NCBI GenBank assembly: GCA_018667335.1 | Contig: JABIVD010000029.1 | Location: 91,381-155,380, forward strand | Source: Rhodospirillaceae bacterium | GTDB taxonomy: Bacteria; Pseudomonadota; Alphaproteobacteria; UBA6615 | DNA length: 64,000 bases | Reading direction: 5' to 3' | In this document: piece after piece, positions 1-64,000 of the stretch | Position numbering within the stretch: the first letter of the stretch is position 1 | Layout: every line of letters begins with the position of its first letter | The notes under the pieces: model-generated | The model's input: only the letters and a program-made list of their open reading frames with translations | Databases searched by the model: none | What the model was told of the DNA's origin: nothing | Made by a program: the position numbers and the translations under genes

Positions 1-101
1 GCCAAAGGTTCCTAACCATTGAGCAATGAATACTCAGTAGCGTCGGAAGGTCATACGGTCCTTAGCATACGACCGGAACGGTCTCCCGGCAGGCGCAAAA
101 C

Positions 102-500
102 ATGACTCAATTGGGTTTGGACAGCAGCCTCATCGACAAGCTTTTTTCAAAGACCACGCTTTTGTGGGCTGCGGTTGCATTTGCATTTGTGCTGGTCGTG
201 GGCACCGCATCTCCTGCTCACGCTCATGCCGATCCGGTAAAGCCGTCAGAATATACAACGCAAGTTGTGGCGGAAACGCTGACCCCGGGTCACCCGCAAG
301 ACGGCCATGAAGAACCGCGCACGTGCCATCACGGCGCTGTTCCCTGTTCATCTGGTCATTCGATGTCCAATGCAGATCTGGCCGGCGTGCTTCGGTCTAC
401 AACCACCGTGCCATTCTCGGTCATAACGGGGTTTCCGCCCGTTTCATTTCTCACGATTGATCCGCCGCCTCCGAAGCAGAGAACAGCTGAACTGAACTAG
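102..500 (+). CDS. hypothetical protein, N-terminal hydrophobic segment, His/Cys-rich (weak call)
   Basis: ORF-track ORF. LLWAAVAFAFVLVVGTASPAHA looks like a signal peptide or TM segment. Locally lower GC. No recognisable family. Confidence 0.25.
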   Translation: MTQLGLDSSLIDKLFSKTTLLWAAVAFAFVLVVGTASPAHAHADPVKPSEYTTQVVAETLTPGHPQDGHEEPRTCHHGAVPCSSGHSMSNADLAGVLRSTTTVPFSVITGFPPVSFLTIDPPPPKQRTAELN

Positions 501-597
501 CTGATTTTCTTTCAATGCCTTTGCTATCGCGCTCCCAGCCCACGTGAGCCGGGAACATGACACCTGCGAGGCCAATGCTCGGAAGTAGGAAGTGAAT

Positions 598-1197
598 ATG
601 AAAATTTTCAATCTCAAGGTTTTGGCCCCGGTCGGGGCACTCATCATCGTGGCCTCAACCAGCCTGGCCTTTGCCCATGGCGGTGCCACCGGAATCGTTA
701 AAGAGCGGATGGACCTCATGGCTTCGGTCGGTAAATCCATGAAGACCATCACGGAGATGTTTCAAGGCGAAAAACCATACGATGCGGCGATTGTTCGCCA
801 AGCAGCGAGCTTCATAGGGAACCATGGCGGCGAACAAATGACTCGATTGTTTCCCGAGGGGAGCATTCAGGGCCCGAGTGAATCGTTGCCTGCGATTTGG
901 CAAAATTGGCAACGTTTCTCGGAACTCGCGGACGACCTGACAAAGTATGCCGGCGCGCTGGCAGCGGCAGCTGACAACCCCCGCGGTCCGGGCATGGGTT
1001 CGGGTATGAATCAGGGACGCCAGGGCGGCCTGGGTGCGAGCCCAATGGGACGCCGAAACCCGATGATGGGCCAATCTGCCGACGGGATGCCGATGAACGA
1101 CCCCGCGGCCTTGGCTCAGATGTCACCCAATGCAGCCTTTGCCCGCGTCACGCAGACATGCAGCGCCTGTCACACGCAATTCCGCAAGAAACAGTAG
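598..1197 (+). CDS. cytochrome c' (class II c-type cytochrome) with Met/Gly-rich low-complexity insert
   Basis: Signal peptide MKIFNLKVLAPVGALIIVASTSLAFA. Single heme motif CSACH near the C-terminus (TQTCSACHTQFRK), typical of cytochrome c'. AGGAAG SD 8 nt upstream of ATG 598 (ORF track begins at GTG 592). Confidence 0.7.
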   Translation: MKIFNLKVLAPVGALIIVASTSLAFAHGGATGIVKERMDLMASVGKSMKTITEMFQGEKPYDAAIVRQAASFIGNHGGEQMTRLFPEGSIQGPSESLPAIWQNWQRFSELADDLTKYAGALAAAADNPRGPGMGSGMNQGRQGGLGASPMGRRNPMMGQSADGMPMNDPAALAQMSPNAAFARVTQTCSACHTQFRKKQ

Positions 1198-1206
1198 GCA
1201 GCACCC

Positions 1207-2106
1207 ATGAGAAATATTTACCTGGTGGCTGCCGCGGTGATCGTGGCGGTCACGGTCGGCGCTGCCGCGACCATTTTCCGCGGCAATCCGGTACCTGAAA
1301 ACGTTGTCGCGACGCTCGAAGGTGATCCGGATCGTGGCGCGTATTTCGCACGCCTGGCAGGCTGCATAGCATGTCACACGAACGAGTCAGGTGGCGGAGA
1401 TCTTCTGGCGGGTGGCCCGCCTCTCAAGACGCCATTCGGTACTTTCTATGGGCCAAATATAACGCCGGATCCGGCGACAGGGTTGGGTGCGTGGTCTTTG
1501 AACGACTTCGCGCGCGCCTTGCGTCATGGCATTTCCCCGGAAGGCGAGCCGTACTACCCAGCGTTTCCGTATACGTTCTACTCAAAGTTCACGGATCAGG
1601 ACATCGCCGACCTTTGGGCCGCCATGAAGACCGTTCCGAATGCAGACACACCCTCAAAACCACAAGATCTCAAATTTCCATTTGATCAACGGTGGGCGCT
1701 GCGTGGATGGCAGAATCTCTTCTTTGACTCTGAGACGTTTCAGGATGATCCCACCAGAAGCGAAAGTTGGAACCGCGGCAAGTATATCGTCACGGGGCCT
1801 GCCCATTGCGGGGCGTGCCACACGCCGCGGAATCCACTCGGCGCCAGCGATGCTGAATTGGCGCTCCACGGTGCAGGGGGATTGCCGGGCGGAGAACGTT
1901 CTCCTCCAATCACGCCCTCTGTGCTCGGGGAACGCGGCTGGACAGAGAACAACCTGGCTTTCGGACTGAGGTTCGGCACGAAACCCAATGGCGACGTACT
2001 TGGCGGCAGTATGGGAGAGGTCATTCGCGACGGCACCTCATGGCTTTTTGATGAGGACCTGCGTGCGATCGCCCACTACCTTCTGAACAACGACGATACT
2101 GAATAG
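1207..2106 (+). CDS. membrane-anchored diheme cytochrome c
   Basis: N-terminal TM helix MRNIYLVAAAVIVAVTVGAAATIF. Two CxxCH heme motifs (GCIACHT, HCGACHTP). Immediately downstream of cytochrome c'. Confidence 0.75.
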   Translation: MRNIYLVAAAVIVAVTVGAAATIFRGNPVPENVVATLEGDPDRGAYFARLAGCIACHTNESGGGDLLAGGPPLKTPFGTFYGPNITPDPATGLGAWSLNDFARALRHGISPEGEPYYPAFPYTFYSKFTDQDIADLWAAMKTVPNADTPSKPQDLKFPFDQRWALRGWQNLFFDSETFQDDPTRSESWNRGKYIVTGPAHCGACHTPRNPLGASDAELALHGAGGLPGGERSPPITPSVLGERGWTENNLAFGLRFGTKPNGDVLGGSMGEVIRDGTSWLFDEDLRAIAHYLLNNDDTE

Positions 2107-2281
2107 GCCGCGGACAAAGTCGTTCTCAGGTTGTGGTGCATCGAGCCGGCCCAGGTCAGGCCTCGTGACTTGGGTCGGCTGTGCATTTAATTCCAAAGTT
2201 CTGGGGGCAGAAAACGTACATTTTCTAGACAGTTCCGCAGTCAGGAACTCCAAGAGATGAGTTCAATCTCTCCCTTCGAAA

Positions 2282-2863
2282 TCATCCATGCGGACCCTTG
2301 CCCTTCGCGATCATGAGGTGATGTTCCTGGTGATGCATACCCAGCGCCATGACCCCTAAAAAACCGAGACCCTCGAGTTTGGGCAGATCCGCCGGCGCGG
2401 CCACAGTTACGGTCATTATCGTTCCATCAGGCAGGGTCGCGGCTGATATCCGCATGCCGTTTACTCCGTCCATTGTCTCGGCGTGCGCCTTGATCATTCG
2501 GTCGATAGAGTCACGGACCGCACCTGCTCCGGTCACCAAATAGCTCTTTCCGCCCGCAATGTTCGTCGCCGTAACGTCGGCGCGCAGTGTCACATTATCC
2601 ATGTCGATCAGATGCTGGCGGAGCCCGTTGATATCGACCATCGCCCAGTCTGTGTCCGCATCGGATTCCAATAGGGAGACAATCTCCTGAACTGCGGCGA
2701 AGGCACCCTGGCCGGGCTCCCGGGCAGCGACGTCCCTCGCGCGTTCAATCCCAACACCATGATCGACGTGAGACATACCGGAATTATGCGCCCGGTCGGC
2801 AGGCTGTGCCTGCGCGGCAAGCGGCAGCATCAAGACCGCAGCGGTTACGATGTACTTCAGCAT
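2282..2863 (-). CDS. periplasmic hypothetical protein with Met/His-rich C-terminus (possible metal binding)
   Basis: Internal ATG at 2861-2863 gives MLKYIVTAAVLMLPLAAQAQ signal peptide; the ORF track extends to 3100. C-terminal MALGMHHQEHHLM is a His/Met cluster. Confidence 0.5.
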   Translation of the reverse strand: MLKYIVTAAVLMLPLAAQAQPADRAHNSGMSHVDHGVGIERARDVAAREPGQGAFAAVQEIVSLLESDADTDWAMVDINGLRQHLIDMDNVTLRADVTATNIAGGKSYLVTGAGAVRDSIDRMIKAHAETMDGVNGMRISAATLPDGTIMTVTVAAPADLPKLEGLGFLGVMALGMHHQEHHLMIAKGKGPHG

Positions 2864-2921
2864 TTCCTGCTCCTGAGTATGAATTCGTTCCCGACCTTGC
2901 CAGCGTAGCGAAAACGCTGAC

Positions 2922-3470
2922 ATGATCTTGATCATGTCTTCCGAGATTTTTAATTTACTGCGATCGTCGGGCGGTTCCCGGCGTACGCTCAATCCGGGTG
3001 CGCATCTTTTCCACCTTGGAGAGCCCGTTCGTCGACTCCACCTGGTGCTTTCGGGTGAAGTGCATCTTGTTCGATTCGATGAGACCGGCGGCTCCGTCAT
3101 ACTGCAACGAACGCGGCCCGGTGACGTTGTCGCAGAAGCGTCTCTGTTCGCAAAAACCTATCACTGCGACGCCGTCGCGAAGGATGCCGCAACTGTCCAG
3201 AGCATCCCACGGAGCGCGTTACGAAAGCGGCTGCGCGAAGAACCGGATATCGCGGAAGCCTTTATGGCCCATCTGGCGCACGAAGTTCAGAACACACGCT
3301 TTCGCGCTGAGATGCTTTCGCTCAGAACCATCGAAGCTAGACTGGGGGCATGGGAAAGCTGGTATGGCGATATACCCCCAAAAGGCGAATGGAAAAATCT
3401 CTCACAGCAGATCGGCGTGAGCCCGGAGGCGCTGTACAGGGCGTTGGCAAAGCGGAAGAGCGGGGGCTGA
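2922..3470 (+). CDS. Crp/Fnr-family transcriptional regulator (short form)
   Basis: cNMP-binding beta-roll HLFHLGEPVRRLHLVLSGEVHLVRFDETGGSVILQRTRPGDVVAEASLF. C-terminal HTH LSQQIGVSPEALYRALAKRK. Alternative ATG at 2934. Confidence 0.7.
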   Translation: MILIMSSEIFNLLRSSGGSRRTLNPGAHLFHLGEPVRRLHLVLSGEVHLVRFDETGGSVILQRTRPGDVVAEASLFAKTYHCDAVAKDAATVQSIPRSALRKRLREEPDIAEAFMAHLAHEVQNTRFRAEMLSLRTIEARLGAWESWYGDIPPKGEWKNLSQQIGVSPEALYRALAKRKSGG

Positions 3471-3498
3471 AATTTTCCGCGGAACGCGCGAAAGAAAC

Positions 3499-3756
3499 TC
3501 AGACCGCGATTCGATTGTAGATGCGCGCCACCAGCCAGACGACCAGGCCCGACAGCACGGACCAGAGCACCAGCCCGCCGATGAAATTGGCAAAGGTCAG
3601 GGACCACTGGAACGCCGCAAGCTCCGCATGAACCATGTAACCCGTCATCCTGAGCGTCGCCCCGGGGATGAGCGCGACCAGCGCGCTGCAGATAACCCAA
3701 AGAAGCCCGAACGTGATGGCTGTGGAGAGGGCCAGTTTATTTGCATTGAGGTTCAT
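3499..3756 (-). CDS. small integral membrane protein (2-3 TM), unknown function
   Basis: 85-aa ORF with hydrophobic segments LALSTAITFGLLWVICSALVALI and FIGGLVLWSVLSGLVVWLVA. Confidence 0.4.
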   Translation of the reverse strand: MNLNANKLALSTAITFGLLWVICSALVALIPGATLRMTGYMVHAELAAFQWSLTFANFIGGLVLWSVLSGLVVWLVARIYNRIAV

Positions 3757-4241
3757 TTTTTATCTCCGGTAAGAGTTCTGATACGTGAATCGAAAGCCTG
3801 AGCACCGCGGGTGCGGCAGGAATCGCAGCATATGGACATCGCGATCTGCATCGTCGCGTCGCGACGGCTCACTCGTTCAACAGGACCAATACCTTCCTGG
3901 CATCAGATCGTTTTGGGCAGCAACTCCGCTCGGTCGGTCGCTTCACGGATGTTCGAATGACCGGCCCCGTGTTTTGCCGGTCATGCCAACCGAAGAACCG
4001 AAACTAGTCCTTCCAGCAGATGGAGGGTCAAGGAGGATCGCGACCCGGCGATCGCTTTCTCTGGTCGGTCGGTACGCCGGAAACATTCTTCGCCGCGAAA
4101 CGCGAAGCGAGATGGCCCTGCGTATAATATTGGGTGCGCTTTTGTCACGCGCGCGCGCGGTGGTAGAAGCGGAGGAAGAAAGTTCCGCCAACCAGTTGCC
4201 GCTGAAACAGCAATAATCGGCGACAGCCAAGAGCCCGAAGC

Positions 4242-5489
4242 ATGTCCAACCCCGCCACACAAACCTCACAGACAAACTGGACCGGCGTGTCCTACGGCAT
4301 CGTGCTGGGGTTCGTTGCCGCCTATTTCCAGTTCAAGGTGCCGCCGGTCCTGCCGGTGATGTTCGACATCTACGGCTACAACACGATCGTCGCCGCCGGC
4401 TTCATGTCGATCTTCGCCATCGCCGGCATGCTGATCAGTGTGCGGGTCGGCCGCGCGATCCGGCGCGACGGCGCCCAACGTTATCTCATGGCGGCCTTCG
4501 GCCTGATGCTCGTGGGCACGGCCCTGGGGCTCGCCTTCCCCGAGAGCGGGTCGGTGATGCTCACCTCGCGCCTGATCGAGGGGTTCGGCGCCGCGGTGCT
4601 GGCCGTCTGCATGCCGGCGTTTGCAAACATGAGTGCGGGGCCCGGCCATCTGCCCATCGTCATCGCCGCCCAGGCGACCTGGATTCCCGTCGGCCAGCTC
4701 GTGGCCAACATCGTCGCCCAGCCCTCGGTCGCCATCGATATCTGGCAGCCGGTCTGGTGGTTCGGCGGCCTCGCGACCGTCGCGGTGGCGCTATGGACCT
4801 GGTGGATCGTCAAGCGTGGAACGGTCCCGGGTGTCGCCCATATCCGCACCGCGCCACCCGGCGCGCCAGAAACATCGGCCAAACCCGAGGTGGCGCCGCT
4901 GACATCAAAAGAGATCCGCGCGCTGTGGGTCGCGGCCTCACTGTTCTTCCTCTGGCAGGCCCAGTTCATGGGCTACTTCACCTGGCTGCCGGTCTATCTC
5001 GTGGACGTCCGCGCCTTCTCGGCCGATGGCGCGGTGCTGATCAACCAGATCCCGGTGATCGTGCTGCTCGTCTTCTCACTGATCGGCGGGATGATCTTGA
5101 AGACCGGCGTCGGGGTCATCAAGCTACTGACCTTCGCGCTGGCGCTGCAGGCCGTCGGCTGGGCGATGATCCCGTTCGCGGGCACGCCCGTCATCGGGCT
5201 CGCCAGCCTCGTCGTCTGGGGGGTCGCCGCGGGCCTGACCCCGACCTCGCTCTGGGCGCTGCCCTCGACCCTGGTCGGCGGCCATCGCGCCGGAACCGAC
5301 GCGTTCGCAGTCGTCCTGACCGGGCGCTATCTGGGCATTCTCGCGGGGCCGCTCATCGCGGCGGGCATGTTCGAGCTGACCGGCAATTGGATCACCGTCG
5401 CCTACACGTTCGTTGCCATTGCCGGCGCGACGATCGTGGGAACACTTTATCTCGGGGTACGCATCCGCGACCTGAAGACAGGCAGCTAG
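4242..5489 (+). CDS. MFS transporter
   Basis: 415 aa with about 12 predicted TM helices. MFS-like loop GRAIRRDG after TM2. Central hydrophilic loop. Confidence 0.8.
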   Translation: MSNPATQTSQTNWTGVSYGIVLGFVAAYFQFKVPPVLPVMFDIYGYNTIVAAGFMSIFAIAGMLISVRVGRAIRRDGAQRYLMAAFGLMLVGTALGLAFPESGSVMLTSRLIEGFGAAVLAVCMPAFANMSAGPGHLPIVIAAQATWIPVGQLVANIVAQPSVAIDIWQPVWWFGGLATVAVALWTWWIVKRGTVPGVAHIRTAPPGAPETSAKPEVAPLTSKEIRALWVAASLFFLWQAQFMGYFTWLPVYLVDVRAFSADGAVLINQIPVIVLLVFSLIGGMILKTGVGVIKLLTFALALQAVGWAMIPFAGTPVIGLASLVVWGVAAGLTPTSLWALPSTLVGGHRAGTDAFAVVLTGRYLGILAGPLIAAGMFELTGNWITVAYTFVAIAGATIVGTLYLGVRIRDLKTGS

Positions 5490-5525
5490 GGCCACCCGCG
5501 AGAGGTCAGGCCGCCCGCCGCCCTA

Positions 5526-6251
5526 CTACGGAACCAGGCGGTAGCCGCCCGGCTCGGTCACGAGGATTCGCGCGTTGGACGGGTCGGCCTCGATCTTCTG
5601 GCGCAGGCGATAGACATGGGTCTCGAGCGTGTGGGTCGTGACCCCCGCATTGTAGCCCCAGACCTCACCCAGCAACGTGTCGCGGCTGACGACCTTGTCG
5701 CCGGCCCGGTAGAGATATTTGAGGATCGCCGTTTCCTTCTCGGTGAGCCGCACCTTGCGCTGCTCGCCATCGACCAGAATTTTCTGGGCCGGCTGGAAGG
5801 TGTACGGGCCGATGACGAAGACCGCGTCTTCGCTCTGCTCGTGCTGGCGCAACTGGGCGCGCAGTCGCGCGAGCAGGACATTCAGGCGGAACGGCTTGGC
5901 GATGTAGTCGTTGGCGCCGGCGTCGAGACCGAGAATCTGGTCCGCGTCGGTGTCGTGGCCCGTCAGCATGATGATCGGCGACTTCACGCCATTGCGGCGC
6001 AGCAGGCGGCAAAGATAGCGCCCGTCCATGTCGGGCAGGCCGACATCGAGCAAAATGGCGTCGAAATATTCGGTCTTCGTGACCTCGAGCGCATCGGCGG
6101 CACTGGTGGCCTCCGTGGTGACGAACTCCTCGTGCAGGGCCAGCTGCTCCGAGAGAGAATCACGCAACGCGTCGTCATCATCGATCAGCAGGATCTTCTT
6201 GCCGTTCGTTAACTTGGTTTCCACCGCATTCGTCATAGCCAGACTCATCAT
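5526..6251 (-). CDS. OmpR/PhoB-family response regulator (receiver + winged-helix)
   Basis: Receiver motifs KILLIDDDD, DAILLDVGLPDMDG, IIMLTGHD. C-terminal trans_reg_C LTEKETAILKYLYRAGDKVVSRDTLLGEVWGY...YRLRQKIE. Confidence 0.85.
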   Translation of the reverse strand: MMSLAMTNAVETKLTNGKKILLIDDDDALRDSLSEQLALHEEFVTTEATSAADALEVTKTEYFDAILLDVGLPDMDGRYLCRLLRRNGVKSPIIMLTGHDTDADQILGLDAGANDYIAKPFRLNVLLARLRAQLRQHEQSEDAVFVIGPYTFQPAQKILVDGEQRKVRLTEKETAILKYLYRAGDKVVSRDTLLGEVWGYNAGVTTHTLETHVYRLRQKIEADPSNARILVTEPGGYRLVP

Positions 6252-6254
6252 CGT

Positions 6255-6539
6255 TTAGGCGCTCACCTGGACGCCGCGCCAGAAGGCGACGTGGTCGCGG
6301 ATGTTTTCCGCGGCCGATTTCGGATCGGGATAATACCACGCGGCGTCGGCGTTAACCTCGCCTTCGACATCCACGGAAAGGTATTTCGCCGTGCCCTTCC
6401 AGGGGCAGCCCGTGGTCGTGGCACTTTCCGTGAAATATTCGCGCTTCAGCGAGTCCATCGGGAAATAGATATTTCCCTCGACGGTCTCGTAGGTCTCGCT
6501 TTCGGCAAGGACGATGTTATTCCAGATTGCTTTCGCCAT
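6255..6539 (-). CDS. DUF427 domain protein
   Basis: MAKAIWNNIVLAESETYETVEGNIYFP...CPWKGTAKYLSVDVEGEVNADAAWYYPDP matches the DUF427 pattern. ATG at 6537-6539; ORF track extends to 6620. Confidence 0.6.
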   Translation of the reverse strand: MAKAIWNNIVLAESETYETVEGNIYFPMDSLKREYFTESATTTGCPWKGTAKYLSVDVEGEVNADAAWYYPDPKSAAENIRDHVAFWRGVQVSA

Positions 6540-6724
6540 GACGGCCCCCTTTGTGTTGCTAAACACGTAGCGTCTCGGGAAGCCATTGCAAGAGGTGGCC
6601 CCCCCAATCCGGGGCCTCACGATCGATCACGTTCGAGAGAGCGGGAAAGCATCCCCGGACCCGGATCGGCCCCCGGATCGCGGCACGAGACAAGTTCCCC
6701 ACCCGTATTGCCGACCGATCACTG

Positions 6725-7921
6725 TTGGCGCATATTCCGCCACACCTCGAACCAGCAGACCCCGTGATGCAGCAACTTCCAAACACGCTCCAGCCCGTTG
6801 AACGCGCGATCTCCGATCTGCGCCGGGGCGCGACCATTATCCTGTTGGGGCCGGATCAGGCGCTGCTGGTCCACCCGGCTGAAGGTGCTTCGGCAAGCCA
6901 ACTCGCGCACATCGCCGGGCTTTCGAAGGCCTCGTCCTCCCTGCTGCTGACGGGGCGGCGCGCGTTGGTGCTGGGGCTGACCGACAATCCCGACGGCGCG
7001 GTCCGCGTGTCGCTGGCCGAGGGCATGACCGCCGAGACGGTGCGGATGATGGCTGACCCGGCCGGCCCGCAATCCGACCGGCCCGTGTCTGCGGTTTCGA
7101 TCGCCCAGATCGACCCGGCCACCCGGCCCGGTGCCCCCGGTACCGATGCCACCGAGATCGGCGCGATCGAGTTGCTCAAGCTGGCTGGCCTGTTGCCTGC
7201 CGCCGTGGTCGCACCGGTGCCGACCGAGCGGCTGGAATATTTGCCCTCCTGGGCCGAATCCGAATCCCTGCTGATGGTCGAGCTCGAACATGTGCGCAAC
7301 TACCAAGAGATCGAGGCACGCACGCTGCAGCGCGTCGGCGCGGCACGCGTCCCGCTCGACGCCAACGACAATGTGGAGATTGTCGCGTTCCGCCCGAGCG
7401 ACGGCGGGCGCGAGCATCTGGCCATCGTCATCGGCGCGCCCGACACGGCAGAGCCGGTTCTGGTTCGGCTCCATTCGGAATGTTTCACGGGCGATCTGCT
7501 GGGAAGTCTCCGGTGCGACTGCGGCGACCAGCTGCGCGGCGCCATCCAGGAAATCGGCAAGCAGGGCGGCGGCATCGTTCTGTATCTGGCCCAGGAGGGC
7601 CGGGGCATCGGCTTGGTGAACAAGCTGCGCGCCTACACGCTCCAGGATCAGGGCTTCGACACCATCGAGGCCAACCAGCAGCTCGGTTTTGAGGCCGACG
7701 AACGGCTGTACCGGCCGGCGGCCGAAATGCTGCACCAGCTGGACGTGGCTGCGGTGCGCCTGCTCACCAACAATCCCAACAAGGTGGCGGCGCTGCGCGA
7801 ATGGCAGATCGACGTCGTCGAGCGCGTCGAGCACAGCTTCCCGTCGAACCAGCACAATGAATTCTATCTGGCGACGAAGAAGTCCCGCGCGGGCCATTTG
7901 ATCACACCACCCGGCAAATAA
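6725..7921 (+). CDS. ribA: GTP cyclohydrolase II (RibA) with N-terminal degenerate DHBP-synthase-like domain
   Basis: C-terminal half ECFTGDLLGSLRCDCGDQLRGAIQEIGKQGGGIVLYLAQEGRGIGLVNKLRAYTLQDQGFDTIEAN is the GTP cyclohydrolase II zinc-site signature. N-terminal about 200 aa lack the RibB catalytic DRENEGD motif. Confidence 0.85.
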   Translation: MAHIPPHLEPADPVMQQLPNTLQPVERAISDLRRGATIILLGPDQALLVHPAEGASASQLAHIAGLSKASSSLLLTGRRALVLGLTDNPDGAVRVSLAEGMTAETVRMMADPAGPQSDRPVSAVSIAQIDPATRPGAPGTDATEIGAIELLKLAGLLPAAVVAPVPTERLEYLPSWAESESLLMVELEHVRNYQEIEARTLQRVGAARVPLDANDNVEIVAFRPSDGGREHLAIVIGAPDTAEPVLVRLHSECFTGDLLGSLRCDCGDQLRGAIQEIGKQGGGIVLYLAQEGRGIGLVNKLRAYTLQDQGFDTIEANQQLGFEADERLYRPAAEMLHQLDVAAVRLLTNNPNKVAALREWQIDVVERVEHSFPSNQHNEFYLATKKSRAGHLITPPGK

Positions 7922-8040
7922 TGCCGGGTTGGCACCGCCGGACGAGATCCGTCAGCGTCGCAACCAACTGATTCAACACAATATTTTAAACCATCCGCGG
8001 GGCCGGCGGGTGGCCCCGCGCTTGCAACGTCATCCAAGAC

Positions 8041-8916
8041 ATGAGTCTGATCGACACCAGCGCCAATTCCGAAGCCATGCTCGGCTATCACGACCCGACC
8101 CTTGGTTTGGTCTACAGCGGGACCGGTGAATCCGGCAGTACGGCGGAGGGTTTTGGTGAGGGCGAGGGCTTCTTCTCGACGCTGCTCGATGTCATCAACC
8201 CGCTGCAACACATCCCGCTGGTCTCCACCCTGTACCGCGAGATCACCGGCGATGAGATCAGCCCGTCCGCGCGAATACTCGGCGGCGGCCTGTTCGGCGG
8301 CCCGCTCGGGCTTGCGTCGGCCTCCGCGAACGTGATCCTGGAACAGGCGTCGGGCGATGACCTCCTCGGCCACACGCTGGCCATGGTCACCGGCGAACGC
8401 GAACCGGGGGTCGGACCCCAGCAGGCCGCCGTGTCGAATGGTGAGCCCATTATTCACGAACAGGCCGACGCAGGTGGGCATACGGACACAGACATCGTTC
8501 TGGGGGGCCCGCCCGCGCTCGCCAGTGTCCGCGCCGCGCCAGTGCCTTTGGTCCCGCCTGTACCTCTGGCACCGCCTGTGTCTCTGGCGCCACCCGTGTC
8601 GCAGACAGCACAGGTAACGCCGGTGGCACTCAAAACGGTGAAACCAGCCGTTATTGATCAGATGATAAATAACGAGCCTCAGAAACCCACGGCTCCCGTG
8701 CCCGAACCCGGCACTACTGCAAGCGCATTGCCGACAAACTGGGTGAATGAGGCCCTGCGCGACGCGGAAACCATGAAACAGGCCCTGCAAAACGGCGCCG
8801 CGCCGGATCTCGGCGGGACCAAGCCGTGGGTCGGCAACGCCATCCTCGATGCGCTGAGCAAATACGAAGCGCTGACCAAGGCGCGCAGCGCTCAGACGGG
8901 CGCCGGCCCTTCATAG
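8041..8916 (+). CDS. hypothetical protein with Pro-rich tandem repeat (PVPLVPPVPLAPPVSLAPPVS)
   Basis: 291-aa ORF. Gly-rich N-terminal part, Pro-rich central repeat. No recognised catalytic motif. Confidence 0.45.
   Translation: MSLIDTSANSEAMLGYHDPTLGLVYSGTGESGSTAEGFGEGEGFFSTLLDVINPLQHIPLVSTLYREITGDEISPSARILGGGLFGGPLGLASASANVILEQASGDDLLGHTLAMVTGEREPGVGPQQAAVSNGEPIIHEQADAGGHTDTDIVLGGPPALASVRAAPVPLVPPVPLAPPVSLAPPVSQTAQVTPVALKTVKPAVIDQMINNEPQKPTAPVPEPGTTASALPTNWVNEALRDAETMKQALQNGAAPDLGGTKPWVGNAILDALSKYEALTKARSAQTGAGPS
8539..8601 (+). repeat. 18-bp tandem repeat (about 3.5 copies) encoding the PVPLxPPV repeat
   Basis: Units ccagtgcctttggtcccg / cctgtacctctggcaccg / cctgtgtctctggcgcca / cccgtgtcg. 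Confidence 0.5.
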
Positions 8917-8974
8917 ACCGCCCGTTCTGGTCCACTGGCTCGCGGCCCGGCCGCGTCCGGTCTAAAATCCCCCC

Positions 8975-9508
8975 ATGGACTTAATCGTCACCCCCGCGCC
9001 CGAACAACAAGCCCATCGCGGCACGCTTGTGCTGTTCGGCGAGAATTATGACTGCGCACTGGGTCGTACAGGCATTCGCCCCGACAAGCACGAAGGTGAC
9101 GGCGCGACACCCGTCGGCCGGTTTGCCCTGCGCGAAATACGCTACCGCGCCGACCGGCTCACGCTGCCCGACACGCCCATTCTCGCAACACCCACCGGAA
9201 AACACGACGGCTGGTGCGACGACCCCGTCGACCCGGCCTACAATCGCGCGGTCGCGCTGCCATATGGCGCATCCGCCGAGCGAATGTGGCGCGACGACGG
9301 CCTCTACGATCTGCTCGTGATCCTCGGCCAAAATGACGCGCCGCCGGTCGCCGGGCTGGGCAGCGCGATCTTCCTGCATTGCGCGAACGTCGGGAACGAC
9401 GGGGAACTGGGGCCCACCGAAGGCTGCATCGCCCTGCCGCGCGACACATTGCTGGCGCTGGTGCCGCGCCTGACCCCGGACATGATGATCGATATCCGTA
9501 CCGATTAG
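8975..9508 (+). CDS. L,D-transpeptidase-fold protein (YkuD/Tlde1-like), no signal peptide
   Basis: C-terminal motif FLHCANVGNDGELGPTEGCIAL resembles the H-x14-17-GC catalytic signature of the L,D-transpeptidase catalytic domain. 177 aa, cytoplasmic-looking N-terminus. Confidence 0.45.
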   Translation: MDLIVTPAPEQQAHRGTLVLFGENYDCALGRTGIRPDKHEGDGATPVGRFALREIRYRADRLTLPDTPILATPTGKHDGWCDDPVDPAYNRAVALPYGASAERMWRDDGLYDLLVILGQNDAPPVAGLGSAIFLHCANVGNDGELGPTEGCIALPRDTLLALVPRLTPDMMIDIRTD

Positions 9509-9541
9509 GCCAGCCAGACCAGGCCTGCCAGATCAGGGCCT

Positions 9542-10264
9542 TTAGGGCTGTGTCACCCGCGGCCCGAACACCCCGGTGCCGACGCGCACATGGGTCGCGC
9601 CGAGCTCGGCCGCCGCCTCAAAATCGGCGGACATGCCCATGCTCAAACCCGACAGGCCGTTGCGCGCCGCGATCTCGCCCAACAATACGAAATGTGGCGG
9701 CGCGGGCTCGTCGACCGGCGGGATACACATCAAGCCCTCGACCGGCAGCTCGAGCGCCCGGCATTCGGCGATAAAGCGATCGGCCTGGGCAGGGACAATG
9801 CCGGCTTTCTGGGACTCCTCGCCTGTGTTGACCTGCACGAAGCACCGGCGCGGCACCCCGATGCGGGCAAACTCCCGCGCCAGATGCTCGGCCAGTTTCG
9901 GCCGGTCGACCGTCTGGATCACATCGAACAGCGCGACCGCATCCTTGACCTTGTTGGTCTGCAGCGGCCCCACGAGGTGAAGCTCGAGGTCTTCGACGCT
10001 GTCTCGTCGCCCCTTCCAATGGGTCTCGGCCTCCTGGACGCGGTTTTCGCCGAACACGCGCTGACCGGCCGCCAGCGCAGCATCGATGCGCTCATCGGGC
10101 TGGGTCTTGCTGATGGCCACCAGCGTGACATCGCCGGGATCCCGCGCTGCGCGCGCGGCCGCAGCGGCGATACGCCCGCGAACCTGTCCCAGGCGCCCCG
10201 CAATATCGGCCTTAATCCCAGCTTCGCCGGAATTTTCATCTTCGTGCGACACAACGCCCTCCAT
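9542..10264 (-). CDS. yggS: YggS-family pyridoxal-phosphate homeostasis protein
   Basis: VTLVAISKTQP, FGENRVQE, LHLVGPLQTNKVK, HVRVGTGVFG are characteristic YggS motifs. The start may be GTG at 10252, which has a GGAGGG SD. Confidence 0.85.
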   Translation of the reverse strand: MEGVVSHEDENSGEAGIKADIAGRLGQVRGRIAAAAARAARDPGDVTLVAISKTQPDERIDAALAAGQRVFGENRVQEAETHWKGRRDSVEDLELHLVGPLQTNKVKDAVALFDVIQTVDRPKLAEHLAREFARIGVPRRCFVQVNTGEESQKAGIVPAQADRFIAECRALELPVEGLMCIPPVDEPAPPHFVLLGEIAARNGLSGLSMGMSADFEAAAELGATHVRVGTGVFGPRVTQP

Positions 10265-10276
10265 TCCTTTAACGCG

Positions 10277-11521
10277 ATGTTCGAGCGCGTCTCATCGTAT
10301 TATAAAGGTGTCATGGGAAATCGAATCGATACATTTGCCGACCTGATCGCGCCCATCGGCGAAGACGAGTTCTTCGCCGAGTATCACGATCAAAAGCCGC
10401 TGCATATTCCGGCGCCCACGCCGGACAAGCTCGACGATGTCATGACGTGGGACGCGTTGAGCGAAATCCTCAACATGACGGCGATCTGGAGCCCGACCAA
10501 TCTGAAGCTCTTTCTCGATTCCAACGCCGTCCCCGTCGAAAAATATTGCCGCCCGGCCATCGACCGCAACAATCAGCAAACGATGCAGCCCGACGCCGAG
10601 AAGGTCAAAAGCTGGCTGCGCCGCGGCGCCTCCATCGTGGCCAATGACATCGACACGCTCACACCCGGACTGATCGCCGTCACCGACGCGCTTGAGCGGC
10701 GGCTCAGCGCGAAGGTGCAAAGCAACCTTTACTGCTCATGGCAGCAGCACCAGGCATTCCCGACCCATTTCGACACCCATGAGGTGTTCGCCCTGCATGT
10801 CGCCGGCGAGAAGGTCTGGAAAATCTACGAAGGCCGCCTCGAGAACCCGATCGCCAACGACGCCTACAAGAATGTCGACGATGCGTTCAACGAGCAGAAC
10901 CGCGGCGCGCTGCTGGATGAAGTCACGCTGCGGCCGGGCGACGTCCTCTATATTCCGCGCGGTCAGTATCACGATGCGCTGGCATCGAGCGATGGATGCA
11001 TCCACCTGTCGTTTGGCGTCACTCATGTCATCGGCTTCGATGTGATGACGATGCTGTTCGAGTACGCGCTCGCCGACCCGGCATTCCGCGCCAATATCCC
11101 GATGCCGGGCGCGGGCGACGGTGCGCAAGGCGCCTGGATCGACGATCTGGCCGATCGGCTCGCCAGGATCGGCAAGAGCGATGGCTTCAAGGCCTCGATC
11201 GCACCAATGCACGCCGCGCACCACTATCATCGCGGCGGGTTCAATTTGCCCGACGATGCGCTGGCGGAGAACGGCGAGGACCGTTTCGGGGTCTCGGTGA
11301 AAAGCCTCAAGATCCTGCACAAGGACGGCAAGGCGCTGCTGGAGAGCGACAAGGGCCAGGTGCCAATCCCGAATGACATCGTCGACCCTGTTGCGTGGAT
11401 CGTCGAGGCGGGACAGTTTTCGGGCGACGAGTTCGCCGAAGCGTTCCCGGGTCTCGCGGCGGCGGCGCGAACCAAGTTGATTCAGGACCTCGCCTCGATG
11501 CGGGTCATCGCGCCGCTATAG
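10277..11521 (+). CDS. cupin-4 / JmjC-domain Fe(II)/2OG oxygenase (ribosomal-oxygenase-like)
   Basis: HxD...H motif in PTHFDTHEVFALHVAGEKVWKIY, similar to YcfD/RoxA-type HFD.YDVF..Q..G.K.W. ORF track extends to 9590 antisense to yggS; true start taken at ATG 10277 (alternative 10313). Confidence 0.7.
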   Translation: MFERVSSYYKGVMGNRIDTFADLIAPIGEDEFFAEYHDQKPLHIPAPTPDKLDDVMTWDALSEILNMTAIWSPTNLKLFLDSNAVPVEKYCRPAIDRNNQQTMQPDAEKVKSWLRRGASIVANDIDTLTPGLIAVTDALERRLSAKVQSNLYCSWQQHQAFPTHFDTHEVFALHVAGEKVWKIYEGRLENPIANDAYKNVDDAFNEQNRGALLDEVTLRPGDVLYIPRGQYHDALASSDGCIHLSFGVTHVIGFDVMTMLFEYALADPAFRANIPMPGAGDGAQGAWIDDLADRLARIGKSDGFKASIAPMHAAHHYHRGGFNLPDDALAENGEDRFGVSVKSLKILHKDGKALLESDKGQVPIPNDIVDPVAWIVEAGQFSGDEFAEAFPGLAAAARTKLIQDLASMRVIAPL

Positions 11522-11552
11522 GCGCGCGGCCAAGAAGCACGGCAAATCACAC

Positions 11553-13691
11553 ATGAGCGAGACCTCAAACGGCTCAAAGCCCGACCTTTCGGGCGCATTG
11601 AGAATGCACCAGACCGGCAATTTCGAAGCCGCGCAGAAGGCTTATGAGGCAGTACTCGAAGCCCATCCGGACCATGCCGACGCCGAAAACCTGCTGGGTG
11701 TCCTGCACGGGCAACGCGGCCGCCTGTCCGAAGCGATGGCGCGGTTCACCCGGGCCACCGAGCTCGAGCCGACCAACGCCGTTTTCTGGTTCCATCGCGG
11801 GGAATGCGCCCGCCAGCAGGAACAGATAGAAGATGCGGTGGATTGGTACCGCGCCGCACTCCGCATTCAGCCCCAGTACAAAGACGCGTTCGCCAATCTG
11901 GCGGCTGTGCTCGCGCGGGCCGACCGATACGAAGACCTCATCCAGCTTGTGCGGGGGGGGCTCGATGCGAACCCTGAGGCGACCGACCACCTGATTCAGG
12001 TGGGACAGGATATTCTGGCGCGCCGAGAATCTGATGCCGCCGCACAGCTTTTCGAGTTTCTCCTCCCGCGCCGCCCGGAAGATCCGGTCCTGGTGCGCAA
12101 TCTATCCGCCGCACTGCTGCGCCAGGGTCGGATGGAAGAGGCGCTTACACATCTGCAGAAGCTGGTCCGGACACGGCCCGACTGGCCCGATGGCCTCCAC
12201 CTCCTGGGCCTCTGCTTCGAAGAGCTGGGCCAGAGCGAACTCGCCGCGGAAGCGCTGTCAGACGCTCTCAAGCTGGAGCCCGGGCGAACCGACTCCGCGC
12301 TGGCGCTCGTCAGGGTCCACGAGCAGCGCCGGGACCCGCAGGCCGCGCGCAACACGATCGATGCAGCCCTGGCGACCAGCCCAAACGAACCACGAATGCT
12401 GGCCCGCCTCGCGGAACATCTCGAACGAGTGTCGCGCCTCGACGAAGCGAAACAGGCCGCCGCCAAGGCCCTGCAATACGATGCGCACGAGCCGATGGCG
12501 CATACGGTCCTGGTCCAAACGGCGGTGAGAGAGAAAGATTTCAAGCTTGCGCGTGAACGGGTCCAGGCCAGCCGGGACATCATTCGCGGTACTGCGGCGG
12601 AGCTGCGCTTCTCACACGCTGCCGGACGCGTTTGTGAGGCAACCGGCGAATACGAAGACGCCTTCAACTTCTACAGCCGCGCCAATGAATTGTTTCGCGA
12701 CCTGCCGCGCGCCCGCCAGGTAAAGGCGCAAGAGCACCTGGCCAACCTGCAGGCCAGCCGGCGCGCATTCGAGGAGTCCGACCTGGACCTTGCAGCGCTC
12801 TTGAGAGAACCGCCCGCGCAGACCAACGCGCGCCCGGCAGCCAGCGACGATCACCCAACAAAACCAGGGTCGCTGATCTTCCTGGTGGGGCTCCCGCGAT
12901 CCGGCACCACCATGCTCGAAAGGCTCGTCAGCGAAGGCCCGAATGTCCACATATCCGACGAACGACCGACAATGGCGCGGACTCTGGCGCGGTGTTTCGA
13001 CATCACGGGCAGTCCATTTCTGAGCCCCGAAGCGCTCGGCCGATTGACCGAGGAAAACATCGAAGAGCTTCGTTCCCTTTACTGGGACAGCGTTTCAACG
13101 ATGATTCCACCCGCGATGACGCCCGGCGCCGTTCTGGTCGACAAGAACCCGATGAGCATCGTCAGCCTCCCGCTGATCGCACGCATGTTTCCCGATTCTC
13201 CCATTCTTGTGATTTTCCGGGATCCCCGCGATGTCTGTTTGAGTTGCTTCACGACCGAGTTCAAACTCAATCGGACCACGCGGCTGTTCGCCGACATGCA
13301 GGATACGGTGGCATTGTATGAGGCCGTTTGGGGCCTCTGGCGCGCGTTCGCGCCGGCGCTGCACCATCAAACGAAGACCGTCTACTACGAGACGCTGACC
13401 GCCGACGTCAGCGCCCTGTTGCCTGAGATCCTGCGGTTTTGCGGCCTCGACCCTGCCACGACGAACCAGGATGACCAGCCATCTGGAACCCCGGGCGACA
13501 CCCCGGACGACGCCAAGGCCGGCACCCGGGTCGGGGAATGGGTGAATACCGCGAGCTACAATTCCGTCGTCGAACCGGTGCATCAACGCGCCGTTGCACG
13601 GTGGAAAAACTTTGAGCCGTTCCTGGGGCCGGAATTCGAGACACTCGCGCCCTACGCCGCACGGCTAAACAAGGATTCAGCGCTGGGATAG
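11553..13691 (+). CDS. TPR-repeat protein with C-terminal sulfotransferase domain
   Basis: Multiple TPR-like repeats (AYEAVLEAHPDHADAENLLGVLHG...). C-terminal LIFLVGLPRSGTTMLER is a 5'-PSB/PAPS-binding loop of sulfotransferases; downstream IFRDPRDV resembles the 3'-PB motif. Confidence 0.75.
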   Translation: MSETSNGSKPDLSGALRMHQTGNFEAAQKAYEAVLEAHPDHADAENLLGVLHGQRGRLSEAMARFTRATELEPTNAVFWFHRGECARQQEQIEDAVDWYRAALRIQPQYKDAFANLAAVLARADRYEDLIQLVRGGLDANPEATDHLIQVGQDILARRESDAAAQLFEFLLPRRPEDPVLVRNLSAALLRQGRMEEALTHLQKLVRTRPDWPDGLHLLGLCFEELGQSELAAEALSDALKLEPGRTDSALALVRVHEQRRDPQAARNTIDAALATSPNEPRMLARLAEHLERVSRLDEAKQAAAKALQYDAHEPMAHTVLVQTAVREKDFKLARERVQASRDIIRGTAAELRFSHAAGRVCEATGEYEDAFNFYSRANELFRDLPRARQVKAQEHLANLQASRRAFEESDLDLAALLREPPAQTNARPAASDDHPTKPGSLIFLVGLPRSGTTMLERLVSEGPNVHISDERPTMARTLARCFDITGSPFLSPEALGRLTEENIEELRSLYWDSVSTMIPPAMTPGAVLVDKNPMSIVSLPLIARMFPDSPILVIFRDPRDVCLSCFTTEFKLNRTTRLFADMQDTVALYEAVWGLWRAFAPALHHQTKTVYYETLTADVSALLPEILRFCGLDPATTNQDDQPSGTPGDTPDDAKAGTRVGEWVNTASYNSVVEPVHQRAVARWKNFEPFLGPEFETLAPYAARLNKDSALG

Positions 13692-13832
13692 ACAATCTCA
13701 ACGATTCAAGGCGCTTACCAACTGTTGTTTAAATGCAACAATCGATGGAATTCGTTGCGGAAAAATCACGGATTTCATTGCAACGCCCGGACTTCCGGAG
13801 TTTTATCCTTCGCAAGGCTTCGCAACTAGTGT

Positions 13833-13854
13833 CTGGCGTCCGCGAAAACGCCAG
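13833..13854 (+). promoter_or_regulatory. inverted repeat (ctggcgt-N8-acgccag) in porin 5' leader
   Basis: Perfect 7-bp stem seen in sequence about 70 nt upstream of the porin ATG. GGAGG SD at 13914-13918. Confidence 0.3.
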
Positions 13855-13924
13855 TTGTGTCGAAGCTGAATCGGGCCCTTAGGGCCAATCGCGGACGCAA
13901 GTCCATGATCTTGGAGGTTTAATT

Positions 13925-15091
13925 ATGAAGAAGACTCTACTAGCCACGACGGCTTTGGTGGGTGCTTCGCTTCTCGCTGCTCCGGCAAATGCCGGCACGG
14001 TGGGTTCGAAGGACCAGATGAATGTAACACTCGGCGGAATCTTTTGGTTCTCCGCGTACCTGAAGGATGAGGACGTTTCCACGCTTAACCGTGGCGTCGG
14101 CTTCACCGTCAGTGAGTCCGAAGTATGGTTCGGCGCTTCTGCTACTGCCGACAACGGCATCAAGTATGGCGTCAACATCGAGCTGAACGGCGGCGCTGCC
14201 GACGGTACTGCAGCTGATGAAGCTTGGGCGTTCCTGGACAGCGATGCCTGGGGCCGTATTGAGCTTGGCGACCAGGACGATGCCACGAACCGTATGCAGC
14301 TTGGCGCGTGGAACGCGGCCAAGGGTGCTGGCGGACCGTTCGGTGGTCTGGGTGACCTGAACACCGTGTTCGGTGGTGCAGGCTCAGACGCCCTGCAGGC
14401 CCGTGCTGACTGGCAGGTCCTGACGACCTCGGATGCCACGAAGGCGACCTACTTCTCGCCGCGTTTCTCCGGTTTCCAGATCGGTGCTTCTTGGACCCCG
14501 GATTCGGGTGCGGCTTCGGGCGGCGCCGCAGTTGCTGATTCCGACTCCGATGGCGATCTCGAGAACGTGTTCGGCGTGTCTGCCAACTATGTCGGCAAGT
14601 TCGACAATGTTGGTGTTGGCGTTTCTGTCGGCTGGGAAGGCGGCACCGATGAGACCGCCGGTGGTGCTGAAAACGAGGATCTCTCGGTCTTCGGTGTCGG
14701 CGGTAGGGTCGACTTCGCTGGCTTCACGGTCGGCGCTCACTATCGCGACTATGGCGACACGTTCCTCACCGCTGCCCAGACGGCTGCTGGTGCGGACTCG
14801 GGTAACCAGTGGAGCGTTGGTGCTGGCTATCAGGCCGGTCCGTGGGGTGTCAGTGCATGGTACCTCAAGGGTGAGAAAGACAACTCGACCCTCACTTCGG
14901 CGGCTGGCGCGACTGACACGGAGATCGTTCGTTACGGACTCGGTGCTGGTTATGCCGTGGCACCGGGTTGGGCACTGCGCGCGGAACTCACGTTCCTCAA
15001 GCATGACAACCCGACGACTGCTGCCGGTGTTGGCGGTACGACCGACAACGACGGTAAGGGCTTCCTGCTCGTCAACCGTTTCGTCTTCTAA
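13925..15091 (+). CDS. outer-membrane porin (alphaproteobacterial porin family)
   Basis: Signal peptide MKKTLLATTALVGASLLAAPANA. Gly/Ala/Asp-rich amphipathic beta-strand pattern. C-terminal aromatic residue (NRFVF). Strong SD. Confidence 0.75.
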   Translation: MKKTLLATTALVGASLLAAPANAGTVGSKDQMNVTLGGIFWFSAYLKDEDVSTLNRGVGFTVSESEVWFGASATADNGIKYGVNIELNGGAADGTAADEAWAFLDSDAWGRIELGDQDDATNRMQLGAWNAAKGAGGPFGGLGDLNTVFGGAGSDALQARADWQVLTTSDATKATYFSPRFSGFQIGASWTPDSGAASGGAAVADSDSDGDLENVFGVSANYVGKFDNVGVGVSVGWEGGTDETAGGAENEDLSVFGVGGRVDFAGFTVGAHYRDYGDTFLTAAQTAAGADSGNQWSVGAGYQAGPWGVSAWYLKGEKDNSTLTSAAGATDTEIVRYGLGAGYAVAPGWALRAELTFLKHDNPTTAAGVGGTTDNDGKGFLLVNRFVF

Positions 15092-15116
15092 AGCTTCTTT
15101 ACAGCTTGACGAGAAA

Positions 15117-15150
15117 GCAGGGCGGCAGATTACTGTCGCCCTGTTTTTTT
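15117..15150 (+). terminator. intrinsic terminator downstream of porin
   Basis: Hairpin cagggcggcag-attac-tgtcgccctg followed by a TTTTTTT run. Confidence 0.65.
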
Positions 15151-15200
15151 GTGCCTGAATCTCTGCTAATGATTCGGTATTGATTTCATGACGCCACAGA

Positions 15201-15746
15201 ATGTCTGAAACAGCTGCATATCGGGTTCGAACCATGAGTCCCAAACATACTTTGCGCGTTGCCGCCGTCCTCCTCCTGATGGGCCTGACGGCATGCGCGG
15301 GCATAGAGTCAGAACGCGCCGACGCCGATGACTTCGAGGACAAAGATATCAAGAGCGGCGGCAAGCTGTTCGGCGATATTAACCTGCTTGGTGGTGGCGA
15401 CGATGAACCCACAAACTCTGGCATCGGCGTAAACGCATTCCTGTGGCGGGCATCACTCGACACGCTTTCGTTCCTGCCGCTGTCATCGGCCGACCCATTT
15501 GGTGGCGTCATAATCACGGACTGGTACGCACCGCCGGAAAGCCCGGAAGAGCGGTTCAAGGTTACCGTCTTCATTCTGGGCAGAGAGCTCCGGTCCGACG
15601 GCGTCCGCGTCTCCGTGTTCCGCCAGAAACGGGATGATGGTGCCGGGTGGCTGGACGCGAACACCGGCAAGAACACATCGACCAGCCTCGAGAATGCAAT
15701 TCTCACACGCGCGCGCGAGCTGCGAATCTCCCAGCCGGGCGGCTAG
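15201..15746 (+). CDS. lipoprotein (possibly DUF3576-like, upstream of leuS)
   Basis: Lipobox LLMGLTACAG. Alternative ATG at 15234 (MSPKHTL...). Confidence 0.55.
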   Translation: MSETAAYRVRTMSPKHTLRVAAVLLLMGLTACAGIESERADADDFEDKDIKSGGKLFGDINLLGGGDDEPTNSGIGVNAFLWRASLDTLSFLPLSSADPFGGVIITDWYAPPESPEERFKVTVFILGRELRSDGVRVSVFRQKRDDGAGWLDANTGKNTSTSLENAILTRARELRISQPGG

Positions 15747-15838
15747 CGGAGTACGTCGCCGTTCGATCCTGTAATCCAACAACAATTTCTCTGAGCCGCC
15801 GCGCCTGAGCACTTCAGGCGCCGAGAAGGTTTCCGGCC

Positions 15839-18421
<2,583 letters not shown>

Positions 18422-18934
18422 GTTGCGCATCCTTCTTGTCGCGGCCCTGTTTGGCCTGTCCGCCTGCGGGTTCGAACCGCTCTATGGCGAGCAGGATAAT
18501 GGCGCTGCAACGGAAGACCTGATGAGCCGTGTCTTCGTACCGCCGATCGCCGATCGCCTCGGCCAGCTCGTCCGCATTGAACTGACAAACCGGCTTACCC
18601 CGCGACCCGCCCAGGAACCGCTTTACGTTGTCAGCGTCGAGGTGTCCGAGGCCCGGCAGGGCCTGGCGGTTCGCCGTGACGACAGTGCAACCCGCGCGAA
18701 CCTGATCTTGAACGCCCAGTTTGTTTTAAGTCGGACTAGTGGGGGCGATCCCCTGTTGTCGGGTGAAATCCGATCGACCAATGGCTTTGATATTCTGGTA
18801 TCCGACTTTGCGACCCTCGCCGCCAAGAAGGACGCGCGCCGCCGGGGTGCGCGAGACATCGCCGATGGGATCGTCGATCGGCTCTCGCTATTCCTGTCGC
18901 GACAGAATATCTCGGCAACGGCCCCCGCCCAACG

Positions 18935-19972
18935 ATGAAGGTCTCGGCCGGACGCGTCGCTGGTTTTGTCGCAAACCCGGATCCGGGCATCTCTGCCATA
19001 CTGGTATATGGCCCCAATGCCGGGCTCGTACGCGAGTATTGCAATAGCCTGGCCCGCCAGATCCTGGATGACCCGTCGGATCCATTCCGGGCCGCGGAAC
19101 TTACCGGGGCGGCAATTGCGGACACCCCGACCCGGCTGGCCGACGAATTGCTCGCCCTTTCATTCGGCGGCGACCGGCGCCTCGTGACCGTCCGCGATGG
19201 GGCGGACGGGCTGACCAAAAGTCTCGAAAGCGCATTGGATGCCGGCGCGGAGGCGGACATGAACGCCGTTGCGTTGATCGAGGCGGGCGCACTCACAGGC
19301 CGGTCCAGCCTGCGGAAACTCTGCGAAAAACGTGACGATTGCGCCGCCCTGCCCTGTTACGCCGACGACGAAGAGGCGCGCGCAAGGCTTGCCCGGGGTT
19401 TGTTGTCGGAGGCCGGTATCGGCATCGATTCCGATGTGCTGCGGACCCTCACCGGGTTTCTCGGCGACGACCGGCTCTCCAACCGGCGCGAGATTGAGAA
19501 ACTGGTCCTGTTTGTCGGCCCCGAACAAACGGCCAAGGAGGCCGACGTTCTTGCCGCCGTGGGGGATATCGGGGCAACGACCCTGGACGATACGGTGTTC
19601 GCCGCGGCGGGCGGCGATATCGGACAACTCGACCGGGCCATCGAGCGATTTTGGGCCGAGGGCGGAGAGCCGATAGGTCTGATCCGCGCCACCCAGCGTC
19701 ATTTCCAGCGGCTCCATCGGGTCGCGGGACAGATGGAATCCGGGATCCGCTATGAGGAGGCAGCGAAGAAGCTGCGGCCGCCGGTGTTCTGGAAACAATC
19801 GGGACCGTTCCAGCACCAGGCGCGCAACTGGTCACGTGGCCAGCTGGAACTTGCCCTCGCGCGTCTCGGCGAGGCCGAACTGGTGCTCAAGACAACCGGA
19901 GTACCGTCTCATGCGGCGTGCGGCCGCACGCTCTACGCCATCGCCAGCATGCGACGCTCAAGACCGACATAA
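18935..19972 (+). CDS. holA: DNA polymerase III delta subunit
   Basis: N-terminus MKVSAGRVAGFVANPDPGISAILVYGPNAGLV typical of HolA. Overlaps the lptE stop. Confidence 0.85.
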   Translation: MKVSAGRVAGFVANPDPGISAILVYGPNAGLVREYCNSLARQILDDPSDPFRAAELTGAAIADTPTRLADELLALSFGGDRRLVTVRDGADGLTKSLESALDAGAEADMNAVALIEAGALTGRSSLRKLCEKRDDCAALPCYADDEEARARLARGLLSEAGIGIDSDVLRTLTGFLGDDRLSNRREIEKLVLFVGPEQTAKEADVLAAVGDIGATTLDDTVFAAAGGDIGQLDRAIERFWAEGGEPIGLIRATQRHFQRLHRVAGQMESGIRYEEAAKKLRPPVFWKQSGPFQHQARNWSRGQLELALARLGEAELVLKTTGVPSHAACGRTLYAIASMRRSRPT

Positions 19973-19986
19973 GTCATTGTAATATA

Positions 19987-20937
19987 TTATTTATTGGTTT
20001 TTTCGGGGATTCCGATCCCGTCGTTCCCCGGGGACGCGCCGGCCTCAGGACGGCCGTTACGATTCAACCGCCGAAGAACGTCATCGAGTTGATCAAACGA
20101 CTTGAATTCGATCGCCAGGACGCCCTGGCCTGAACTTTCGTCACCGCGTGCGTTGATCGACACCTTCAGGCCGAGAACATCCGACAGGTCGCGCTCAAGT
20201 GCGAGCGTATCCGTACTTTTCTCGGGCTTATTCTTCTTCGATGCCTTGCGTCCACCGGATTTGCTAACCCGCCCCTCGATATCCCGGACAGTCATTCCGT
20301 CGCGGGCGATCTGTCGGGCAAGGGCCACAGCGTCTTCACGCCCCACGAGTGCCCGCGCATGACCGGCGGTCAACTCGCCGCGGTCAATCATCTGCCGAAC
20401 CTCGTCGGGCAGGGTCAGCAAACGCAACAAATTGGCGATATGGCTGCGGCTTTTGCCCATGGCCTTGGCCAGCGCATCCTGCGTGTGGGAGAAATGATCC
20501 ATCAGCCGTTGATAGCCCTCGGCCTCCTCGATCGGCGAGAGGTCCTCACGCTGGATATTCTCGATCAGGGCGACTTCGAGCGCCGCCTGATCGTCGAGCT
20601 CGCGGATTATGACCGGGACTTCGTGCAATTTCGCACGCTGTGCGGCACGCCAGCGCCGTTCCCCGGCGATAATTTCATACAGATCCGCCTGCACGGGATC
20701 GCGCCGGACGAGAATGGGCTGGAGGATACCCTTCTCGCGCACGGACTCGACGAGCGATGCGAGTTCGGCCTCGTCGAAATTCGTCCGCGGCTGGAACCGG
20801 CCGGGGTGGAGTTGCTCGATCGGCAGCTCACGCGCCGGCCTGGCCTTGTCCAGTTCCTGATAGTCTTCGCTGTCGTCCCCCAGGAGGGCCGACAGACCGC
20901 GGCCGAGGCGGGGCCTTGAGGTGGGCTCGCTCATTCG
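19987..20937 (-). CDS. parB: chromosome-partitioning protein ParB
   Basis: ParB box LVESVREKGILQPILVR. HTH region. N-terminus MSEPTSRPRLGRGLSALL. The start overlaps the parA stop. Confidence 0.9.
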   Translation of the reverse strand, partial: RMSEPTSRPRLGRGLSALLGDDSEDYQELDKARPARELPIEQLHPGRFQPRTNFDEAELASLVESVREKGILQPILVRRDPVQADLYEIIAGERRWRAAQRAKLHEVPVIIRELDDQAALEVALIENIQREDLSPIEEAEGYQRLMDHFSHTQDALAKAMGKSRSHIANLLRLLTLPDEVRQMIDRGELTAGHARALVGREDAVALARQIARDGMTVRDIEGRVSKSGGRKASKKNKPEKSTDTLALERDLSDVLGLKVSINARGDESSGQGVLAIEFKSFDQLDDVLRRLNRNGRPEAGASPGNDGIGIPEKTNK

Positions 20938-21818
20938 GCTGCCTCCCCGATCGGCCCGACGCCCTCGCGGCGCAGGAGTTCGGCCGCAAGCCGGGCATAG
21001 GCCTGGGCGCCGGAACATGCCAGGTCGTAGACCAGGGCCGGCTTGCCGTAGGACGGCGCCTCGGACAGACGCACGTTGCGCGGGATGACGGTCTTGTAGA
21101 CCCGGTCGTGGAAATGCGCCCGGACATCGGCCTCGACCGAGCGGCAGAGGTTGTTCCGGCTGTCATACATGGTCAGTACGATGCCCTGAATGTTCAGGTT
21201 CTCGTTGTAGGCCCGGCGAATGCGTTCGATCGATTTCATCAGCCGCGTCATGCCCTCGAGTGCGAAATACTCGCACTGCAGGGGTACGAGGACTGAATCA
21301 GCTGCGACGAGGGCATTGATGGTGAGCAGGCCGAGAGCGGGCGGACAGTCGATCAACACATAGTCATACCGGCCGAGGACCGGGGCGAGTGTTTCGCGCA
21401 GGCGCGCCTCGCGATGCGGGATATCGATCAACTCTATTTCAGCGCCGGCAAGATCCGCGGATGCCGGCGCGACTTCGAGACCCGGAATCTCCGTCCGGCA
21501 GATCACGTCGTCAAACCGGCCGCCACCGATCAGCACATCATACACATCTGTTTCATAATCTGAAACACCGAGGCCAGTGGACGCATTTCCCTGGGGGTCG
21601 AGATCGACCACGAGGACGCTTTGCCCGCATGCGGCCAATCCGGTCGCGAGGTTGATCGCGGTCGTGGTCTTGCCGACACCGCCCTTCTGGTTCGCAACGG
21701 CAATCGTGCGCGTTCCCCGCGCGCGGGCCGGGCCTTCGGGCTTGAACGGCCCGGTGGCTGGTCGATCGTTGGCAGGGCGGTCGATGTCGGGACGGTCGGT
21801 GATGGTGTGATCAGACAC
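20931..21818 (-). CDS. parA: chromosome-partitioning ATPase ParA
   Basis: Deviant Walker A IAVANQKGGVGKTTT. GTG start at 21818 overlapping the rsmG stop. Confidence 0.9.
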   Translation of the reverse strand: MSDHTITDRPDIDRPANDRPATGPFKPEGPARARGTRTIAVANQKGGVGKTTTAINLATGLAACGQSVLVVDLDPQGNASTGLGVSDYETDVYDVLIGGGRFDDVICRTEIPGLEVAPASADLAGAEIELIDIPHREARLRETLAPVLGRYDYVLIDCPPALGLLTINALVAADSVLVPLQCEYFALEGMTRLMKSIERIRRAYNENLNIQGIVLTMYDSRNNLCRSVEADVRAHFHDRVYKTVIPRNVRLSEAPSYGKPALVYDLACSGAQAYARLAAELLRREGVGPIGEAAE

Positions 21819-22488
21819 GTGTCAGATTCCCTATCTTGAGCACCGTGCCATCCGGATCGGACAGGCTTTGATGCTGCTCCACTTGCATATTCCAGAATTC
21901 AGCCGCGTCGGTCAATTCGCCATCGACCCGCGCGCCCTTGAGAAAAAGGCAAAATCCATTGGATTTCATCAGACCGGACGCATGGCCGAGGAGGTCCGGG
22001 AGCGGCGCAAGGGCCCGCGCCACGACGACATCGAAGGCTCCGCCCGCCATTTCGGAAGTGTCCAGGGCTTCGATCCGGCTCTCGGCTATCTCCGCGCGCG
22101 CATCCGTCAGGCGGCGGACTTCGCGGAGGAACGCACATTTCCGGGCATCCGATTCCGCCAGCACCACCGTGGCACCGGTTATGATGGACAGGACGAGACC
22201 GGGAAATCCCGCACCGCTGCCCATGTCCAGGATCCGCATGTCCGGCGACACCCAGCGGGCGAGCTGGACGGAATCCAGGAAATGCCGGCGCCAGAGATCA
22301 TCGAGGGATTTGTTGGAGACCAGATTGATGCGCGGCTGCCAGGTCCGCAGCGTCTCGGCGTAGACCTCGAGCCGGCCGAATGTTTGCTGGTCGAATGTTT
22401 GCCGGCCGAATGTTTCACGTGAAACATTCGCGAGGTCAGCCGCCAGATCGGCAAACCCGTCGCGCGACAAAGGGACCTCAATATTCAT
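21811..22488 (-). CDS. rsmG: 16S rRNA m7G527 methyltransferase RsmG (GidB)
   Basis: SAM motif ILDMGSGAGFPGLVLSI. Order gidA-gidB-parA-parB. Confidence 0.9.
   Translation of the reverse strand: MNIEVPLSRDGFADLAADLANVSRETFGRQTFDQQTFGRLEVYAETLRTWQPRINLVSNKSLDDLWRRHFLDSVQLARWVSPDMRILDMGSGAGFPGLVLSIITGATVVLAESDARKCAFLREVRRLTDARAEIAESRIEALDTSEMAGGAFDVVVARALAPLPDLLGHASGLMKSNGFCLFLKGARVDGELTDAAEFWNMQVEQHQSLSDPDGTVLKIGNLTRV
22371..22429. repeat. direct repeats of the parS half-site (gccggccgaatgttt x2, tcgaatgttt) immediately upstream of parS 1
   Basis: gccggccgaatgttt at 22371-22385 and 22401-22415; tcgaatgttt at 22391-22400. Encodes the repeated QTFG peptide in the RsmG N-terminus. Confidence 0.5.
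22411..22426. promoter_or_regulatory. parS: parS centromere site 1 (TGTTTCACGTGAAACA), inside the rsmG 5' coding region
   Basis: Perfect match to the canonical 16-bp parS palindrome. The palindrome extends to 22 bp (22408-22429). Confidence 0.85.
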
Positions 22489-22540
22489 GCGCCCCCTATA
22501 CCAAGGATAGGGTTTCGCACCAACCCCTATATATAGTGTA

Positions 22541-24433
22541 TCAGGCGGCCTTGCGGGCGCGCTTCACGTGCCGGAGCAGAACCACGAGCGCCGCCGGCGT
22601 CACGCCGGGGATGCGGCCGGCCTGCCCCAGGGTCTCGGGACGCAGCCGCCCGAGTTTCTCGGAGATCTCGTTCGAGAGCCCGGGCACAGAGCCGTATTCG
22701 AAGTCGGCCGGCAGTATGAGTGCCTCGTCACGCTGGTACGCCGCCACATCCGCGGCCTGGCGCTCGAGATAGCGTGCATACTTCGCTTCGATCTCCATGG
22801 TCGCGCGGACCGGCGCCGCGATCGCCGCGAGCTCGGGCCACACGCCGACGGCCGTGTCGAAGCCCGTATCGGGCATCGACAGCAGGTCGAACGCGGTTCT
22901 GCGGACCCCGTCCTGGTTGATCCGAACCCCGTGCCGGGCAAGGGCGTTCGGTGTTGCGTTGACAGATTCGAGAAGGTCGCGAGCCGCGGCCAGAGCCGTT
23001 GCCTTCGCCTCGAACGCGGCCGACCGATCCGGCCCGACGCAGCCGAGATCGACCCCGTGGCGGGTCAGGCGCTGGTCCGCATTGTCGGCCCGAAGCAGGA
23101 GTCGATACTCGGCGCGCGATGTAAACATCCGGTAGGGCTCGTCCGCGCCACGGGTCACCAGGTCGTCGATCATGACCCCGATGTAGGATTGCGCGCGATT
23201 CGGCTGGAGCCGTTTCGTGCCGCCGGAGGCTTTCTGGGCTGCGTTAATTCCGGCCACCAGACCCTGCCCCGCGGCCTCCTCATATCCGGTAGTGCCATTG
23301 ATCTGACCCGCCAGGAACAGCCCGGGAATCCGCCTCGTTTCCAAAGTAGTGCCTAATTCTCGCGGATCCACGAAATCATATTCGATGGCGTAACCGGGAC
23401 GTAGTACCGCCGCGTTCTCGAGCCCCGGAATGAGTTTCAACATCGCCAGCTGGACGTCTTCCGGCAGCGATGTGGAGATCCCGTTCGGGTAGACCGTGTC
23501 GTCGTCCAGGCCTTCGGGCTCGAGGAAAATTTGGTGGCGCTGCTTGTCGGCGAAACGAACGACCTTGTCCTCGATCGAGGGGCAGTATCTCGGGCCGCCA
23601 CTCTCGATCTGTCCTGAATAGATCGGCGCCCGGTCGAGATTGGCCCGGATCAGGTCATGGGCCTCGGGCGTGGTGTGGGTGATGTGGCAATCGATCTGCG
23701 GCGTGGTGATCGCCTCGGTCATGTAGGAGAACGGCACCGGCGGCGTATCGCCGGGCTGCCGGTCGAGACCACTCCAGTCGATTGTCCGTCCGTCGAGGCG
23801 CGGCGGAGTCCCGGTTTTCAGGCGCCCGAGCGCGAAACCGGCGGCCTCCAGGGTCTTGGACAGGCCCATCGACGGCGCCTCGCCGAACCGGCCGGCGGGA
23901 ACCTGGGTCTCGCCGATGTGGATGACGCCGCGCAGGAAGGTGCCGGTGGTCAGAACCACACACCCGGCCGCGATCATACGCCCGTCTGACAGGACCACGC
24001 CGGACACCCGACCCTCCCCGTCAAGGGTGAGATCGTCGACGCCGGCGCCGAGAATATCGAGATTGTCCTGCTCGGCCAGAAGATCCTGTATTGCCTGACG
24101 GTAGAGCTTCCGGTCCGCCTGGGCGCGCGGGCCCCAAACAGCCGGGCCCTTCGTGCGATTGAGCATCCGGAACTGGATCCCGCCCCGATCGATGGCGCGG
24201 CCCATGATCCCGTCGAGCGCATCGATCTCGCGCACCAGATGGCCCTTGCCGAGCCCGCCGATCGCGGGATTGCAGGACATCTCGCCGATGGTCTCGAGCT
24301 TGTGGGTCACCAGGAGCGTGGCTGCGCCGACCCGGGCGGAAGCCGCCGCGGCCTCGCAGCCGGCATGGCCGCCGCCGATGACGATCACATCATAGGTCTC
24401 GGGACCATCTTTTGCTGAATCCGGGGTGTTCAT
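22541..24433 (-). CDS. mnmG: tRNA uridine-5-carboxymethylaminomethyl modification enzyme MnmG (GidA)
   Basis: FAD motif [16 protein letters not shown]. About 630 aa. Start ATG at 24433 ([18 protein letters not shown]); the ORF track extends to 24511. Confidence 0.92.
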
Positions 24434-24511
24434 CGCGCGCGCTGTGTAGGCCCTGTTGTCGTACCTGTCAAAGTACCATGCGTATGACTGATCGAAGTCC
24501 CGGAAATCCAA

Positions 24512-24527
24512 TGTTTCACGTGAAACA
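24512..24527. promoter_or_regulatory. parS: parS centromere site 2 (TGTTTCACGTGAAACA) between mnmE and mnmG
   Basis: Second perfect 16-bp parS palindrome (ccaATGTTTCACGTGAAACATTc). Confidence 0.85.
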
Positions 24528-24545
24528 TTCGTCTAGGCAAGACGC

Positions 24546-25889
24546 TTACTTCCCAATACAGAAGTCACGAAAGACGGTGTCGAGTATGTCGTCGATATCG
24601 ACCCGGCCGGTGATCCTGCCAAGCGCCCGGAGCGCGACACGCACGTCCTCGGCGGCGAGTTCCGGGTATGCCGCGTCGGGTACATGCGCCAGCGCCGTGC
24701 TCGCCTCGCCCAACGCATCGCGATGACGCCGGCGGGTCGGCAACGGCGCTTCAGACGCCCCCAGGCGGTCGTGCACCTCGCCGGTCAGTCTGTCGAGCAA
24801 ACCATCGAGCCCGTCGCCGGTCTCCGCAGATACGAGTATCGGCACGATCCCTTCCGGAAGACCCGGCGCGGCGTATTTCCCCCTCAGCAGATCGGCTTTG
24901 TTCACCACCACCAGGCAATCACCGGCGATCAGCGCACGGACCTTCTCCGGCAAGGTACCGTCGGTCGCGTCGAGCACCACGAGCCTCAGGGCCGCATCCT
25001 CAGCCCGTTGCTCGGCACGCCGCACACCCTCGGCCTCAATCGCATCAGAAGCCTCGCGTATCCCCGCCGTATCGGAGAGCGTCACGGCGAAGCCACCGAG
25101 ATTGAGCTGGACCTCGATGACGTCGCGGGTGGTCCCCGCGGTTTCCGACACGATCGCCGCCTCACGTTGCGCCAAGTGATTGATAATACTGGACTTTCCG
25201 ACGTTCGGCGCGCCCAGGATCACGATCGGAAAACCGCTACGTATGTGCTCGCCGCGATCCGCACCTACTATATGTTGTGTGATCTCAGCATTCAGCACTG
25301 CGATGCGTTCCTCGGTCGCGGCCCTCATCCCATCCGGCAACTCCTCGTCGGAGAAGTCGATTTCCGCCTCGGCATGGCCCATCAAGTCGATCAGGCGGGC
25401 CCGCCACCCCTCATAGAGATCGGCCAGCACCCCATCATACTGGCGCAGCGCCAGTCGCCTCTGGGCGTCCGTCTGGGCCGCCACGAGGTCTGCCAGCCCC
25501 TCGGCGGCCGTCAGGTCGAGCTTGCCGTTCTCGAAGGCGCGGCGGGTGAAATCGCCCGGTTCGGCATGCCGCGCCAGGCCGGTCCCGGAAATCGCATCGA
25601 ACACCGCGGCGAGGACCGCGCGACCGCCATGCACATGGAGTTCGGCCACGTCCTCGCCGGTGAAACTGTTCGGGGCCGGAAATCTCAGGACCAACGCCTG
25701 ATCGAGGACTGCGCCGCCCGGCCCGGAAGTCAATTTGTGCAGCGCAACATAACGCGCCTCGGGAAGCACCGGGACGCCAAGTGCGGTCAGGACCGCATCG
25801 GCATTCGGGCCCGAAACACGCACGACCGAGACGCCGGCGAGGCCGGCGCCGCTCGACAGCGCGTAGATGGTGTCTGCAGGCGATACCAC
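24546..25889 (-). CDS. mnmE: tRNA modification GTPase MnmE (TrmE)
   Basis: G1 motif GAPNVGKSS. TTRD. C-terminal CIGK. N-terminus IYALSSGAG. Confidence 0.92.
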   Translation of the reverse strand: MVSPADTIYALSSGAGLAGVSVVRVSGPNADAVLTALGVPVLPEARYVALHKLTSGPGGAVLDQALVLRFPAPNSFTGEDVAELHVHGGRAVLAAVFDAISGTGLARHAEPGDFTRRAFENGKLDLTAAEGLADLVAAQTDAQRRLALRQYDGVLADLYEGWRARLIDLMGHAEAEIDFSDEELPDGMRAATEERIAVLNAEITQHIVGADRGEHIRSGFPIVILGAPNVGKSSIINHLAQREAAIVSETAGTTRDVIEVQLNLGGFAVTLSDTAGIREASDAIEAEGVRRAEQRAEDAALRLVVLDATDGTLPEKVRALIAGDCLVVVNKADLLRGKYAAPGLPEGIVPILVSAETGDGLDGLLDRLTGEVHDRLGASEAPLPTRRRHRDALGEASTALAHVPDAAYPELAAEDVRVALRALGRITGRVDIDDILDTVFRDFCIGK

Positions 25890-25896
25890 GACCGGA

Positions 25897-26160
25897 TTAC
25901 TTCTTGGTGCTGGTCGCGCCCGGATTGGTCATCGACGACCAGAAGGATTTCTGGAACTGCTCCCAGCCCTCACTGCCAGCAGGGCCGCCACCGGGCGCCC
26001 ATGCCGTGAACAGGCTCTGCGGGTCCATCGACGACATCGCCTCCATGGCCTGCTTCTGCCACGCCTCGACCACGGCCTGCTGCGCCGCCGAGATGTCGGG
26101 CAGACCCATGAAGCTGCGGGCCTCCTCGGGGGTGCAATCGATATCTATCGTGACTTTCAT
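25897..26160 (-). CDS. small acidic hypothetical protein (87 aa) immediately upstream of mnmE
   Basis: ORF 7 nt upstream of mnmE on the same strand. No family recognised. Confidence 0.35.
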   Translation of the reverse strand: MKVTIDIDCTPEEARSFMGLPDISAAQQAVVEAWQKQAMEAMSSMDPQSLFTAWAPGGGPAGSEGWEQFQKSFWSSMTNPGATSTKK

Positions 26161-26284
26161 AATCCGGTCCCTCCGCTTGCCTGCAACCCGCCTTGCCTAT
26201 GCGCGAGGCGGGCGCACATTGTAGGTTGCGTTACCTTCCGTCCTCGCCCAAATCCCCGCGTCACAGAGCCAGAGACCGCCACCC

Positions 26285-28302
<2,018 letters not shown>

Positions 28303-28306
<4 letters not shown>

Positions 28307-28794
28307 CCAAGGCGTGCATCCTGGAGTCTCCCGTCGGCCGCATCCGGGTCACGGAATCCAAAGGCGCGGTCACCGAGCTGAGCTGGACGGATGCCCGCGC
28401 CACACCACCATCGACGCAAGTCCTCCGGGACGCCGCCGATCAGCTGGCGGAATACTTCGCCGGGCGGCTGACCGCATTCGTATTGCCCCTCGCACCCGAG
28501 GGCACCGAACATCAGAAGAAGGTCTGGACGGCGATGACCGAGATCCCGTCGGGCGCCCTGCGCACCTATGGCGATCTCGCCCGCGAGATCGGCTCATCGG
28601 CCCGCGCTGTGGGTACCGCCTGCGGCAAGAACCCGATCCCGATCATCGTGCCGTGCCACCGCATCGTGGCGACAGGCGGCGGCATCGGCGGCTATTCCGG
28701 GCGCGGCGGGGTCGAGACCAAGCGCCAACTGCTCAATCTGGAAGGCGTTAATCTCGGCGGCCCCAATCTTGAAGGCGATTTGTTCAGCCGATAG
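28303..28794 (+). CDS. ogt: methylated-DNA--protein-cysteine methyltransferase
   Basis: Active-site IIVPCHRIV. HTH YGDLAREIG. Overlaps the yyaL stop. Confidence 0.85.
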
Positions 28795-28841
28795 GCTCGG
28801 CCCAACACATACATAACGAAGCATTTCTCGGGGGAAGACAC

Positions 28842-29816
28842 ATGGTCCACGCAATCCGTTTTCATGAGGCCGGCGGGCCGGAAGTGATGAAGTGGGAAGA
28901 GGTCGAGGTCGGCGATCCCGGCCCCGGCGAGATCCGGGTCAGGCACACCGCGGCCGGCCTCAACTTCATCGACATCTACCTGCGCTCGGGCGCACGCCCG
29001 GTGCCGATGCCGAACGGGCTGGGCCTCGAGGGTGCCGGAGAGATCATCGCCGTCGGCGACGGGGTGAGCGACCTGGCCGTCGGCGACCGGGTCGGCTATG
29101 CCGACCTGCCGCTGGGGGCCTATTCCGAGGAGCGGGTGATGCCGGCGAAGATCGCCGTCAAACTCCCCGACAACATCTCCGACGAGCAGGCCGCCGGGAT
29201 GATGCTCAAGGGCATGACCGTGCAGTTCCTGATCAAGTCCTGCTTCCCGGTCGCACCGGGCTCGACCGTGCTGTGGCATGCCGCGGCCGGCGGCGTCGGC
29301 CTGATCGCCTGCCAGTGGCTCAACCATCTGGGGGTGACCGTCATCGGCACCGTCGGTTCGGAAGAGAAGGCCGAGCTGGCACGCGCCCATGGCTGCCACC
29401 ACACGATCAATTACAACGAAGAGGACTTCGTCGAGCGGGTGACCGAGATTACCGACGGCGCGGGCGTGTCGGTGGTCTATGACAGCGTCGGCAAGGACAC
29501 GCTCAGGGGTTCGATGAAATGCCTGCAGCGGCGCGGCTACCTGATCACCTTCGGCAACGCATCGGGTGCGCCCGAGCCGGTGGCGCCGGGCGAGCTGTCG
29601 GAGCATGGCTCGATCTACCTGGCCCGGCCGATGCTGTTCGACTTCACCGCCGACCGCGACGAGCTGCTGGCCTGCGCCGGCGACCTGTTCGACGTCGTGT
29701 CATCGGGTGCCGTGAAGATCGAGATCAACCAGCGCTACCCCCTGTCGGAGACGGTCCAGGCGCATATCGACCTGGTCGGCCGCAAGACGACAGGCTCGAC
29801 GATCTTGATGGCGTAG
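28842..29816 (+). CDS. qor: NADPH:quinone oxidoreductase (zinc-free MDR family)
   Basis: GPEVMKWEEVEVGDPGPGEIRVRHTAAGLNFIDIY. Nucleotide-binding AAGGVGLIACQWL. Confidence 0.85.
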   Translation: MVHAIRFHEAGGPEVMKWEEVEVGDPGPGEIRVRHTAAGLNFIDIYLRSGARPVPMPNGLGLEGAGEIIAVGDGVSDLAVGDRVGYADLPLGAYSEERVMPAKIAVKLPDNISDEQAAGMMLKGMTVQFLIKSCFPVAPGSTVLWHAAAGGVGLIACQWLNHLGVTVIGTVGSEEKAELARAHGCHHTINYNEEDFVERVTEITDGAGVSVVYDSVGKDTLRGSMKCLQRRGYLITFGNASGAPEPVAPGELSEHGSIYLARPMLFDFTADRDELLACAGDLFDVVSSGAVKIEINQRYPLSETVQAHIDLVGRKTTGSTILMA

Positions 29817-29826
29817 GGCCGCCGAT

Positions 29827-29853
29827 CGTCATACGCGGACTTGATCCGCGTCT
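29827..29853. repeat. hairpin repeat type B (GTCATACGCGGACTTGATCCGCGTCTC)
   Basis: Stem GCGCGGA/TCCGCGC. Family also at 45919, 46333, 47454. Confidence 0.7.
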
Positions 29854-29868
29854 CTCACAAAGACCGAG

Positions 29869-29899
29869 ACAAGATGCCCGGATCAAGTCCGGGCATGAC
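29869..29899. repeat. hairpin repeat type A (AGATGCCCGGATCAAGTCCGGGCATGACG)
   Basis: Stem GCCCGGA/TCCGGGC. Family also at 45856, 46270, 46376, 47392. Confidence 0.7.
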
Positions 29900-29920
29900 G
29901 ATTGTTGAAAGTGTGGAGTC

Positions 29921-30021
29921 TTACCCCTCATCCTGATGAGGGCCGCAAGGCTCATCTCGAAGGATAGGGTGATCGCTTCATGCTTCGAGACGGTGCTGCG
30001 CGCCTCCTCAGCATGAGGGGT
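29921..30021. repeat. about 100-bp element bounded by imperfect terminal inverted repeats (TACCCCTCATCCTGA ... TCAGCATGAGGGGTA), internal hairpins; MITE-like or structured RNA
   Basis: The left end is itself a hairpin (cctcatc-ct-gatgagg). Internal IR catctcgaag/cttcgagacg. Sits between convergent qor and rho. Confidence 0.4.
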
Positions 30022-30030
30022 AGCGGGAAT

Positions 30031-30060
30031 GCAAAAGGGCGGGTTTGAAACCCGCCCCTA
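30031..30060 (-). terminator. rho 3' terminator hairpin (GGGCGGGTTTCAAACCCGCCC + TTTTG on the minus-strand transcript)
   Basis: 7-bp GC stem followed by a T-run on the rho strand. An identical 27-bp copy is at 46472-46499. Confidence 0.6.
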
Positions 30061-30084
30061 CGCTATTCGATCTGGCTTCGATGC

Positions 30085-31341
30085 TTACTGGTTCATGGTG
30101 TCGTAGAAGTCGTCGTTGTTCTTGGTCGACTTCATCTTGCCGAGCAGGAACTCCATACCGTCCACGACCCCCATGGGGCTGAGGATGCGGCGCAGGACCC
30201 ACATCTTCGACAAGGCGTCCTTGTCGACCAGCAGCTCTTCTTTGCGCGTGCCCGACTTGGTGATGTCGATCGACGGCCAGACCCGCTTGTCCGACAGCTT
30301 CCGGTCGAGGACGATTTCCGAGTTACCGGTGCCCTTGAACTCTTCGAAGATGACCTCGTCCATACGCGAGCCGGTCTCGATCAGCGCGGTCGAGATGATC
30401 GTCAGCGAGCCGCCTTCTTCAATGTTACGGGCCGCGCCGAAGAAACGCTTCGGACGCTGCAGGGCGTTGGCGTCCACGCCGCCGGTCAGCACCTTGCCCG
30501 AGGACGGGACGACGGTGTTGTAGGCGCGGGCGAGGCGGGTGATCGAATCCAGCAGGATGACCACGTCGTGCTTATGCTCGACCAGGCGCTTGGCCTTGGA
30601 GATCACCATCTCGGCGACCTGCACATGGCGTGTGGCCGGCTCATCGAACGTCGAGGAGATCACCTCACCGCGCACCGTGCGCTGCATGTCGGTCACTTCC
30701 TCGGGCCGCTCGTCGATCAGCAAGACGATCAGATAGACCTCGGGATGATTGGCCATGATCGCCTTGGCGATGTTCTGCATCATCACGGTCTTGCCCGTGC
30801 GCGGCGGTGCGACCAGCAGCGCGCGCTGGCCCATGCCGAGCGGTGCCACCATGTCGATGACGCGGGTCGAGGGATCCTTCATCTCGGGATCATCGATCTC
30901 CAGCTTGATCTTCCGGTCGGGATAGAGCGGGGTCAGGTTGTCGAAGTTGACGCGGTGACGGGTGTGATCCACATCGTCGAAATTGACCTGGGCGACCTTG
31001 ACCAGCGCGAAGTAACGCTCGCCATCCTTGGGAGAGCGGATTTCGCCCTCGACCGTGTCGCCCGTGCGCAACGCGAAGCGGCGCACCTGGCTGGGTGAGA
31101 CATAGATATCGTCGGGACCCGGCAGAAAGTTCGATTCCGGCGAGCGCAGGAAGCCGAAGCCGTCCTGTAGCACTTCCAGAACACCGATGCCCGAGATCGG
31201 CACCTCGTCCTCTGCCAGTTCCTTGAGGATCGCGAACATCATGTCCTGGGTGCGAAGGTTGCTCGCCCCCTCGATCTCGAGTTCCTCGGCAAAGCTGAGG
31301 AGATCAGCCGCGGATTTGTCTTTCAGGTCTTGGAGTTTCAT
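30085..31341 (-). CDS. rho: transcription termination factor Rho
   Basis: N-terminus [41 protein letters not shown]. Walker A and RNA-binding domain. ORF track start 31386; ATG 31341 has a GGAAG SD; alternative ATG at 31350. Confidence 0.93.
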
Positions 31342-31603
31342 TGCTTCCATGGGGAGGCCAATTCTGTTTGGAAACCTACGCGCCACAACGGCTGGGAACC
31401 GCGTTTTCGGGGGCGTTGGTGATTGTCAGCGGAAGTTCGTGGTCGCCGACGGGAAACGCCGGAAGAAAACGACTTATGCGGAAGGGAGTGCGTGCGATGA
31501 GGACTGTCTTGTGCGCGCGCCGTTATTACGCACTTAGTGAGCGTGCCGCGTCAAGTCAATCCTCGCGACGGAAATGCTGCGGCAAAAACCCGGGGCCAAA
31601 AAC

Positions 31604-32053
31604 CTAGAACGGACGGGCGATAATCATCACCACGATCACGATCATCAGAACCGTCGGCACCTCGTTGGCGAGCCGGTAGGTCTTCGCGGGCCGGGTGTTT
31701 GCGTCGGCGGCGAAATCCTTCATCCATTTCGCGAACACATGATGGGCGACTGTCATCGCCGTCACCGCGGCCAGCTTGATCCAGATCCAGCCCGAACCCC
31801 AGTCCACGATCCCGGGCGTGCCCAGCATCAGGCCACCAAAAATGAACGCCGCGATCATCGCCGGGTTCATGATCGCGCGCAGCAGGCGCCGCTCCATGAT
31901 CTTGAAGGTCTCGGACTTGTCCGACCCCACCTCCGCGTCGGCGTGATAGACGAACAGGCGCGGCAGATAGAGCATCCCGGCCATCCAGGAGATCACCGCG
32001 ATCACATGGAGCGACTTGAACCAGGGATAGGCCGCAATCAGGAAATCACCCAT
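31604..32053 (-). CDS. hemJ: protoporphyrinogen IX oxidase HemJ (UPF0093)
   Basis: WFKSLHVIAVISWMAGMLYLPRLFVYHA is the conserved HemJ N-terminal motif. 4 TM. Adjacent to hemH-hemE. Confidence 0.8.
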   Translation of the reverse strand: MGDFLIAAYPWFKSLHVIAVISWMAGMLYLPRLFVYHADAEVGSDKSETFKIMERRLLRAIMNPAMIAAFIFGGLMLGTPGIVDWGSGWIWIKLAAVTAMTVAHHVFAKWMKDFAADANTRPAKTYRLANEVPTVLMIVIVVMIIARPF

Positions 32054-32059
32054 GGTTCA

Positions 32060-33124
32060 TCATCCGGTTTGTACCGCAGCTGGCATAGGGCATTTCGACC
32101 ATTCACCAGAACAGACGCGACCGCCGTTGCCGCTGCAGATATCGCAGCCCGCCGCGATGTTGCCGCGCACCAGATCGGCGAGCCCGGCGATGAACTTCGG
32201 GGCGGTGCCCACGGTCTGCACGCGAATATATTCAGGCACGCCCGCCCCCTCGGCCAGCGCACGATACTCGATATCGAGCTCGACCAGCGTCTCGGAATGC
32301 TCCGACACAAATGCGATGGGCACGATAATCACAGATTTCCCGTCCGCCCCGGCACGGGCGATTTCATCATCGGTCGACGGCCCGATCCATTCCAGCGGAC
32401 CGACCCGGCTCTGATAACAGCACAACCAGTCGAGCTCCTGTCCCAGGCTTTCCATCGCTGGATTGTTCATCACCGCGGCTGCCGTCTGTTCGACTTGGGA
32501 CTGGTACGGGTCGCCGCCCTCGACGATCTGCTTGGGGAGTCCATGGGCAGAGAACAAAATTCTTACATCTTTGGTTACACGTGTGCCCGCTTCCAGCGCG
32601 TCGGCCAGCAGATCCGTCACCGCACCGATGAAGCCCGAATCGGTCGGGTAACAGCACAGCGCCGTGACGGGAATGTCGAGCTTGCGTTTGCGTGCCACGC
32701 GCTCCCAGATCCGCATCATCGACCCGACCGTGGTGGTCGAGAATTGCGGATAAAGCGGCAGCAAGACGATGCGCTCAGGCGCACTCGCGATCACCTCGTC
32801 CATGACCGCATCGCACATGGGATGCCAGTAGCGCATGGCGACGAAGCATTTGAAATCTTCCCCGCCGCCCGTGTTCAGTACGGCCTCAAGCGCATCCGCC
32901 TGGGCGCGCGTGTTGGCGAGCAGGGGCGAACCGCCGCCGATATGGGCGTAGATCTCCTGCGCAATGGGCGCCCGGCGGCGCGAGATCAATTGTGCCAGAG
33001 CCCAGCGGATCGGTGCCGGCGCGCCGATGATCATCGGGTCGTTGAACAGGTTGAACAGGAACGGCCGGACATCATCGGGCCCGTCAGGACCGCCAAGATT
33101 GTAGAGGACGACGGCGGTTGTCAT
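32060..33124 (-). CDS. hemH: ferrochelatase with Cys-rich C-terminal extension (putative [2Fe-2S])
   Basis: MTTAVVLYNLGGPDGPDDVRPFLFNLFNDP N-terminal signature. C-terminal CDICSGNGGRVCSGEWSKC. ATG at 33122-33124. Confidence 0.9.
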   Translation of the reverse strand: MTTAVVLYNLGGPDGPDDVRPFLFNLFNDPMIIGAPAPIRWALAQLISRRRAPIAQEIYAHIGGGSPLLANTRAQADALEAVLNTGGGEDFKCFVAMRYWHPMCDAVMDEVIASAPERIVLLPLYPQFSTTTVGSMMRIWERVARKRKLDIPVTALCCYPTDSGFIGAVTDLLADALEAGTRVTKDVRILFSAHGLPKQIVEGGDPYQSQVEQTAAAVMNNPAMESLGQELDWLCCYQSRVGPLEWIGPSTDDEIARAGADGKSVIIVPIAFVSEHSETLVELDIEYRALAEGAGVPEYIRVQTVGTAPKFIAGLADLVRGNIAAGCDICSGNGGRVCSGEWSKCPMPAAVQTG

Positions 33125-33134
33125 GGCTTGTCGG

Positions 33135-34184
33135 TCATCCGGCGGGCGTCCATTCACGAACGATCTCGGCGAGCCGCTCGACATGTTCGAACGGCGTATC
33201 CTTGTTGATGCCGTGGGCCAGGTTGAACACGAACGGGCCCCCACCGAGCGCGTCCAGGATTTCCCGCGCGGCGCGCTCCATCTCATCACCGCCGACCATC
33301 AGATAGGCCGGATCGAGATTGCCCTGCACGGGACAGATCGGCTGAATCCTGCTGGCGGCTTCGCCGGCGGTCATCGATGCATCGAGGCCGACGGCATCGA
33401 TCCCGGTCGCGCGGATATATCCCTCGAGGCGCTCACCGATCCCGCGGGCAAAACCGATGATCGGGATATCGGGCGCGCGCGCCTTCACCCCCGCCACGAT
33501 GCGCGCGGTCGGCGAGATCACCCACGCATCGAAGTCGTTTGCCGGCACGGCACCCGCCCAGGTGTCGAACAGCTGCAGCGCCTGGGCGCCAGCCTCGACC
33601 TGGGCCACGAGATAGGCGGTCGTGGATTCCACCAGGATATCCATCAGCGATGCGAAATCCGCGCGGTCACGAACGGCCCAGCTTTTGACCGCGTTGAAGT
33701 CGCGGCTCGAGCCCCCCTCGACCATGTAGGTCGCGACCGTCCACGGCGCGCCGGCAAACCCGATCAGCGCCACATCATCGGGAAGTTCTTCGCGGACCCG
33801 CGCGACCGTCTCGAACACCGGTGCCAGATGACCGAGGGTTTTCCCGGGATCGAGCTTCGCCAGATCCGCGCCGTTCGTCACCGGGGTGAGGACCGGCCCG
33901 GTCCCCTCGACAAACCCGACCTCCTGGCCAATCGCATCGGGGATCACCAGAATATCCGAGAACAGGATCGCCGCGTCGGGCCGGAACCGATCGATCGGTT
34001 GCAGGGTTACCCTGGCGGCGCGTTCCGGGGTGTAGCAGAGATCCAGAAAACCGGAGGCCTGGGCCCGAATTTCCCGGTATTCCGGGAGATATCGGCCGGC
34101 CTGGCGCATGAACCAGAATGGTGGGCGGCCACCGGTTTTACTGGCCGGATTGCTGGACAGGGCATCGAGGAACAAGTTGGACAC
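33135..34184 (-). CDS. hemE: uroporphyrinogen decarboxylase
   Basis: PPFWFMRQAGRYLPEYREIR N-terminal signature. 349 aa. Confidence 0.92.
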   Translation of the reverse strand: MSNLFLDALSSNPASKTGGRPPFWFMRQAGRYLPEYREIRAQASGFLDLCYTPERAARVTLQPIDRFRPDAAILFSDILVIPDAIGQEVGFVEGTGPVLTPVTNGADLAKLDPGKTLGHLAPVFETVARVREELPDDVALIGFAGAPWTVATYMVEGGSSRDFNAVKSWAVRDRADFASLMDILVESTTAYLVAQVEAGAQALQLFDTWAGAVPANDFDAWVISPTARIVAGVKARAPDIPIIGFARGIGERLEGYIRATGIDAVGLDASMTAGEAASRIQPICPVQGNLDPAYLMVGGDEMERAAREILDALGGGPFVFNLAHGINKDTPFEHVERLAEIVREWTPAG

Positions 34185-34659
34185 GGTTGGAAAACTGACG
34201 TTTGGGTTGGCGGTCTGCGGTCGGAAAGACAGGTTTCTGACGGGGCTGAATGAGGCCTGACTATGCCGATCAGGTTGTCCCTGCGCATCCTAAATAATAG
34301 TAGTTGAACGTAGTGAAATTTGAACTGTAGTTGTAGATGTGCGGTGAATCCGAGGGATAAGTCTTCGTTCACGAATTCGTACAGAACGGCGACCAGCTGT
34401 GCACGAACGAACGGACGCTTTGTTCGTAAATCTCCTAGACCGTTGATCCGCAATATATTCGTGCCGGGCCGGCTTGTGGATCACCTTGGTCCAGCGACTG
34501 GATGGCTGGTTCCGCCAGCGGATGCATACCGGCTGTTGGAAACTTTGTCCTCCGTGGGATGACAGGGGGGTGTACGAACGGCATAAGGTTGATGAAATAT
34601 TTCGCGCAGGGAGAAGTCGCTACTTATCCCCGTTGTCATTGTATTCGCTCCCAGCCCAG
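34185..34659. other. oriC: candidate chromosomal replication origin (oriC; hemE | ori | DUF299 synteny as in Caulobacter Cori)
   Basis: 475-bp non-coding gap. DnaA-box-like TGTGGATCA (34475-34483, reverse complement of the Caulobacter G-box TGATCCACA) and TGATCCGCA (34444-34452). TTATCC cores at 34355-34360 (reverse complement) and 34624-34629. 50-bp AT-rich stretch at 34291-34340. Confidence 0.55.
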
Positions 34660-35523
34660 ATGGTGCCGCTGATGGCCGAAACCGAAGACGTCTTCCACCT
34701 TCACCTGGTCTCGGATTCCACCGGTGAGACGATCCGGTCGGTCTCGCGGGCCTGCCTGGCCCAGTTCTCGGAAACGCAGTCGGTCGAGCATTTCTGGCCG
34801 ATGGCGCGGACACCGAAGGCGATGGAGTTGGTGCTCGAGGAGATCCACGAGAACCCCGGCCCGGTGATCTTCACCCTGGTGAACGACAATTTGTGTGAGC
34901 AGCTTGTTCGGGGCTGCCGGTTGCGCAAGGTGCCGTGTATTTCCGTGCTCGATCCGGTCATTGCCGCGGTCGGCAACTATCTGGGCCAGCAGCCGACCCA
35001 CCGCATCGGCGGGCAGCATGAGCTCGACGAGGCCTATTTCGCGCGGATCGAGGCGATGGACTGGTCGCTCACCCATGATGACGGGCAGCGGACCGAGGAG
35101 CTGAACGGCTCGGATATCGTGCTGGTTGGGGTGTCGCGCACCTCGAAGACGCCGACCTGCCTGTATCTGGCGAACCGGGGGATCAAGGCCGCAAATGTGC
35201 CCTACGTGCCCGGTGTGCCGCTCCCCGATATTCTCGAACAACTGACCAATCCGCTGGTGATCGGGTTGACCAACGATCCAAAGCGCCTGGTTGAGCTGCG
35301 CCGGGCGCGGCTGACGTCGCTGCACGAGCACCAGGAGACCGATTATGTCGACCCCGAGGTCGTGCGCGCGGAAATCACCCAGGCGCGGCGCTATTTTGCC
35401 CGCAACAACTGGCCCGTCATCGACGTGACCCGGCGTTCGATCGAGGAAACGTCCGCCGCGATCATGAATGTCTACAATCGCCGGCTCGAAGAGGCCGAAA
35501 AGAGCGATGATGCCGCCGGCTGA
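34660..35523 (+). CDS. pyruvate,phosphate dikinase regulatory protein-like kinase/pyrophosphorylase (DUF299; RP001 homologue)
   Basis: MVPLMAETEDVFHLHLVSDSTGET. P-loop GVSRTSKTPTCLYLA. ORF track begins at 34474; ATG at 34660 (alternative 34672). Confidence 0.85.
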   Translation: MVPLMAETEDVFHLHLVSDSTGETIRSVSRACLAQFSETQSVEHFWPMARTPKAMELVLEEIHENPGPVIFTLVNDNLCEQLVRGCRLRKVPCISVLDPVIAAVGNYLGQQPTHRIGGQHELDEAYFARIEAMDWSLTHDDGQRTEELNGSDIVLVGVSRTSKTPTCLYLANRGIKAANVPYVPGVPLPDILEQLTNPLVIGLTNDPKRLVELRRARLTSLHEHQETDYVDPEVVRAEITQARRYFARNNWPVIDVTRRSIEETSAAIMNVYNRRLEEAEKSDDAAG

Positions 35524-36160
35524 CGGGATTGCCTCGCTGGTGATATCCGGCGGACCGGCGATCGTGCTGGCCTCCGCAAGTGCGGTTCGGACCCGGCTTT
35601 TATCTGCGGCGGGCGTACCCCACGAAATCATCCCGGCCCACATCGATGAGGCCGAGGTGCGCGACAGGCTTCTGGCGCAAGACACATCGCATGGTGTGAT
35701 CGCCGAGGTTCTCGCCGAGCTCAAGGCGCAGCATGTGGCGACAGATATGCTGGCGGGGCGCCCGGACACGATCATCCTCGGCGCCGACCAGATTCTGTCC
35801 TGCGAGGGTGATCTGTTCGAGAAACCGGCCGGCCTCGATGGCGTACGCGAACATTTGAAACGCCTGAGTGGTAAGGCCCATACGCTTCACGCAGCGGTTT
35901 GTGCCGTGCGCGGCGGGCAGGTGATCTGGCACTACAGTTCCGCGGCCAAGTTGCGTATGCGTACGCTTACGGATGGCTTTATAGAACGCTATGTGGACTG
36001 TGTCGGCGAGGCCGCCTGTGAGTCTGTCGGCGCCTACCTGCTGGAGGGCCTGGGCGCGCATCTGTTTTCGGAGATCGACGGGGATTTCTTCGGTATCCTC
36101 GGTTTGCCCCTGCTGCCGGTGCTGGAATTCCTGCGAAACGAAGATGTGGTGATGACATGA
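35507..36160 (+). CDS. maf: Maf-like nucleoside triphosphate pyrophosphatase
   Basis: IVLASASAVRTRLLSAAGV Maf N-terminal motif. Start overlaps the DUF299 gene stop. Confidence 0.8.
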   Translation: MMPPADGIASLVISGGPAIVLASASAVRTRLLSAAGVPHEIIPAHIDEAEVRDRLLAQDTSHGVIAEVLAELKAQHVATDMLAGRPDTIILGADQILSCEGDLFEKPAGLDGVREHLKRLSGKAHTLHAAVCAVRGGQVIWHYSSAAKLRMRTLTDGFIERYVDCVGEAACESVGAYLLEGLGAHLFSEIDGDFFGILGLPLLPVLEFLRNEDVVMT

Positions 36161-37032
36161 CGGGGAAACTGAAGGCCGGGGTCATGGGCTGGCCCGTCGC
36201 GCATTCATTGTCGCCGGCGCTGCACGGGCATTGGCTGGCGCGCTATGGCATCGCGGGCCGTTACGACGCGATTCCGGTCCGGCCCGAGGATTTGCAGGCG
36301 GCGCTCGCGGGTTTGCATGAACAGGGATTCCGGGGTGTGAACCTGACTGTGCCCCACAAGGAGGCCGCGCTGGGTTTCGTGGACGCGATCGACGACACGG
36401 CACGCCGGATCGGCGCCGTGAATACCATTATCCTGGGCGATGACGGGTCACTTTCGGCGACCAACACCGACGCCTACGGATTGATCGAGAATATTCGGGC
36501 CCTTGCGGCGGCGGCGCTGGCCTCGCGGTTCAACGACCGGCCGGCGGTTATTCTCGGTGCCGGTGGTGCCGCACGGGCCGCGGTGGTGGGGCTGGCGGAC
36601 GCGGGTGTCGCGGACATACGCATCGTCAACCGGACGGTCGCCCGTGCCGAGGCGCTCGCCGCCCTGGCGGACGGGTCCGGCGCTTCGGTGAGCGCGCAGG
36701 GTTGGGGTGCAGCGGCCGAGGTGCTGGCGGACGCGGGACTTTTGATCAACACCAGCACGCTCGGGATGGCGGGTCAGCCACCGCTGGAACTCGATCTTGC
36801 ACGCCTGCCGTCCGATGCGGTGGTCAACGATATCGTCTACGCGCCGCTGGAGACCGATCTGCTGGCGGCAGCGCGGGCCCGGGGCAACATCGTCGTCGAT
36901 GGGCTGGGGATGCTGTTGCACCAGGCGCGGGCGGGGTTTCGGGCCTGGTTCGGGGTCGACCCCGCGGTCGATGAGGAATTACGGACCGCCGTGCTGGCCG
37001 CGCGTGACGGCCGGGCAGGGTTGAAAACATGA
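36157..37032 (+). CDS. aroE: shikimate dehydrogenase
   Basis: GWPVAHSLSPALHG. NLTVPHKEAA. GAGGAARA Rossmann motif. Confidence 0.88.
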   Translation: MTGKLKAGVMGWPVAHSLSPALHGHWLARYGIAGRYDAIPVRPEDLQAALAGLHEQGFRGVNLTVPHKEAALGFVDAIDDTARRIGAVNTIILGDDGSLSATNTDAYGLIENIRALAAAALASRFNDRPAVILGAGGAARAAVVGLADAGVADIRIVNRTVARAEALAALADGSGASVSAQGWGAAAEVLADAGLLINTSTLGMAGQPPLELDLARLPSDAVVNDIVYAPLETDLLAAARARGNIVVDGLGMLLHQARAGFRAWFGVDPAVDEELRTAVLAARDGRAGLKT

Positions 37033-37646
37033 TGGTGCTCGGCCTCACCGGCTCGATCGGCATGGGCAAGTCCACTGCCGCGAACATGCTGCGTGCGATG
37101 GGTGTGCCGGTCCATGATTCCGACGCCACGGTGCACGGCCTGTTCGCCTTCGACCGGGATCTGCGCGAGGCCATATCGGCGCGCTTCCCGGGGGTCGTTA
37201 CGGACGACGGTGTGGATCGCCAGGCGCTGGGTGCGGCCGTCTTCGGCGACGATGCGGCGCGGCGCGATCTCGAGACGCTGGTCCATCCGCGCGTGCGTGC
37301 CGCCGCCGGCGCCTTTGTCCGGCACCACCGCCGGCAGCGCGCGGCGCTGGTCGTGCTCGATATCCCGCTCCTGTATGAGACCGGCGGCGAAGACCGGGTC
37401 GACGGGGTGATCGTGGTCTCGGCCCCGGCCGCCCTGCAGCGCCGGCGCGTGATGGCCCGGCCCGGCATGGACGCCGAACGGTTCGCCGGGATTCTCGCCT
37501 CTCAGATGCCGGACGGCGAGAAGCGGCGGCGCGCCGACTTTGTCGTGGAGACCGGCCTGGGCAAGGCCTATACTTTCCGCCGATTGAAACGGATCGTCAT
37601 GGCGGTCCGAACCGCCGCGCAGTCTGGCCCGCCCGGCACCAACTAG
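37029..37646 (+). CDS. coaE: dephospho-CoA kinase
   Basis: P-loop LGLTGSIGMGKST. HPRV motif. Confidence 0.88.
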   Translation: MMVLGLTGSIGMGKSTAANMLRAMGVPVHDSDATVHGLFAFDRDLREAISARFPGVVTDDGVDRQALGAAVFGDDAARRDLETLVHPRVRAAAGAFVRHHRRQRAALVVLDIPLLYETGGEDRVDGVIVVSAPAALQRRRVMARPGMDAERFAGILASQMPDGEKRRRADFVVETGLGKAYTFRRLKRIVMAVRTAAQSGPPGTN

Positions 37647-37652
37647 ACCAGG

Positions 37653-38357
37653 ATGGGCTCACACGTGCGCGAAATCATTCTCGATACCGAAACCACCGGC
37701 CTTGATCCCGCGAGCGGCGACCGCATCGTGGAGATCGGCTGCGTCGTGGCGCAGCACCATATCCCGACCGGCGAGACCTATCATGTCTACGTCAATCCGG
37801 AACGCGACATGCCGATCGAGGCGTTCAACGTCCATGGGCTGAGCGAGGAATTCCTGTCGGACAAGCCTGTCTTCGCGGAGGTCGTCGCTGCGTTTCTCGA
37901 ATTCATCGGCGATTCACAGCTGGTCATCCACAACGCCAGCTTCGACATGAAGTTCCTCAACGCCGAGCTCAAGCGGCTCGGCTTCCCGGTGCTCCCCATG
38001 GAGCGGTCGACCGATACCGTGGCACTGGCGCGGCGCACCTTCCCTGGCGCGCAGGCCAGCCTGGATGCGTTGTGCCGGCGGTTCGAGATCGACCTGTCCC
38101 GGCGCGAGAAGCATGGCGCGCTGCTCGATGCGGAGCTGTTGGCGGAGGTGTATCTGCAGCTGCGCGGCGGGCGCCAGCCCGATCTGGCGCTGGCCGGTAA
38201 CGAGACGAAATCCAGCGCAGGTCCGGCGATTGTCCAGCGCCAGGCCCGGCCCGCGCGACCGCACGCGCCGTCAGCCGATGAGCTGGCGGCCCACGCGACG
38301 CTGGTCGAGAGCCTGAACGGGTCGCTGTGGAACGCCCCCGATGATCAAGGGGGATGA
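37653..38357 (+). CDS. dnaQ: DNA polymerase III epsilon subunit (3'-5' exonuclease)
   Basis: Exo [14 protein letters not shown]. Exo II HNASFD. Exo III motif region. Confidence 0.9.
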
Positions 38358-38386
38358 TCAGGGGTGATGACTGGGGGTTTGGACGC

Positions 38387-39004
38387 CTAGAGTTCGAACT
38401 CGAACTTCTGCTTGTCGTCACCATTGCCACCGGCGTCGCCGCTGCCATTGCTGTCGCCATTGGCTTCGCCGTCGCCATTGGCTTCGCCGTCGGCTGCCGG
38501 CGCTTCACCGTCACCGGCTTCGGACTGAACCTGGGCGACCCGCTGCTGGTACATCGACATGAAATCGATCGGCTGCACGAGGAGCGGCGGGAAGCCGCCG
38601 TCGCGCACCGCATCGGCGACGATGGCGCGGGCGAACGGAAAGAGCTGGCGCGGCGCCTCGATATACAGCATCGGCGGGACATACTCGTCGGGGACCTCAC
38701 CGAGGGTGAAGATGCCTGCATAGACGATCTCGACGATGAACAGCGCGTCCGTGCCGGATGTGCCTTCGGCCCGCAGAGTCAGGGACACCTCGAACGATTT
38801 GTCCGCGATCTGGTCGGCGTTGACGTCGATGGCGATCTGTACGTTCGGCTCACCGCCCTGCTGGTTCAGGGACTGGGGCGCGTTCGGGTTCTCGAACGAG
38901 AGATCCTTCACATACTGGGCGTTCACAATCATCATCGGCGCGCCGCCGGCGTCCGTACCGTCGAGGCTCAGCGGCTTTTCCGGTGCTGCGTTTTCGTCGC
39001 TCAT
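38387..39004 (-). CDS. secB: protein-export chaperone SecB (acidic C-terminal tail)
   Basis: MSDENAAPEK...IVNAQYVKDLSFENP...FPFARAIVADAVRDGGFPPLLVQPIDF. ATG at 39002-39004; ORF track extends to 39112. Confidence 0.88.
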   Translation of the reverse strand: MSDENAAPEKPLSLDGTDAGGAPMMIVNAQYVKDLSFENPNAPQSLNQQGGEPNVQIAIDVNADQIADKSFEVSLTLRAEGTSGTDALFIVEIVYAGIFTLGEVPDEYVPPMLYIEAPRQLFPFARAIVADAVRDGGFPPLLVQPIDFMSMYQQRVAQVQSEAGDGEAPAADGEANGDGEANGDSNGSGDAGGNGDDKQKFEFEL

Positions 39005-39130
39005 GGCGTTTCCATATCGTTCTGAAGTGCGCGCAACAGCGCGGGGGTTGAAATTCGCGCATTGGCTAACACGGACAAGCGCTGCGGGACAACCGCGTCC
39101 GCGGAGAATCAACCCGGTCCGGCCCTGATT

Positions 39131-39166
39131 TCGGGGGTGGTTCCGGGGGTGGGCCCGGGGGTGGGC
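39131..39166. repeat. G-rich tandem repeat (ccgggggtgg x3) just downstream of fxsA
   Basis: Seen directly in the sequence. C-rich on the fxsA-secB transcript. Confidence 0.4.
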
Positions 39167-39715
39167 CTAGCGACCGCTGCCGATGCGTGGCGGCGGGTCG
39201 GACGGGTTGCGGTCGCCGTCATTGTGTTCGTCGTCCTTGCGTACGCCGAACTCCTCGCCGTCGATGACCGGCCCGCCGGGACCGGGTCCTGGCTGTGAAC
39301 CCGACCCCCGATCGAAACCGGCGCCCGTCGCGCCGTGCACGGAAAAATGAACGTTGCGTGAGCGGGCCAGCGCCGCCCAGACCCCGCGGCCGAGAACAAA
39401 ACGAAGAGGCGGGATCAACAGCGCGAAGCCGAGCGCGTCGGTCAGAAACCCCGGCGTGAGGAGGAGGAGCCCGCCGACCAGGAGGCAGACACCATCGAAC
39501 AGCTCGCGCACGGGGAGCTTCTGCTGGTCGAGCTCGGCCTGCGCGCGGGCGAGGGTCGCCATCCCTTGCTGACGCAGGAGCGCGGTCCCGATGAACGCCG
39601 TCAGAACGACGAGGCCGATCGTCGGCCAGACGCCGATCGAACCGCCGACCTGGATGAACAGGTAGATCTCGATCAACGGAATGCCGATGAACAGGAAGAG
39701 AATCAGGATGGGCAT
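39167..39715 (-). CDS. fxsA: FxsA-family inner-membrane protein
   Basis: MPILILFLFIGIPLIEIYLFIQVGGSIGVWPTIGLVVLTAFIGTALLRQQG is the conserved FxsA N-terminus. Confidence 0.75.
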   Translation of the reverse strand: MPILILFLFIGIPLIEIYLFIQVGGSIGVWPTIGLVVLTAFIGTALLRQQGMATLARAQAELDQQKLPVRELFDGVCLLVGGLLLLTPGFLTDALGFALLIPPLRFVLGRGVWAALARSRNVHFSVHGATGAGFDRGSGSQPGPGPGGPVIDGEEFGVRKDDEHNDGDRNPSDPPPRIGSGR

Positions 39716-39930
39716 TCTTGTTCTTTCATCGTGTTACCCCTATCTAGGAGATACCAGACAACGCACCGCCGGGGGACCGGCCTTGCAACCGCCGCTGGTA
39801 TCAGGCGGGACAAGAACGTAATGTTGGTACGGTTTAGACGGCGAGCAACCCGCTTCTGATCGCATTCGCAATGTTTCGCGATCTTCCAGGGGCGGCCCAT
39901 CAATAGAACCGACTGCGGAACGGACGGCGC

Positions 39931-40629
39931 GTGGCATTCTTAGACATTATCCTTCTGGCAATGGTAGCGGCCTTCCTGGTGTTTCGCCTGCGCAGCGTAT
40001 TGGGCAAGCGGACAGGCAACGAACGCCCACCCACCGATCCCTATGCTGGCCGCGACGGCACGGGCCAGCCCGAGGCGCCCGAAGGGCGTGACGACGGGAC
40101 GGTCGTCAGCCTTCCCGACCGCAGCGGCCAAAACGATGCGCAAAGCGACACCCCCAGCGACATTCCAGATGGCGCGCCGGCCACCGACGGTCTGAAGGCG
40201 ATTCAGGCCGCAGATTCGGCCTTTTCCGTGAGTGAATTCGTCGAGGGCGTTCGCATGGCCTTCGAGATGGTCGTCACGTCCTTCGCCAATGGCGATCGCG
40301 AGACCCTGCGGCCGCTGCTCAGCGACGAGGTCTACGAGAATTTCGCCGGCGCCATCGTCGATCGCGAATCGCGCAGCGAGACGATGGAAATGACCCTCGT
40401 CGGCATTCGTGAGGCCGAAGTGCTCGAGGCCACCATGGACGGTCGCGTGGCGTTCGTAACCGCGAAGATCGTCTCGGAACAGATCGAAGTGGTGCGCGAT
40501 GCGGCGGGTGAGCCGGTGTCGGGCGACCCCACAAAGGTCTCGACGGTGACCGACATCTGGACCTTTGCGCGCAACACCCGTTCGCGCAATCCGAACTGGA
40601 CGCTCGTCGCAACCGAAGCGCCGAACTGA
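39931..40629 (+). CDS. Tim44-like domain membrane protein
   Basis: N-terminal TM MAFLDIILLAMVAAFLVF. C-terminal Tim44-like domain (FSVSEFVEGVRMAFEMVVTSFANGD...WTFARN). Conserved secB neighbourhood in alphaproteobacteria. Confidence 0.75.
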   Translation: MAFLDIILLAMVAAFLVFRLRSVLGKRTGNERPPTDPYAGRDGTGQPEAPEGRDDGTVVSLPDRSGQNDAQSDTPSDIPDGAPATDGLKAIQAADSAFSVSEFVEGVRMAFEMVVTSFANGDRETLRPLLSDEVYENFAGAIVDRESRSETMEMTLVGIREAEVLEATMDGRVAFVTAKIVSEQIEVVRDAAGEPVSGDPTKVSTVTDIWTFARNTRSRNPNWTLVATEAPN

Positions 40630-40640
40630 GCCTGACGCCG

Positions 40641-41849
40641 GTGTTTGCCGCGCGAAATGTCTCGAAGACCCGATTTTCCATCAAGCCCGTCGTGCTGCTC
40701 GCCGGCATGATCGCGCTCGCGGCCTGCGAGACCGGGAAGACCCCGGCGCCGGATACGGCCACCACCTACACGCCCGTAGCCTTCGACACGTTGCCCGGAT
40801 GGGATGCGGACGCGCTGGCTGAAGCGCTTCCGGCCTGGCGGCAGTCCTGCTCGCGCATGGCGTCCCAGCCTGACGGCAAGAATATCGGCCCTGGCTCGGG
40901 CAATGTGGCGGGGACAGTTGCGGACTGGCGGCCGGTATGTGCCGGGCTGGCAGATCTTGCTGCGGGTGATTCCGCCGCCTTGCGCGGTTTCATCGAGGCC
41001 AATCTGGTTCCGCTCCGGGTTCAGGGCAAGACCGATGACCCGGGCCTGTTTACCGGATATTTCGAGCCGATCATCGAGGCGTCGCGCGAGCGCACGCCGA
41101 TCTATCACGAGCCGATCTATGCGCTGCCGCGCGACCATGTGTCGGTCCGGCTCGAGGCGTTCGATCCGGCCCTCAAGGGCCGCAGCGTCGTCGGCCGGGT
41201 CGAGGGCGGCCGGCTGGTCCCCTATCGCCAGCGCGGCGAGATCGAGGCGGGGGCGATCAACCAGACCGCCGATGTTCTGTTCTGGGCACGCGACATCCTC
41301 GATGTGTTCATCCTGCAGGTGCAGGGCTCGGGGATCGCCGCATTGCCCGACGGCACGCGCACCCGGATCGGCTTTGCCGGGCACAATGGCCACAATTACG
41401 GGTCCGTCGGGCGCTGGTTGATCGAGCGCGGCGAGCTGAGCGCCGGGCGCGCGGGATGGGAAGACATCCGCGCCTGGCTCGAGGCGAACCCGAAGATCAT
41501 GCGCGACACCCTGGCGGTGAACCGGCGATTTATTTTCTTCCGCGAGATCGATGGCGATGGGCCGACGGGCGCTGCGGGTGTGACCCTGACCGCCGAACGG
41601 TCCATGGCGGTCGACCCGAAGCATGTCCCGCTGAACGTGCCGGTCTGGCTGGATGCGGAGCATCCGGACGGGGAACAGCGCCTGCAACGCCTCATGCTGG
41701 CGCAGGATACGGGCAACGCCATACGGGGCGCGGTGCGCGGTGATTTCTACTGGGGGACCGGCCGCAACGCGCTCGACAAGGCCGGCCGCATGAAGAGCCG
41801 GGGCGCCTATTATATCCTCGTGCCGCGCGCGCTGGTGCCGTTAAGCTAG
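40641..41849 (+). CDS. mltA: membrane-bound lytic murein transglycosylase A
   Basis: Lipoprotein-like signal peptide LAGMIALAAC. MltA-domain motifs (LPGWDADALAEALPAWRQSC, FTGYFEP). C-terminal 3D domain. Confidence 0.8.
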   Translation: MFAARNVSKTRFSIKPVVLLAGMIALAACETGKTPAPDTATTYTPVAFDTLPGWDADALAEALPAWRQSCSRMASQPDGKNIGPGSGNVAGTVADWRPVCAGLADLAAGDSAALRGFIEANLVPLRVQGKTDDPGLFTGYFEPIIEASRERTPIYHEPIYALPRDHVSVRLEAFDPALKGRSVVGRVEGGRLVPYRQRGEIEAGAINQTADVLFWARDILDVFILQVQGSGIAALPDGTRTRIGFAGHNGHNYGSVGRWLIERGELSAGRAGWEDIRAWLEANPKIMRDTLAVNRRFIFFREIDGDGPTGAAGVTLTAERSMAVDPKHVPLNVPVWLDAEHPDGEQRLQRLMLAQDTGNAIRGAVRGDFYWGTGRNALDKAGRMKSRGAYYILVPRALVPLS

Positions 41850-41952
41850 TGGCGAGCCAGTGCCGGGCTGAGCGGGCTCTAGATCACCCTCCCCGGCCAT
41901 CTTGGACGGCGCGCGGAATGTGCTAAACAGGATGGAAATCAAGGAGAATGCG

Positions 41953-42726
41953 ATGAGCGACGGCCCGCGCGTGGCGCTGTTCGTAACCTGCCTGGTGGAC
42001 CTGTTCCGGCCGAGCGTTGGTTTTGCGGCGGTGAAGTTGATGCAGGACGCCGGATGTACCGTCGAGGTGCCCGAGGCGCAGACCTGTTGCGGACAGCCTG
42101 CCTACAATTCCGGCGACCAGGGCGACACGATCGCGATCGCCCGCCAGGTGATCGCCGCCTTCGAGGGCTTCGACTATGTGGTCGCCCCGTCGGGTTCGTG
42201 CGCCGGCATGATCTCCAAACATTATCCCGAGCTGCTGGCCGACGACCCGGACTGGGCGGCCCGCGCCACCGCGCTCGGCGAACGCACCCATGAGCTGATC
42301 TCATTCCTGACCGACGTGCTCGAGATCAAGGCCGTCGACGCGGCGTTCGCGGGCACCGTCACCTATCACGACAGCTGCTCGGGGCTGCGCGAGCTGGGCA
42401 TCCATGCACAGCCGCGTGCGTTGCTGGACGGCGTCGAGGGTCTGCATTTGCGTGAGCTCGAGGATTCCAATGTGTGCTGCGGCTTCGGCGGCACCTTCTG
42501 TGTGAAGTATCCGGATATCTCCAACAACATGGTCTCCAACAAGATGGACAAGATCGTCGCCACGGGTGCCGAGACCCTGCTGGCCGGCGACATGGGCTGC
42601 CTGATGAACATGGCAGGCAAGCTGCAGCGCGACGGCGCGAATGTGCGCGTGCGCCACGTCGCCGAGGTATTGGCCGGGATGGGCGATGAGCCGGCCATCG
42701 GTGAGCCACAAAAGGGCGAGGGCTGA
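41953..42726 (+). CDS. lutA: lactate utilization protein A (Fe-S oxidoreductase, CCG domains)
   Basis: RVALFVTCLVDLFRP and CCGQPAYNSGD CCG-domain motifs. AAGGAG SD 7 nt upstream of ATG 41953. Confidence 0.8.
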   Translation: MSDGPRVALFVTCLVDLFRPSVGFAAVKLMQDAGCTVEVPEAQTCCGQPAYNSGDQGDTIAIARQVIAAFEGFDYVVAPSGSCAGMISKHYPELLADDPDWAARATALGERTHELISFLTDVLEIKAVDAAFAGTVTYHDSCSGLRELGIHAQPRALLDGVEGLHLRELEDSNVCCGFGGTFCVKYPDISNNMVSNKMDKIVATGAETLLAGDMGCLMNMAGKLQRDGANVRVRHVAEVLAGMGDEPAIGEPQKGEG

Positions 42727-42731
42727 GCCTC

Positions 42732-44156
42732 ATGACCGTTCATTCCACAAGCCGCAACTTCAAGAACAACGCCCGGGATCAGCTCGCCAACGAGGATCTG
42801 CAGGCCGCCCTCAACAAGGCGCGGGGTCACTTCGTCGATGGCCGCGCAACGGCGCGGGACAATCTGCCCGAGTTCGACGACCTGCGTGACCAGGCCCGGG
42901 ACATCAAGGACCACACCCTCGAACATCTCGATTTCTATCTCGAGGCCTATGAGGAAAAGGTCCGCGAGTCCGGCGGCCATGTGCATTGGGCGCGCACGGC
43001 GGCGGATGCGCAGCGGATCGTCCTCGACATCTGCCGGTCGGTTGACGCCAAGCAGGTCAACAAGGGCAAGTCGATGATCGGCGAGGAGATCGAGATCAAC
43101 AAGGCGCTCGAGGCCGACGGCATTCGCCCGATCGAAACGGACCTCGGCGAATACATCATCCAGCTGCGCGGCGAACTGCCGAGCCACATCATCGCGCCGG
43201 CCGTGCATCTGACCAAGGCCCAGGTCGAGACGAGCTTCCGCGAGAACCACACCGAGCTCGATCCCGATCGGGTGCTCGAGGAACCGCTGAGCCTGCTCGA
43301 CGAAGCGCGTACCATTCTGCGCAAGAAATATTTCGAGGCCGAGGTCGGGATCACCGGGGCGAATCTTCTCATCGCCGAGACCGGATCCTCGATCATCGTC
43401 ACCAACGAGGGCAACGGCGATCTGTCGCAGCTGATCCCCAAGGTGCATATCGTGCTGGCGAGCCTCGAGAAGATCGTGCCGACCTTGGAAGACGCGGCCA
43501 CCATTTTGCGGGTGCTGGCACGTTCGGCCACAGGTCAGGAATTCTCCAGCTACACGACGCTCTCGACGGGCCCGAAGCGCGAAGAAGACCCGGACGGGCC
43601 CGAGCAGTATCACGTGGTCCTGCTCGACAACGGCCGCACCGACATGCTCGGCACCGAGTTCGAGGAGATGCTGCGCTGCATTCGCTGCGGTGCCTGCATG
43701 AACCACTGCCCGGTCTACCAGTCGGTCGGCGGCCACGCCTACGGCTGGGTGTATCCGGGGCCGATGGGCTCGGTCCTGTCGCCGGGGCTGATCGGCGTCG
43801 ACGAGGCCGGGCATCTGCCCAACGCCTCGACCTTCTGCGGCCGCTGCGAGGAAGTGTGCCCGATGCACATCCCGCTGCCGAAGATGATGCGCCACTGGCG
43901 TGAACGGGAATTCGAGAGCCATCTCTCGCCGGGCTCGGCCCGGGTTGGCCTCGGCGTGTGGGCGTTCTTCGCCCGCCGGCCGCGGCTGTATCAGATGGCG
44001 ACGGGCCTGCAGATGCGGATGCTGTCCTGGATGGGCCGCAAGCGCGGGCGTCTCTCGTCGCTGCCGCTGGCCAAGGGCTGGACCAAGTATCGCGAACTGC
44101 CCGCACCCCAGGGGCGCACTTTTCAGTCCCGCTGGAAATCCGGGGAGCGCGCCTGA
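42732..44156 (+). CDS. lutB: lactate utilization protein B (4Fe-4S ferredoxin-type, LUD domain)
   Basis: CIRCGACMNHCPVY and CGRCEEVCPM 4Fe-4S motifs. 474 aa. Confidence 0.85.
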   Translation: MTVHSTSRNFKNNARDQLANEDLQAALNKARGHFVDGRATARDNLPEFDDLRDQARDIKDHTLEHLDFYLEAYEEKVRESGGHVHWARTAADAQRIVLDICRSVDAKQVNKGKSMIGEEIEINKALEADGIRPIETDLGEYIIQLRGELPSHIIAPAVHLTKAQVETSFRENHTELDPDRVLEEPLSLLDEARTILRKKYFEAEVGITGANLLIAETGSSIIVTNEGNGDLSQLIPKVHIVLASLEKIVPTLEDAATILRVLARSATGQEFSSYTTLSTGPKREEDPDGPEQYHVVLLDNGRTDMLGTEFEEMLRCIRCGACMNHCPVYQSVGGHAYGWVYPGPMGSVLSPGLIGVDEAGHLPNASTFCGRCEEVCPMHIPLPKMMRHWREREFESHLSPGSARVGLGVWAFFARRPRLYQMATGLQMRMLSWMGRKRGRLSSLPLAKGWTKYRELPAPQGRTFQSRWKSGERA

Positions 44157-44881
44157 TGAGTGACGACTCCAGCAACGGTCGGGATCAGATCCTCTCCTCC
44201 CTGCGCCGCTCGCGCGGCCGGGACGGACCCGTCGACGAAGCCACGGCGGAGACGCTCCGTGCGCGGATCGCCGGGCACAAGCGCAACATCGTGCCCGCAC
44301 GAACCGACACGGATCACGCCGGCCTGGTCGATCTGTTCGAGACCATGGCCCAGAAGGTCTTCGCAACCACGACGCGGGTGTCGGACATGGCCGACGTGCC
44401 CGATGCGGTCGCCGACTATCTGCGCGGTGCGAACCTGCCGTCAGAAGTGGTGATGGCGCCGGACACGGATCTGGATGCCGCGCCCTGGGCCGAGAATTCG
44501 CTGCTCGAAATTCGCCGGGGCGTGCCCGACGAGCCCGATCAGGTGAGCATCACCTCGGCGCCGTCTGCCGTGGCCGAGACCGGCACGCTGGCGATGTATT
44601 CCGGCCCGGCCCACCCGTCGACCCTGAATTTCGTCCCCGAGACCCATGTCGTGGTGCTGCCGGCCAGCCGGGTCGTCAAATCCTATGAAGACGTGTTCGA
44701 TGCGGTGCGCGAACTGGCGGCCGATCCGGATTCGGGCCGTGGCGGCCTGCCGCCACGCACAGTGAACTTCGTCACCGGCCCGTCCCGCTCGGGCGACATC
44801 GAGCAGACCCTGTTGCTTGGCGCGCATGGCCCCCGGCGGCTGCACATCGTCATCGTCGAAGACGGCGCGGACAACGGCTGA
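44156..44881 (+). CDS. lutC: lactate utilization protein C (LUD domain)
   Basis: ATGA overlap with the lutB stop. Position and size match LutC. ORF track extends to 43958. Confidence 0.7.
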   Translation: MSDDSSNGRDQILSSLRRSRGRDGPVDEATAETLRARIAGHKRNIVPARTDTDHAGLVDLFETMAQKVFATTTRVSDMADVPDAVADYLRGANLPSEVVMAPDTDLDAAPWAENSLLEIRRGVPDEPDQVSITSAPSAVAETGTLAMYSGPAHPSTLNFVPETHVVVLPASRVVKSYEDVFDAVRELAADPDSGRGGLPPRTVNFVTGPSRSGDIEQTLLLGAHGPRRLHIVIVEDGADNG

Positions 44882-44889
44882 ACGCGGTC

Positions 44890-45480
44890 ATGTCGGCGCC
44901 CGGCAAGAAAAACGGCAACAAGGCGGATGACGACGACGATACGGATTTGTTTCGCCGCGCGCTCTCCGATGCCGCACCCCTGAAGCGACGGCGCCCGCAA
45001 CCCTCCGAGAAAAAGGCTGTCGCGGCCAAGCCAAAGCCTGCGAAGAAACCCGTCAAAAGTAAACCAATGATCACGCCGCCCGTCGCTGCGCCGCGCCCTG
45101 TCGCACGGCCGACCCCGCCGCCAGATATCGCCGCCAGCGACTATGCGGGTGTCGACCGACGCACCGCCGAACGGTTCCGACGGGGGAAGTTGCCCATCGA
45201 GGGGCGGCTCGACCTGCACGGTCTCTACCAGGACGCCGCCCAGGACGCCCTCACCCGCTTCATTACGGATAGTGCTGCCAGCGGCCGCCGGATGGTGCTG
45301 GTGATTACGGGGCGCGGGTCGCGCGAGGGCTCGGGCGTGCTGCGCGAGCGCCTGCCCCAGTGGCTCAACCAGCCGCCGTGCCGGGCGCATGTGCTGGCGT
45401 TCACCCCGGCGCGCCCGGAACATGGCCGCGACGGGGCCTTCTATGTGCTGCTGCGCCGCAAGCGTGGGGATAGAGGATGA
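44890..45480 (+). CDS. Smr-domain protein
   Basis: IEGRLDLHGLYQDAAQDALTRFITDSAASGRRMVLVITGRG Smr signature. Basic N-terminal region. Confidence 0.75.
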   Translation: MSAPGKKNGNKADDDDDTDLFRRALSDAAPLKRRRPQPSEKKAVAAKPKPAKKPVKSKPMITPPVAAPRPVARPTPPPDIAASDYAGVDRRTAERFRRGKLPIEGRLDLHGLYQDAAQDALTRFITDSAASGRRMVLVITGRGSREGSGVLRERLPQWLNQPPCRAHVLAFTPARPEHGRDGAFYVLLRRKRGDRG

Positions 45481-45836
45481 CGCCGTTCGGCGCGAAGGTG
45501 CGGGTGTATCGCGCAGAACGGAAGCTGACCCTGAAGGCGATGGCGGCGGATCTGCAGCTGTCACCGGCGTATTTATCGTCTCTTGAACATGGCTATCGCG
45601 GCCGCCCGTCCGAAGCCCTGGTGGTGCAGATCTGCGAGTATTTCAACCTGATCTGGGACGATTACGAGGAGATGCACCGGCTCGCCGCGTTGTCTCACCC
45701 CAAGGTCACGGTCGACACATCGGGCCTGACCGCGACCCACACGGAGCTCGCCAACACCCTGGCCGAGAAGGTGCGCGATCTGTCGGAACAGGACGCTGTC
45801 GCGATTCTCGCGCGGCTCCGCGGGGATTTGTTTTAG
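45477..45836 (+). CDS. XRE-family helix-turn-helix protein
   Basis: VRVYRAERKLTLKAMAADLQLSPAYLSSLEHG. ATGA overlap with the smr stop. Confidence 0.7.
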   Translation: MTPFGAKVRVYRAERKLTLKAMAADLQLSPAYLSSLEHGYRGRPSEALVVQICEYFNLIWDDYEEMHRLAALSHPKVTVDTSGLTATHTELANTLAEKVRDLSEQDAVAILARLRGDLF

Positions 45837-45855
45837 GGGGGCGGAACACCGTGTT

Positions 45856-45885
45856 GAGATGCCCGGATCAAGTCCGGGCATGACG
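45856..45885. repeat. hairpin repeat type A
   Basis: GAGATGCCCGGATCAAGTCCGGGCATGACG. Confidence 0.75.
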
Positions 45886-45918
45886 CAAGTGGGGTTAGTG
45901 GTGGACCAATACAAACCC

Positions 45919-45947
45919 GTCATGCGCGCACTTGATCCGCGCATCTC
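45919..45947. repeat. hairpin repeat type B
   Basis: GTCATGCGCGCACTTGATCCGCGCATCTC. Confidence 0.75.
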
Positions 45948-45951
45948 TGTC

Positions 45952-46239
45952 TCAGACCAGCGTGTCGTAGAGATCGGTCCAATCAGGATTGGTTGTTTCG
46001 ATAAGGCCTGTCTTCCAGGAACGCGACCAGTGTTTGATGGTTTTCTCACGCTGGATGGCATCACGGATGTCGTTGTGGGTCTCGACATAGACGAGGCGTT
46101 TCAGGCGGTAGCGTTGCGTGAACCCTTCGACGACGCCCTCGCGGTGTTCCCAGGCGCGACGCGCAATATCTGAGGTGACGCCCACATAGAGCGTCCCGTC
46201 GCGTCTGTTGGTGACAATGTAGACCCAGCCGCCCGACAT
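45952..46239 (-). CDS. GIY-YIG nuclease-family small protein (UPF0213-like)
   Basis: GWVYIVTNRRDGTLYVGVTSDIARRAWEHREG GIY-YIG motif. 95 aa. Flanked on both sides by A/B hairpin repeat pairs. Confidence 0.8.
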   Translation of the reverse strand: MSGGWVYIVTNRRDGTLYVGVTSDIARRAWEHREGVVEGFTQRYRLKRLVYVETHNDIRDAIQREKTIKHWSRSWKTGLIETTNPDWTDLYDTLV

Positions 46240-46269
46240 GGAATCGGTCCTTTCGGGCAGACCTTAGCC

Positions 46270-46299
46270 GAGATGCCCGGGTCAAGTCCGGGCATGACG
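46270..46299. repeat. hairpin repeat type A
   Basis: GAGATGCCCGGGTCAAGTCCGGGCATGACG. Confidence 0.75.
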
Positions 46300-46332
46300 C
46301 AGGTGGTTGGGTGCCGTGTTTTCCCTAGTACC

Positions 46333-46361
46333 GTCATGCGCGGACTTGATCCGCGCATCTC
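46333..46361. repeat. hairpin repeat type B
   Basis: GTCATGCGCGGACTTGATCCGCGCATCTC. Confidence 0.75.
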
Positions 46362-46375
46362 GCCGACACCGAGAC

Positions 46376-46405
46376 GAGATACCCGGGTCGAGCCCGGGTA
46401 TGACG
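46376..46405. repeat. hairpin repeat type A variant
   Basis: GAGATACCCGGGTCGAGCCCGGGTATGACG, with compensatory stem changes. Confidence 0.65.
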
Positions 46406-46471
46406 CACTAAAAAAGAGCGGGAGTGGCGGAGTGTGTTTGGTCGGTTGATTCCTGCCCCCGAAAAGCAGAA

Positions 46472-46499
46472 GGGGCGGGTTTGAAACCCGCCCCTACGA
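46472..46499 (-). terminator. terminator hairpin identical to the rho terminator (GGGGCGGGTTTGAAACCCGCCCC)
   Basis: 27-bp identity with 30036-30060. Lies just 3' of the minus-strand cyclase gene. Confidence 0.5.
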
Positions 46500-46526
46500 A
46501 CTTTTCGGATATGTAATGTCGAACGT

Positions 46527-47312
46527 TTAGTCGAACATCATCGCGACGCAGCGGATCCAGCCGCCTGACGCGCCCTTGATCTTCCACGGCATGCAGCTGA
46601 CCATGAAGCCGTGGTCGGGCAGCGTCTCCAGGTTGAGCAGCTTCTCCATGTGGCAGTAGGGCTGCTCGATGCCGGCCCAGTGGCCCTGCCAGACCGCCAG
46701 CGCATCTTTGTCGCGGGCATAGCTTTCCTGCTGCAGCGCGAACGGTGCGTCCCAGCCCCAGGCGTCGATGCCCGTCACCCGCACGCCATGGTCACGGGTC
46801 ATGAAGAGCGTTGCCTCCTTGCCCATGCCGATGCCGCGGGAGAGATATTCCTCGGTGCCGTAATACTCTGACGCCTTGGTGTTCACGAGCACGATGTCCA
46901 GCGGCTGCAGCTCATAGTCGATGCGCTTGAGCTCGGCCTCGATGTCGGACACCTGGACGATGTAGCCGTCGGGCATGTCGCGGAAATCGAACTTCACGGC
47001 CGGGCGATAGAACCAGTCGAGCGGCAGCTCGTCGATGGTCTGCATCGGGTTCCCGTCCTTGTCGTGGGAATGATAGTGCCACGGCGCGTCGATATGGGTG
47101 CCGTTGTGGGTCGTCAGGGTGACGATCTCCCAGGCCCAGCCCTCGCCATCGGGCAGGTCGACGGCATTCATGCCGGGGAAGAAGCTGGCCATCGCCTCGG
47201 CGTTCTCCGCCTGGCTCACATACTGGATCTTCGGGCGCATGATCTCGGGATCGACGATTGTGTCGTTGTCGAGCGCCATCGAGAGATCGATGATCTTTGT
47301 GGGTATCTGCAT
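46527..47312 (-). CDS. cyclase-family protein (kynurenine formamidase-like)
   Basis: MQIPTKIIDLSMALDNDT...TTHNGTHIDAPWHY is the putative-cyclase (His-x-Gly-Thr-His-x-Asp) signature. ORF track extends to 47417, with the extension encoded by a hairpin repeat. Confidence 0.8.
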   Translation of the reverse strand: MQIPTKIIDLSMALDNDTIVDPEIMRPKIQYVSQAENAEAMASFFPGMNAVDLPDGEGWAWEIVTLTTHNGTHIDAPWHYHSHDKDGNPMQTIDELPLDWFYRPAVKFDFRDMPDGYIVQVSDIEAELKRIDYELQPLDIVLVNTKASEYYGTEEYLSRGIGMGKEATLFMTRDHGVRVTGIDAWGWDAPFALQQESYARDKDALAVWQGHWAGIEQPYCHMEKLLNLETLPDHGFMVSCMPWKIKGASGGWIRCVAMMFD

Positions 47313-47391
47313 GGCTTGGTCTTCCCCTGAAGCGTGTTGATTGGTTGGCGCCAGTCTACGACGACGCAACGCAGCGGGGAAAGCTGTGCAT

Positions 47392-47421
47392 GAGATGCCC
47401 GGATCAAGTCCGGGCATGACG
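47392..47421. repeat. hairpin repeat type A
   Basis: GAGATGCCCGGATCAAGTCCGGGCATGACG. Confidence 0.75.
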
Positions 47422-47453
47422 GGGTTTTTGATGGCGCGGTTCTAATCCGTTTC

Positions 47454-47482
47454 GTCATACGCGGACTTGATCCGCGTATCTT
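47454..47482. repeat. hairpin repeat type B
   Basis: GTCATACGCGGACTTGATCCGCGTATCTT. Confidence 0.75.
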
Positions 47483-47504
47483 GTCCAGTTCCCGCGCGAA
47501 GCGC

Positions 47505-48815
47505 CTACAGAATGAACTTCGACAGGTCGGCGTTCTTGGTCAGCTCCTCGAGCCGATCCCGGACCATGGCCTCGTCGATCTCGATCTCCTCGCCGTCCCG
47601 GTCGGGCGCGGAGAAGCTGATCTCTTCGAGCAGGCGTTCGAGCACCGTGTGCAGGCGCCGCGCGCCGATATTCTCCACCGACTGATTGATCACCGCCGAC
47701 AGCTCCGCGAGCGTATCGATCGCGCCTTCGGTGAAGTTGAGGGTGACGCCTTCCGTGCCCATCAGCGCCACATACTGGCGGATCAGGCTGTTCTCCGGCT
47801 CGCGCAGGATGCGGCCAAAATCACTCTCGGTCAGCGCGCTCAGCTCGACCCGGATCGGCAGCCGGCCCTGGAGTTCGGGCAGCAGGTCCGAGGGCTTGGC
47901 CAGGTGGAACGCGCCCGAGGCGATGAACAGGATATGGTCGGTCTTCACCGCGCCATGCTTGGTGACGACGGTCGTGCCCTCGATCAGCGGCAGCAGGTCG
48001 CGCTGCACGCCCTCGCGGCTGACGTCGGCGCCCTGCCGGTCTGAGCGGGCCGTGATCTTGTCGATCTCATCGAGGAAGACGATGCCGTCATCCTCGACGG
48101 ATTTGAGCGCCTCGCGGACCAGTTTCTCATCGTCGAGCAGCTTGTCGGCCTCGTCGGCGATCAGCACCTCGTAGCTTTCCAAAACGGTCATCTTGCGGGG
48201 CTTGGTCTGTTGGCCGAGCGCCTTTCCCAGCATGTCGTTCAGGTTGATCATGCCCATCTGGCCGCCGGGCATGCCCGGGATGTCCATGGTCGGCAAGCCG
48301 CCGGCGCCGGAATCGGCCACCTGGATCTCGATCTCCTTGTCGTCGAGCTCCCCGGCGCGCAGTTTCTCGCGGAACGAGGCGCGGGTGGATTCGCCTGAAT
48401 TCTCTCCCACCAGCGCGTCCAGCACGCGGGCCTCGGCGTTGAACTCTGCCTGGGCGACGACCTCCTTGCGGCGGACCTCGCGGGTCATCAGGATCGACTG
48501 TTCGACCAGGTCGCGGATGATCGATTCCACGTCGCGGCCGACATAGCCGACCTCGGTGAATTTGGTCGCCTCGATCTTGATGAAGGGCGCGTTGGCGAGC
48601 CGCGCCAGGCGGCGCGAAATCTCGGTCTTGCCGACGCCGGTCGGGCCGATCATCAGGATGTTCTTGGGCAATACCTCTTCACGCATATCGCCGGTCAGCT
48701 GCTGGCGGCGCCAGCGGTTGCGCAAGGCGATGGCGACGGCGCGCTTGGCGTCGTCCTGGCCGATGATGAAACGGTCGAGCTCGGAAACGATCTCGCGCGG
48801 GGAAAAATTGCTCAT
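47505..48815 (-). CDS. hslU: ATP-dependent protease ATPase subunit HslU
   Basis: [27 protein letters not shown]. Walker [11 protein letters not shown]. Confidence 0.95.
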
Positions 48816-49372
48816 AGGCTTTCGATCGTCACGTTGGTGTTGGTGTAGACGCAGATGTCGGCGGCGATGGCCATCGCCTTCTCGGCGACCTGGCGGGGGG
48901 TGAGGTCTTCCTGGTCGACCAGGGCGCGGGCCGCGGCCAGGGCATAGTTGCCGCCGGACCCGATGGCGATGATGCCGTCGTCGGGCTCCAGCACGTCGCC
49001 GGTGCCGGTCAGGACCAGGGAGGTGTCCTTGCTGGCGACCGCCATCATGGCTTCGAGGCGGCGCAGATACCGGTCGGTGCGCCAGTCCTTGGCGAGCTCC
49101 ACGCAGGCGCGGGTGAGCTGACCGGGATATTGTTCGAGTTTCGTCTCGAGCCGCTCGAACAGGGTCATCGCGTCGGCGGTCGCACCGGCGAAACCGGCGA
49201 TGACGCTGCCGTCGCCCAGGGGGCGGACCTTGCGCGCGGTGGCCTTGATCACGGTCTGTCCCAGGGTGACCTGTCCATCACCCGCGATCACCACATCGTT
49301 GCCCTTGCGCACGGACAGGATCGTGGTGCCGTGCCAGGACGGGATGCGGTCGTCGGATTGGTATGTGTTCAT
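48812..49372 (-). CDS. hslV: ATP-dependent protease subunit HslV
   Basis: [23 protein letters not shown] with N-terminal Thr active site. Overlaps the hslU start. Confidence 0.93.
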
Positions 49373-49466
49373 GGTAGCGGTCCGCGATCAGTCAGGGGGT
49401 GGTCAGTCGGGGTGGCCCTGAGTCCTGACGCATCCGGGCGACAGGCGCAATGGCCGCCGCCCTTCC

Positions 49467-49494
49467 ATGTGGGGCCGCAGGCGTGGGGATCAAG
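49467..49494 (-). promoter_or_regulatory. sigma-32 (RpoH)-type heat-shock promoter for hslVU
   Basis: On the minus strand: CTTGAT (49494-49489), N14, CCCCACAT (49474-49467), against the consensus CTTGAA-N13-15-CCCCATnT. About 95 nt upstream of the hslV ATG. Confidence 0.55.
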
Positions 49495-49542
49495 CCCTGC
49501 CGGGGTGCGCGATGGGCCGTCGCGCGCGGCCCAAGTCCGTGC

Positions 49543-50505
49543 TCAGGCGTGGATTTCGAGGAGAAAGGAGAAGGGCGTGTTGTAGCCGCCGGCCTCGATC
49601 TCGTTCGCGCCAATGTGAAGCGGGATCACATTGCGCGGTTCGTCGAGGCCGATCCGCTCGCCGTTGACCACGGTGCCGAGCTGGCTGCCGGCGTCGCGGA
49701 TCATCAGGCCTGGCCGCCCGAGCTCGATCAGGAAATGGTTCCGCGAGAGGTTGTAGGGCCGTTCGTCGGGAAACTGGAGGACGATGTCGGTCCGCGGGGT
49801 CTGCTCACCGCGCTTGGGCTTGCGGCCGACGCCGAACGGCGTCTCGTTGATCTTGACGCCGCGCCGGGGCATGCCGCTGCGGGTCGCGTCGCTGGCCGGC
49901 TTGAGCCAGATCGTGGACCAGCTGCCCATCTCGGCGACATCGCCGGCATGTGTGGCCTTGCGTGTGCGCTTTCCGGTGATGGAGACGACATTGGAGTCGG
50001 CTTCGCGCAGGAGCTGATCGAGGGGTGATTCGGTGTCTGAATCTACGCGTGACACCATTCCTGCGTCAGTTCCTGATTCAATTCCTGATTCAATTCCTGA
50101 TTCTGCGTCTGGCACCAGCGTCAGGCCTGCGAGCAACTGGGTCGCCGCCCTTCGCACCATGTCCGGGTGTCGCGCCAACTCCGCCGCGACGGTGCCCCGA
50201 TCCACCATGACGGCCTCGACAGGCCCGGCGGCGATGGCGCTCAGATCCTGTCGTCCGCCGAACAGCAGGCTCGCTGCGCCGATCACGTCGCCCTGGCGTG
50301 CGTCCCCCAGCAGAGTGCCGGTTGCGTTGCGCAGCTCGACGCGGCCCGTGACAATCACGAAACCCGCGTCCGGGTCCTCGCCGGCGCGGAGCAGAAAATC
50401 CTGATCGGAAAAGACGCGGGTGCGTCCGGGTAAGGTGTTCATGAGCAAGCAAGTAATGAAGTGGACGAATTGACGTATGATGCCGAAGTTCGCCTGATCC
50501 GCCAA
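49543..50505 (-). CDS. cyclic-nucleotide-binding domain + FHA domain fusion protein
   Basis: N-terminal cNMP-binding fold (FLLRAGEDPDAGFVIVTGRVEL...GDVIGAASLL). ESGIESGIESG linker. C-terminal FHA signature (YNLSRNHFLIELGRPGLMIRDAGSQLGTVVNGERI). TTG start at 50505 per ORF track; alternative ATG at 50442. Confidence 0.7.
   Translation of the reverse strand: MADQANFGIIRQFVHFITCLLMNTLPGRTRVFSDQDFLLRAGEDPDAGFVIVTGRVELRNATGTLLGDARQGDVIGAASLLFGGRQDLSAIAAGPVEAVMVDRGTVAAELARHPDMVRRAATQLLAGLTLVPDAESGIESGIESGTDAGMVSRVDSDTESPLDQLLREADSNVVSITGKRTRKATHAGDVAEMGSWSTIWLKPASDATRSGMPRRGVKINETPFGVGRKPKRGEQTPRTDIVLQFPDERPYNLSRNHFLIELGRPGLMIRDAGSQLGTVVNGERIGLDEPRNVIPLHIGANEIEAGGYNTPFSFLLEIHA
50069..50104. repeat. 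12-bp tandem repeat x3 (attcctgattca) encoding the ESGI linker
   Basis: Seen in sequence; in-frame, within the coding region. Confidence 0.5.
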
Positions 50506-50610
50506 TCCGATTTACGCGCATTGGTATGTGGTGCGGGATGGCGCCGGGCGGCCGCGCCTGCTATCTAGGCGCCGCATTCGGCCCAAAACGGGCCTGCAGG
50601 AGAAAAAACC

Positions 50611-51252
50611 ATGAGTGTTCAGGAGCTTCCGGGGCGCAAGGACGGCGAAGGACGTACCGCCGAAGTCGTGCGCACGACGAAGGAAACCGACATCTCCGTC
50701 GCGGTAAATCTCGACGGCACCGGTGCCTATGATGTGGAAACGGGCATCGGCTTCCTCGACCACATGCTCGAGCAGCTCTCGCGGCACAGCCTGATCGACC
50801 TGACGGTGCGCGCGAAGGGTGACCTGCACATCGATTTCCACCACACGACCGAGGACAGCGGCTATGCCGTCGGCGAGGCGATCAGCAAGGCGCTGGGCGA
50901 CCGGCGCGGCATCCGCCGCTATGGCGACGCGCTGGTGCCGATGGACGAGACCCTGACCCGGGTCGCGCTGGATGCGTCCAACCGCCCCCACCTCGTGTGG
51001 AAGGTGCCGTTCACGCGCCCGAAACTGGGCGATATGGACACCGAGCTGTTCCAGGAATGGTACCGGGCATTCGCACAGTCCGCCGGGCTGACGCTGCATG
51101 TCGAGACGCTGTATGGCGAGAACAATCATCATATGATTGAGTCCTGCTACAAGGGCCTCGCCCGCGCCTTGCGCATTGCCGTGGAGATCGATCCGCGTCG
51201 CGCCGACGATGTGCCGTCGACCAAGGGTGTTCTGGGCGGTTCCATAGATTAG
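50611..51252 (+). CDS. hisB: imidazoleglycerol-phosphate dehydratase
   Basis: [11 protein letters not shown] and [14 protein letters not shown] motifs. AGGAG SD. Confidence 0.92.
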
Positions 51253-51342
51253 GTTTGGGATTAAGCTGGAATTAAGCTGGGACCAAGCCAAGACCAAACA
51301 GGTCGCTGGTTGGCCTCGTAGCCCTACGGCAAGTTGTACGCG

Positions 51343-52239
51343 ATGAATGAAACAGGGACAGAGACCGCGCGGCGGTCCGAATCCACGCCCGGCGCACTGC
51401 CGACGGCGGTGAGCGCGGCCGCCTATGGCCCGCTCGTCCGCTTCCGCAAATGGATGGTCGACGGCATGGTTGCGAAACGTGCGCGGCGTGCCGAGGCGGT
51501 GCTGCGGGCGAATGCACCCCTGTGGGACCTGATGACCCGGGCCGCGGCCGGGACCGCGGTGACCGGCGCGTCGTTCTCGGACTACCTCACCCTGTACGAA
51601 CAGGTGCGGGCGTTCCGGCCGCGCGAGATCCTCGAATGCGGGACCGGCATCTCGACCGTCGTGCTGGCCTACGCGCTGATGGAAAACGCCCGAGAAGACG
51701 GCAGTGAACATGGCGGCCAGCCGGGCCGGGTGACCTCGATGGAGGACGACAAATCCTGGTTCGAGGTGGCGGGCACGCGCCTGCCCGACGAGGTCCGCGA
51801 GGTGGTGGACCTGATCCACAGCCCCAAGCGGGACGGGTTCTACAAATGCTTCCGGGGGGTGCAGTACGAGTCCCTGCCCGACCGGCCGTATGACTTTGTC
51901 TTCTCCGATGGCCCCGACCGCCACTCGCCGGTCAACGGCGACAAGCTGTTCAATCTCGACCTGATCCATGTGGTCGCCCGGTCCGACCAGCCGGTGCGCG
52001 CCGTCGTCGACAATCACTATCTGACGTTCTACATCCTGCAGAAGGTGTTCGGCGTCGCGCTCGCGCGCTACAGCGTTAGCCACAAGCTGATGTTCGTCGG
52101 CCCGGTGACCCGGCACGACGTGCGCTTCCTGCGGAAGGAGTCCTTCCTGCCGGACCTGCGCCTGTTCTCGACGACGGAGCTGAAGCTGCGGATGGCCCGT
52201 GAAGATCAGGTTCAAAAAGACCGGGCGGCGAGGACGTAG
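51343..52239 (+). CDS. class I SAM-dependent methyltransferase-like protein (inserted in his operon)
   Basis: Motif I ILECGTGISTVVLAYAL. Post-I acidic DFVFSDGP. ORF track begins at TTG 51334. Confidence 0.5.
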   Translation: MNETGTETARRSESTPGALPTAVSAAAYGPLVRFRKWMVDGMVAKRARRAEAVLRANAPLWDLMTRAAAGTAVTGASFSDYLTLYEQVRAFRPREILECGTGISTVVLAYALMENAREDGSEHGGQPGRVTSMEDDKSWFEVAGTRLPDEVREVVDLIHSPKRDGFYKCFRGVQYESLPDRPYDFVFSDGPDRHSPVNGDKLFNLDLIHVVARSDQPVRAVVDNHYLTFYILQKVFGVALARYSVSHKLMFVGPVTRHDVRFLRKESFLPDLRLFSTTELKLRMAREDQVQKDRAART

Positions 52240-52242
52240 ACC

Positions 52243-52617
52243 ATGGGCACGAACATCTACACGGTGCACACGAACTCCTGGTCGGCAGCGCCCGATGGCG
52301 ATGCGATTTTGATCAAGGAAGGCTTCAGCATTCCCGCGTTCCTGTTCGGGCCGCTCTGGGCGTTGTGGCACGGCATGTGGCGCACGGCGATCGTGCTGCT
52401 CATTCTTTCGGTTGCCGTCAGCGGGGCCGCCCTCGTCGCGGGCCTGGCCGACGGTGCGGAGCTCGTGCTTTCGCTCGGGCTGCAGGCGGCGATGGGCCTG
52501 TGGGCGAATGACTGGCGCCGGTATGTTCTGGCGCGCCGCGACGTGCTGGAACGTGGTGCTATTTCCGCGCGACGCCTGCGCGACGCGGAACGGCGTTACA
52601 TCATGGGGGTCGTCTAG
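52243..52617 (+). CDS. DUF2628 membrane protein
   Basis: IYTVHTN...[25 protein letters not shown] matches the DUF2628 pattern common in alphaproteobacterial his operons. Confidence 0.65.
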
Positions 52618-52621
52618 GGTC

Positions 52622-53272
52622 ATGGAAACGGTCGCCATCATCGACTACGGCTCGGGCAATCTGCGCTCGGCCGCCAAGGCGTTCGAGCGGGCGGCCCGCG
52701 AGGCCGGCCTGGCCCGTGAGATTGTCGTCACCGAGGACGCCGACATCGTGGCCGGCGCCGACCGGGTGGTGCTCCCCGGGGTCGGCGCGTTTCGCGATTG
52801 CCGCGATGGGCTGGCGGCGCGTGACGGCATGCTCGGCGCGCTCCACACCGCGGTGCGCGATCGCGCGCAGCCGTTTCTCGGCATTTGCGTCGGCATGCAG
52901 CTGATGGCGACCCGCGGGCTCGAGCATGGCGAGACGCCGGGCTTCGGCTGGATTCCCGGCGACGTGGTGCCGATTGCGCCCGCAGACCCGGCGCTGAAGA
53001 TCCCCCATATGGGCTGGAACGAGCTCGAGATCGCGGCATCGAATCACCCGCTGCTCGCCGGGTTCTCCGGCCAGCACCAGCATGCCTATTTCGTGCACAG
53101 CTATCACCTGGCCGCGGAGAATGTCGGCGATGTGCTCGCCACGACCGACTATGGCGGCGCGATCACTGCGGCCGTCGGGCGCGACAACATGATCGGGACC
53201 CAGTTCCATCCCGAGAAGAGCCAGCAGACCGGCCTGGCGCTGATCACGGCGTTCCTGGGGTGGGCCCCATGA
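52622..53272 (+). CDS. hisH: imidazole glycerol phosphate synthase glutaminase subunit
   Basis: [20 protein letters not shown]. Catalytic [11 protein letters not shown] track extends to 52412. Confidence 0.9.
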
Positions 53273-53784
53273 CCGACACGCAGATCGAGCGGCTGTCGGA
53301 GTACCGGGGCAATGACCTGGCCGACCTTTGCGACGCGGCGGAGGCGGCGATCGTCGGCGGCGGTGGGTTCGGCTGGCTGACGCCGCCGCGGCGCGACGTG
53401 ATGGAGGCCTACTGGCGGGGCAATTTGCTGGTGCCGGGGCGTACGGTGTTCGTCGGCCGGCTCGATGGCGTGATCGCAGGGTCGGCGCAACTCAACCGGC
53501 CGCGCGCCAGCAGCGAGGCCCAATCCTTCGCCGTCAACGTCTCGACCTTCTTCGTGGCGCCGTGGGCGCGGGGCCACGGGTTGGCTCCGGGGATGCTGGG
53601 CGCGTGTGAGGAGTTGGCCCGGCGTGAGGCCTACACGGTCCTCAATCTCGACGTGCGCGCGACCCAGGAGCGCGCCATCCAGATCTATGAGGAAAGCGGC
53701 TATGTGCGCTGGGGGACCCTGCCGCGATATGCGCGCGTGGCGGGCGAGTATGTTGAAGGCTATTTTTACACCAAGAATCTCTGA
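53269..53784 (+). CDS. GNAT-family N-acetyltransferase (inserted between hisH and hisA)
   Basis: ATGA overlap with the hisH stop. GNAT motif A region [18 protein letters not shown]. 171 aa. Confidence 0.7.
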
Positions 53785-53808
53785 TCGGGATCTCTCAGAA
53801 GGTTGGCT

Positions 53809-54548
53809 ATGATTCTGTTTCCTGCGATCGATTTGAAAGACGGTTCGTGCGTGCGCCTGCTGCGCGGCGACATGGATGCGGCCACCGTGTTCAACGACAG
53901 CCCGTCTGACCAGGCGCGGGCTTTCGTGGACGCGGGCGCAGACTGGCTCCATATCGTCGACCTCAACGGCGCCTTCGACGGGCAGTCGGTCAATGGCGAT
54001 GCCGTGCGCGGTATCCTCGACGTCACCCGCGCGGCGGGTGTCCAGGTGCAGCTCGGCGGTGGCCTCCGGACCCCCGACCATGTCGCCGGCTGGCTCGCCG
54101 ACGGGGTCGACCGGGTGATCCTGGGGACCGCGGCGGTCAAGGACCCGGCGCTGGTCATCGAATCCTGCAAGGCCTATCCCGACCGTGTCGCCGTCGGCGT
54201 CGATGCGCGCGGCGGCCGGGTCGCGGTCGAGGGCTGGGCCGAGACGTCGGACCTCGCGGCGGACGAGCTGGCGCAGCGTTTCGAGGACGCCGGGGTCGCG
54301 GCGCTGATCTATACCGACATCGATCGCGACGGCGCGATGCAGGGCCCGAACGTGGATGCGACCGTGGCGCTGGCGCGGGCGATCTCGATCCCCGTGATCG
54401 CCTCGGGCGGGGTCTCGTCACTGGCCGACGTCGAGGCGTTTCTGCCCCACGAGGCCGACGGCGTGGCGGGCGTCATCTCGGGTCGTGCGATCTATGACGG
54501 GCGGATCGACCTGGCGGCGGCGCTGGCGCGCCTTCGGGGGGATGCCTG

Positions 54549-54549
<1 letters not shown>
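53809..54549 (+). CDS. hisA: ProFAR isomerase
   Basis: [18 protein letters not shown]-terminus. ORF track begins at TTG 53803. Confidence 0.92.
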
Positions 54550-55351
<802 letters not shown>

Positions 55352-55352
<1 letters not shown>

Positions 55353-55684
55353 TGGCCGACAAACCAAATGCGGAAATCGTCGACGCGCTCTACGCCGTGA
55401 TCGAATCGCGGCGCGGCGCGGATCCGGACTCGTCCTATACCGCGCAGCTTCTGGCGCGGGGCACCGGCAAGATTGCCGAGAAGGTCGGCGAGGAGGCCGT
55501 CGAGTCCATCGTCGCGGCCCTCAGCGAGGGCCCCGACGCGCTGGCGGCCGAGAGCGCCGACCTGATCTATCATTTGTGCGTGCTGTGGGCCGATGCGGGC
55601 GTGCGGCCGGCCGATGTCTGGGCAAAGCTGGCCGAACGCCAGGGGATGTCCGGGCTCGACGAGAAAGCCAACCGGAAGGGTTGA
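55352..55684 (+). CDS. hisE: phosphoribosyl-ATP pyrophosphatase
   Basis: 110 aa. LYAVIESRRGADPDSSYTAQLLARG. ATGA overlap with hisF. ORF track extends to 54974. Confidence 0.85.
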
Positions 55685-55696
55685 GGCGACTCCGAT

Positions 55697-56077
55697 ATGA
55701 CCTACGACATGACCTATGACCGCGAGAACATCTTCGCGAAGATTCTGCGTGGCGAGATTCCGTGTAACAAGGTTTTCGAAGACGCCCACGCGCTGGCCTT
55801 CCACGACATCAACCCCCAGGCCCCGACCCATGTGCTGGTGATTCCCAAGGGTGCGTATGTGTCGAACGAGGATTTCACGGCCAACGCGTCCGACGCCGAG
55901 ATCGTCGGGTTCATGCGCGCGGTCGGCCAGGTCGCGCGCGAACTCGGCCTGGCCGACCCCGGCTATCGCATCCTCGCAAACCACGGCACGGATTCTGGCC
56001 AGGAAGTGCCCCACTTCCATGTCCACATCTTCGGCGGCAGGGCGTTGGGCCCGATGCTCAAACCGTCCGGGGCGTGA
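55697..56077 (+). CDS. HIT-family (histidine triad) protein
   Basis: HFHVHIFGG histidine triad. IFAKILRGEIP. Confidence 0.85.
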   Translation: MTYDMTYDRENIFAKILRGEIPCNKVFEDAHALAFHDINPQAPTHVLVIPKGAYVSNEDFTANASDAEIVGFMRAVGQVARELGLADPGYRILANHGTDSGQEVPHFHVHIFGGRALGPMLKPSGA

Positions 56078-56140
56078 GCCGACCCTTGCTCTGATCGCGC
56101 GGGCTGTGGAAAATGAGCGCAAGGAAAACGGAGAGACGCA

Positions 56141-57004
56141 ATGACCTATGAGAGCTTTGATCTGCACGAGATGTCGCCGGCCTGCGGCGGGGTCATCGAG
56201 GGAATCGATCTTTCCCAGAATCTGACAAACCGGCAGTTCGACGAGATCCACGAGGCGCTGCTCGACCGCACCGTGATCGTGTTTCGTGATCAGGACATCA
56301 CGCCCGAACAGCAGGTCGCGTTCGCGCGCCGCTTCGGGGAGCCGCAGCCTTCTTCCGTTTCCGGGTTCGAGAAGAGCAAGGAAAACCCGGAAATCGACAT
56401 CCTGGAATATGACGCCGACAACCCGCCTCATGTGACCCGCGACCTGTGGCACACGGATTTCGTCGGCACCGAACGGCCGACCATGGGCACGGTGCTCTAC
56501 GCCAAGGACATCCCGCCCCAGGGCGGCGATACAGTGTGGGTGAACATGGTGGCGGCCTATGAGGCGCTGTCAGACCGCATGCGGGCCCATGTCGACGGGC
56601 TCTGGGCCTATCACGACTCCTACCAGCCCTATAGCGAGTTTGTCCGCCCGGAGATGTATGACGCCGAGAAGGGCACCGACTATCTGCGGGACAAGCGCGC
56701 CGCTTATGTGCCCGCGTTGCACCCGGTGGTGCGCAAGCACCCGGTGACGGGCAAGAAGGGCCTGTTCGTCAACGAGTCCATGACCGCCTTCATCAAGGAT
56801 ATGGACCGCCGCGAGAGCGATTTTCTGTTGCGCTACCTGTTCGACTATCTGCGCACGCCGGAGTTCAACTACCGGCACAAGTGGCAGACCAATGATCTCG
56901 CGGTCTGGGACAACCGGTTGTCCCTGCACTATGCGCTGTTCGACTACACCGAACACCGGTTGATGCACCGGATCGTCATCCAGGGCGACGTGCCGCACGA
57001 GTAG
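56141..57004 (+). CDS. TauD/TfdA-family Fe(II)/2-oxoglutarate dioxygenase
   Basis: HTDFVGTERP. GGDTVWVNM. C-terminal His. Overall TauD-family pattern. Confidence 0.8.
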   Translation: MTYESFDLHEMSPACGGVIEGIDLSQNLTNRQFDEIHEALLDRTVIVFRDQDITPEQQVAFARRFGEPQPSSVSGFEKSKENPEIDILEYDADNPPHVTRDLWHTDFVGTERPTMGTVLYAKDIPPQGGDTVWVNMVAAYEALSDRMRAHVDGLWAYHDSYQPYSEFVRPEMYDAEKGTDYLRDKRAAYVPALHPVVRKHPVTGKKGLFVNESMTAFIKDMDRRESDFLLRYLFDYLRTPEFNYRHKWQTNDLAVWDNRLSLHYALFDYTEHRLMHRIVIQGDVPHE

Positions 57005-57029
57005 GCACCCCGAGTAGTTTCGCGGGCCC

Positions 57030-57899
57030 TTACGCCACCGGCAGATTGTCGATAAGCCGGGTCTCGCCCAGCCAGGCGGCGGCAAGTGCGCGCAGGGGCG
57101 TGCCCGCCGGCGCCTGACTGGCCGGCAACAGGGTGTCGGCCGCCCTCACCTCCAGATACTCGATCGGCGAGAATCCTGCCGCCGCGAGCGCCTCATGGCC
57201 CGCCGCGCAGGCAACGGCCGCGGTTTCACCGGCCAGCAGCCGCGCCGCGACGCCTTTGAGGGCCACGTGCATTTTGGGTGCTGTCGCGCGATCGGCCGGG
57301 CTCAGGTTGGCGTTGCGCGATGAGACCGCGAGCCCGTCGGCCTCGCGGACGGTCGGCAGGCCGATGATTGCGACCGGGATGTCGAGGTCCAGCGCGAGCC
57401 TGCGGATGACCTGGAGCTGCTGGTAGTCCTTTTCGCCGAACACCGCACAATCGGGCAGCGCCTGCAGCAGCAGCTTCGTGACGATGGTCGCGACACCCGC
57501 GAAGTGGCCGGGCCGGTGGTCGCCGCACAGCCCCTGGCTGATGTCCGGCACGTTGACGTTTGTTTCGAATCCGGCGGGGTACATGTCCTCGACACCCGGC
57601 GCGAACAACAGGTCCACACCGTGGGTGCGCAGGGTCTCGATGTCGCGCGCCTCGCGCCGCGGGTAGCTCGAGAAATCTTCGTCGGGGCCGAACTGGGTCG
57701 GGTTGACGAAGATGGTCGCCACCACCCGGTCGGCGTGTTTGCGGGCCTCATCGACCAACGCCATGTGGGCCGTGTGCAGGGCGCCCATCGTGGGCACCAG
57801 CCCTACGGTCTCGCCGACGCGCCGCCAGCCCGCGACGGCTTCGCGCAGCTCGCGGACGGACCGGACGATGACGAGGTTCGGCGCGGTGGGGTCAGACAT
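57030..57899 (-). CDS. panC: pantoate--beta-alanine ligase
   Basis: GLVPTMGALHTAHMALV HIGH-like motif. Confidence 0.9.
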   Translation of the reverse strand: MSDPTAPNLVIVRSVRELREAVAGWRRVGETVGLVPTMGALHTAHMALVDEARKHADRVVATIFVNPTQFGPDEDFSSYPRREARDIETLRTHGVDLLFAPGVEDMYPAGFETNVNVPDISQGLCGDHRPGHFAGVATIVTKLLLQALPDCAVFGEKDYQQLQVIRRLALDLDIPVAIIGLPTVREADGLAVSSRNANLSPADRATAPKMHVALKGVAARLLAGETAAVACAAGHEALAAAGFSPIEYLEVRAADTLLPASQAPAGTPLRALAAAWLGETRLIDNLPVA

Positions 57900-57911
57900 G
57901 CGTCGTGCCCC

Positions 57912-58757
57912 TCAGTCGCCCGATGGCTTCGCGTCGCCGAAACAATGTTCGGACCCCGGGAACGTGCGGGCGCGGACGTCGCCGGCGTAGGCCACGGCGG
58001 CCGCCTCGATCTGGGGGTTCAGTTCTGCGTAGCGTTTGACGAATTTCGGTGTGTAGGCGCCGAACAGTCCGACCATGTCCTCGGTCACCAGGATCTGACC
58101 GTCACACGCCGGTGACGCGCCGATCCCGATGGTCGGGATGTCGATGCTGGCGGTGATGTCGCGTCCGAGTGTCTCGGGCACGCCCTCGATCACCACGCCG
58201 AAAGCACCCGCCGCGGCGACGGCCACAGCGTCGTCGCGGATCTGTTGGGCGCGGGCCTCGTCGCGCCCCTGCACGCGGAAGCCGCCGAATGTATTCGACG
58301 ATTGCGGGGTCAGCCCGATATGGGCCAGCACCGGGATGCCCCGGGCGACGAGAAACGCGATGGTCTCGGCCATGGCGACCCCGCCTTCGAGCTTGACGGC
58401 CGCGCAGCCGGTCTCGGTCATGACCCGCGACGCGGCCTCGAACGCGGCGGCCGGTGACGCCTCATAGGTCGCGAACGGCATGTCGACCACGATGCAGGCG
58501 CGTTTGCTGCCCCGCACCACGGCGGCACCATGGGCGATCATCATGTCCAGGGTCACCGGGAGCGTGGACTCGAAGCCGTACAGCACCATGCCGAGGGAAT
58601 CGCCGACCAGCAGGAAATCGACATGCGGGTCGAGCGCTTCCGCCATGGGCGCGGTATAGGCCGTCAGGCTGACGATCGGCTCGCCGCCCTTGCGGGCGCG
58701 AATTTCCGGAACACCAATGCGCCGGGCTGGCGCCCCGTCCTGTGATGATGTGCTCAT
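57912..58757 (-). CDS. panB: 3-methyl-2-oxobutanoate hydroxymethyltransferase
   Basis: LTAYTAPMA...[10 protein letters not shown] signature. Confidence 0.9.
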
Positions 58758-58882
58758 CGTGACTGTCCCCCGACAGGATTCTGCCCGGATATTCGCCCGG
58801 GTTTGTTCCCAGCTTGGCCCAGCAAGGCCCGGGTTTTCCCGGGTTCACCCGTGTGCTGGCGCTGTTTCGGCCAGAACGCTAA

Positions 58883-58897
58883 TTGTGCAGCGCACAA
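58883..58897. promoter_or_regulatory. palindromic operator-like motif TTGTGCAGCGCACAA upstream of panBC
   Basis: Near-perfect inverted repeat TTGTGC-N3-GCACAA. Related copies at 59303-59315, 59355-59369, 59392-59399. Confidence 0.35.
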
Positions 58898-59021
58898 AAG
58901 GCAAGACAGATGATGCGCCCGCGCTGGCGACGGTGGGCCAGGGCAATTGCGGGGTCATTCGGGGGAAATTGGTGCGGAGCCGGCCTATGACCGGCTCCGC
59001 ATCGACTTTCAGTGGTCCGGC

Positions 59022-59240
59022 CTAGGCGTGGCGGCGGGCTTCACTCGTGAACACGACATGGCCGATCGCCGCAATCGCGCGGCGCAGGGCGCGGCAAGCC
59101 GCCACAATACCCTTATGTGTCGCCTCGGCGCGCAACTGTTCGGCGTCGCGGCAGATATCGTTGATCATTTCGGGCGTGAGGTCGGCCGACGTATCCCAAA
59201 CATTGGCAAGGTCGGTGTTTTTATTGTTTTCCGTGGTCAT
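59022..59240 (-). CDS. small hypothetical protein (72 aa)
   Basis: ATG 59240 has a GGAG SD at -6. Followed by a 10-bp-stem hairpin (gcggagccgg...ccggctccgc) at 58979-59006. ORF track extends to 59312. Confidence 0.4.
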   Translation of the reverse strand: MTTENNKNTDLANVWDTSADLTPEMINDICRDAEQLRAEATHKGIVAACRALRRAIAAIGHVVFTSEARRHA

Positions 59241-59302
59241 AGCTGACTCCGTCATCGGGTTTGAGAACGGCGTCGCCCCCGTGCACCTGATGCTTATATT
59301 AT

Positions 59303-59399
59303 TGCAGCGCACAATGGAGTAAGTATCAGGAAAAACAGAGGCCTACAACACATATTGTGCAACGCAGCATTCTTATCTGCTGCAGCTTATGTTGCGCAA
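59303..59399. promoter_or_regulatory. cluster of three TTGTGC/GCGCACAA-related motifs between thiolase and the small ORF
   Basis: ttgcagcgcacaa (59303-15), ttgtgcaacgcagca (59355-69), ttgcgcaa (59392-99). Confidence 0.35.
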
Positions 59400-59428
59400 T
59401 ATATGGGCAGTATTCTAACGCTTCGGGG

Positions 59429-60670
59429 CTAGGTCCGGCCGAGGATGGTGACGCAGGCGACGGCCTCTTCGATGCCGTGGAACCCGCCACCGTTTTCCGC
59501 GATTGCGAACTTCGCGTTCGCAACCTGCCGTGCGCCCGCCTCGCCGCGCAGCTGGGTTGTCAGTTCGAACACCTGTGCGAGGCCGGTGGCGCCCACCGGG
59601 TGGCCCTTGGATTCGAGCCCGCCTGAGAGATTGACCGGTATCCGGCCGCCGATGCTGGTGGCGCCGCTCTCGGTGAGTGCGCCCCCCTCCCCGAAGTCAC
59701 AGAAGCCGAGATTCTCGACCTGCTGGATCTCCGCGAACGCGGTCGCGTCATGAACTTCGGCGACATGCATGTCTTCCGGGCCCAGGCCGGCGCGCGCATA
59801 GGCATCGCGGGCTGCGAGGTGGGTGATGTGCCGGTCGAATTCCTGGGGGTCGCGGTCGGAGCCGGTCCGCAGGGCGGTCGCATGGATTTTTACAGCGCGG
59901 GACCGGTCGAAGCGGTCGAGTTCCTCTTCTCGGCACAGAATAGCCGCCGCCGCGCCGTCGGAGATGGGCGAGCACATTGGCAGGGTGAGTGGCCAGCTGA
60001 CCTTGCGGGCGGCCATCACCTCGTCGACGGTCATCGCCTCGCGGTACTGAGACAGCGGGTTGTGGGCGGAATGGGCGTGGTTCTTGGCGGCCACGGCGGC
60101 GAGCTGCGCCTGGGTGGTGCCGAAGGATTTCATATGGAACTTGGCGAGGGCGGCATAGACATCCATGAAGACGCTGCGCTGGCCGGTGTCTTCTTCTCCA
60201 TCCGGGTCGGCGACCCCCTGCCCCATTGCCAGCAGCCGGTCGGTCGCGGCCGCCACGTCGTGGACATCCCAGCCGCCGTCGAACACGGAGAACATCTTCG
60301 CCCGGTCCTCGTGGAACATCTTTTCGGCACCCACGGCAATCGCGACCCCGCCGCGCCCGGCCTCCAGCCAGGTGGCGGCCATGTCGAGCGCGGTCGACGC
60401 GCTGGCGCAGGCATTCTCCACATTTGTGACCGGGATTTCCTGGATGCCCATGTTGCGCAGCGCGATCTCGCCGGGGATCGAGCCCTGCCCTTCGAGGATG
60501 GCCTGGGCGGCGTTGGAGAACCAGGCCGCCTCGATGTCGGCAACCTGCGCGCCGGCATCTGCCAGCGCGTCGGTAACGACCGCGCGGGTCATCTCCTTGA
60601 TGGGGCGATCGAGAAACCGGCCGAACGGCGTCATACCGACGCCGACGATGTAGATGTCCGACATGTTCAA
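59429..60670 (-). CDS. thiolase-family protein (SCP-x / nonspecific lipid-transfer-type thiolase)
   Basis: MSDIYIVGVGMTPFGRF N-terminus. Catalytic Cys region VTNVENACASASTAL. 413 aa. Confidence 0.85.
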   Translation of the reverse strand: MNMSDIYIVGVGMTPFGRFLDRPIKEMTRAVVTDALADAGAQVADIEAAWFSNAAQAILEGQGSIPGEIALRNMGIQEIPVTNVENACASASTALDMAATWLEAGRGGVAIAVGAEKMFHEDRAKMFSVFDGGWDVHDVAAATDRLLAMGQGVADPDGEEDTGQRSVFMDVYAALAKFHMKSFGTTQAQLAAVAAKNHAHSAHNPLSQYREAMTVDEVMAARKVSWPLTLPMCSPISDGAAAAILCREEELDRFDRSRAVKIHATALRTGSDRDPQEFDRHITHLAARDAYARAGLGPEDMHVAEVHDATAFAEIQQVENLGFCDFGEGGALTESGATSIGGRIPVNLSGGLESKGHPVGATGLAQVFELTTQLRGEAGARQVANAKFAIAENGGGFHGIEEAVACVTILGRT

Positions 60671-60706
60671 GTGTCCTTTCGAAATAATGTACCCGGCGAC
60701 CCGGCC

Positions 60707-61714
60707 CTAGGCCGCATCGACCCGTGAATTGGCGGCCGCCTTGTAAGCGTTGGCGAGATACCAGTCGAGGAAGTTGTTGTAGCTGATCGGTTCGTGGGTG
60801 ATCGCTTCCCCGTCGGCGCCCGGGATGCAGGTGATAGTCGCCTGCGCGCCGGGGTTGAAGAACAGCGGGATCGAGTATCGATCCCGGTCGCCGTCCGGCG
60901 AAATCACCCGGTGCGGGCTCGCTAGCCACCGGTCGTTGCTCCAGCGCCGAAGCATCTGTCCCGCATTGATCACATAGGAACCGGGCACCTTCGGCGCGGT
61001 GATCCATTCGCCGCTCGGGAGCTGCACCTCCAGTCCCGCCACCTCGGTCTGCGGCAGGAAGGTCAGGAAGCCCGCATCGGTGTGCGCGCCGACCCCGAGT
61101 TGGTTCTCGACGCGGTGCTCGACCCTCGGATAGTGGATCATTCGCAGCCAGGCCAGCGCATCCTCGAAATGCGGGTCGAAATAATCCGTCGGGACCCCGA
61201 GCGCGGTTGCATAGACCGGCAGCAACTTGCGGCCCAGGCCGTACACGGCGGCGTAGTAGGTCTGGATGTTCTCCCGGAAACCCGGCAGGTCGTCTTCGTC
61301 CGGCCAGGGCTGGGGGATGTAGAAGCGTTCGCCCGCCGTGCACCGGGCGTGGTTGGCCGGGAAATCGCTATTGATGTGATAGGCGGCGTGCAGGTCGGGT
61401 CTGTTCTTGCGGTTCGCGAATTCCTCGCCCCGCTCCGCCTCATCGTCGACCGCGACCCGCGTGCCGCCGTGGCCAACATAGCCGACATAGTGTTGGCTCT
61501 GCTTCAGGCGCTGCTTCGTTTCGAGGGGCAGCGCATGAAACCGGCCCGCTTCGTTGAACGCCAGGTCGATGAGCTCCTGCGGGATGCCGTGGTTGATCAT
61601 GAAGTAGAAGCCGGTGTTCTCGCACGCGTCGCGCAATTCGTCGGCCAGGCGCGCGCGCGCGCCTCCCTCGCCGGCGAGATAGGGGCCGATGTCCAGGACT
61701 GGCAGGGTGGTCAT
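60707..61714 (-). CDS. isopenicillin-N-synthase-like 2OG-Fe(II) oxygenase
   Basis: MTTLPVLDIG...GFYFMINHGIP N-terminal DIOX_N. HxD...H core (GVGAHTDAGFLTFL). ATG 61714; ORF track start 61750. Confidence 0.8.
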   Translation of the reverse strand: MTTLPVLDIGPYLAGEGGARARLADELRDACENTGFYFMINHGIPQELIDLAFNEAGRFHALPLETKQRLKQSQHYVGYVGHGGTRVAVDDEAERGEEFANRKNRPDLHAAYHINSDFPANHARCTAGERFYIPQPWPDEDDLPGFRENIQTYYAAVYGLGRKLLPVYATALGVPTDYFDPHFEDALAWLRMIHYPRVEHRVENQLGVGAHTDAGFLTFLPQTEVAGLEVQLPSGEWITAPKVPGSYVINAGQMLRRWSNDRWLASPHRVISPDGDRDRYSIPLFFNPGAQATITCIPGADGEAITHEPISYNNFLDWYLANAYKAAANSRVDAA

Positions 61715-61827
61715 GGGTTTTTCCGCCTCGTCTGTGCCTTGTGTCTGCAAAACTCAGGGGGATGATTCTATCTGGACCTCCCGCATCTGCCTATTCCCCT
61801 GCCGGACCGTCTCGCCGGGTGACCGGC

Positions 61828-63069
61828 CTAGATCGATACGGGCATGCTGGTCAGGCCACGAAACCGGGCCCGGCCGCCGCGGCTGATGGGGCCGGTGCGT
61901 TGCAGGTTCGGGAACGCGGCGACCAGCTTGCCGATGGCGATCGTGCCCTCCATGCGCGCGAGCGGCGCGCCAATGCAGGCGTGGATGCCGGCGGCAAACG
62001 CCAGATGCTTGTTGGGCGTGCGCGTGATGTCAAAACCATCCGGATTGTCGAAGGCGTCCGGGTCGCGATTGGCGCCGCCGATGCTCGTGAGCAGCTGGGT
62101 GCCGGGCGCGAGCGTGATGCCGCCGACCTCGAACGGTTCGGCGATGCCGCGGTTGCCGATCTGCAGCGGGCTGTCGAAGCGCAGCATTTCCTCGATCGCG
62201 CCCGCGATCAGTGACGGGTCGTCGCGCAGTTTCTGCAGCTGATCGGGATTGTCGAACATTGCCTTCATTCCGTTGCCCACGAGGTTCGTCGTCGTCTCGT
62301 GGCCGCCGTTGAGCAGCAGGATGCAGTTCTGGACGAGCTCGTCCTCGGTCAGCGGATCGTCCTCGGACTCCTGGGATTCGATCAGATCCTCCAGGATGTC
62401 TCCGACGCGTACGCCGCGCGACATGTTCCGCCGCTTCTCTGCGAGAAGGTCGCGCAGGAAGGCCGTGAACTCGCTGACCGCGCGGTTGCCGGCCGCGATC
62501 ATGTCCGGCGTTGCCGTCGGCTCCAGGGGGGTCAGGATTTCCCGTGACCATTCCTGCAGCCTCTCGCGTTCGCTCCCGTCGATGCCGAGCATGGAGCAGA
62601 TCACCTCCACCGGCAGCGGGAACGCGAAATCCAGGACGAGGTCCATCCCGCCGTCGGCGCGGCAGCGTTCGATCAGGCTGTCGACGAGCTCGACCACCCG
62701 GAATTCGAGCTGCTGCAGGGCGCGGGGCGTGAACGCGTGGCGCAGGAGGTTGCGAATGCGGGTGTGGTAGGGCGGGTCGCTGAACAGCATTGACGTGGTG
62801 TGCTGTTCCAGAAGCGGGCCCGGCCCGTATTTCTTCGTGAACATCTCGGTCTTGTCGGACGTCATGCCCTTGGTCCGGTAGACGCGGCGCACGTCTTCGT
62901 AGCGCGTCAGGTAGAAGGAACCGTCGGGGTTCTCGTGCACCGGGTCGAGTTCGCGCAGCGCCTTGTAATAGGGATAGGGGCTCTCGTAGAACGCCGGCGG
63001 CGGCGCATAAAGGCTGAACCCGTCGATCAACGCTTCCTGCGAACCGTGATGGTTGGTCAAAGCGGACAT
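61828..63069 (-). CDS. cytochrome P450
   Basis: Heme-binding FAAGIHACIGAPLARME. EXXR. ATG 63069 with a GGAGA SD; ORF track start 63114. Confidence 0.88.
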   Translation of the reverse strand: MSALTNHHGSQEALIDGFSLYAPPPAFYESPYPYYKALRELDPVHENPDGSFYLTRYEDVRRVYRTKGMTSDKTEMFTKKYGPGPLLEQHTTSMLFSDPPYHTRIRNLLRHAFTPRALQQLEFRVVELVDSLIERCRADGGMDLVLDFAFPLPVEVICSMLGIDGSERERLQEWSREILTPLEPTATPDMIAAGNRAVSEFTAFLRDLLAEKRRNMSRGVRVGDILEDLIESQESEDDPLTEDELVQNCILLLNGGHETTTNLVGNGMKAMFDNPDQLQKLRDDPSLIAGAIEEMLRFDSPLQIGNRGIAEPFEVGGITLAPGTQLLTSIGGANRDPDAFDNPDGFDITRTPNKHLAFAAGIHACIGAPLARMEGTIAIGKLVAAFPNLQRTGPISRGGRARFRGLTSMPVSI

Positions 63070-63188
63070 GATGTCTCCGTACAAAGGCAGAGGCCGAAGG
63101 GTTACCGTAAACAACGCGTCGGTTTATGACTAGAACGAGAACGTGCCGCCGGCAGGGTCGGCACCGGAGCAACAGGGATCAGTTTGTG

Positions 63189-63890
63189 ATGAGCCATCAT
63201 GGTGATGACACAGAACATCATTACGTCCATCGGATTGGCTGGCTACGGGCCGCCGTTCTGGGCGCGAATGACGGCATCGTCTCGACGGCGAGCCTGATCG
63301 TCGGTGTCGCGGCCGCCGCCGCGGACCGGGAGACCATTCTGATTGCCGGTATTGCCGGGTTGGTGGCCGGCGCGACGGCGATGGCGGCCGGCGAATATGT
63401 TTCGGTCAGCTCCCAATCCGACACGGAGCGCGCGGATCTCGAGACCGAACGCCTGGCGCTGGAGGCGTCGCCGGACGAAGAACTGGCGGAACTGGCCGAA
63501 GTCTATGAGGGCCGCGGTCTCGAGCCGGCGTTGGCGATGGAGGTCGCGACCCAGCTGACGGCCCATGACGCGCTAGGCGCCCATGCCCGTGACGAACTGG
63601 GAATGCATGACACCGGTGCGGCACGCCCCCTGCAGGCTGCCGTGACCTCGGCTGCGACGTTCTCCATCGGCGCCGGTTTGCCGTTGATTGCCGTGGCATT
63701 GGTGTCTGTGAGTCAGGCCATACCGGTGGTGTCCATCGCCTCGCTGGCGAGCCTGGCGTTGCTGGGGGCGATTTCCTCCAAGGTCGGCGGTGCCCCCGTC
63801 GCGCGCGCGACGGCGCGCGTGACCCTGTGGGGTGCGTTCGCGATGGCCCTCACGGCCGCGATCGGTAGCCTCGTGGGGACGGCGATCTAG
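63189..63890 (+). CDS. VIT1/CCC1-family iron/manganese transporter
   Basis: HRIGWLRAAVLGANDGIVSTASLIVGV VIT signature. About 5 TM. ORF track begins at 63126. Confidence 0.8.
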   Translation: MSHHGDDTEHHYVHRIGWLRAAVLGANDGIVSTASLIVGVAAAAADRETILIAGIAGLVAGATAMAAGEYVSVSSQSDTERADLETERLALEASPDEELAELAEVYEGRGLEPALAMEVATQLTAHDALGAHARDELGMHDTGAARPLQAAVTSAATFSIGAGLPLIAVALVSVSQAIPVVSIASLASLALLGAISSKVGGAPVARATARVTLWGAFAMALTAAIGSLVGTAI

Positions 63891-64000
63891 CATCTATCGC
63901 GTTGCCGGCGCATTGCTGGGCGGGCCTGCATACAATCGTGCGGCGGAAGCCATCCGAAGTTGTTTCACAAGCCTCTCAAGTAAAGTCGTACTTTGTACTA

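Follow-up and report, generated by a model that had tools for sequence, protein, structure and literature searches.

A parS pair bracketing mnmG and a 15-bp tandem repeat within rsmG in an uncultured marine alphaproteobacterium

Described parS systems and the par locus of the window

The chromosomal parS cluster of the ParABS system of Caulobacter crescentus was reportedly described in 2008, and a parS of Bacillus subtilis is said, since 1998, to lie inside spo0J. Replication slippage and template switching near palindromes generate short in-frame tandem repeats. In C. crescentus, seven parS sites of graded strength form a cluster of a few kb beside parAB, with several kb separating it from the origin (Tran et al. 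2018, PMC5815017). The ParB of Pseudomonas aeruginosa binds a half-parS heptamer, GTT(C/T)CAC, in which positions 1, 3, 5 and 6 are strict, and weak binding to asymmetric or half sites is described for some ParBs (Kawalek et al. 2018, PMC5961200).

The locus described here lies in a 64-kb stretch of DNA (the window, which is the whole stretch analysed). In contrast to Caulobacter, its host is an uncultured marine alphaproteobacterium, with MAGs and a TARA contig as closest records, and only two perfect parS sites are found in the 64 kb. As in Caulobacter, the two sites form a cluster spanning a few kb next to parAB, and the distance to the probable origin may likewise be several kb. The genes were identified with NCBIfam models and run mnmE-mnmG-rsmG-parA-parB on the minus strand, the start of parB and the stop of parA overlapping as ATGA. 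No tRNA genes were found in the window. The features are:

19987..20934, minus strand: parB, 315 aa (TIGR00180, 204 bits), with LGRGLSALL, the CTP-binding motif GERRWRA and an HTH
20931..21818, minus strand: parA, partition ATPase (NCBIfam), with the Walker A motif KGGVGKTT
21811..22488, minus strand: rsmG (gidB), 16S rRNA m7G527 methyltransferase, 225 aa (TIGR00138, 119 bits with a cutoff of 99.5, E = 1.5e-34)
22371..22415, minus strand: in-frame tandem repeat, 15 bp x 3 (TRF: period 15, 3.0 copies, score 76; plus-strand unit GCCGGCCGAATGTTT)
22411..22426, no strand: parS1, the perfect 16-bp TGTTTCACGTGAAACA inside rsmG, centred in a palindrome of 24 bp
22541..24433, minus strand: mnmG (gidA), 630 aa from the ATG at 24433 (TIGR00136, 827 bits), with a start codon that aligns with relatives
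24443..24471, minus strand: promoter-like element for mnmG-rsmG-parAB, consisting of TTGACA (24471..24466), 17 nt and TACACA (24448..24443), ending 9 nt before the mnmG ATG
24512..24527, no strand: parS2, perfect 16-bp parS in the 112-bp mnmE-mnmG spacer
24546..25889, minus strand: mnmE (trmE), 447 aa (NF003661, 544 bits)

The two parS sites, their conservation and their setting

Both sites match perfectly the 16-bp inverted-repeat parS consensus TGTTNCACGTGAAACA, the same as in C. crescentus. An earlier note had placed TGTTTCACGTGAAACA at 22411-22426 and 24512-24527; these are exactly the two copies present in the window, and a scan of all 64 kb allowing up to three mismatches returned nothing beyond them. 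Shuffled sequences give an expectation of 0.11 copies, and none of 100 shuffles reached two. The extended palindromes claimed in the same note are real, but the lengths of 20-22 bp given there need a small correction: parS1 is the centre of a perfect 24-bp palindrome, CGAATGTTTCACGTGAAACATTCG (22407-22430), and parS2 of one of 20 bp (24510-24529), with an identical stretch of 22 nt common to both. The copy said to lie in the N-terminal coding region of rsmG indeed occupies codons 21-26 of the 225 and encodes N-V-S-R-E-T. The pair does bracket mnmG (24433..22541), parS2 being situated 18 nt past the mnmE stop codon and approximately 40 nt upstream of the conserved -35-like TTGACA.

Single-RsmG-protein scans of genome and metagenome contig collections yielded two loci each, and therefore most of the comparative DNA was obtained from contigs encoding RsmG homologues. 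Among the related loci, whose RsmG proteins share 65-83% identity, parS1 is kept at the same position in 12 of 12 (11 perfect, one with a single mismatch) and parS2 in all nine that cover it (six perfect, three with one mismatch). The parS1 codons GTT-TCA-CGT-GAA-ACA never vary across the 12 loci, despite being minority choices here (frequencies 0.11, 0.09, 0.14, 0.34 and 0.09; joint probability 4e-5). Conservation of both sites thus exceeds what coding needs, as expected of selection at the DNA level. In the alphaproteobacterial RsmG homologues that were sampled, the encoded VSRET is near-universal. The possibility that a larger secondary structure around parS1 is conserved was considered and rejected, the palindrome common to the relatives being just the 18-bp ATGTTTCACGTGAAACAT.

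The ParB encoded next to parA matches Caulobacter ParB 6t1f, which was crystallised with parS, at E = 5e-67. It retains the equivalents of the parS-specific residues R173 and G201, present in both proteins, as well as the DNA-contact residues Q162, G170, K171, S172, N178 and R204; in the alignment to Caulobacter ParB, none of the Noc-type residues Q, K or R was found at positions 173, 179, 184 and 201. Adjoining parA and parB genes, together with an HTH, a GERRxRA-type box and parS-type specificity residues in ParB, are the features of a cognate pair. The parS identity proposed in the earlier note is therefore well supported. On sequence grounds, both sites are very probably canonical chromosomal centromeres, because both positions are conserved down to rare synonymous codons, the consensus is matched perfectly and the neighbouring ParB is Caulobacter-like with parS-specifying residues; homology predicts their occupancy by this ParB.

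The -35 hexamer TTGACA is invariant across nine aligned loci, and the element as a whole is conserved as TTGACA-N17-TACA(C/T)A. From the alignment, read by eye, we infer that TTGACA-N17-TACACA is the promoter of mnmG-rsmG-parAB; a scan of 22300-24700 with the E. coli consensus called no promoter, this element included. Because parS2 sits upstream of this likely promoter, ParB loading there may feed back on the expression of its own operon.

In C. crescentus, the position of the origin is described relative to hemE. Near the par locus of the window are rho, hemH, hemE and a ppsR-like gene, the cumulative GC skew has its minimum at approximately 30-34 kb, and TGATCCACA occurs at 34475 in an AT-rich spacer flanked by hemE. 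The hemE-linked region is thus a probable replication origin and candidate oriC, and the parS sites lie approximately 10-12 kb from its AT-rich spacer and the skew minimum.

The tandem repeat in rsmG and its possible explanations

The direct repeats reported beside the rsmG copy of parS are real and form one array of 3.0 units of 15 bp (22371-22415), encoding ETFGR|QTFDQ|QTFGR in the RsmG N-terminus. The outer two units are identical at 15/15 positions and the middle one agrees at 13/15; the last 5 nt of the array overlap the outer edge of parS1. All three units retain the 9-nt AAACATTCG, which also flanks both parS sites. The label of half-site duplication given in the earlier note is loose. 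From the 8-nt parS arm the repeat copies just the outermost 5 nt (AAACA), along with 10 nt of flank, and leaves out the CAC/GTG core of half-parS; it is an in-frame tandem unit that overlaps the parS edge. As a single strand, the block of parS plus repeat is predicted to fold strongly (-23.3 kcal/mol, z = -5.6), and a 7-bp complement flanks it.

Comparison of rsmG N-termini with relatives, as suggested earlier, revealed that the number of units varies between one, two and three. Measured from VSRET to a conserved W, the spacing divides the homologues into 79 with 13 aa, 15 with 18 aa and two with 23 aa, corresponding to these three forms, and the variation was confirmed at the DNA level. Three units occur in this lineage only, and the sequences closest to it in the tree carry two. 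The one- and two-unit forms are interleaved among close relatives in an NJ tree, which, being based on approximately 170 aa and carrying no support values, fits one gain with several losses or repeated gains. Comparison of the units with those of loci L003 and L005 is compatible with more than one order of gains. In six related loci the second unit has drifted from AAACATT at synonymous positions (GAAACGATG, GAAACCGTT, CAAACGATG, GATGCCGTT), while parS is invariant. The 15/15 identity of the outer units and the shared AAACATTCG are compatible with a recent origin and may also fit selection on the DNA.

A constant head-to-tail period with a copy number that differs between related genomes is the pattern of slippage-type tandem repeats. 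The array resembles such repeats in its exact 15-bp period, its one to three copies in relatives, its near-identical units, the adjoining perfect palindrome and the strong predicted fold; it differs in not being hypervariable, the number of copies apparently staying constant among the near-identical strains seen, and the slippage mechanism is itself an inferred one. Of the two alternatives offered in the earlier note, the slippage relic is favoured by the in-frame period, the variable unit number and the synonymous drift, and the repeat is most likely without centromere function.

The other alternative, in which the units, as arrayed half-sites from the outer parS arm, give ParB additional places of low affinity and so raise its nucleation or retention at parS1, appears very unlikely. 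It could draw on the retention of AAACATTCG by every unit and beside both parS sites, on the five occurrences of CGAATGTTT in the window (0.46 expected), all at parS sites or in the repeat, and on the half-parS binding documented for some ParBs, with P. aeruginosa as the example of a single parS arm as a possible ParB target. The units here, however, keep the outer AAACA and flank and lack the inner CAC at positions 5-7: on the plus strand they read GTTTGCC or GTTTGCT, without the strict CA at positions 5-6 of the heptamer, in which G1, T3, C5 and A6 are required (PMC5961200). They also lack the core GTGAAA conserved in Caulobacter, whose type of ParB binds non-parS DNA very weakly, and half-parS binding in P. 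aeruginosa triggers no spreading (PMC5961200). The repeat creates no additional 16-mer within three mismatches of parS, and the second unit has drifted where parS has not. Nor is GTTTCAC enriched in the 64-kb window beyond the two parS, with nine matches against 5.3 expected and 11 of 100 shuffles reaching nine, which is not significant. The earlier idea of extra nucleation or spreading sites is thus not supported; by analogy with other ParBs, binding to AAACATTCG may at most be very weak.

Selection of the repeat at the protein level, with 5-aa units lengthening the linker between the RsmG N-terminal helix and helix 1 and altering function or the interaction with the 30S subunit, is unlikely. 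It would account for the steps of exactly 5 aa that are always in frame, for the x-T-(M/L/V/I)-x-R pattern kept by the second unit of relatives while its DNA drifts, and for the persistence of the two-unit form through a diverse clade. Yet the residues fall in a loop that is the only low-confidence stretch of the AlphaFold2 model of RsmG (block pLDDT 57; 91.8 otherwise) and lie outside the TIGR00138 core, whose match begins at residue 40. The third unit is limited to one lineage, and the interleaving of one- and two-unit forms among close relatives suggests near-neutrality. An assembly or sequencing artefact is exceedingly improbable. Palindromes and short tandem repeats are prone to assembly error, but independent contigs have already refuted this explanation: the three-unit allele recurs in an ENA contig of separate sample origin (L007), a gap-free match at 99.7% identity over 3.2 kb with nine mismatches in 3192 positions, and in a second protein record, P0019, and two-unit forms are found at the same spot in related genomes.

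It seems rather unlikely, too, that the centromere itself has made the 15-bp unit a recurrent hotspot of expansion and contraction, through hairpin extrusion by the palindrome of 18-24 bp or through a ParB roadblock leading to template switching. If this were true, the centromere site would not just impose one part of its host protein (VSRET) but also reshape another time and again (1-3 x ETFxx). In a weaker variant, the extra units may modestly tune ParB loading at parS1.

Probable centromere function and its footprint on RsmG

Very probably, the two parS are chromosomal centromere sites and the repeat is a tolerated in-frame product of duplication or slippage, for which no ParB binding is expected. 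By analogy with Caulobacter, the mechanism would consist of nucleation followed by CTP-dependent sliding: ParB dimers from the neighbouring parB would nucleate on each palindrome and then close into CTP-bound clamps that slide over the approximately 2-kb mnmG interval and its flanks, and ParA would move the resulting partition complex, located approximately 10-12 kb from the probable oriC. The repeat would have arisen by duplication or slippage beside the palindrome, lengthening a tolerant surface loop of RsmG in steps of 5 aa.

As in the spo0J site of B. subtilis, a centromere site is embedded in the coding sequence of a par-linked cluster, and therefore one stretch of DNA carries both protein and centromere information; in contrast to that case, the site lies in rsmG and encodes VSRET. 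Selection on the DNA site would fix the RsmG peptide as (N/D/H)-V-S-R-E-T-(F/L). Our literature search found no description of an rsmG-embedded parS, an absence that is no proof of its being unpublished.

The parS pair is ordinary, the repeat is a minor lineage-specific curiosity, and neither opens a long-standing question. The layout mnmE|parS|mnmG...rsmG(parS)-parAB is conserved across the clade, and the probable centromere of this uncultured marine bacterium is placed approximately 10-12 kb from its probable origin, which is useful for annotation. In the VSRET motif of alphaproteobacterial RsmG, a centromere site has left its imprint on a protein sequence, which makes the motif a neat case of dual coding.

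The parS pair and its setting

The sequence TGTTTCACGTGAAACA occurs at 22411-22426 (parS1) and at 24512-24527 (parS2). Both copies were found by reading the region 22200-24700 and by a pattern search, which, with up to three mismatches allowed, returned no further match in the 64-kb window. By shuffling, the chance expectation for the pattern was 0.11, and two matches were reached in none of 100 shuffles. The two parS copies claimed in an earlier note, made from the sequence alone, are therefore borne out. The palindrome length of 20-22 bp given there was slightly off: parS2 is the centre of a 20-bp palindrome (24510-24529), and parS1 the centre of a perfect palindrome of 24 bp (22407-22430). 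The two sites have 22 identical bases in common. While parS2 is located in the 112-bp mnmE-mnmG spacer, parS1 lies within rsmG, where its codons AAT GTT TCA CGT GAA ACA encode N21-V-S-R-E-T26.

Features around the parS pair, with gene calls from translations and NCBIfam profiles (all relevant genes on the minus strand)
25889..24546, minus: mnmE (NF003661, 544 bits)
24471..24466 and 24448..24443, minus: promoter-like element, TTGACA and TACA(T/C)A, from the alignment, with 9 nt between it and the mnmG start
24433..22541, minus: mnmG (TIGR00136, 827 bits)
22488..21811, minus: rsmG (TIGR00138, 119 bits, over the cutoff)
21818..20931, minus: parA (Walker A KGGVGKTT)
20934..19987, minus: parB (TIGR00180, 204 bits)
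31386..30085: rho, which with hemH immediately precedes the probable oriC
34184..33135, minus: hemE, adjoining the AT-rich spacer
34185-34680: AT-rich spacer between hemE and a ppsR-like gene, probable oriC

The gene order leuS-lptE-(343-aa ORF)/parB-parA-rsmG-mnmG-mnmE-DUF6489/trx is kept throughout the clade. A small ORF upstream of mnmE (25897-26160, minus strand) is syntenic with the DUF6489 gene of all relatives, and a divergent 673-aa ORF (26285-28306, plus strand) is the counterpart of their thioredoxin-domain (DsbH-like) protein.

The earlier note had also considered that the ParB of this genome might recognise another parS consensus. The window ParB matches the Caulobacter ParB crystallised with parS (6t1f) with E = 5e-67. 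According to Jalal et al., the conserved DNA contacts of ParB are Q162, G170, K171, S172, N178 and R204, and R173 and G201 set parS binders apart from Noc (Q173, K179, K184, R201). In the alignment to 6t1f these residues are present in the window ParB as Q, GKSR, N, G and R, positions 179 and 184 are L and T instead of K, and the protein contains the motifs LGRGLSALL and GERRWRA. A different specificity is therefore unlikely, and binding to parS itself is predicted from these residues.

The cumulative GC-skew minimum lies at about 30-34 kb in the window. The spacer between hemE and the ppsR-like gene, which contains TGATCCACA at 34475-34483 and an AT-rich tract at about 34290-34340, is the probable oriC. 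The rho-hemH-hemE-ppsR-like surroundings are typical of alphaproteobacterial origins, which puts the parS pair about 10-12 kb from the probable oriC.

Conservation of the sites and sequences beside parS2

RsmG homologues were obtained from uncultured marine alphaproteobacteria (MAGs, one TARA contig and JGI/ENA metagenomes), and DNA was compared across 13 loci. The intragenic parS is present at identical rsmG codons in all 12 covering loci (11 perfect, one with one mismatch), and the spacer parS in 9/9 (six perfect, three with one mismatch). No additional parS-like site at ≤2 mismatches was detected in the relatives' loci of roughly 10 kb each. The codons GTT, TCA, CGT, GAA and ACA are invariant across the 12 loci despite being minority codons in this 64% GC genome (0.11, 0.09, 0.14, 0.34 and 0.09; joint probability 4e-5), which is direct evidence of selection on the DNA site. 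The palindrome that is conserved measures 18 bp, as the neighbouring codons are invariably NAT and TTN. The finding is real and the name parS correct: this is a canonical, conserved centromere pair.

Downstream of parS2, 9/9 loci carry TTGACA, 17 nt, TACA(T/C)A and then GCGCGCGC(A/G)ATG. This element, about 40 nt from parS2, was not called by a scan for E. coli-consensus promoters; it looks like the operon promoter of mnmG-rsmG-parAB, and its position, 9 nt upstream of the mnmG start codon, would imply a near-leaderless transcript with a very short leader. By analogy with P. aeruginosa parS3 and parS4, for which repression is mentioned (PMC5961200), ParB loaded at parS2 could influence its own operon. 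In the stretch 24485-24511 (minus strand), TTGGATTTCC comes directly after parS2 and a CATAC follows at a distance of about 25 nt. Most relatives (L002, L003, L010, L011, L012) keep both, with a variable GC-rich stretch between them; they may be what is left of an mnmE terminator or a binding site for another protein.

A 15-bp repeat abutting parS1

The direct repeats described earlier as copies of the left half-site context are real and belong to a single array (Tandem Repeats Finder: period 15, 3.0 copies, 22371-22415, score 76). The outer units GCCGGCCGAATGTTT are identical; GCTGGTCGAATGTTT, the middle one, has two differences. Read in gene sense (GAA ACA TTC GGC CGG, CAA ACA TTC GAC CAG, CAA ACA TTC GGC CGG), they encode ETFGR, QTFDQ and QTFGR, followed by LEVY. 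A comparison of rsmG N-termini, which the earlier note had proposed to align, revealed frozen parS codons next to one, two or three units. Using the spacing from VSRET to a conserved W as a proxy among 120 RsmG homologues, 79 have one unit (13 aa), 15 have two (18 aa) and two have three (23 aa), the last both being records of the window lineage (P0001, P0019). In DNA, one unit is present in L004, L008, L011 and L012, and two in L001, L002, L003, L005, L010 and L013; L003, with 87% nucleotide identity, still has two units. In a neighbour-joining tree of the C-terminal ~170 aa, built without support values, one- and two-unit forms are interleaved within the marine clade and two-unit sequences neighbour the window lineage, so that the third unit appears to be a lineage-specific gain. 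An assembly artefact is ruled out: the same three units occur in L007, which comes from another sample and shows 99.7% identity with 9 mismatches.

The earlier suggestion that the duplicated half-sites could act as ParB sites found no support. Of the 8-nt parS arm, the units repeat just the outer AAACA, together with TTCG and six further bases, and they read GTTTGCC or GTTTGCT on the plus strand, thereby failing positions 5 and 6 of the experimental half-parS GTT(C/T)CAC, in which positions 1, 3, 5 and 6 are strict (PMC5961200; PMC7022226). GTGAAA is the conserved core of the seven Caulobacter parS sites, and Caulobacter ParB binds non-parS DNA very weakly (PMC5815017); in P. aeruginosa, half-parS binding triggers no spreading (PMC5961200). 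A count of five CGAATGTTT in the window against 0.46 expected might speak for extra sites, but the two parS arms together with the repeat account for it in full, and GTTTCAC heptamers beyond the two parS are not enriched in the window. Furthermore, the relatives' second units (GAAACA ATG, GAAACG ATG, GAAACC GTT, CAAACG ATG, GAAACC CTC, GATGCC GTT) drift at synonymous positions, keeping only an x-T-hydrophobic-x-R peptide pattern, a few bases from a frozen parS. The duplicates form an in-frame tandem repeat of 15-bp units that is tolerated and varies in copy number among relatives.

In an AlphaFold2 model of RsmG from 48 homologues (mean pLDDT 91.8), the sole weak block is residues 21-30 (pLDDT 57), a loop between helices 9-22 and 34-54, and the TIGR00138 core match begins at residue 40. 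The insertions are therefore predicted to lengthen a tolerant linker. As a single strand, 22362-22440 has a predicted fold of -23.3 kcal/mol (z = -5.6) comprising the parS hairpin and pairing between GGCCGGC of units 1 and 3, with unit 2 looped out. The 7-bp complement GACCTCG/CGAGGTC bracketing parS1 and the repeat together is window-specific and absent in the relatives compared, and a conserved larger structure around parS1 is accordingly not claimed. Slippage or template switching classically occurs where a perfect palindrome adjoins direct repeats, and is the likely origin of this repeat.

A centromere footprint in RsmG

parS shapes the RsmG peptide, (N/D/H)VSRET(F/L), and most of the 120 listed homologues contain VSRET. 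More distant RsmG (P0071, P0085, P0092, P0102, P0119, P0082, P0084, P0096, P0108, P0110) have FHVKH, or VSRET farther upstream in their annotated N-termini. As these are parS peptides in other frames or positions, the protein sequences suggest that a parS at the gene's 5' end is widespread in rsmG, and that some distant homologues have been given a start codon too far upstream. Among the papers searched, none was found on either VSRET as a centromere footprint or a palindrome-generated repeat, which does not prove novelty. Two points are mildly interesting: the palindrome may itself have given rise to the repeat, and the VSRET motif of RsmG is the footprint of a centromere site.

Follow-up and report, generated by a model that had tools for sequence, protein, structure and literature searches.

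A probable Ssn-type GIY-YIG nuclease gene flanked by CGTC-tagged hairpin repeats of two stem types in a marine Rhodospirillaceae genome

Hairpin units and the ssn-like gene

The window (the whole 64,000-nucleotide stretch of Rhodospirillaceae DNA analysed here) carries nine 30-nt hairpin units, each made of an unpaired CGTC tag, a 9-bp stem, a 5-nt loop and a C-led tail, and seven of the nine lie no more than 1.3 kb from an intact gene on the minus strand (45952-46239) that encodes a 95-aa predicted single-domain GIY-YIG nuclease; we call this gene ssn-like. The units are of two stem types, A and B. As the initial annotation had proposed, B corresponds to A reverse-complemented, apart from a compensatory C/G exchange in the stem that keeps the hairpin, and each unit folds alone, with a single-unit folding energy of -10.8 or -11.6 kcal/mol. 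Both consensus sequences were present where they had been placed, at the coordinates given below, and gave 0 matches in dinucleotide-preserving shuffles. The stems start with AT in 9 of 9 units (for example ATGCCCGGA) and are preceded by CGTC in 9 of 9; seven stems are perfect and two have one mismatch each. The loop is CTTGA, or CTCGA in the A' variant unit at 46376-46405, and the tail is CTC or CTT. A C directly follows an intact AT-closed stem in eight of the nine units; the C-after-palindrome position is less clear in the unit at 29827-29856, whose stem lacks an intact closing pair (..GCGTCTCTC). Exact matches to the units occur in more than 119 metagenomic stretches.

Three units lie upstream and two downstream of the ssn-like gene, all no more than 170 nt away, and the earlier description of a gene bracketed on both sides by repeats was thus correct. 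The upstream-proximal unit is A-type (46270-46299, minus strand; gene-strand sequence CGTCATGCCCGGACTTGACCCGGGCATCTC), with its end 30 nt ahead of the ATG. Beyond it are a B-type unit (46332-46361, plus strand; CGTCATGCGCGGACTTGATCCGCGCATCTC) and the A' unit (46376-46405, minus strand; CGTCATACCCGGGCTCGACCCGGGTATCTC), which has extra compensatory stem changes and forms a tags-outward doublet with its B-type neighbor across a 14-nt linker. Downstream, a B-type unit (45918-45947, plus strand) lies 4 nt from the stop codon with its tag away from the gene, and a 32-nt variable spacer (45886-45917) separates it from the second downstream unit, which is A-type (45856-45885, minus strand). The spacer between hslU and a cyclase gene holds an A-type unit (47392-47421, minus strand) and, across a 31-nt spacer, its partner, a B-type variant (47453-47482, plus strand; CGTCATACGCGGACTTGATCCGCGTATCTT). 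A further tags-outward doublet, between the convergent oxidoreductase and rho genes, consists of a B-type variant on the left (29827-29856, plus strand), a 14-nt linker (29857-29870) and an A-type unit on the right (29871-29900, minus strand).

These units had originally been described as four A-spacer-B pairs with spacers of about 33 bp that differ between loci. Only three such junctions are present, all with tags inward, and their spacers of 32, 32 and 31 nt are indeed unrelated in sequence; however, 46270-46405 is a triplet, and 29827-29900 is B-14 nt-A with tags outward. The 14-nt linkers of the two tags-outward junctions resemble each other (..ACCGAGAC), and the junctions share 82% identity across 74 nt. 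A location of all the repeats at gene 3' ends likewise holds only in part, since 47392-47482 is 3' of hslU yet 5' of the cyclase, and 46270-46405 is 5' of the GIY-YIG gene.

The 95-aa protein matches Pfam PF01541 (GIY-YIG) over residues 4-76 (E=1e-14), no second domain was found in it, and NCBIfam has no model specific for an Ssn-type protein. It has more than 5000 homologs, and Y7, Y18, R28, H32 and E65 are invariant in an alignment of 22 of them. Its AF2 model (pLDDT 91.6) is one compact GIY-YIG domain whose best PDB fold matches are exclusively GIY-YIG domains (UPF0213, Slx1 and UvrC-N).

Association with other ssn genes and conservation of the locus

Are such units found beside GIY-YIG genes elsewhere, as the initial annotation suggested should be checked? 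We chose 80 other ssn loci by protein alone and then scanned them for units, and the result was strongly positive. Units were present in 121 of 154 ssn flanks (79%) vs 18 of 217 proxy intergenic segments (8%; odds ratio 40, p=2e-46); at least one flank carries a unit at 75 of the 80 loci and both flanks do so at 51. In these loci 178 of 323 units are within 250 bp of the ssn gene, about 45 times the density seen beyond 1 kb, and control tags gave ~3 matches each. Unit orientation around the gene is regular, with the tags pointing outward: of 43 proximal units upstream of the gene, 34 are on its own strand, and of 57 proximal downstream units, 44 are on the other strand. All 84 flanking units from these other genomes have a C directly behind the palindrome. 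Tail type follows the relatedness of the proteins, with CTN in 8 of 10 units at close homologs and CCA in 63 of 74 units at distant homologs. Inverted adjacent pairs are strictly heterotypic (homotypic 0/58 in the 80 loci plus the window), which is a point beyond the published papers on these elements (below).

An ortholog of the ssn-like gene in a related species is 85% identical and has the same synteny. Between the two genes dS is 1.48 and dN/dS is 0.07, and the ssn-like gene is under strong purifying selection. Four ssn-flanking units are kept at 27-29 of 30 positions in this ortholog locus (29/30 each for 46270-46299, 46332-46361 and 45918-45947, and 27/30 for 45856-45885), each with its type in place, and the spacers between them have been replaced; the A' unit at 46376-46405 is absent there. 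The ssn-like gene is thus syntenic and vertically inherited at short evolutionary range. Among strains, a mosaic breakpoint lies inside the repeat pair 47392-47482, another point that goes beyond the published papers.

Relationship to Ssn nucleases and CGTC-tagged REPs

Ssn proteins are a family of site-specific ssDNA nucleases with the architecture NTS-ssnA-NTS (Chenal 2025, Nat Commun, PMC11893778), and the small, possibly mobile or recombinogenic gene-repeat unit that had been suspected here matches that architecture, yet the gene is vertically inherited at short range (above). Members of the family (CDD cd10448) have one GIY-YIG domain in fewer than 150 aa and no additional DNA-binding domain, and their genes have hairpin repeats on the 5' and 3' sides within 500 bp; the size, domain content and repeat flanks of the present gene agree with this. 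The present protein and SsnA of Neisseria meningitidis (Nm) are both single-domain GIY-YIG proteins of ~94-95 aa with the same Tyr/Tyr/Glu spacing; Y7, Y18 and E65 are offset by one residue from Y6, Y17 and E64 of the 94-aa Nm SsnA, an equivalence read from the numbering and not from a direct alignment. Mutation of Y6, Y17 or E64 in the Nm protein abolishes cleavage (PMC11893778). In both systems oriented hairpin repeats stand on either side of the gene, the majority of repeat copies are scattered at sites far from it, and the repeat consists of CGTCAT, a GC-rich stem, a short loop, the second stem arm and a C-led tail (Nm NTS CGTCATTCCCGCGMAVGCGGGAATCYRG; here CGTCATGCCCGGACTTGATCCGGGCATCTC). 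The present system differs in its host (a marine Rhodospirillaceae MAG), in its 9-bp stem, 5-nt loop and CTC tail, and in having two co-occurring stem types arranged in strictly heterotypic inverted pairs. Natural transformation is the sole demonstrated biological context of Ssn; the present host has no known link to it.

When the published search motif for Ssn-related motifs (SRM; HGTCWYN(0-2)YYVSBRHN(0-5)WNVSBRGN(0-2)RNCYNB) was applied to the window, three A-type units, including the upstream-proximal one at 46270-46299, matched exactly (shuffles gave a mean of 0.62 and a maximum of 3 matches). The other two A units, read by eye, fail solely at the last flanking base. All four B-type units, including 46332-46361, fail at the YY stem position, which is the swapped position. 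On this search the A-type units count as SRM members, and by sequence the B-type units are a variant outside the SRM motif, a point found in neither the Ssn paper nor that on CGTC-tagged REPs.

The REP- or BIME-like nature originally ascribed to the repeats is also borne out. CGTC-tagged REPs (Di Nocera 2013, BMC Genomics, PMC3733652) are defined by a stem of 8-9 bp whose first two positions are AT, a loop of 4-5 nt, a tail of 3 nt and an unpaired terminal CGTC, and are found mainly in Alphaproteobacteria, in intergenic DNA and as inverted dimers, mostly heterodimers. In sequence the units fit this superfamily; by description they are most like CGTC-3 and CGTC-4, with a terminal CGTC, a 9-bp AT-started stem, a 5-nt loop and a 3-nt unpaired tail, although the tail is CTC here and more commonly CCA there. 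That paper named no associated enzyme, whereas the associated gene is evident here. The Ssn authors themselves liken NTS-ssnA-NTS to RAYT/REP/BIME systems (PMC11893778), and the likeness to these REPtrons and REPINs extends to a single-copy, vertically inherited nuclease gene flanked by inverted tagged hairpins, to intergenic doublets, to the presence of left and right unit types (compare the Y and Z REPs of E. coli BIMEs) and, putatively here, to recognition of ssDNA hairpins. The differences are that RAYTs are HUH/Y1 enzymes with a covalent intermediate and an unrelated fold, where a GIY-YIG protein would act by hydrolysis, that their tag is GTAG, and that transposition is undemonstrated here. 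The closest solved structures, the small stand-alone GIY-YIG proteins of the UPF0213/YhbQ type (PDB 1zg2, BH0048; 1ywl, EF2693), are of similar length and only ~24-29% identical to the present protein, with weak scores (E=6e-5 by sequence, TM ~0.58); they form a separate CDD family in the phylogeny of the Ssn paper (PMC11893778), and no hairpin-repeat flanks have been reported for them.

We conclude that the 95-aa gene very probably encodes an Ssn-type nuclease and that the nine units are its cognate Ssn-related motifs/CGTC-tagged REPs. The locus is therefore a fresh example of a nuclease-plus-repeat system known since 2025 and no new kind of element. It joins the CGTC-tagged REPs of Alphaproteobacteria, described in 2013 with no dedicated enzyme (PMC3733652), with the Ssn ssDNA nucleases (PMC11893778), and it does so in a free-living marine lineage where the gene-plus-repeat unit is vertically inherited and strongly selected and its putative recognition sites are conserved position by position.

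Predicted activity and alternative explanations

The four characterized Ssn homologs bind and cleave their cognate repeat as ssDNA only, and the cut falls a few nt 5' of the tag (PMC11893778). According to the same paper, cleavage is confined to the sense strand of a repeat, the GTC before the palindrome and the C right after it are critical for cleavage and binding, and this C is the most critical base for binding. We infer ssDNA-specific binding, cleavage and cut position for the present protein from this literature. By analogy with the Neisseria meningitidis, N. elongata, N. wadsworthii and Wolbachia enzymes it would act only on a single-stranded, hairpin-folded unit, which could be supplied by replication forks, transcription bubbles or incoming ssDNA. 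Recognition would involve the stem sequence, the tag's unpaired GTC and the C that follows the palindrome, and the protein would hydrolyze the strand a few nt 5' of the tag. Since only the 5'-CGTCAT... strand would be cut, the predicted cuts at tags-inward pairs fall within the 31-32-nt variable spacers, on opposite strands, and those at the tags-outward doublets and at the core A->ssn<-B unit fall just outside. Two points call for caution. A change of stem sequence that keeps the hairpin can abolish Ssn activity (PMC11893778), so binding or cutting of the B units may differ or be absent; the natural A/B pair thus offers closely related candidate substrates for probing Ssn specificity. In addition, folding predictions for the A/B pairs as isolated ssDNA give a single long hairpin between the units in place of two local ones, which could mask the unit sites and counts against the Ssn reading. 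Two cellular roles are the leading candidates: limiting recombination by ssDNA that carries the repeats, as happens in N. meningitidis, and, for a domesticated element, maintaining or spreading its repeat family, which has been proposed for RAYT/REPIN.

Could the locus instead be part of an actively mobile family, with A->ssn<-B as the IS-like autonomous copy, the gene-less A/B doublets as MITE-like derivatives and the GIY-YIG protein as mobilizer, rather than a domesticated system of the host? The layout resembles that of an IS, with inverted units at the termini and tags outward, the ends of the 74-nt tags-outward doublets are arranged like those of the gene-bearing unit, these doublets have a linker in common, and the Ssn authors raised the same IS analogy (PMC11893778). 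The neighboring genes of the window are common to none of the 80 other ssn loci, flanking DNA is shared by only 41 of 3160 locus pairs, some genomes have several copies (for example loci L017 and L068, which share a contig, and L020 and L070, from a single MAG), and orthologous intergenic sites of related species differ in repeat content. However, the exact protein is restricted to a single genomic context across 22 contigs, and a syntenic ortholog at saturated dS with a dN/dS of 0.07 is the pattern of a vertically inherited host gene. GIY-YIG enzymes work by hydrolysis and are not known to pass through a covalent intermediate with DNA, so such an enzyme would not carry out strand transfer alone. 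Cleavage of only the sense strand (PMC11893778) would moreover give the core unit one cut per strand and not two on one strand, and neither target-site duplications nor empty sites were identified here. We consider active mobility of this kind unlikely.

The units might alternatively be mainly RNA-level elements, namely terminators or 3' mRNA stabilizers, whose proximity to a GIY-YIG gene is incidental. They are stable hairpins, most follow a coding region (as do those between oxidoreductase and rho, which are convergent), and enterobacterial REPs are established stabilizers of upstream mRNA (also PMC3733652). The hairpins nevertheless have no following T-run, a terminator scan called none of them, and an Rfam search of the window gave no family matches; the cyclase and rho genes have canonical GC-hairpin/T-run terminators of their own (46495-46471 and 30034-30062, respectively) between stop codon and units. 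The conserved unpaired CGTC, the constant C behind the stem and the strand-specific arrangement of units around ssn are traits of DNA sites recognized by a protein, RNA is not bound by Ssn (PMC11893778), and a terminator role would not explain why units prefer ssn flanks 40-fold to other intergenic segments. These observations make the terminator or stabilizer function that the initial annotation offered as an alternative improbable indeed as a primary role. Classical REP/BIME elements that depend on a RAYT (an IS200/IS605-type tyrosine transposase) with its gene at another genomic site look alike, being short tagged palindromes that form inverted doublets and clusters (the BIME analogy is also in PMC11893778), but the tag here reads CGTC instead of GTAG, a survey covering more than 80 species turned up no transposase gene, RAYT or other, with CGTC units at its flanks (PMC3733652), and the flanked gene is a GIY-YIG gene at 75 of 80 independent loci, all of which leaves this explanation extremely improbable.

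Within the Ssn interpretation, a more speculative extension, which we regard as quite unlikely to be correct, is that the two stem types are functional left and right ends and that Ssn is a mobilizer or recombination initiator of the CGTC REP superfamily. The surroundings of the gene are two same-orientation B/A doublets, (B-spacer-A)-ssn-(B-spacer-A), and this arrangement is kept in the relative at saturated synonymous divergence. It provides two sense-oriented sites per strand, two A on the gene strand and two B on the other, from which an ssDNA-only nuclease could release a single-stranded ssn segment together with one unit of each type. The stem types would then be more than a device that avoids long palindromes, and the heterotypic doublets would be non-autonomous derivatives and recombination junctions of CGTC REPs, to which the mosaic breakpoint in 47392-47482 is a hint.

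Finally, the tag has a consequence for gene annotation. Inflation of neighboring ORFs by the repeats had been noticed originally, and in agreement the longest cyclase ORF (46527-47417, 296 aa) starts with MPGLDPGI at the CGTC-ATG inside the unit at 47392-47421, whereas the public gene calls give 261 aa. The CGTC-ATG tag explains spurious N-terminal extensions of this kind, and the Ssn homologs of ~118 aa probably owe their N-terminal extension to a CGTC-ATG start as well.

Anatomy and layout of the repeat units

Nine units were found in the 64-kb window with a degenerate pattern and a generic detector (a CGTC, an AT-initiated 8-10-bp stem with ≤1 mismatch, and a 4-6-nt loop). All are 30 nt long and have the same plan, an unpaired CGTC tag that is kept in every unit, a 9-bp stem starting from AT, a loop of 5 nt and a tail of 3 nt that is either CTC or CTT. 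The A-type stem is ATGCCCGGA and the B-type stem is ATGCGCGGA; they differ, as the initial annotation had it, by a C/G swap with a compensating change on the opposite arm. Both of its consensus sequences are present in the window, and dinucleotide-preserving shuffles gave 0 matches. A single A or B unit folds with about -11 kcal/mol, and one variant, A' (46376-46405), carries further compensated stem changes. No Rfam family was hit in the window.

The repeats, first described as four pairs, are real, but the nine units are more structured than that description allows. At three junctions the tags face inward (A..ATGACG-spacer-CGTCAT..B), with spacers of 32, 32 and 31 nt whose sequences are unrelated to each other; at two junctions they face outward (B..CTC-14 nt-GAG..A), with similar linkers and 82% identity across 74 nt. 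Comparison by eye of this 14-nt doublet linker with the gene-proximal flanks gave no convincing homology. All but two of the units sit no more than 1.3 kb from an intact 95-aa GIY-YIG gene on the minus strand at 45952-46239, here called ssn. The repeat frame does inflate open reading frames as proposed: the longest cyclase ORF begins MPGLDPGI at a CGTC-ATG tag, and public gene calls give 261 aa.

The GIY-YIG protein and the Ssn family

Di Nocera et al. in 2013 defined a superfamily of CGTC-tagged REPs, mainly alphaproteobacterial, that have 8-9-bp stems from AT, 4-5-nt loops and 3-nt tails, occur as inverted dimers (often heterodimers) and, as stated in 2013, are without a dedicated transposase (PMC3733652). 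Chenal et al. in 2025 identified the Ssn family of single-domain GIY-YIG proteins of about 94 aa (CDD cd10448), whose genes are flanked by hairpin repeats; that of N. meningitidis, NTS, is CGTCATTCCCGCGMAVGCGGGAATCYRG and was generalised as the SRM motif (PMC11893778). Four purified Ssn homologs bound the repeat only as ssDNA; only the sense strand was cleaved, at a site a few nucleotides to the 5' side of the repeat. Binding depended most on the C that follows the palindrome, and cleavage on the three bases that precede the palindrome. The N. meningitidis system reduces transformation by repeat-bearing DNA, and the authors themselves describe the NTS-ssnA-NTS architecture as IS-like and draw the parallel to RAYT/REP/BIME (PMC11893778). 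A literature search for later work on the Ssn family found no paper after Chenal et al. 2025.

The window locus is very probably an Ssn nuclease gene with its cognate recognition repeats. The initial reading as REP/BIME-like repeats and a bracketed GIY-YIG unit was essentially right, the system being the known Ssn/CGTC-REP one. The 95-aa product is a single GIY-YIG domain in a confident structural model (pLDDT 91.6); the nearest solved folds among its PDB matches are UPF0213, Slx1 and UvrC-N, with no Ssn structure among those matches, and an NCBIfam search returned no specific model, the sole match being a sub-threshold one to a group I intron endonuclease model. Residues Y7, Y18 and E65 are invariant across the aligned homologs and lie one residue off Y6, Y17 and E64, the positions mutated in the 94-aa N. 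meningitidis SsnA (CAX49033). Three of the A-type units match the published SRM regular expression exactly (shuffle mean 0.62, maximum 3), and on reading the sequence the other two miss it only at the last flanking base; the B-type units fail it where the stem carries the swap. In other genomes a C follows the palindrome in 84/84 flanking units, and the tail type of flanking units tracks protein relatedness, which fits paired protein-repeat specificities.

MAGs that bear the label Rhodospirillaceae bacterium, and many marine metagenomes, encode an identical protein, always in the neighbourhood hslV-hslU-cyclase-GIY-YIG-HTH-Smr-lutCBA; several copies of the exact gene are ruled out as evidence of mobility, since 22 of 22 contigs share this one neighbourhood. 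The Smr-domain protein (a nicking-endonuclease domain) and the overlapping HTH_31 regulator (44890-45836) are convergent to ssn and syntenic with it in the related species, and they are absent from 80 other ssn loci; no functional link of these two genes to ssn is evident. Many database homologs are annotated as 118 or 131-132 aa, versus 95 aa here. These are probably mis-called starts inside the repeat, because where an upstream unit ends 46-48 nt before the true start (L007-L086, loci of the ssn set) its CGTC-ATG would be in frame and add 23 codons.

Association of gene and repeats across genomes

Eighty ssn loci were picked from reference genomes and MAGs by protein peptide patterns only. 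The generic detector found 323 units over them; the 250-bp segment upstream of the gene accounts for 85 and the downstream one for 93, a density of 4.3-4.8 per kb in these flanks versus about 0.1 per kb beyond 1 kb; control scans with permuted tags gave about three hits each. Units occupy 121 of 154 ssn flanks versus 18 of 217 other uncovered segments (odds ratio 40, p=2e-46), the latter standing in for intergenic DNA. The gene is flanked on both sides at 51 of the 80 loci and on at least one side at 75, so the suggested enrichment beside GIY-YIG genes is found elsewhere as well. Flanked homologs occur in Magnetospirillum, Phaeospirillum and Microvirga. Upstream, the proximal unit lies on the gene strand (34/43 cases), typically ending 21-48 nt before the start codon; downstream, it lies on the other strand (44/57), 5-30 nt past the stop. 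The resulting layout is CGTCAT-hairpin → gene ← hairpin-ATGACG, to which the window conforms. A on the left with B on the right is not a general rule, since most other genomes have one and the same type on both sides; that arrangement occurs only in the window lineage and its relative.

None of the 80 ssn loci shares the window's neighbouring genes; among them the repeats alone travel with the gene. In the reciprocal test, ssn was nearby in only 1 of 80 loci selected by repeat sequence alone. Most repeat copies are therefore dispersed, and the gene predicts the repeats while the repeats do not predict the gene.

Evolution, pairing and neighbouring elements at the locus

In the related species (locus L087) the ssn ortholog is 85% identical and has the same synteny, with dS 1.48 and dN/dS 0.07. 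The four ssn-flanking units are conserved there at 27-29 of 30 positions with type and position unchanged, the intervening spacers have been exchanged for others that differ in length as well as in sequence, and the A' unit is absent. A second CGTC unit type, CGTCATGCCCGCGCAGGCGGGCATCCA, with an 8-bp stem, a 4-nt loop and a CCA tail, occurs at 4975-4998 and 10718-10741 of L087 and closely resembles the Neisseria NTS, so that this genome holds two CGTC families side by side. Its hslU-cyclase spacer holds one CGTCATGCCCGCGCAGGCGGGCATCCA-type unit where the window has an A-31-B pair (47392-47482). At orthologous sites, repeat content thus turns over while the gene stays put. The oxidoreductase-rho gap at the 29.8-kb locus is 268 nt in 8/8 strain contigs and in the window, a value that, being judged from gene coordinates only, is uninformative on presence/absence polymorphism.

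As a rival explanation, an actively mobile IS/MITE-like family is possible at long range, in view of the unshared neighbourhoods of the 80 ssn loci; at short range it is disfavoured by the synteny kept in the related species, by the purifying selection on ssn and by the hydrolytic chemistry that GIY-YIG enzymes use. A primary role of the units as terminators or mRNA stabilisers, the other function initially suggested, is not supported, as the units are without T-runs and the adjacent genes possess their own terminators. Neither the tag nor the associated gene fits a RAYT link.

One MAG contig, L001 (GCA_018663685.1, JABJPW010000023.1), was compared with window 35952-55685. It is 99.76% identical over 35952-47404 and 86-88% identical from 47453 onward, so that the switch falls inside the 47392-47482 A-31-B pair, whose spacer is replaced by a different 31-nt sequence and whose A unit has a 34-nt insertion in the loop. 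Either recombination took place at the repeat, or the contig is a chimera of metagenome assembly.

Among 58 inverted adjacent pairs in the window and the 80 repeat-selected loci (48 with tags outward), there is not one whose two units share a stem arm, versus 10.1 ± 2.7 expected with random partners. At the ssn-selected loci 13 of 94 pairs are homotypic versus 15 expected, a comparison that is uninformative because the shuffle behind it mixes different genomes. The minimum free energy structure of a real A/B pair is one long inter-unit hairpin (-31.5 kcal/mol), 11 kcal/mol weaker than that of a hypothetical homotypic A/A pair. The heterotypic rule may plausibly serve to weaken long perfect palindromes, but this does not suffice as a reason, because the A/B pair, though weaker, still prefers the long hairpin; the stem swap as a device for forming two local ssDNA hairpins is for the same reason only partly supported. 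The locus shows again a system that was published in 2025 and whose repeats had been catalogued in 2013; what seems to go beyond both papers is that pairing is strictly heterotypic, that B-type units fall outside the published motif, that unit types around ssn are conserved position by position and that one pair may hold a recombination junction.

A second, unrelated inverted-repeat element (29917-30025) adjoins the 29.8-kb repeat doublet, with the oxidoreductase stop codon on one side and the rho terminator on the other. Its left half contains CCCCTCATCCTGATGAGG (29924-29941, plus strand) and its facing half CCCCTCATGCTGAGGAGG (30003-30020, minus strand), both extended by similar sequence, and the rest of the window holds no further copy. 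The 29-nt AAGGGGCGGGTTTGAAACCCGCCCCTACG occurs with 97% identity at two unlinked sites, 30034-30062 and 46470-46498, just downstream of the rho and cyclase genes respectively; at each, the minus strand has a GC hairpin and then a T-rich run, and the two sites look like copies of a repeated intrinsic-terminator module.

Follow-up and report, generated by a model that had tools for sequence, protein, structure and literature searches.

A probable DnaA-dependent chromosomal origin of replication in the hemE-DUF299 gap of an uncultured marine Rhodospirillaceae-like alphaproteobacterium

The window, that is, the whole 64-kb stretch of DNA here analysed, contains at positions 34185-34659 a gap of 475 bp whose A+T content of 48% exceeds the ~36% of the window as a whole, and which is the candidate oriC of this study. 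On its left the gap is bounded by hemE (33135-34184, minus strand; TIGR01464, 1.2e-115), encoding uroporphyrinogen decarboxylase, and on its right by a gene of the DUF299/PpsR-like family (COG1806, yqfL; 34660-35523, plus strand; NF003742, 5e-96), both genes being transcribed away from it. The start of the DUF299 gene was set at the ATG at 34660, the N-terminus of the product aligning with its relatives from residue 1. Scans against NCBIfam placed rho, hemJ, and hemH beyond hemE, and maf, aroE, coaE, and dnaQ beyond DUF299, confirming the order hemJ-hemH-hemE / 475-bp gap / DUF299-maf-aroE-coaE-dnaQ advanced in an earlier interpretation of the bare letters (hereafter, the sequence-only reading). 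In its full extent, the cluster reads parB-parA-rsmG-mnmG-mnmE...rho-hemJ-hemH-hemE / gap / DUF299-maf-aroE-coaE-dnaQ-secB, the genes from parB to mnmE occupying 19987-25889 to the left of the hemE side, while Pfam searches added leuS, a weak match to holA, a DUF255 thioredoxin-like gene, and secB to the annotation of the window.

Two perfect parS sites, TGTTTCACGTGAAACA, were found in the window, where 0.11 would be expected. The first one, at 22411-22426, lies inside rsmG at ~12 kb from the gap, and the second one, at 24512-24527, between mnmG and mnmE at ~9.7 kb from it, in agreement with the previous proposal that parAB, rsmG, mnmG, and mnmE, together with parS sites, are found some 10-14 kb away. 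The DnaA signature motif is absent from all six frames of the 64-kb window, as also anticipated by the sequence-only reading, which had placed dnaA outside it.

Origins with these same boundaries have been described. The origin of Caulobacter crescentus, Cori, was experimentally mapped between hemE and duf299 (PMC6393856, PMC1914354), the predicted Rickettsia origin shares the boundary genes hemE and COG1806 (PMC1914354), and the yqfL-hemE interval holds the chromosomal oriC of Azospirillum, whose two parS sites are 9.9 and 11.8 kb off, nearly the same layout as in the window (bioRxiv 10.64898/2026.09.14.751567, a 2026 preprint). The gap thus occupies the location that characterizes the hemE-adjacent class of origins, namely between hemE and COG1806 within the conserved cluster. 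A different reading of the same locus would be that the gap is only the divergent promoter and regulatory region of hemE and DUF299, perhaps with DnaA acting on it as a transcription factor, the origin being elsewhere, for example beside dnaA. The absence of dnaA from the window is in line with this view, as is the fact that AT richness and conservation are usual in divergent promoter regions; on the contrary, the perfect parS sites at ~10-12 kb and a gene order equal to that of alphaproteobacterial origins mapped or predicted at a place not adjacent to dnaA (PMC6393856, PMC1914354, bioRxiv 10.64898/2026.09.14.751567), argue for more than a regulatory role.

A scan for DUF299 proteins, with one genome kept per species, provided 59 loci for comparison. 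The closest ones, showing 79-93% identity in the DUF299 protein, belong to marine metagenome-assembled genomes assigned to "Rhodospirillaceae" or "Alphaproteobacteria", while the remaining ones, with 50-60% identity, come from Rhodospirillales-like lineages. The arrangement hemE / gap / DUF299 is kept in ~50 of the 59 loci, nearly always accompanied by rho, hemJ, and hemH at one end and, at the opposite end, by maf, aroE, coaE, and dnaQ, and in these ~50 genomes the orthologous gap measures 300-477 bp.

Cumulative GC skew in the 64-kb window falls from position 1, reaches its minimum at 33938, and then rises up to the window end. Since genes on both strands are found on either side of the gap, replication skew could be separated from coding-strand skew. 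Plus-strand skew on the left side was -0.016 in plus-strand genes and -0.022 in minus-strand genes, turning on the right side into +0.042 and +0.036, respectively, with third-position skew shifting by +0.10 to +0.13 within each gene-orientation class. The sign change at the gap does not depend on gene strand, an aspect that speaks against a purely regulatory gap. The switch is observed at window scale, and a skew profile of 64 kb cannot prove a global minimum, a point in favour of an origin located elsewhere. In the +/-10-kb flanks of 32 related loci, a change from negative skew at left to positive skew at right is seen in 17, a noisy signal, and minima at <=500 bp from the gap appear in 10 of the 32, the noise being too high to sharpen the position.

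The resolution of the cumulative curve of the window is ~6 kb, values within 3% of the minimum extending over 28426-34188, and the closest relatives show their local skew minimum 5-7 kb on the hemE side of the gap. Both observations would also be consistent with an origin in another non-coding stretch of the plateau at 28.4-34.2 kb, for example those between qor and rho (29817-30084) and between rho and hemJ (31387-31603). Nonetheless, these stretches, of 217-268 bp, are less AT-rich and carry no DnaA box with <=2 mismatches, the least stable DNA of the window falls outside them, and one of them sits between convergent genes, an origin elsewhere in the plateau being regarded as very improbable.

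Duplex stability profiles single out the hemE end of the 475-bp gap. The 50-mer at 34290-34339, with 70% A+T, is the least stable of the whole window, its nearest-neighbour dG being -58.0 kcal/mol vs a mean of -79.4 (sd 4.7), a deviation of ~4.6 sd, and the same place is also the least stable of the 64-kb window when stretches of 70 and 100 bp are considered. The AT-rich stretch that the sequence-only reading had pointed out at 34291-34340 coincides with it. This block, presumed to be the DNA unwinding element (DUE), shows identities of 0.78-0.83 among relatives, being conserved in both position and sequence. An AT-rich unwinding element with A+T above the genome average is characteristic of hemE-adjacent origins, and the instability of this block goes beyond that of an average promoter region, again at odds with a gap serving only for transcription. 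Immediately on its left, at 34260-34289 of the plus strand, lies a further conserved block, ACTATGCCGATCAGGTTGTCCCTGCGCATC, with an identity of 0.77 to relatives L001-L011. Its positions 34275-34283 read TTGTCCCTG in the window and TTATCCTGG in relatives. The block could represent either a DnaA box, weak and on the left-hand side, or part of the promoter of hemE.

DnaA boxes were scored against the consensus TTATCCACA. The best site is the G-box at 34475-34483 on the minus strand, TGATCCACA (plus strand TGTGGATCA), which is identical to the high-affinity G-box of Caulobacter and was correctly recognized by the sequence-only reading. Among the 13 aligned gaps, window included, TGTGGATCA is kept in 10, and its 5-nt core, GTGGA, in 12. 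The two TTATCC cores also proposed from sequence were found at 34355-34360 on the minus strand and at 34624-34629 on the plus strand. The former belongs to a DUE-proximal DnaA-box-like site at 34352-34360 on the minus strand, TTATCCCTC (plus strand GAGGGATAA), in which the core is intact and the three mismatches concentrate at positions 7-9. Its GGGATAA is conserved in relatives L001-L005 and L010, more distant relatives presenting here a box of [TC]G[TG]GGAT type, or two of them, and the site and 34622-34630 are perfect inverted repeats of each other over 9 nt. The latter core is part of the plus-strand box TTATCCCCG at 34624-34632, which has two mismatches and contains the near W-box TCCCCG. 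Throughout the 13 aligned gaps, TTAT, C445, and C447 of this box are invariant and C444 and C446 nearly so, TTATCCCC being invariant or nearly invariant in 13/13. On the other hand, the near-match box TGATCCGCA, at 34444-34452 on the plus strand, is present as the sequence-only reading had it but is not conserved in close relatives, which have TGATCTAGA, TGTTCTGGA, and similar sequences instead, and it is probably not a core origin element.

In terms of numbers, the gap has a single box with <=1 mismatch and three with <=2 mismatches. The latter compare with 0.5 expected from the window density, a count of three being reached by 1.6% of the sliding 475-bp windows. As to an enrichment in DnaA boxes, which the sequence-only reading had put forward as a check, the gap is the sole intergenic region of the window with a <=1-mismatch box, but dinucleotide-preserving shuffles of this AT-richer gap give P = 0.12 for <=2 mismatches and 0.10 for <=1. 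Cores of the type T[TG]ATCC amount to four vs 0.49 expected (P = 0.0005), a pattern that was chosen after seeing the data. As the box count is not significant by shuffling, the argument for an origin relies on conservation, stability, skew, and synteny. Other box-rich stretches exist, such as 2151-2600, but this one was discarded as a candidate, since it is distant from the skew minimum and belongs to a region of low GC that contains cytochrome c genes.

Alignment of the window with the 12 closest gaps revealed conserved blocks at 34260-34359, 34475-34484, 34535-34584, and 34622-34633, with 77-92% identity across relatives, whereas at third codon positions of hemE and DUF299 the identity between these relatives and the window drops to 43-72%, near saturation. 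These blocks contain the AT-rich element, GTTGTAGAT, the GANTC site, GGGATAA, the G-box, GTGGGATGACA, and TTATCCCC. An unbiased count of 7-mers in the 50 orthologous gaps identified TGTGGAT (32/50) and CGGGGAT (30/50) as the most widely shared ones, both being DnaA-box cores in one orientation. Even where gaps no longer align, a common plan is recognizable, with an AT-rich block at the hemE end in most gaps, up to three boxes (at least one) oriented as TGTGGAT within ~15-25 bp of it, and another box in this orientation usually ~130-150 bp further.

That DnaA-box cores are the top shared words of 50 orthologous gaps is a further point against a gap that is only a divergent promoter region. A promoter candidate does occur in the gap: a sigma-70-like match at 34452-34480 on the minus strand, with a -35 TCCACA inside the G-box, a 17-nt spacer, and a -10 TATATT (9/12 consensus matches), whose AATATATTCGTG part is conserved and which points towards hemE through the AT-rich block. 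Its overlap with the G-box, together with the non-significant box count in shuffles of the gap, is in line with the regulatory reading. Considering however the conserved cores, the strand-independent skew switch, the exceptional instability of the AT-rich block, and the parS sites and gene order, it is unlikely that the gap has only a transcriptional function. The hemE promoter of Caulobacter is itself needed for replication (PMC6393856), and by analogy the promoter candidate of the window could play a similar role.

Between the AT-rich block and the nearest box, the plus strand carries GTTGTAGAT at 34330-34338, made up of the TAG/TTG repeats GTAGTTGTAGATG and nearly invariant in alignment A1. 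In the orthologous gaps, all 19 occurrences of GTTGTAG are on this strand, the motif being ~15-fold enriched over flanks. These features recall the basal unwinding system (BUS) described for B. subtilis and many other bacteria, which consists of a DnaA box, a spacer, and (NAN)x3 trios (PMC8287927). Similarities include the AT-rich block, the TAG-containing repeats, the 15-nt spacer, and a box on the same strand in the TGTGGATAA orientation, as well as the tandem boxes found at the DUE-proximal spot in more distant relatives. The formal rule was applied by demanding a box with <=2 mismatches, a 0-16 nt spacer, and >=3 consecutive NAN trios, on the 5'-tail strand and beside the AT-rich region, the orientation of box and trios being derived from E. 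coli oriC and from the '5'-tail' statement in PMC8287927. The DUE-proximal box at 34352-34360 does not comply with this rule, because the repeats alternate TAG and TTG, so that three consecutive NAN trios are not formed, and because the box itself has three mismatches. Formal (NAN)x3 hits on the minus strand beside the boxes at 34444 and 34624 were rejected as low-information runs, probably due to chance. Among the 50 gaps, plus-strand hits, in which the trios lie hemE-proximal to the box, occur in 16, a borderline value when compared with shuffles (mean 7.6, maximum 16).

In the 3' half of the gap, a highly conserved block, GTTGGAAACTTTGTCC..GTGGGATGACAGGGG..CGAACGGCAT, spans 34535-34584 with an identity of 0.85. 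It comprises GTGGGATGA at 34554-34562 (minus strand TCATCCCAC), with a DnaA-box-like ATCC core, and GGGATGAC, which with 19 of the 50 orthologous gaps is the most widely shared 8-mer. The block may hold weak DnaA sites and/or the DUF299 promoter. An RNA element was also considered for it and rejected, the covariation term being +1.5 and only 2 of 20 pairs being compensated; this lack of compensatory base changes indicates that RNA is not the explanation of its conservation. Neither did an Rfam search of the gap produce any family at E <= 1. Short repeats of ACGAAC type, at 34367-34427 and 34570-34581, are only partly conserved in relatives.

No CtrA site of the form TTAA-N7-TTAA was detected in the gap, either with one mismatch or as TTWW-N7-TTWW, and not one TTAA occurs in it, so that the lack of CtrA boxes claimed by the sequence-only reading holds under relaxed rules too. 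Likewise, consensus searches on both strands for IHF sites in the gap matched neither WATCAANNNNTTR nor WATCAN5WTR. The gap consequently lacks both features of the CtrA-regulated origin subtype, its CtrA sites and its IHF site, and repression by CtrA in the Caulobacter manner is not expected here. From the missing CtrA boxes, the sequence-only reading had suggested that regulation may differ from that of Caulobacter; nonetheless, CtrA sites have not been seen in other alphaproteobacterial origins, with Rickettsia as a possible exception (PMC4468827), their absence being normal outside Caulobacter and thus expected here rather than a peculiarity. A strict Caulobacter-type origin, with CtrA repressing at sites that overlap DnaA boxes and IHF assisting, would account for the flanking genes and the G-box sequence shared with Cori (PMC4285127), but it is contradicted by the sequence of the gap and by the reported lack of CtrA sites in other alphaproteobacterial origins (PMC4468827), and is extremely unlikely.

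GANTC, the motif that the CcrM methyltransferase targets, occurs only once in the gap, as GAATC at 34346-34350. Relatives keep it as GAATC or GAGTC, variation being restricted to the N position, and GANTC density in the orthologous gaps (5.0 per kb) is above that in flanks (1.7 per kb). Intergenic enrichment in GANTC is general in alphaproteobacteria. The comparison being with flanks only, this density is not countable as an origin-specific signal. A more ambitious proposal would combine the GTTGTAG repeat, of 6-nt period, and the conserved GANTC into a variant single-stranded DNA element for DnaA, with GTTGTAG replacing the consecutive NAN trios and GANTC situated between the unwinding element and the degenerate TTATCC box, which would allow methylation-timed initiation without CtrA in the marine clade and in several more distant Rhodospirillales-like lineages. 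Such a variant is conceivable, albeit doubtful.

Among known origins, the gap can be set against Cori (hemE to duf299/CCNA_00001), with which it shares the boundary genes, the wider cluster, a size of ~400-475 bp, the AT-rich element, a G-box of moderate affinity with the same sequence, TGATCCACA, weaker boxes with C-rich 3' halves, the presence of GANTC, and a promoter candidate directed to hemE within the origin. The Caulobacter G-box and W-box are reported as TGATCCACA and TCCCCA, respectively (PMC4285127). On the contrary, Cori has five CtrA sites where the gap has none, five GANTC sites vs one, and two G-boxes vs one; besides, no IHF consensus is present here, the exact W-box TCCCCA is absent, TCCCCG being the nearest sequence, and there is no obvious extension of the origin into the DUF299 coding sequence.

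The oriC of Azospirillum baldaniorum Sp245, an Ori-Finder/DoriC prediction compared here by its published description, comes from the same Rhodospirillales-like order-level group and agrees with the gap in its flanking genes, in having several DnaA boxes of mixed orientation, and in the neighbourhood of parAB, ~12 kb off, and of two 16-nt palindromic parS sites at 9.9 and 11.8 kb (9.7 and 12 kb here). It differs in its six reported boxes, versus 3-5 candidates in the gap, three of them strongly conserved. Rickettsia prowazekii (hemE / RP001) in turn shares the hemE / COG1806 boundaries around a gap of ~384 bp, but Rickettsia is very AT-rich and CtrA and IHF sites were reported for it, while the window has 64% G+C and its gap neither of these sites.

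Synteny, the local skew switch of the window, duplex instability, and a conservation of the sequence elements above that of synonymous sites altogether support the chromosomal origin proposed by the sequence-only reading. The hemE-DUF299 gap is therefore assigned, with a probability of about 0.85, as the DnaA-dependent oriC of an uncultured marine Rhodospirillaceae-like alphaproteobacterium. It would be an ordinary origin of the hemE-adjacent type, such as those of Caulobacter, Rickettsia, and Azospirillum.

With Caulobacter, E. coli, and B. subtilis as models, a working sequence of events can be envisaged for this oriC. DnaA would bind the moderate-affinity G-box (34475-34483), the two boxes with a TTATCC core (34352-34360, 34624-34632), and possibly the site at 34554-34562. 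The box beside the AT-rich block would then direct the DnaA oligomer into this block, across the conserved GTAGTTGTAGATG repeats; since the GAGGGATAA box lies 15 nt from the TAG-containing repeats, on the strand and side proper of DnaA-trios, we infer that oligomerisation would enter 34290-34339. Melting of this 50-bp element would be followed by helicase loading and bidirectional replication, while transcription towards hemE from the promoter overlapping the G-box and methylation of the single GANTC may modulate firing.

Placing oriC at this position fixes the replichore map of an uncultured marine alphaproteobacterial lineage, and is useful for genome finishing, for peak-to-trough estimates of growth rate in metagenomes, and for the design of shuttle vectors. 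Current understanding is left unchanged by it, and the gap would also be flagged by standard origin-finding software. The orthologous gaps, for their part, constitute a comparative set in which ancestral features of Cori can be separated from Caulobacter additions: the ancestral features are the position next to hemE, an AT-rich block beside oriented boxes, and G-box-like sites, and the Caulobacter additions are the CtrA and IHF sites.

The AT-rich block of the candidate origin, in the hemE/DUF299 intergenic gap (34185-34659), is separated from the first DnaA box (34352-34360) by a GTTGTAG repeat at 34330-34338. The same repeat was found at the equivalent position, between AT-rich block and first box, in the hemE-DUF299 gaps of seven related loci (designated L015, L017, L021, L022, L039, L053 and L059). 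Across the 50 orthologous gaps it occurs exclusively on one strand, with 19 copies on the plus strand and 0 on the minus strand, and its density is ~15-fold above that of the flanks. Judged by its sequence, GTTGTAG looks like TAG trios with TTG in alternation; the repeat departs from the published (NAN)x3 rule for the DnaA-trio.

Also close to the first DnaA box lies the sole GANTC site of the gap (34346-34350), retained by the close relatives as either GAATC or GAGTC, so that the N position alone varies. Over the whole window GANTC is depleted about two-fold, 153 sites being counted versus 328 expected. The orthologous gaps carry the site at about three times the density of the flanks. Elsewhere in the window, GANTC sites follow one another at 12-nt spacing in a tandem repeat of the 12-nt unit ATTCCTGATTCA, which is present in 3.9 copies at 50057-50103, within a minus-strand gene (49543-50505) whose product has both a cyclic-nucleotide-binding and an FHA domain.

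The gap also contains a perfect 9-nt inverted repeat, GGGATAAGT / ACTTATCCC, at 34354-34362 and 34622-34630, with 259 nt between its arms. Because of this repeat, the two TTATCC boxes (34352-34360, minus, and 34624-34632, plus) have the extended sequence ACTTATCCC in common, and they are oriented toward each other across the remaining origin. A motif of the ACGAAC / GTTCGT type recurs several times, in both orientations, at 34367-34427 and 34570-34581 (GTTCACGAA, TTCGTACA, GTGCACGAACGAACGG, TTTGTTCGT and GTGTACGAACGG); conservation of these copies in relatives is only partial.

Regarding CtrA-type sites, a single exact TTAA-N7-TTAA match was detected in the whole window, at 51261-51275; it forms part of an 11-nt tandem repeat that spans 51256-51280 in a minus-strand gene. 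One match per window is the chance expectation.

In the parB neighbourhood, the stretch 19957-20026 contains the window's least stable 30-mer and ranks second least stable at 50 and 70 bp. It corresponds to the junction at which a putative holA (18935-19972, plus) and parB (19987-21018, minus) converge, and is probably a terminator region shared by both genes. Separately, a 15-nt tandem repeat, GCCGGCCGAATGTTT, present in 3 copies at 22371-22415, extends into the first parS (22411-22426), within rsmG.

Finally, the left end of the window (1-4000) shows a G+C of 0.57-0.58 versus about 0.65, together with a weak codon-position signal. It contains cytochrome c' and cytochrome c genes, as well as a minus-strand ORF (2282-3100) for which no family match was obtained, and may be an acquired segment. 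Three loose DnaA-box matches are located around 2150-2600.

Follow-up and report, generated by a model that had tools for sequence, protein, structure and literature searches.

In CRP/FNR-type modules, such as E. coli CRP, M. tuberculosis Crp, GlxR and Clr, a cyclic nucleotide-binding (CNB) fold is joined, beyond its C-helix, to a winged helix-turn-helix (HTH) that binds DNA. Recognition of the nucleotide depends on a phosphate-binding cassette, G-E ... R-[ST]-A, which contacts the ribose 2'-OH and the cyclic phosphate. Pycsar-type effectors, activated by cNMPs, fuse a CNB domain to a TIR or transmembrane effector and adjoin a PycC cyclase. In single-FHA regulators (GarA/OdhI, FhaA (Rv0020c), Rv1747 FHA-1, EmbR and Bdellovibrio DgcB), the partner of the FHA domain can be an HTH, an ABC transporter or a GGDEF domain. 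The CNB domain of the trypanosomatid PKA regulatory subunit has been re-specified and binds nucleosides rather than cAMP. In the trypanosome protein, cAMP binding is abolished when a polar residue takes the place of the cassette Arg and, elsewhere in the cassette, Ala is changed to a Glu that clashes with the phosphate (PMC10959531).

We analysed a stretch of 64,000 nucleotides (the window) in which one gene joins a CNB fold to an FHA domain. We think it rather likely that its product is a soluble signalling adaptor of ~299 aa, combining a degenerate CNB barrel with an intact FHA reader and inserted in this lineage beside hslVU. Its parts are known; the variant that they form is uncharacterised. 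The genes of the locus are:

47505-48815, minus strand: hslU (Pfam AAA_2 and AAA), downstream of the CNB-FHA gene on the same strand
48812-49372, minus strand: hslV (Pfam Proteasome, 7e-24), downstream of the CNB-FHA gene on the same strand
49543-50442, minus strand: most likely coding part of the CNB-FHA gene, 299 aa plus stop, judged from homologue starts and dN/dS
50443-50505, minus strand: 5' extension of the 320-codon open reading frame (ORF), probably non-coding (5' UTR and promoter)
50611-51252, plus strand: hisB, imidazoleglycerol-phosphate dehydratase (Pfam IGPD, 4.8e-65), the divergent neighbour
51334-52239, plus strand: methyltransferase-like gene (weak Methyltransf_24 match)

The initial annotation described a 320-aa protein and gave the range 49467-50505. 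A minus-strand ORF of 320 codons, starting with TTG, does exist at 49543..50505, but its likely product is shorter, and 49467-49542 is the non-coding promoter region of hslV. Most homologues (34 of 43) span no more than 93% of the ORF, their aligned start being its Met22, and the TTG (50505-50503) opens a conserved, -35-like TTGGCG hexamer; therefore the product is probably 299 aa long, from ATG 50442. In the alignment, the 5' extension is conserved among the closest relatives only. The gene itself is real and conserved. Both domains are under purifying selection, with dN/dS values against loci L001 and L002 of 0.09-0.10 for CNB and 0.14-0.16 for FHA; distant pairs, in which dS is saturated and the values unreliable, were left out.

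The protein and its coding sequence are divided as follows:

50107-50442, minus strand: CNB-fold beta-barrel and long C-helix, residues 1-112 of the 299-aa protein
50230-50292, minus strand: degenerate phosphate-binding cassette GDVIGAASLLFGGRQDLSAIA, residues 51-71
49939-50106, minus strand: disordered linker of variable length, acidic/Ser/Gly in composition, residues 113-168
50057-50103, no strand assigned: 12-bp tandem repeat (3.9 copies) encoding (ESGI)n (Tandem Repeats Finder, score 73)
49546-49938, minus strand: FHA domain with N-terminal extension, residues 169-299

Both domain calls of the initial annotation were confirmed by Pfam HMM searches above the gathering scores: cNMP_binding (PF00027) matches aa 30-112 (E=6e-10, 39.4 bits, cut-off 27.5) and FHA (PF00498) aa 226-290 (E=6.7e-8, 33.3 bits, cut-off 20.7). 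The N-terminal domain is an eight-stranded beta-barrel with C-terminal helices, and CNB profile matches to PKG, PKA-R and CRP reach 1e-17 or less. A separate FHA-only structure model was made because the FHA region found no PDB relative as a single-sequence query. This model (pLDDT 89.4, pTM 0.84) predicts an eleven-stranded beta-sandwich, and all 50 matches listed by Foldseek against the PDB are FHA domains, led by Rv1747 FHA-1, FhaA, GarA, OdhI and EmbR. Across 38 sequences G206, R207, R234, H236, T257 and N260 never vary, and at least 90% share S233. Of the 138 aligned family sequences, 107 carry the signature G-R...S-R-x-H...T...N, among them all 12 members of the clade described below. 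The alignments thus indicate that the phosphothreonine-binding residues (Gly-Arg, Ser-x-x-His, Asn-Gly) are intact.

Between the domains, the linker is predicted with pLDDT <50, is mostly missing from 256-aa relatives in the alignment, and shows just 38-62% identity, close relatives included. Tandem Repeats Finder and translation bear out that a 12-bp repeat encodes it in part (unit ATTCCTGATTCA, 3.9 copies; peptide ...AESGIESGIESGT...), and at the same position relatives have differing sequences. In place of the HTH of a CRP/FNR protein, the C-helix is followed by this linker and then by the FHA beta-sandwich, and Pfam gave no HTH family match in the protein. Relatives are labelled as 'cyclic nucleotide-binding domain-containing protein', 'FHA domain-containing protein' or 'CRP/FNR family transcriptional regulator'. 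The last label is misleading because there is no C-terminal HTH; these relatives have no DNA-binding domain and should be relabelled.

An exhaustive search returned 319 representatives at E<=1e-30. About 130 of the best 150 of these 319 are full-length matches in a single stretch, 240-300 aa long, over profile positions ~7-257, and 351 further clusters were found in addition. The pairing, held by the initial annotation to be uncommon, is thus uncommon only in part: it defines a sizeable recurrent family, in which ~130 clusters share the same 240-300-aa architecture, with members known almost only from metagenomes. The other part of that claim, that no function has been assigned, stands. Full-text literature searches turned up nothing published on CNB-FHA proteins of bacteria, and neither an NCBIfam nor a PADLOC model covers the architecture; membership in a defence system was rejected, as PADLOC gave no match.

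By its sequence, our protein belongs to this uncharacterised two-domain family, most members of which have a canonical cAMP/cGMP pocket, and it resembles them in the colinear full-length match, the length of 240-300 aa and the FHA signature. In a neighbour-joining tree it falls in a clade of 12 of the 138 sequences that holds every confirmed member located between hisB and hslV. This clade differs from the rest of the family in being the only one found in that slot and the only one lacking the cassette Arg throughout, and in its own subclade the linker is longer and repeat-bearing.

The cassette of our protein reads G-A ... Q-D-L-S-A. Relative to canonical family members, the Glu is replaced by Ala56, the Arg by Gln65 and the Ser/Thr by Asp66. 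The cassette Arg is present in 102 of the 138 aligned family sequences and in none of the 12 clade members, where it has become His or Gln; in the inner branch that includes our protein, the Glu is lost as well. Because of these losses, sensing of cAMP or cGMP, the cNMP input assumed in the initial annotation, is doubtful for this gene.

It could still be argued that the protein is a phosphothreonine adaptor gated by cAMP or cGMP, in which the nucleotide would move the C-helix and switch the availability of the FHA domain, so coupling second-messenger and Ser/Thr-kinase signalling. We regard this as unlikely for our protein. The wider family would fit it well, as Glu and Arg occur together in 84 of 138 aligned sequences, and a canonical-pocket member (L046) has as its neighbour a gene for a dCache plus class III nucleotide cyclase, with a homologous gene adjoining another canonical member (L028). 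Strong purifying selection on the barrel of our protein also means that it does something specific, which could still be ligand binding, and R64, one position before the canonical Arg site, might act as a partial substitute. However, R64 is found in the immediate subclade, other clade members having Ala or Pro, while at least 90% of the A2 alignment set has Gln65. Moreover, both the ribose 2'-OH and the phosphate contacts are lost, the residue following Gln65 is acidic, and a scan of 59 window ORFs and of the flanks of the syntenic loci (up to ~8 kb) gave no nucleotide cyclase. The same scan found no Hanks-type kinase and no PP2C phosphatase. The Ser/Thr-kinase link made in the initial annotation is therefore not supported by the neighbourhood, and it is the FHA pocket that suggests it.

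The elements that may control transcription of the locus are:

49420-49454, minus strand: conserved block GCCATTGCGCC...GATGCGNCAGGACTC within the 5' leader of hslV, shared by 7 of 8 aligned loci
49467-49494, minus strand: sigma-32 (RpoH)-type promoter of hslVU, CTTGAT-N14-CCCCACAT, 95 nt before the hslV ATG
50477-50505, minus strand: putative own promoter of the CNB-FHA gene, TTGGCG (50505-50500), N17, CATCAT (50482-50477)
50538-50566, plus strand: putative hisB promoter, ATGGCG, N17, CTATCT

The Pfam matches of its neighbours confirm that the CNB-FHA gene lies between hslVU and hisB. The order hisB, CNB-FHA gene, hslV, hslU recurs at L001-L003, L007, L008, L010-L012 and L014, whereas hisB and hslV are directly adjacent in two Rhodospirillales relatives, Varunaivibrio sulfuroxidans (CP119676.1) and the MAG GCA_022449545.1. 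The gene is therefore a lineage-specific insertion, so that 'inserted', as the initial annotation put it, holds for the lineage and not for this genome in particular. Comparison of gene order shows that an ancestor of the lineage, Rhodospirillales-like, received the gene into the divergent hisB|hslVU spacer, upstream of a sigma-32 promoter already in place. A signature of horizontal transfer was sought and rejected; the GC content is typical of the genome. By tblastn, the methyltransferase-like gene is present at 10 of 10 fetched loci with the CNB-FHA gene and at neither of the 2 loci that lack it. Across the loci whose CNB-FHA proteins were compared, HisB is 82-98% and HslV 81-97% identical, with identity in the CNB region going down to 19%. 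The lineage consists of marine alphaproteobacteria.

The RpoH-like promoter reported for hslVU was also confirmed. CTTGATCCCCACGCCTGCGGCCCCACAT is the sole match to CTTGA-N14-17-CCCCANNT in 64 kb (0.07 expected by chance), and in eight loci both hexamers are conserved and the spacer varies. The E. coli-type sigma-32 consensus is CTTGAA-N13-15-CCCCATNT; the hslVU promoter matches it and has nothing unusual. As a similar motif precedes hslV in two relatives without the CNB-FHA gene (L095 and L096), we assign the promoter to hslVU, and it says nothing about regulation of the fusion gene. The gene's own promoter is called putative because its hexamers, both inside conserved blocks of a seven-locus alignment, fell below the threshold of a strict sigma-70 consensus scan. 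For hisB, the putative promoter comes from GCGCCATCC and CTAGATAGCAG, which are conserved blocks of the same alignment when the hisB strand is read. For the conserved block in the hslV leader, which is absent from L095 and L096, several readings were rejected: an RNA element (no Rfam match at gathering scores or E<=1, no conserved structure), a conserved upstream ORF (the ATG of the block is ATA in L011), and, by eye, sigma-54, ECF and CIRCE sites.

A second alternative, to which we give little credence, is that the protein is a lineage-specific partner of HslUV, co-transcribed with hslVU, that either regulates the protease or serves as an adaptor delivering phosphorylated substrates to HslU. 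In all confirmed clade members the gene lies immediately 5' of hslVU in the same orientation, even where identity per domain has fallen to 19-44%; no terminator-like site was found between it and hslV, and the conserved block in the hslV leader is specific to the clade. In addition, a distant canonical member, P0101 (L013), is encoded directly after an Anbu-type proteasome-homologue operon. However, the whole 15-kb neighbourhood is syntenic in the clade, so adjacency to hslVU is not specific evidence; hslVU retains its ancestral sigma-32 promoter, and a relative with an 84%-identical HslV lacks the CNB-FHA gene. Among 80 wider-family metagenomic loci searched by tblastn, none had a match to HslV, HslU, Anbu, transglutaminase, Alpha-E or ATP-grasp, and these include L016, a 53%-identical relative of P0101 whose 3 kb of upstream sequence holds no Anbu-operon genes. 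We thus rejected a family-wide tie to proteasome-fold peptidases; adjacency to their genes is seen only in our clade (HslV) and at the single locus L013 (Anbu). The adjacency expected of an Anbu- or HslV-associated accessory protein does not recur across the family, and when 186 flanking ORFs were clustered no partner stood out as dominant (the largest group spans 6 loci and has no Pfam match). The link to HslVU is one of synteny, not of demonstrated joint work with the protease. Very improbable, in our opinion, is a broader version, in which a re-specified barrel would sense some ligand that is not a cyclic nucleotide, the FHA domain would recruit phosphothreonine-marked proteins to HslUV or regulate it, and a promoter belonging to the gene itself would drive its co-transcription with hslVU. 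If true, a proteasome homologue of bacteria would here have a phospho-degron adaptor, and the one-off Anbu adjacency would echo the link.

It is scarcely credible, and largely refuted, that the ORF is decaying or spurious, its cNMP-like part a relic, its repeat-containing frame non-functional and its Pfam matches a sign of ancestry only: the degenerate cassette, an evolution much faster than that of the neighbours HisB and HslV and the absence of an evident Shine-Dalgarno sequence upstream of ATG 50442 would agree with it, but the frame is unbroken in more than 40 homologue clusters, dN/dS among close relatives is ~0.1-0.16 in both domains, the invariant functional residues are kept and the structure models are confident.

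Returning to the signalling adaptor that we favour, we infer its mechanism from the domain anatomy. The CNB barrel most likely would no longer sense cAMP or cGMP and could serve as a dimerisation or scaffold module, or as a sensor of another ligand; by analogy with CRP, dimerisation may occur through the C-helix. A Ser/Thr kinase encoded in another part of the genome would give rise to a phosphothreonine-bearing partner, and this the FHA domain would bind. The gene would be transcribed from its own housekeeping-type promoter and, as no terminator follows, read-through into hslVU is possible. Of the initial annotation, the domains, linker, slot and promoter are retained; the cNMP input is doubtful, the rarity only partly right, and the kinase link suggested by the FHA pocket.

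If the anatomy is read correctly, a cyclic-nucleotide-receptor fold has stayed under strong constraint after losing its nucleotide-contacting residues and is coupled to a domain that reads phosphothreonine. Neither the heat-shock promoter nor the position of the gene is out of the ordinary. The wider family comprises hundreds of clusters with no studied member, and is a plausible meeting point of second-messenger and Ser/Thr-kinase signalling in environmental Alphaproteobacteria. To learn what such barrels sense, its canonical branches can naturally be compared with the degenerate ones.

Set beside the described systems, our protein differs from CRP/FNR-type modules in having a linker and an FHA domain where these have the HTH, and in missing the cassette Glu and Arg. 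It shows neither the effector fusions nor the adjoining cyclase of Pycsar-type proteins. In comparison with the trypanosomatid PKA regulatory subunit, its acidic residue lies at another cassette position and the ribose-binding Glu is lost as well; the likeness does not imply a nucleoside ligand. With respect to single-FHA regulators, sequence identity is just 15-24%, inspection of the alignment showed no conserved phosphorylatable N-terminal tail like that of GarA/OdhI, and no adjacent kinase gene was found; the partner domain is here a CNB fold. Our FHA domain nevertheless shares the fold of these regulators in the structure comparison (target-normalised TM up to 0.80) and keeps their phosphothreonine-contacting Arg, Ser, His and Asn.

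The initial annotation described a protein joining an N-terminal cyclic-nucleotide-binding (CNB) fold to a C-terminal FHA domain by a repetitive linker, and this anatomy was read correctly. Both Pfam models score above their curated cut-offs: cNMP_binding reaches 39.4 bits (cut-off 27.5, E=6e-10) and FHA 33.3 bits (cut-off 20.7, E=6.7e-8). Tandem Repeats Finder recovers the linker repeat as a 12-bp unit present 3.9 times (50057-50103), encoding ESGIESGIESG. The RpoH-like promoter proposed before hslVU is CTTGATCCCCACGCCTGCGGCCCCACAT (minus strand, 49467-49494); nothing else in the 64 kb of the window fits CTTGA-N14-17-CCCCANNT, for which 0.07 matches are expected. Domains, repeat and unique motif together confirm the observation. 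The genes concerned are:

49543-50505, minus strand: CNB-FHA open reading frame as called, 320 codons from TTG
48812-49372, minus strand: hslV, downstream of the CNB-FHA frame
47505-48815, minus strand: hslU, downstream of the CNB-FHA frame
50611-51252, divergent from the CNB-FHA frame: hisB

A word-index search gave 43 homologue clusters, 34 of which cover at most 93% of the frame in alignments starting at its Met22; conservation of the N-terminal extension is limited to the closest relatives. When seven loci are aligned over the hisB-proximal spacer, the TTG "start" proves to be the opening half of a TTGGCG hexamer, which is conserved like the CATCAT 17 bp downstream of it. As a strict sigma-70 scan gave no match for this putative promoter, we can only infer that the two hexamers serve the gene itself as -35 and -10 elements. 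If so, its coding region would be 49543-50442, giving the 299-aa protein whose residue numbers are used here. The GC content of the gene is unremarkable.

An AlphaFold model of the whole protein (alignment of 38 sequences, mean pLDDT 79) contains a confident beta-barrel (residues 8-81), helices (82-115, the longest being 93-115), a disordered stretch (about 110-162, pLDDT <50) and a confident beta-sandwich from about residue 170 to the C-terminus. The linker is hypervariable in sequence and length and is mostly missing in 256-aa relatives. Thus, the ESGI repeat is a strain-level expansion within a disordered tether and not a functional motif. Since structure searches with the whole protein returned CNB domains only among the matches listed, the C-terminal 140 residues were modelled separately (pLDDT 89.4, pTM 0.84). 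All 50 Foldseek PDB matches listed for this second model are FHA domains, headed by Rv1747 FHA-1, FhaA, GarA, OdhI, CT664 and EmbR. The residues by which FHA domains contact phosphothreonine are kept in the window protein: the 38 aligned sequences show no variation at Gly206-Arg207, Arg234, His236, Thr257 and Asn260, and Ser233 is conserved in at least 90% of them.

The order hisB, CNB-FHA, hslV, hslU recurs in nine loci of relatives (L001-L003, L007, L008, L010, L011, L012 and L014), even where the CNB-FHA protein retains only 19-44% per-domain identity to that of the window; identities across the same loci are 82-98% for HisB, 81-97% for HslV and 81-94% for full-length HslU. The closest named HslV relatives belong to Rhodospirillaceae and Rhodospirillales MAGs, Varunaivibrio sulfuroxidans (81%) and Ferrovibrio (77%). 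Two relatives, V. sulfuroxidans (CP119676.1) and MAG GCA_022449545.1 (HslV 84% identical), whose loci are L095 and L096, show otherwise similar synteny, but here hisB directly adjoins hslV, the two being divergent. This arrangement bears out the insertion between hslVU and hisB claimed initially: the gene is a lineage-specific insertion in an ancestral divergent hisB|hslV spacer. The sigma-32-type -35 and -10 hexamers are conserved across eight loci, while the spacer sequence between them varies. As similar motifs precede hslV in both loci without the gene (CTTGAA-N15-CCCAAAAT in L096, CTTGAC-N16-CCTACAT in L095), the promoter is ancestral to hslVU, and the insertion landed upstream of it. No terminator-like site was found between the CNB-FHA gene and hslV, and read-through into hslV is possible.

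Just downstream of the sigma-32 -10 element, the 5' leader of hslV contains some 35 nt (GCCATTGCGCC...GATGCGNCAGGACTC, 49420-49454, minus strand) that are conserved in seven of eight CNB-FHA-bearing loci and missing from L095 and L096. This block matches nothing in Rfam, shows no conserved RNA structure and does not form a conserved upstream ORF. On the other side, between hisB and a DUF2628 gene, a 301-aa methyltransferase-like gene (51334-52239, plus strand; weak Methyltransf_24 match, below cut-off) was found by tblastn in all ten fetched CNB-FHA loci and in neither of the two related loci lacking CNB-FHA. Its product is 66-92% conserved, far above the CNB-FHA protein, and the two genes may have been acquired jointly or may cooperate.

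Other features of the window were also recorded. A 95-aa GIY-YIG ORF (45952-46239, minus strand, within 45856-46412) has on either side a composite palindromic repeat some 92 bp long (45856-45947 and 46270-46361), with a third, partial copy at 46376-46412; a GIY-YIG gene occupies the same position in L003 but not in L002, and the whole looks like a small mobile cassette. A second CNB-fold protein (182 aa, 2922-3470, plus strand; cNMP_binding 61.6 bits) is encoded beside cytochrome c' and cytochrome c genes (next to 592-2106). Its C-terminal tail is short and HTH-like and its cassette, AE...YHCDAVA, departs from the canonical form; it resembles a regulator of the Crp/Fnr type more than a cAMP receptor. 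The region 19987-34184 carries parB, parA, mnmG/gidA, mnmE, rho, hemH and hemE, a set that we take to be typical of a chromosome-origin region. A 643-aa JmjC-domain protein followed by a 712-aa TPR and sulfotransferase protein (9590-13691, plus strand) makes a combination that is unusual on bacterial chromosomes. Searches of the whole 64 kb found no rRNA, tRNA or Rfam elements.

An exhaustive HMMER search with the family profile against 1.84 billion representatives returned 319 proteins at E<=1e-30, and about 130 of the 150 best are full-length, single-stretch matches of 240-300 aa; searching again with a profile of the canonical branch gave a list of 351 clusters. All matches come from metagenomes or MAGs and bear generic names. 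The domain pairing, initially called uncommon, is therefore recurrent rather than rare. Its description as having no assigned function holds, since we found no study of this architecture in the literature and no NCBIfam or PADLOC model that covers it. Some relatives are labelled [quoted passage not shown] by source auto-annotation. In these the FHA domain replaces the DNA-binding domain, and the label cannot be right because CNB-FHA proteins have no HTH; the labelling of many members appears to be systematic misannotation. With the window protein we aligned five homologues from the first search and 132 representatives, 138 sequences in all. The phosphate-binding cassette Arg is present in 102, cassette Glu and Arg together in 84, and the full FHA signature in 107; these counts suggest a true cNMP receptor as the ancestral state. 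Homologous genes adjoin canonical-pocket members in two metagenomic loci, L046 (8880-10946) and L028 (4413-5714). The L046 copy, the one scanned, encodes a dCache plus class III adenylate/guanylate cyclase, in keeping with genuine cNMP sensing in the family's main branch.

The protein could be thought a partner of HslUV, and one canonical-pocket member, P0101, is indeed encoded 68 bp downstream of an Anbu-type operon (L013, 1946-6783; ATP-grasp, Alpha-E, transglutaminase and a 256-aa proteasome homologue). However, the neighbourhood of about 15 kb is wholly syntenic within the window's clade, so adjacency to hslVU carries little specific weight. Moreover, tblastn with HslV, HslU, Anbu and Anbu-operon proteins found none of these genes in 80 metagenomic wider-family loci, among them L016, whose member is 53% identical to P0101 and for which 3 kb of sequence upstream was covered. 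This rejects the family-wide link to proteasome-fold peptidases prompted by the P0101 locus, and a partnership with HslUV is of low probability. Neighbour clustering of wider-family loci gave no recurrent partner.

The members confirmed in the hisB|hslVU slot can all be enclosed, in a neighbour-joining tree, by a clade of no more than 12 of the 138 sequences. Each of these retains the FHA signature, and none has the cassette Arg, His or Gln standing there. The window cassette, GDVIGAASLLFGGRQDLSAIA, aligns without gaps to its canonical counterpart in P0043, GQLVGEMGVVEKQPRSATVRA, and to PKG and PKA. Compared with these, the ribose-binding Glu is replaced by Ala, the phosphate-binding Arg by Gln and the following Ser/Thr by Asp, and the nucleotide pocket is thus degenerate. 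A caveat is R64, one position before the canonical Arg site in the window's immediate subclade (Ala/Pro in other clade members). Against the close relatives L001 and L002, dN/dS is 0.09-0.10 for the CNB domain, 0.14-0.16 for FHA and 0.13-0.19 for the linker, where identity is just 59-62%. Selection among these relatives is clearly purifying; the gene is therefore functional, and its altered barrel is not decaying.

The proposed link from a cNMP signal to Ser/Thr-kinase signalling needs revising: the FHA pocket residues are kept, but the cNMP pocket is degenerate and a cNMP input is doubtful. No Hanks-type kinase, PP2C phosphatase or nucleotide cyclase was found by Pfam in the 59 window ORFs scanned or in the precomputed annotations of syntenic loci. 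The gene after hslU belongs to the "Cyclase" family PF04199, which we take to be kynurenine-formamidase-like, as opposed to a nucleotide cyclase. Just one Thr-kinase-like protein was found, a PF03618 kinase/pyrophosphorylase (34474-35523), of a family that regulates PEP synthase or PPDK.

In summary, the gene was inserted in one Rhodospirillales-like lineage beside an ordinary heat-shock operon. Its product is most likely an adaptor that reads phosphothreonine, with a CRP-like barrel turned to some use other than binding cAMP/cGMP. As an uncharacterised variant assembled from known parts it is not surprising, but it merits a note for researchers in CNB or FHA signalling. There is a precedent for such a change of pocket: in trypanosomatid PKA-R, the cassette Arg is replaced by a polar residue and an Ala-to-Glu change elsewhere in the cassette clashes with the phosphate; cAMP binding is abolished and the pocket is re-specified for nucleosides (PMC10959531). 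We do not extend a nucleoside ligand to the window protein, since its changed cassette positions differ from those of PKA-R.
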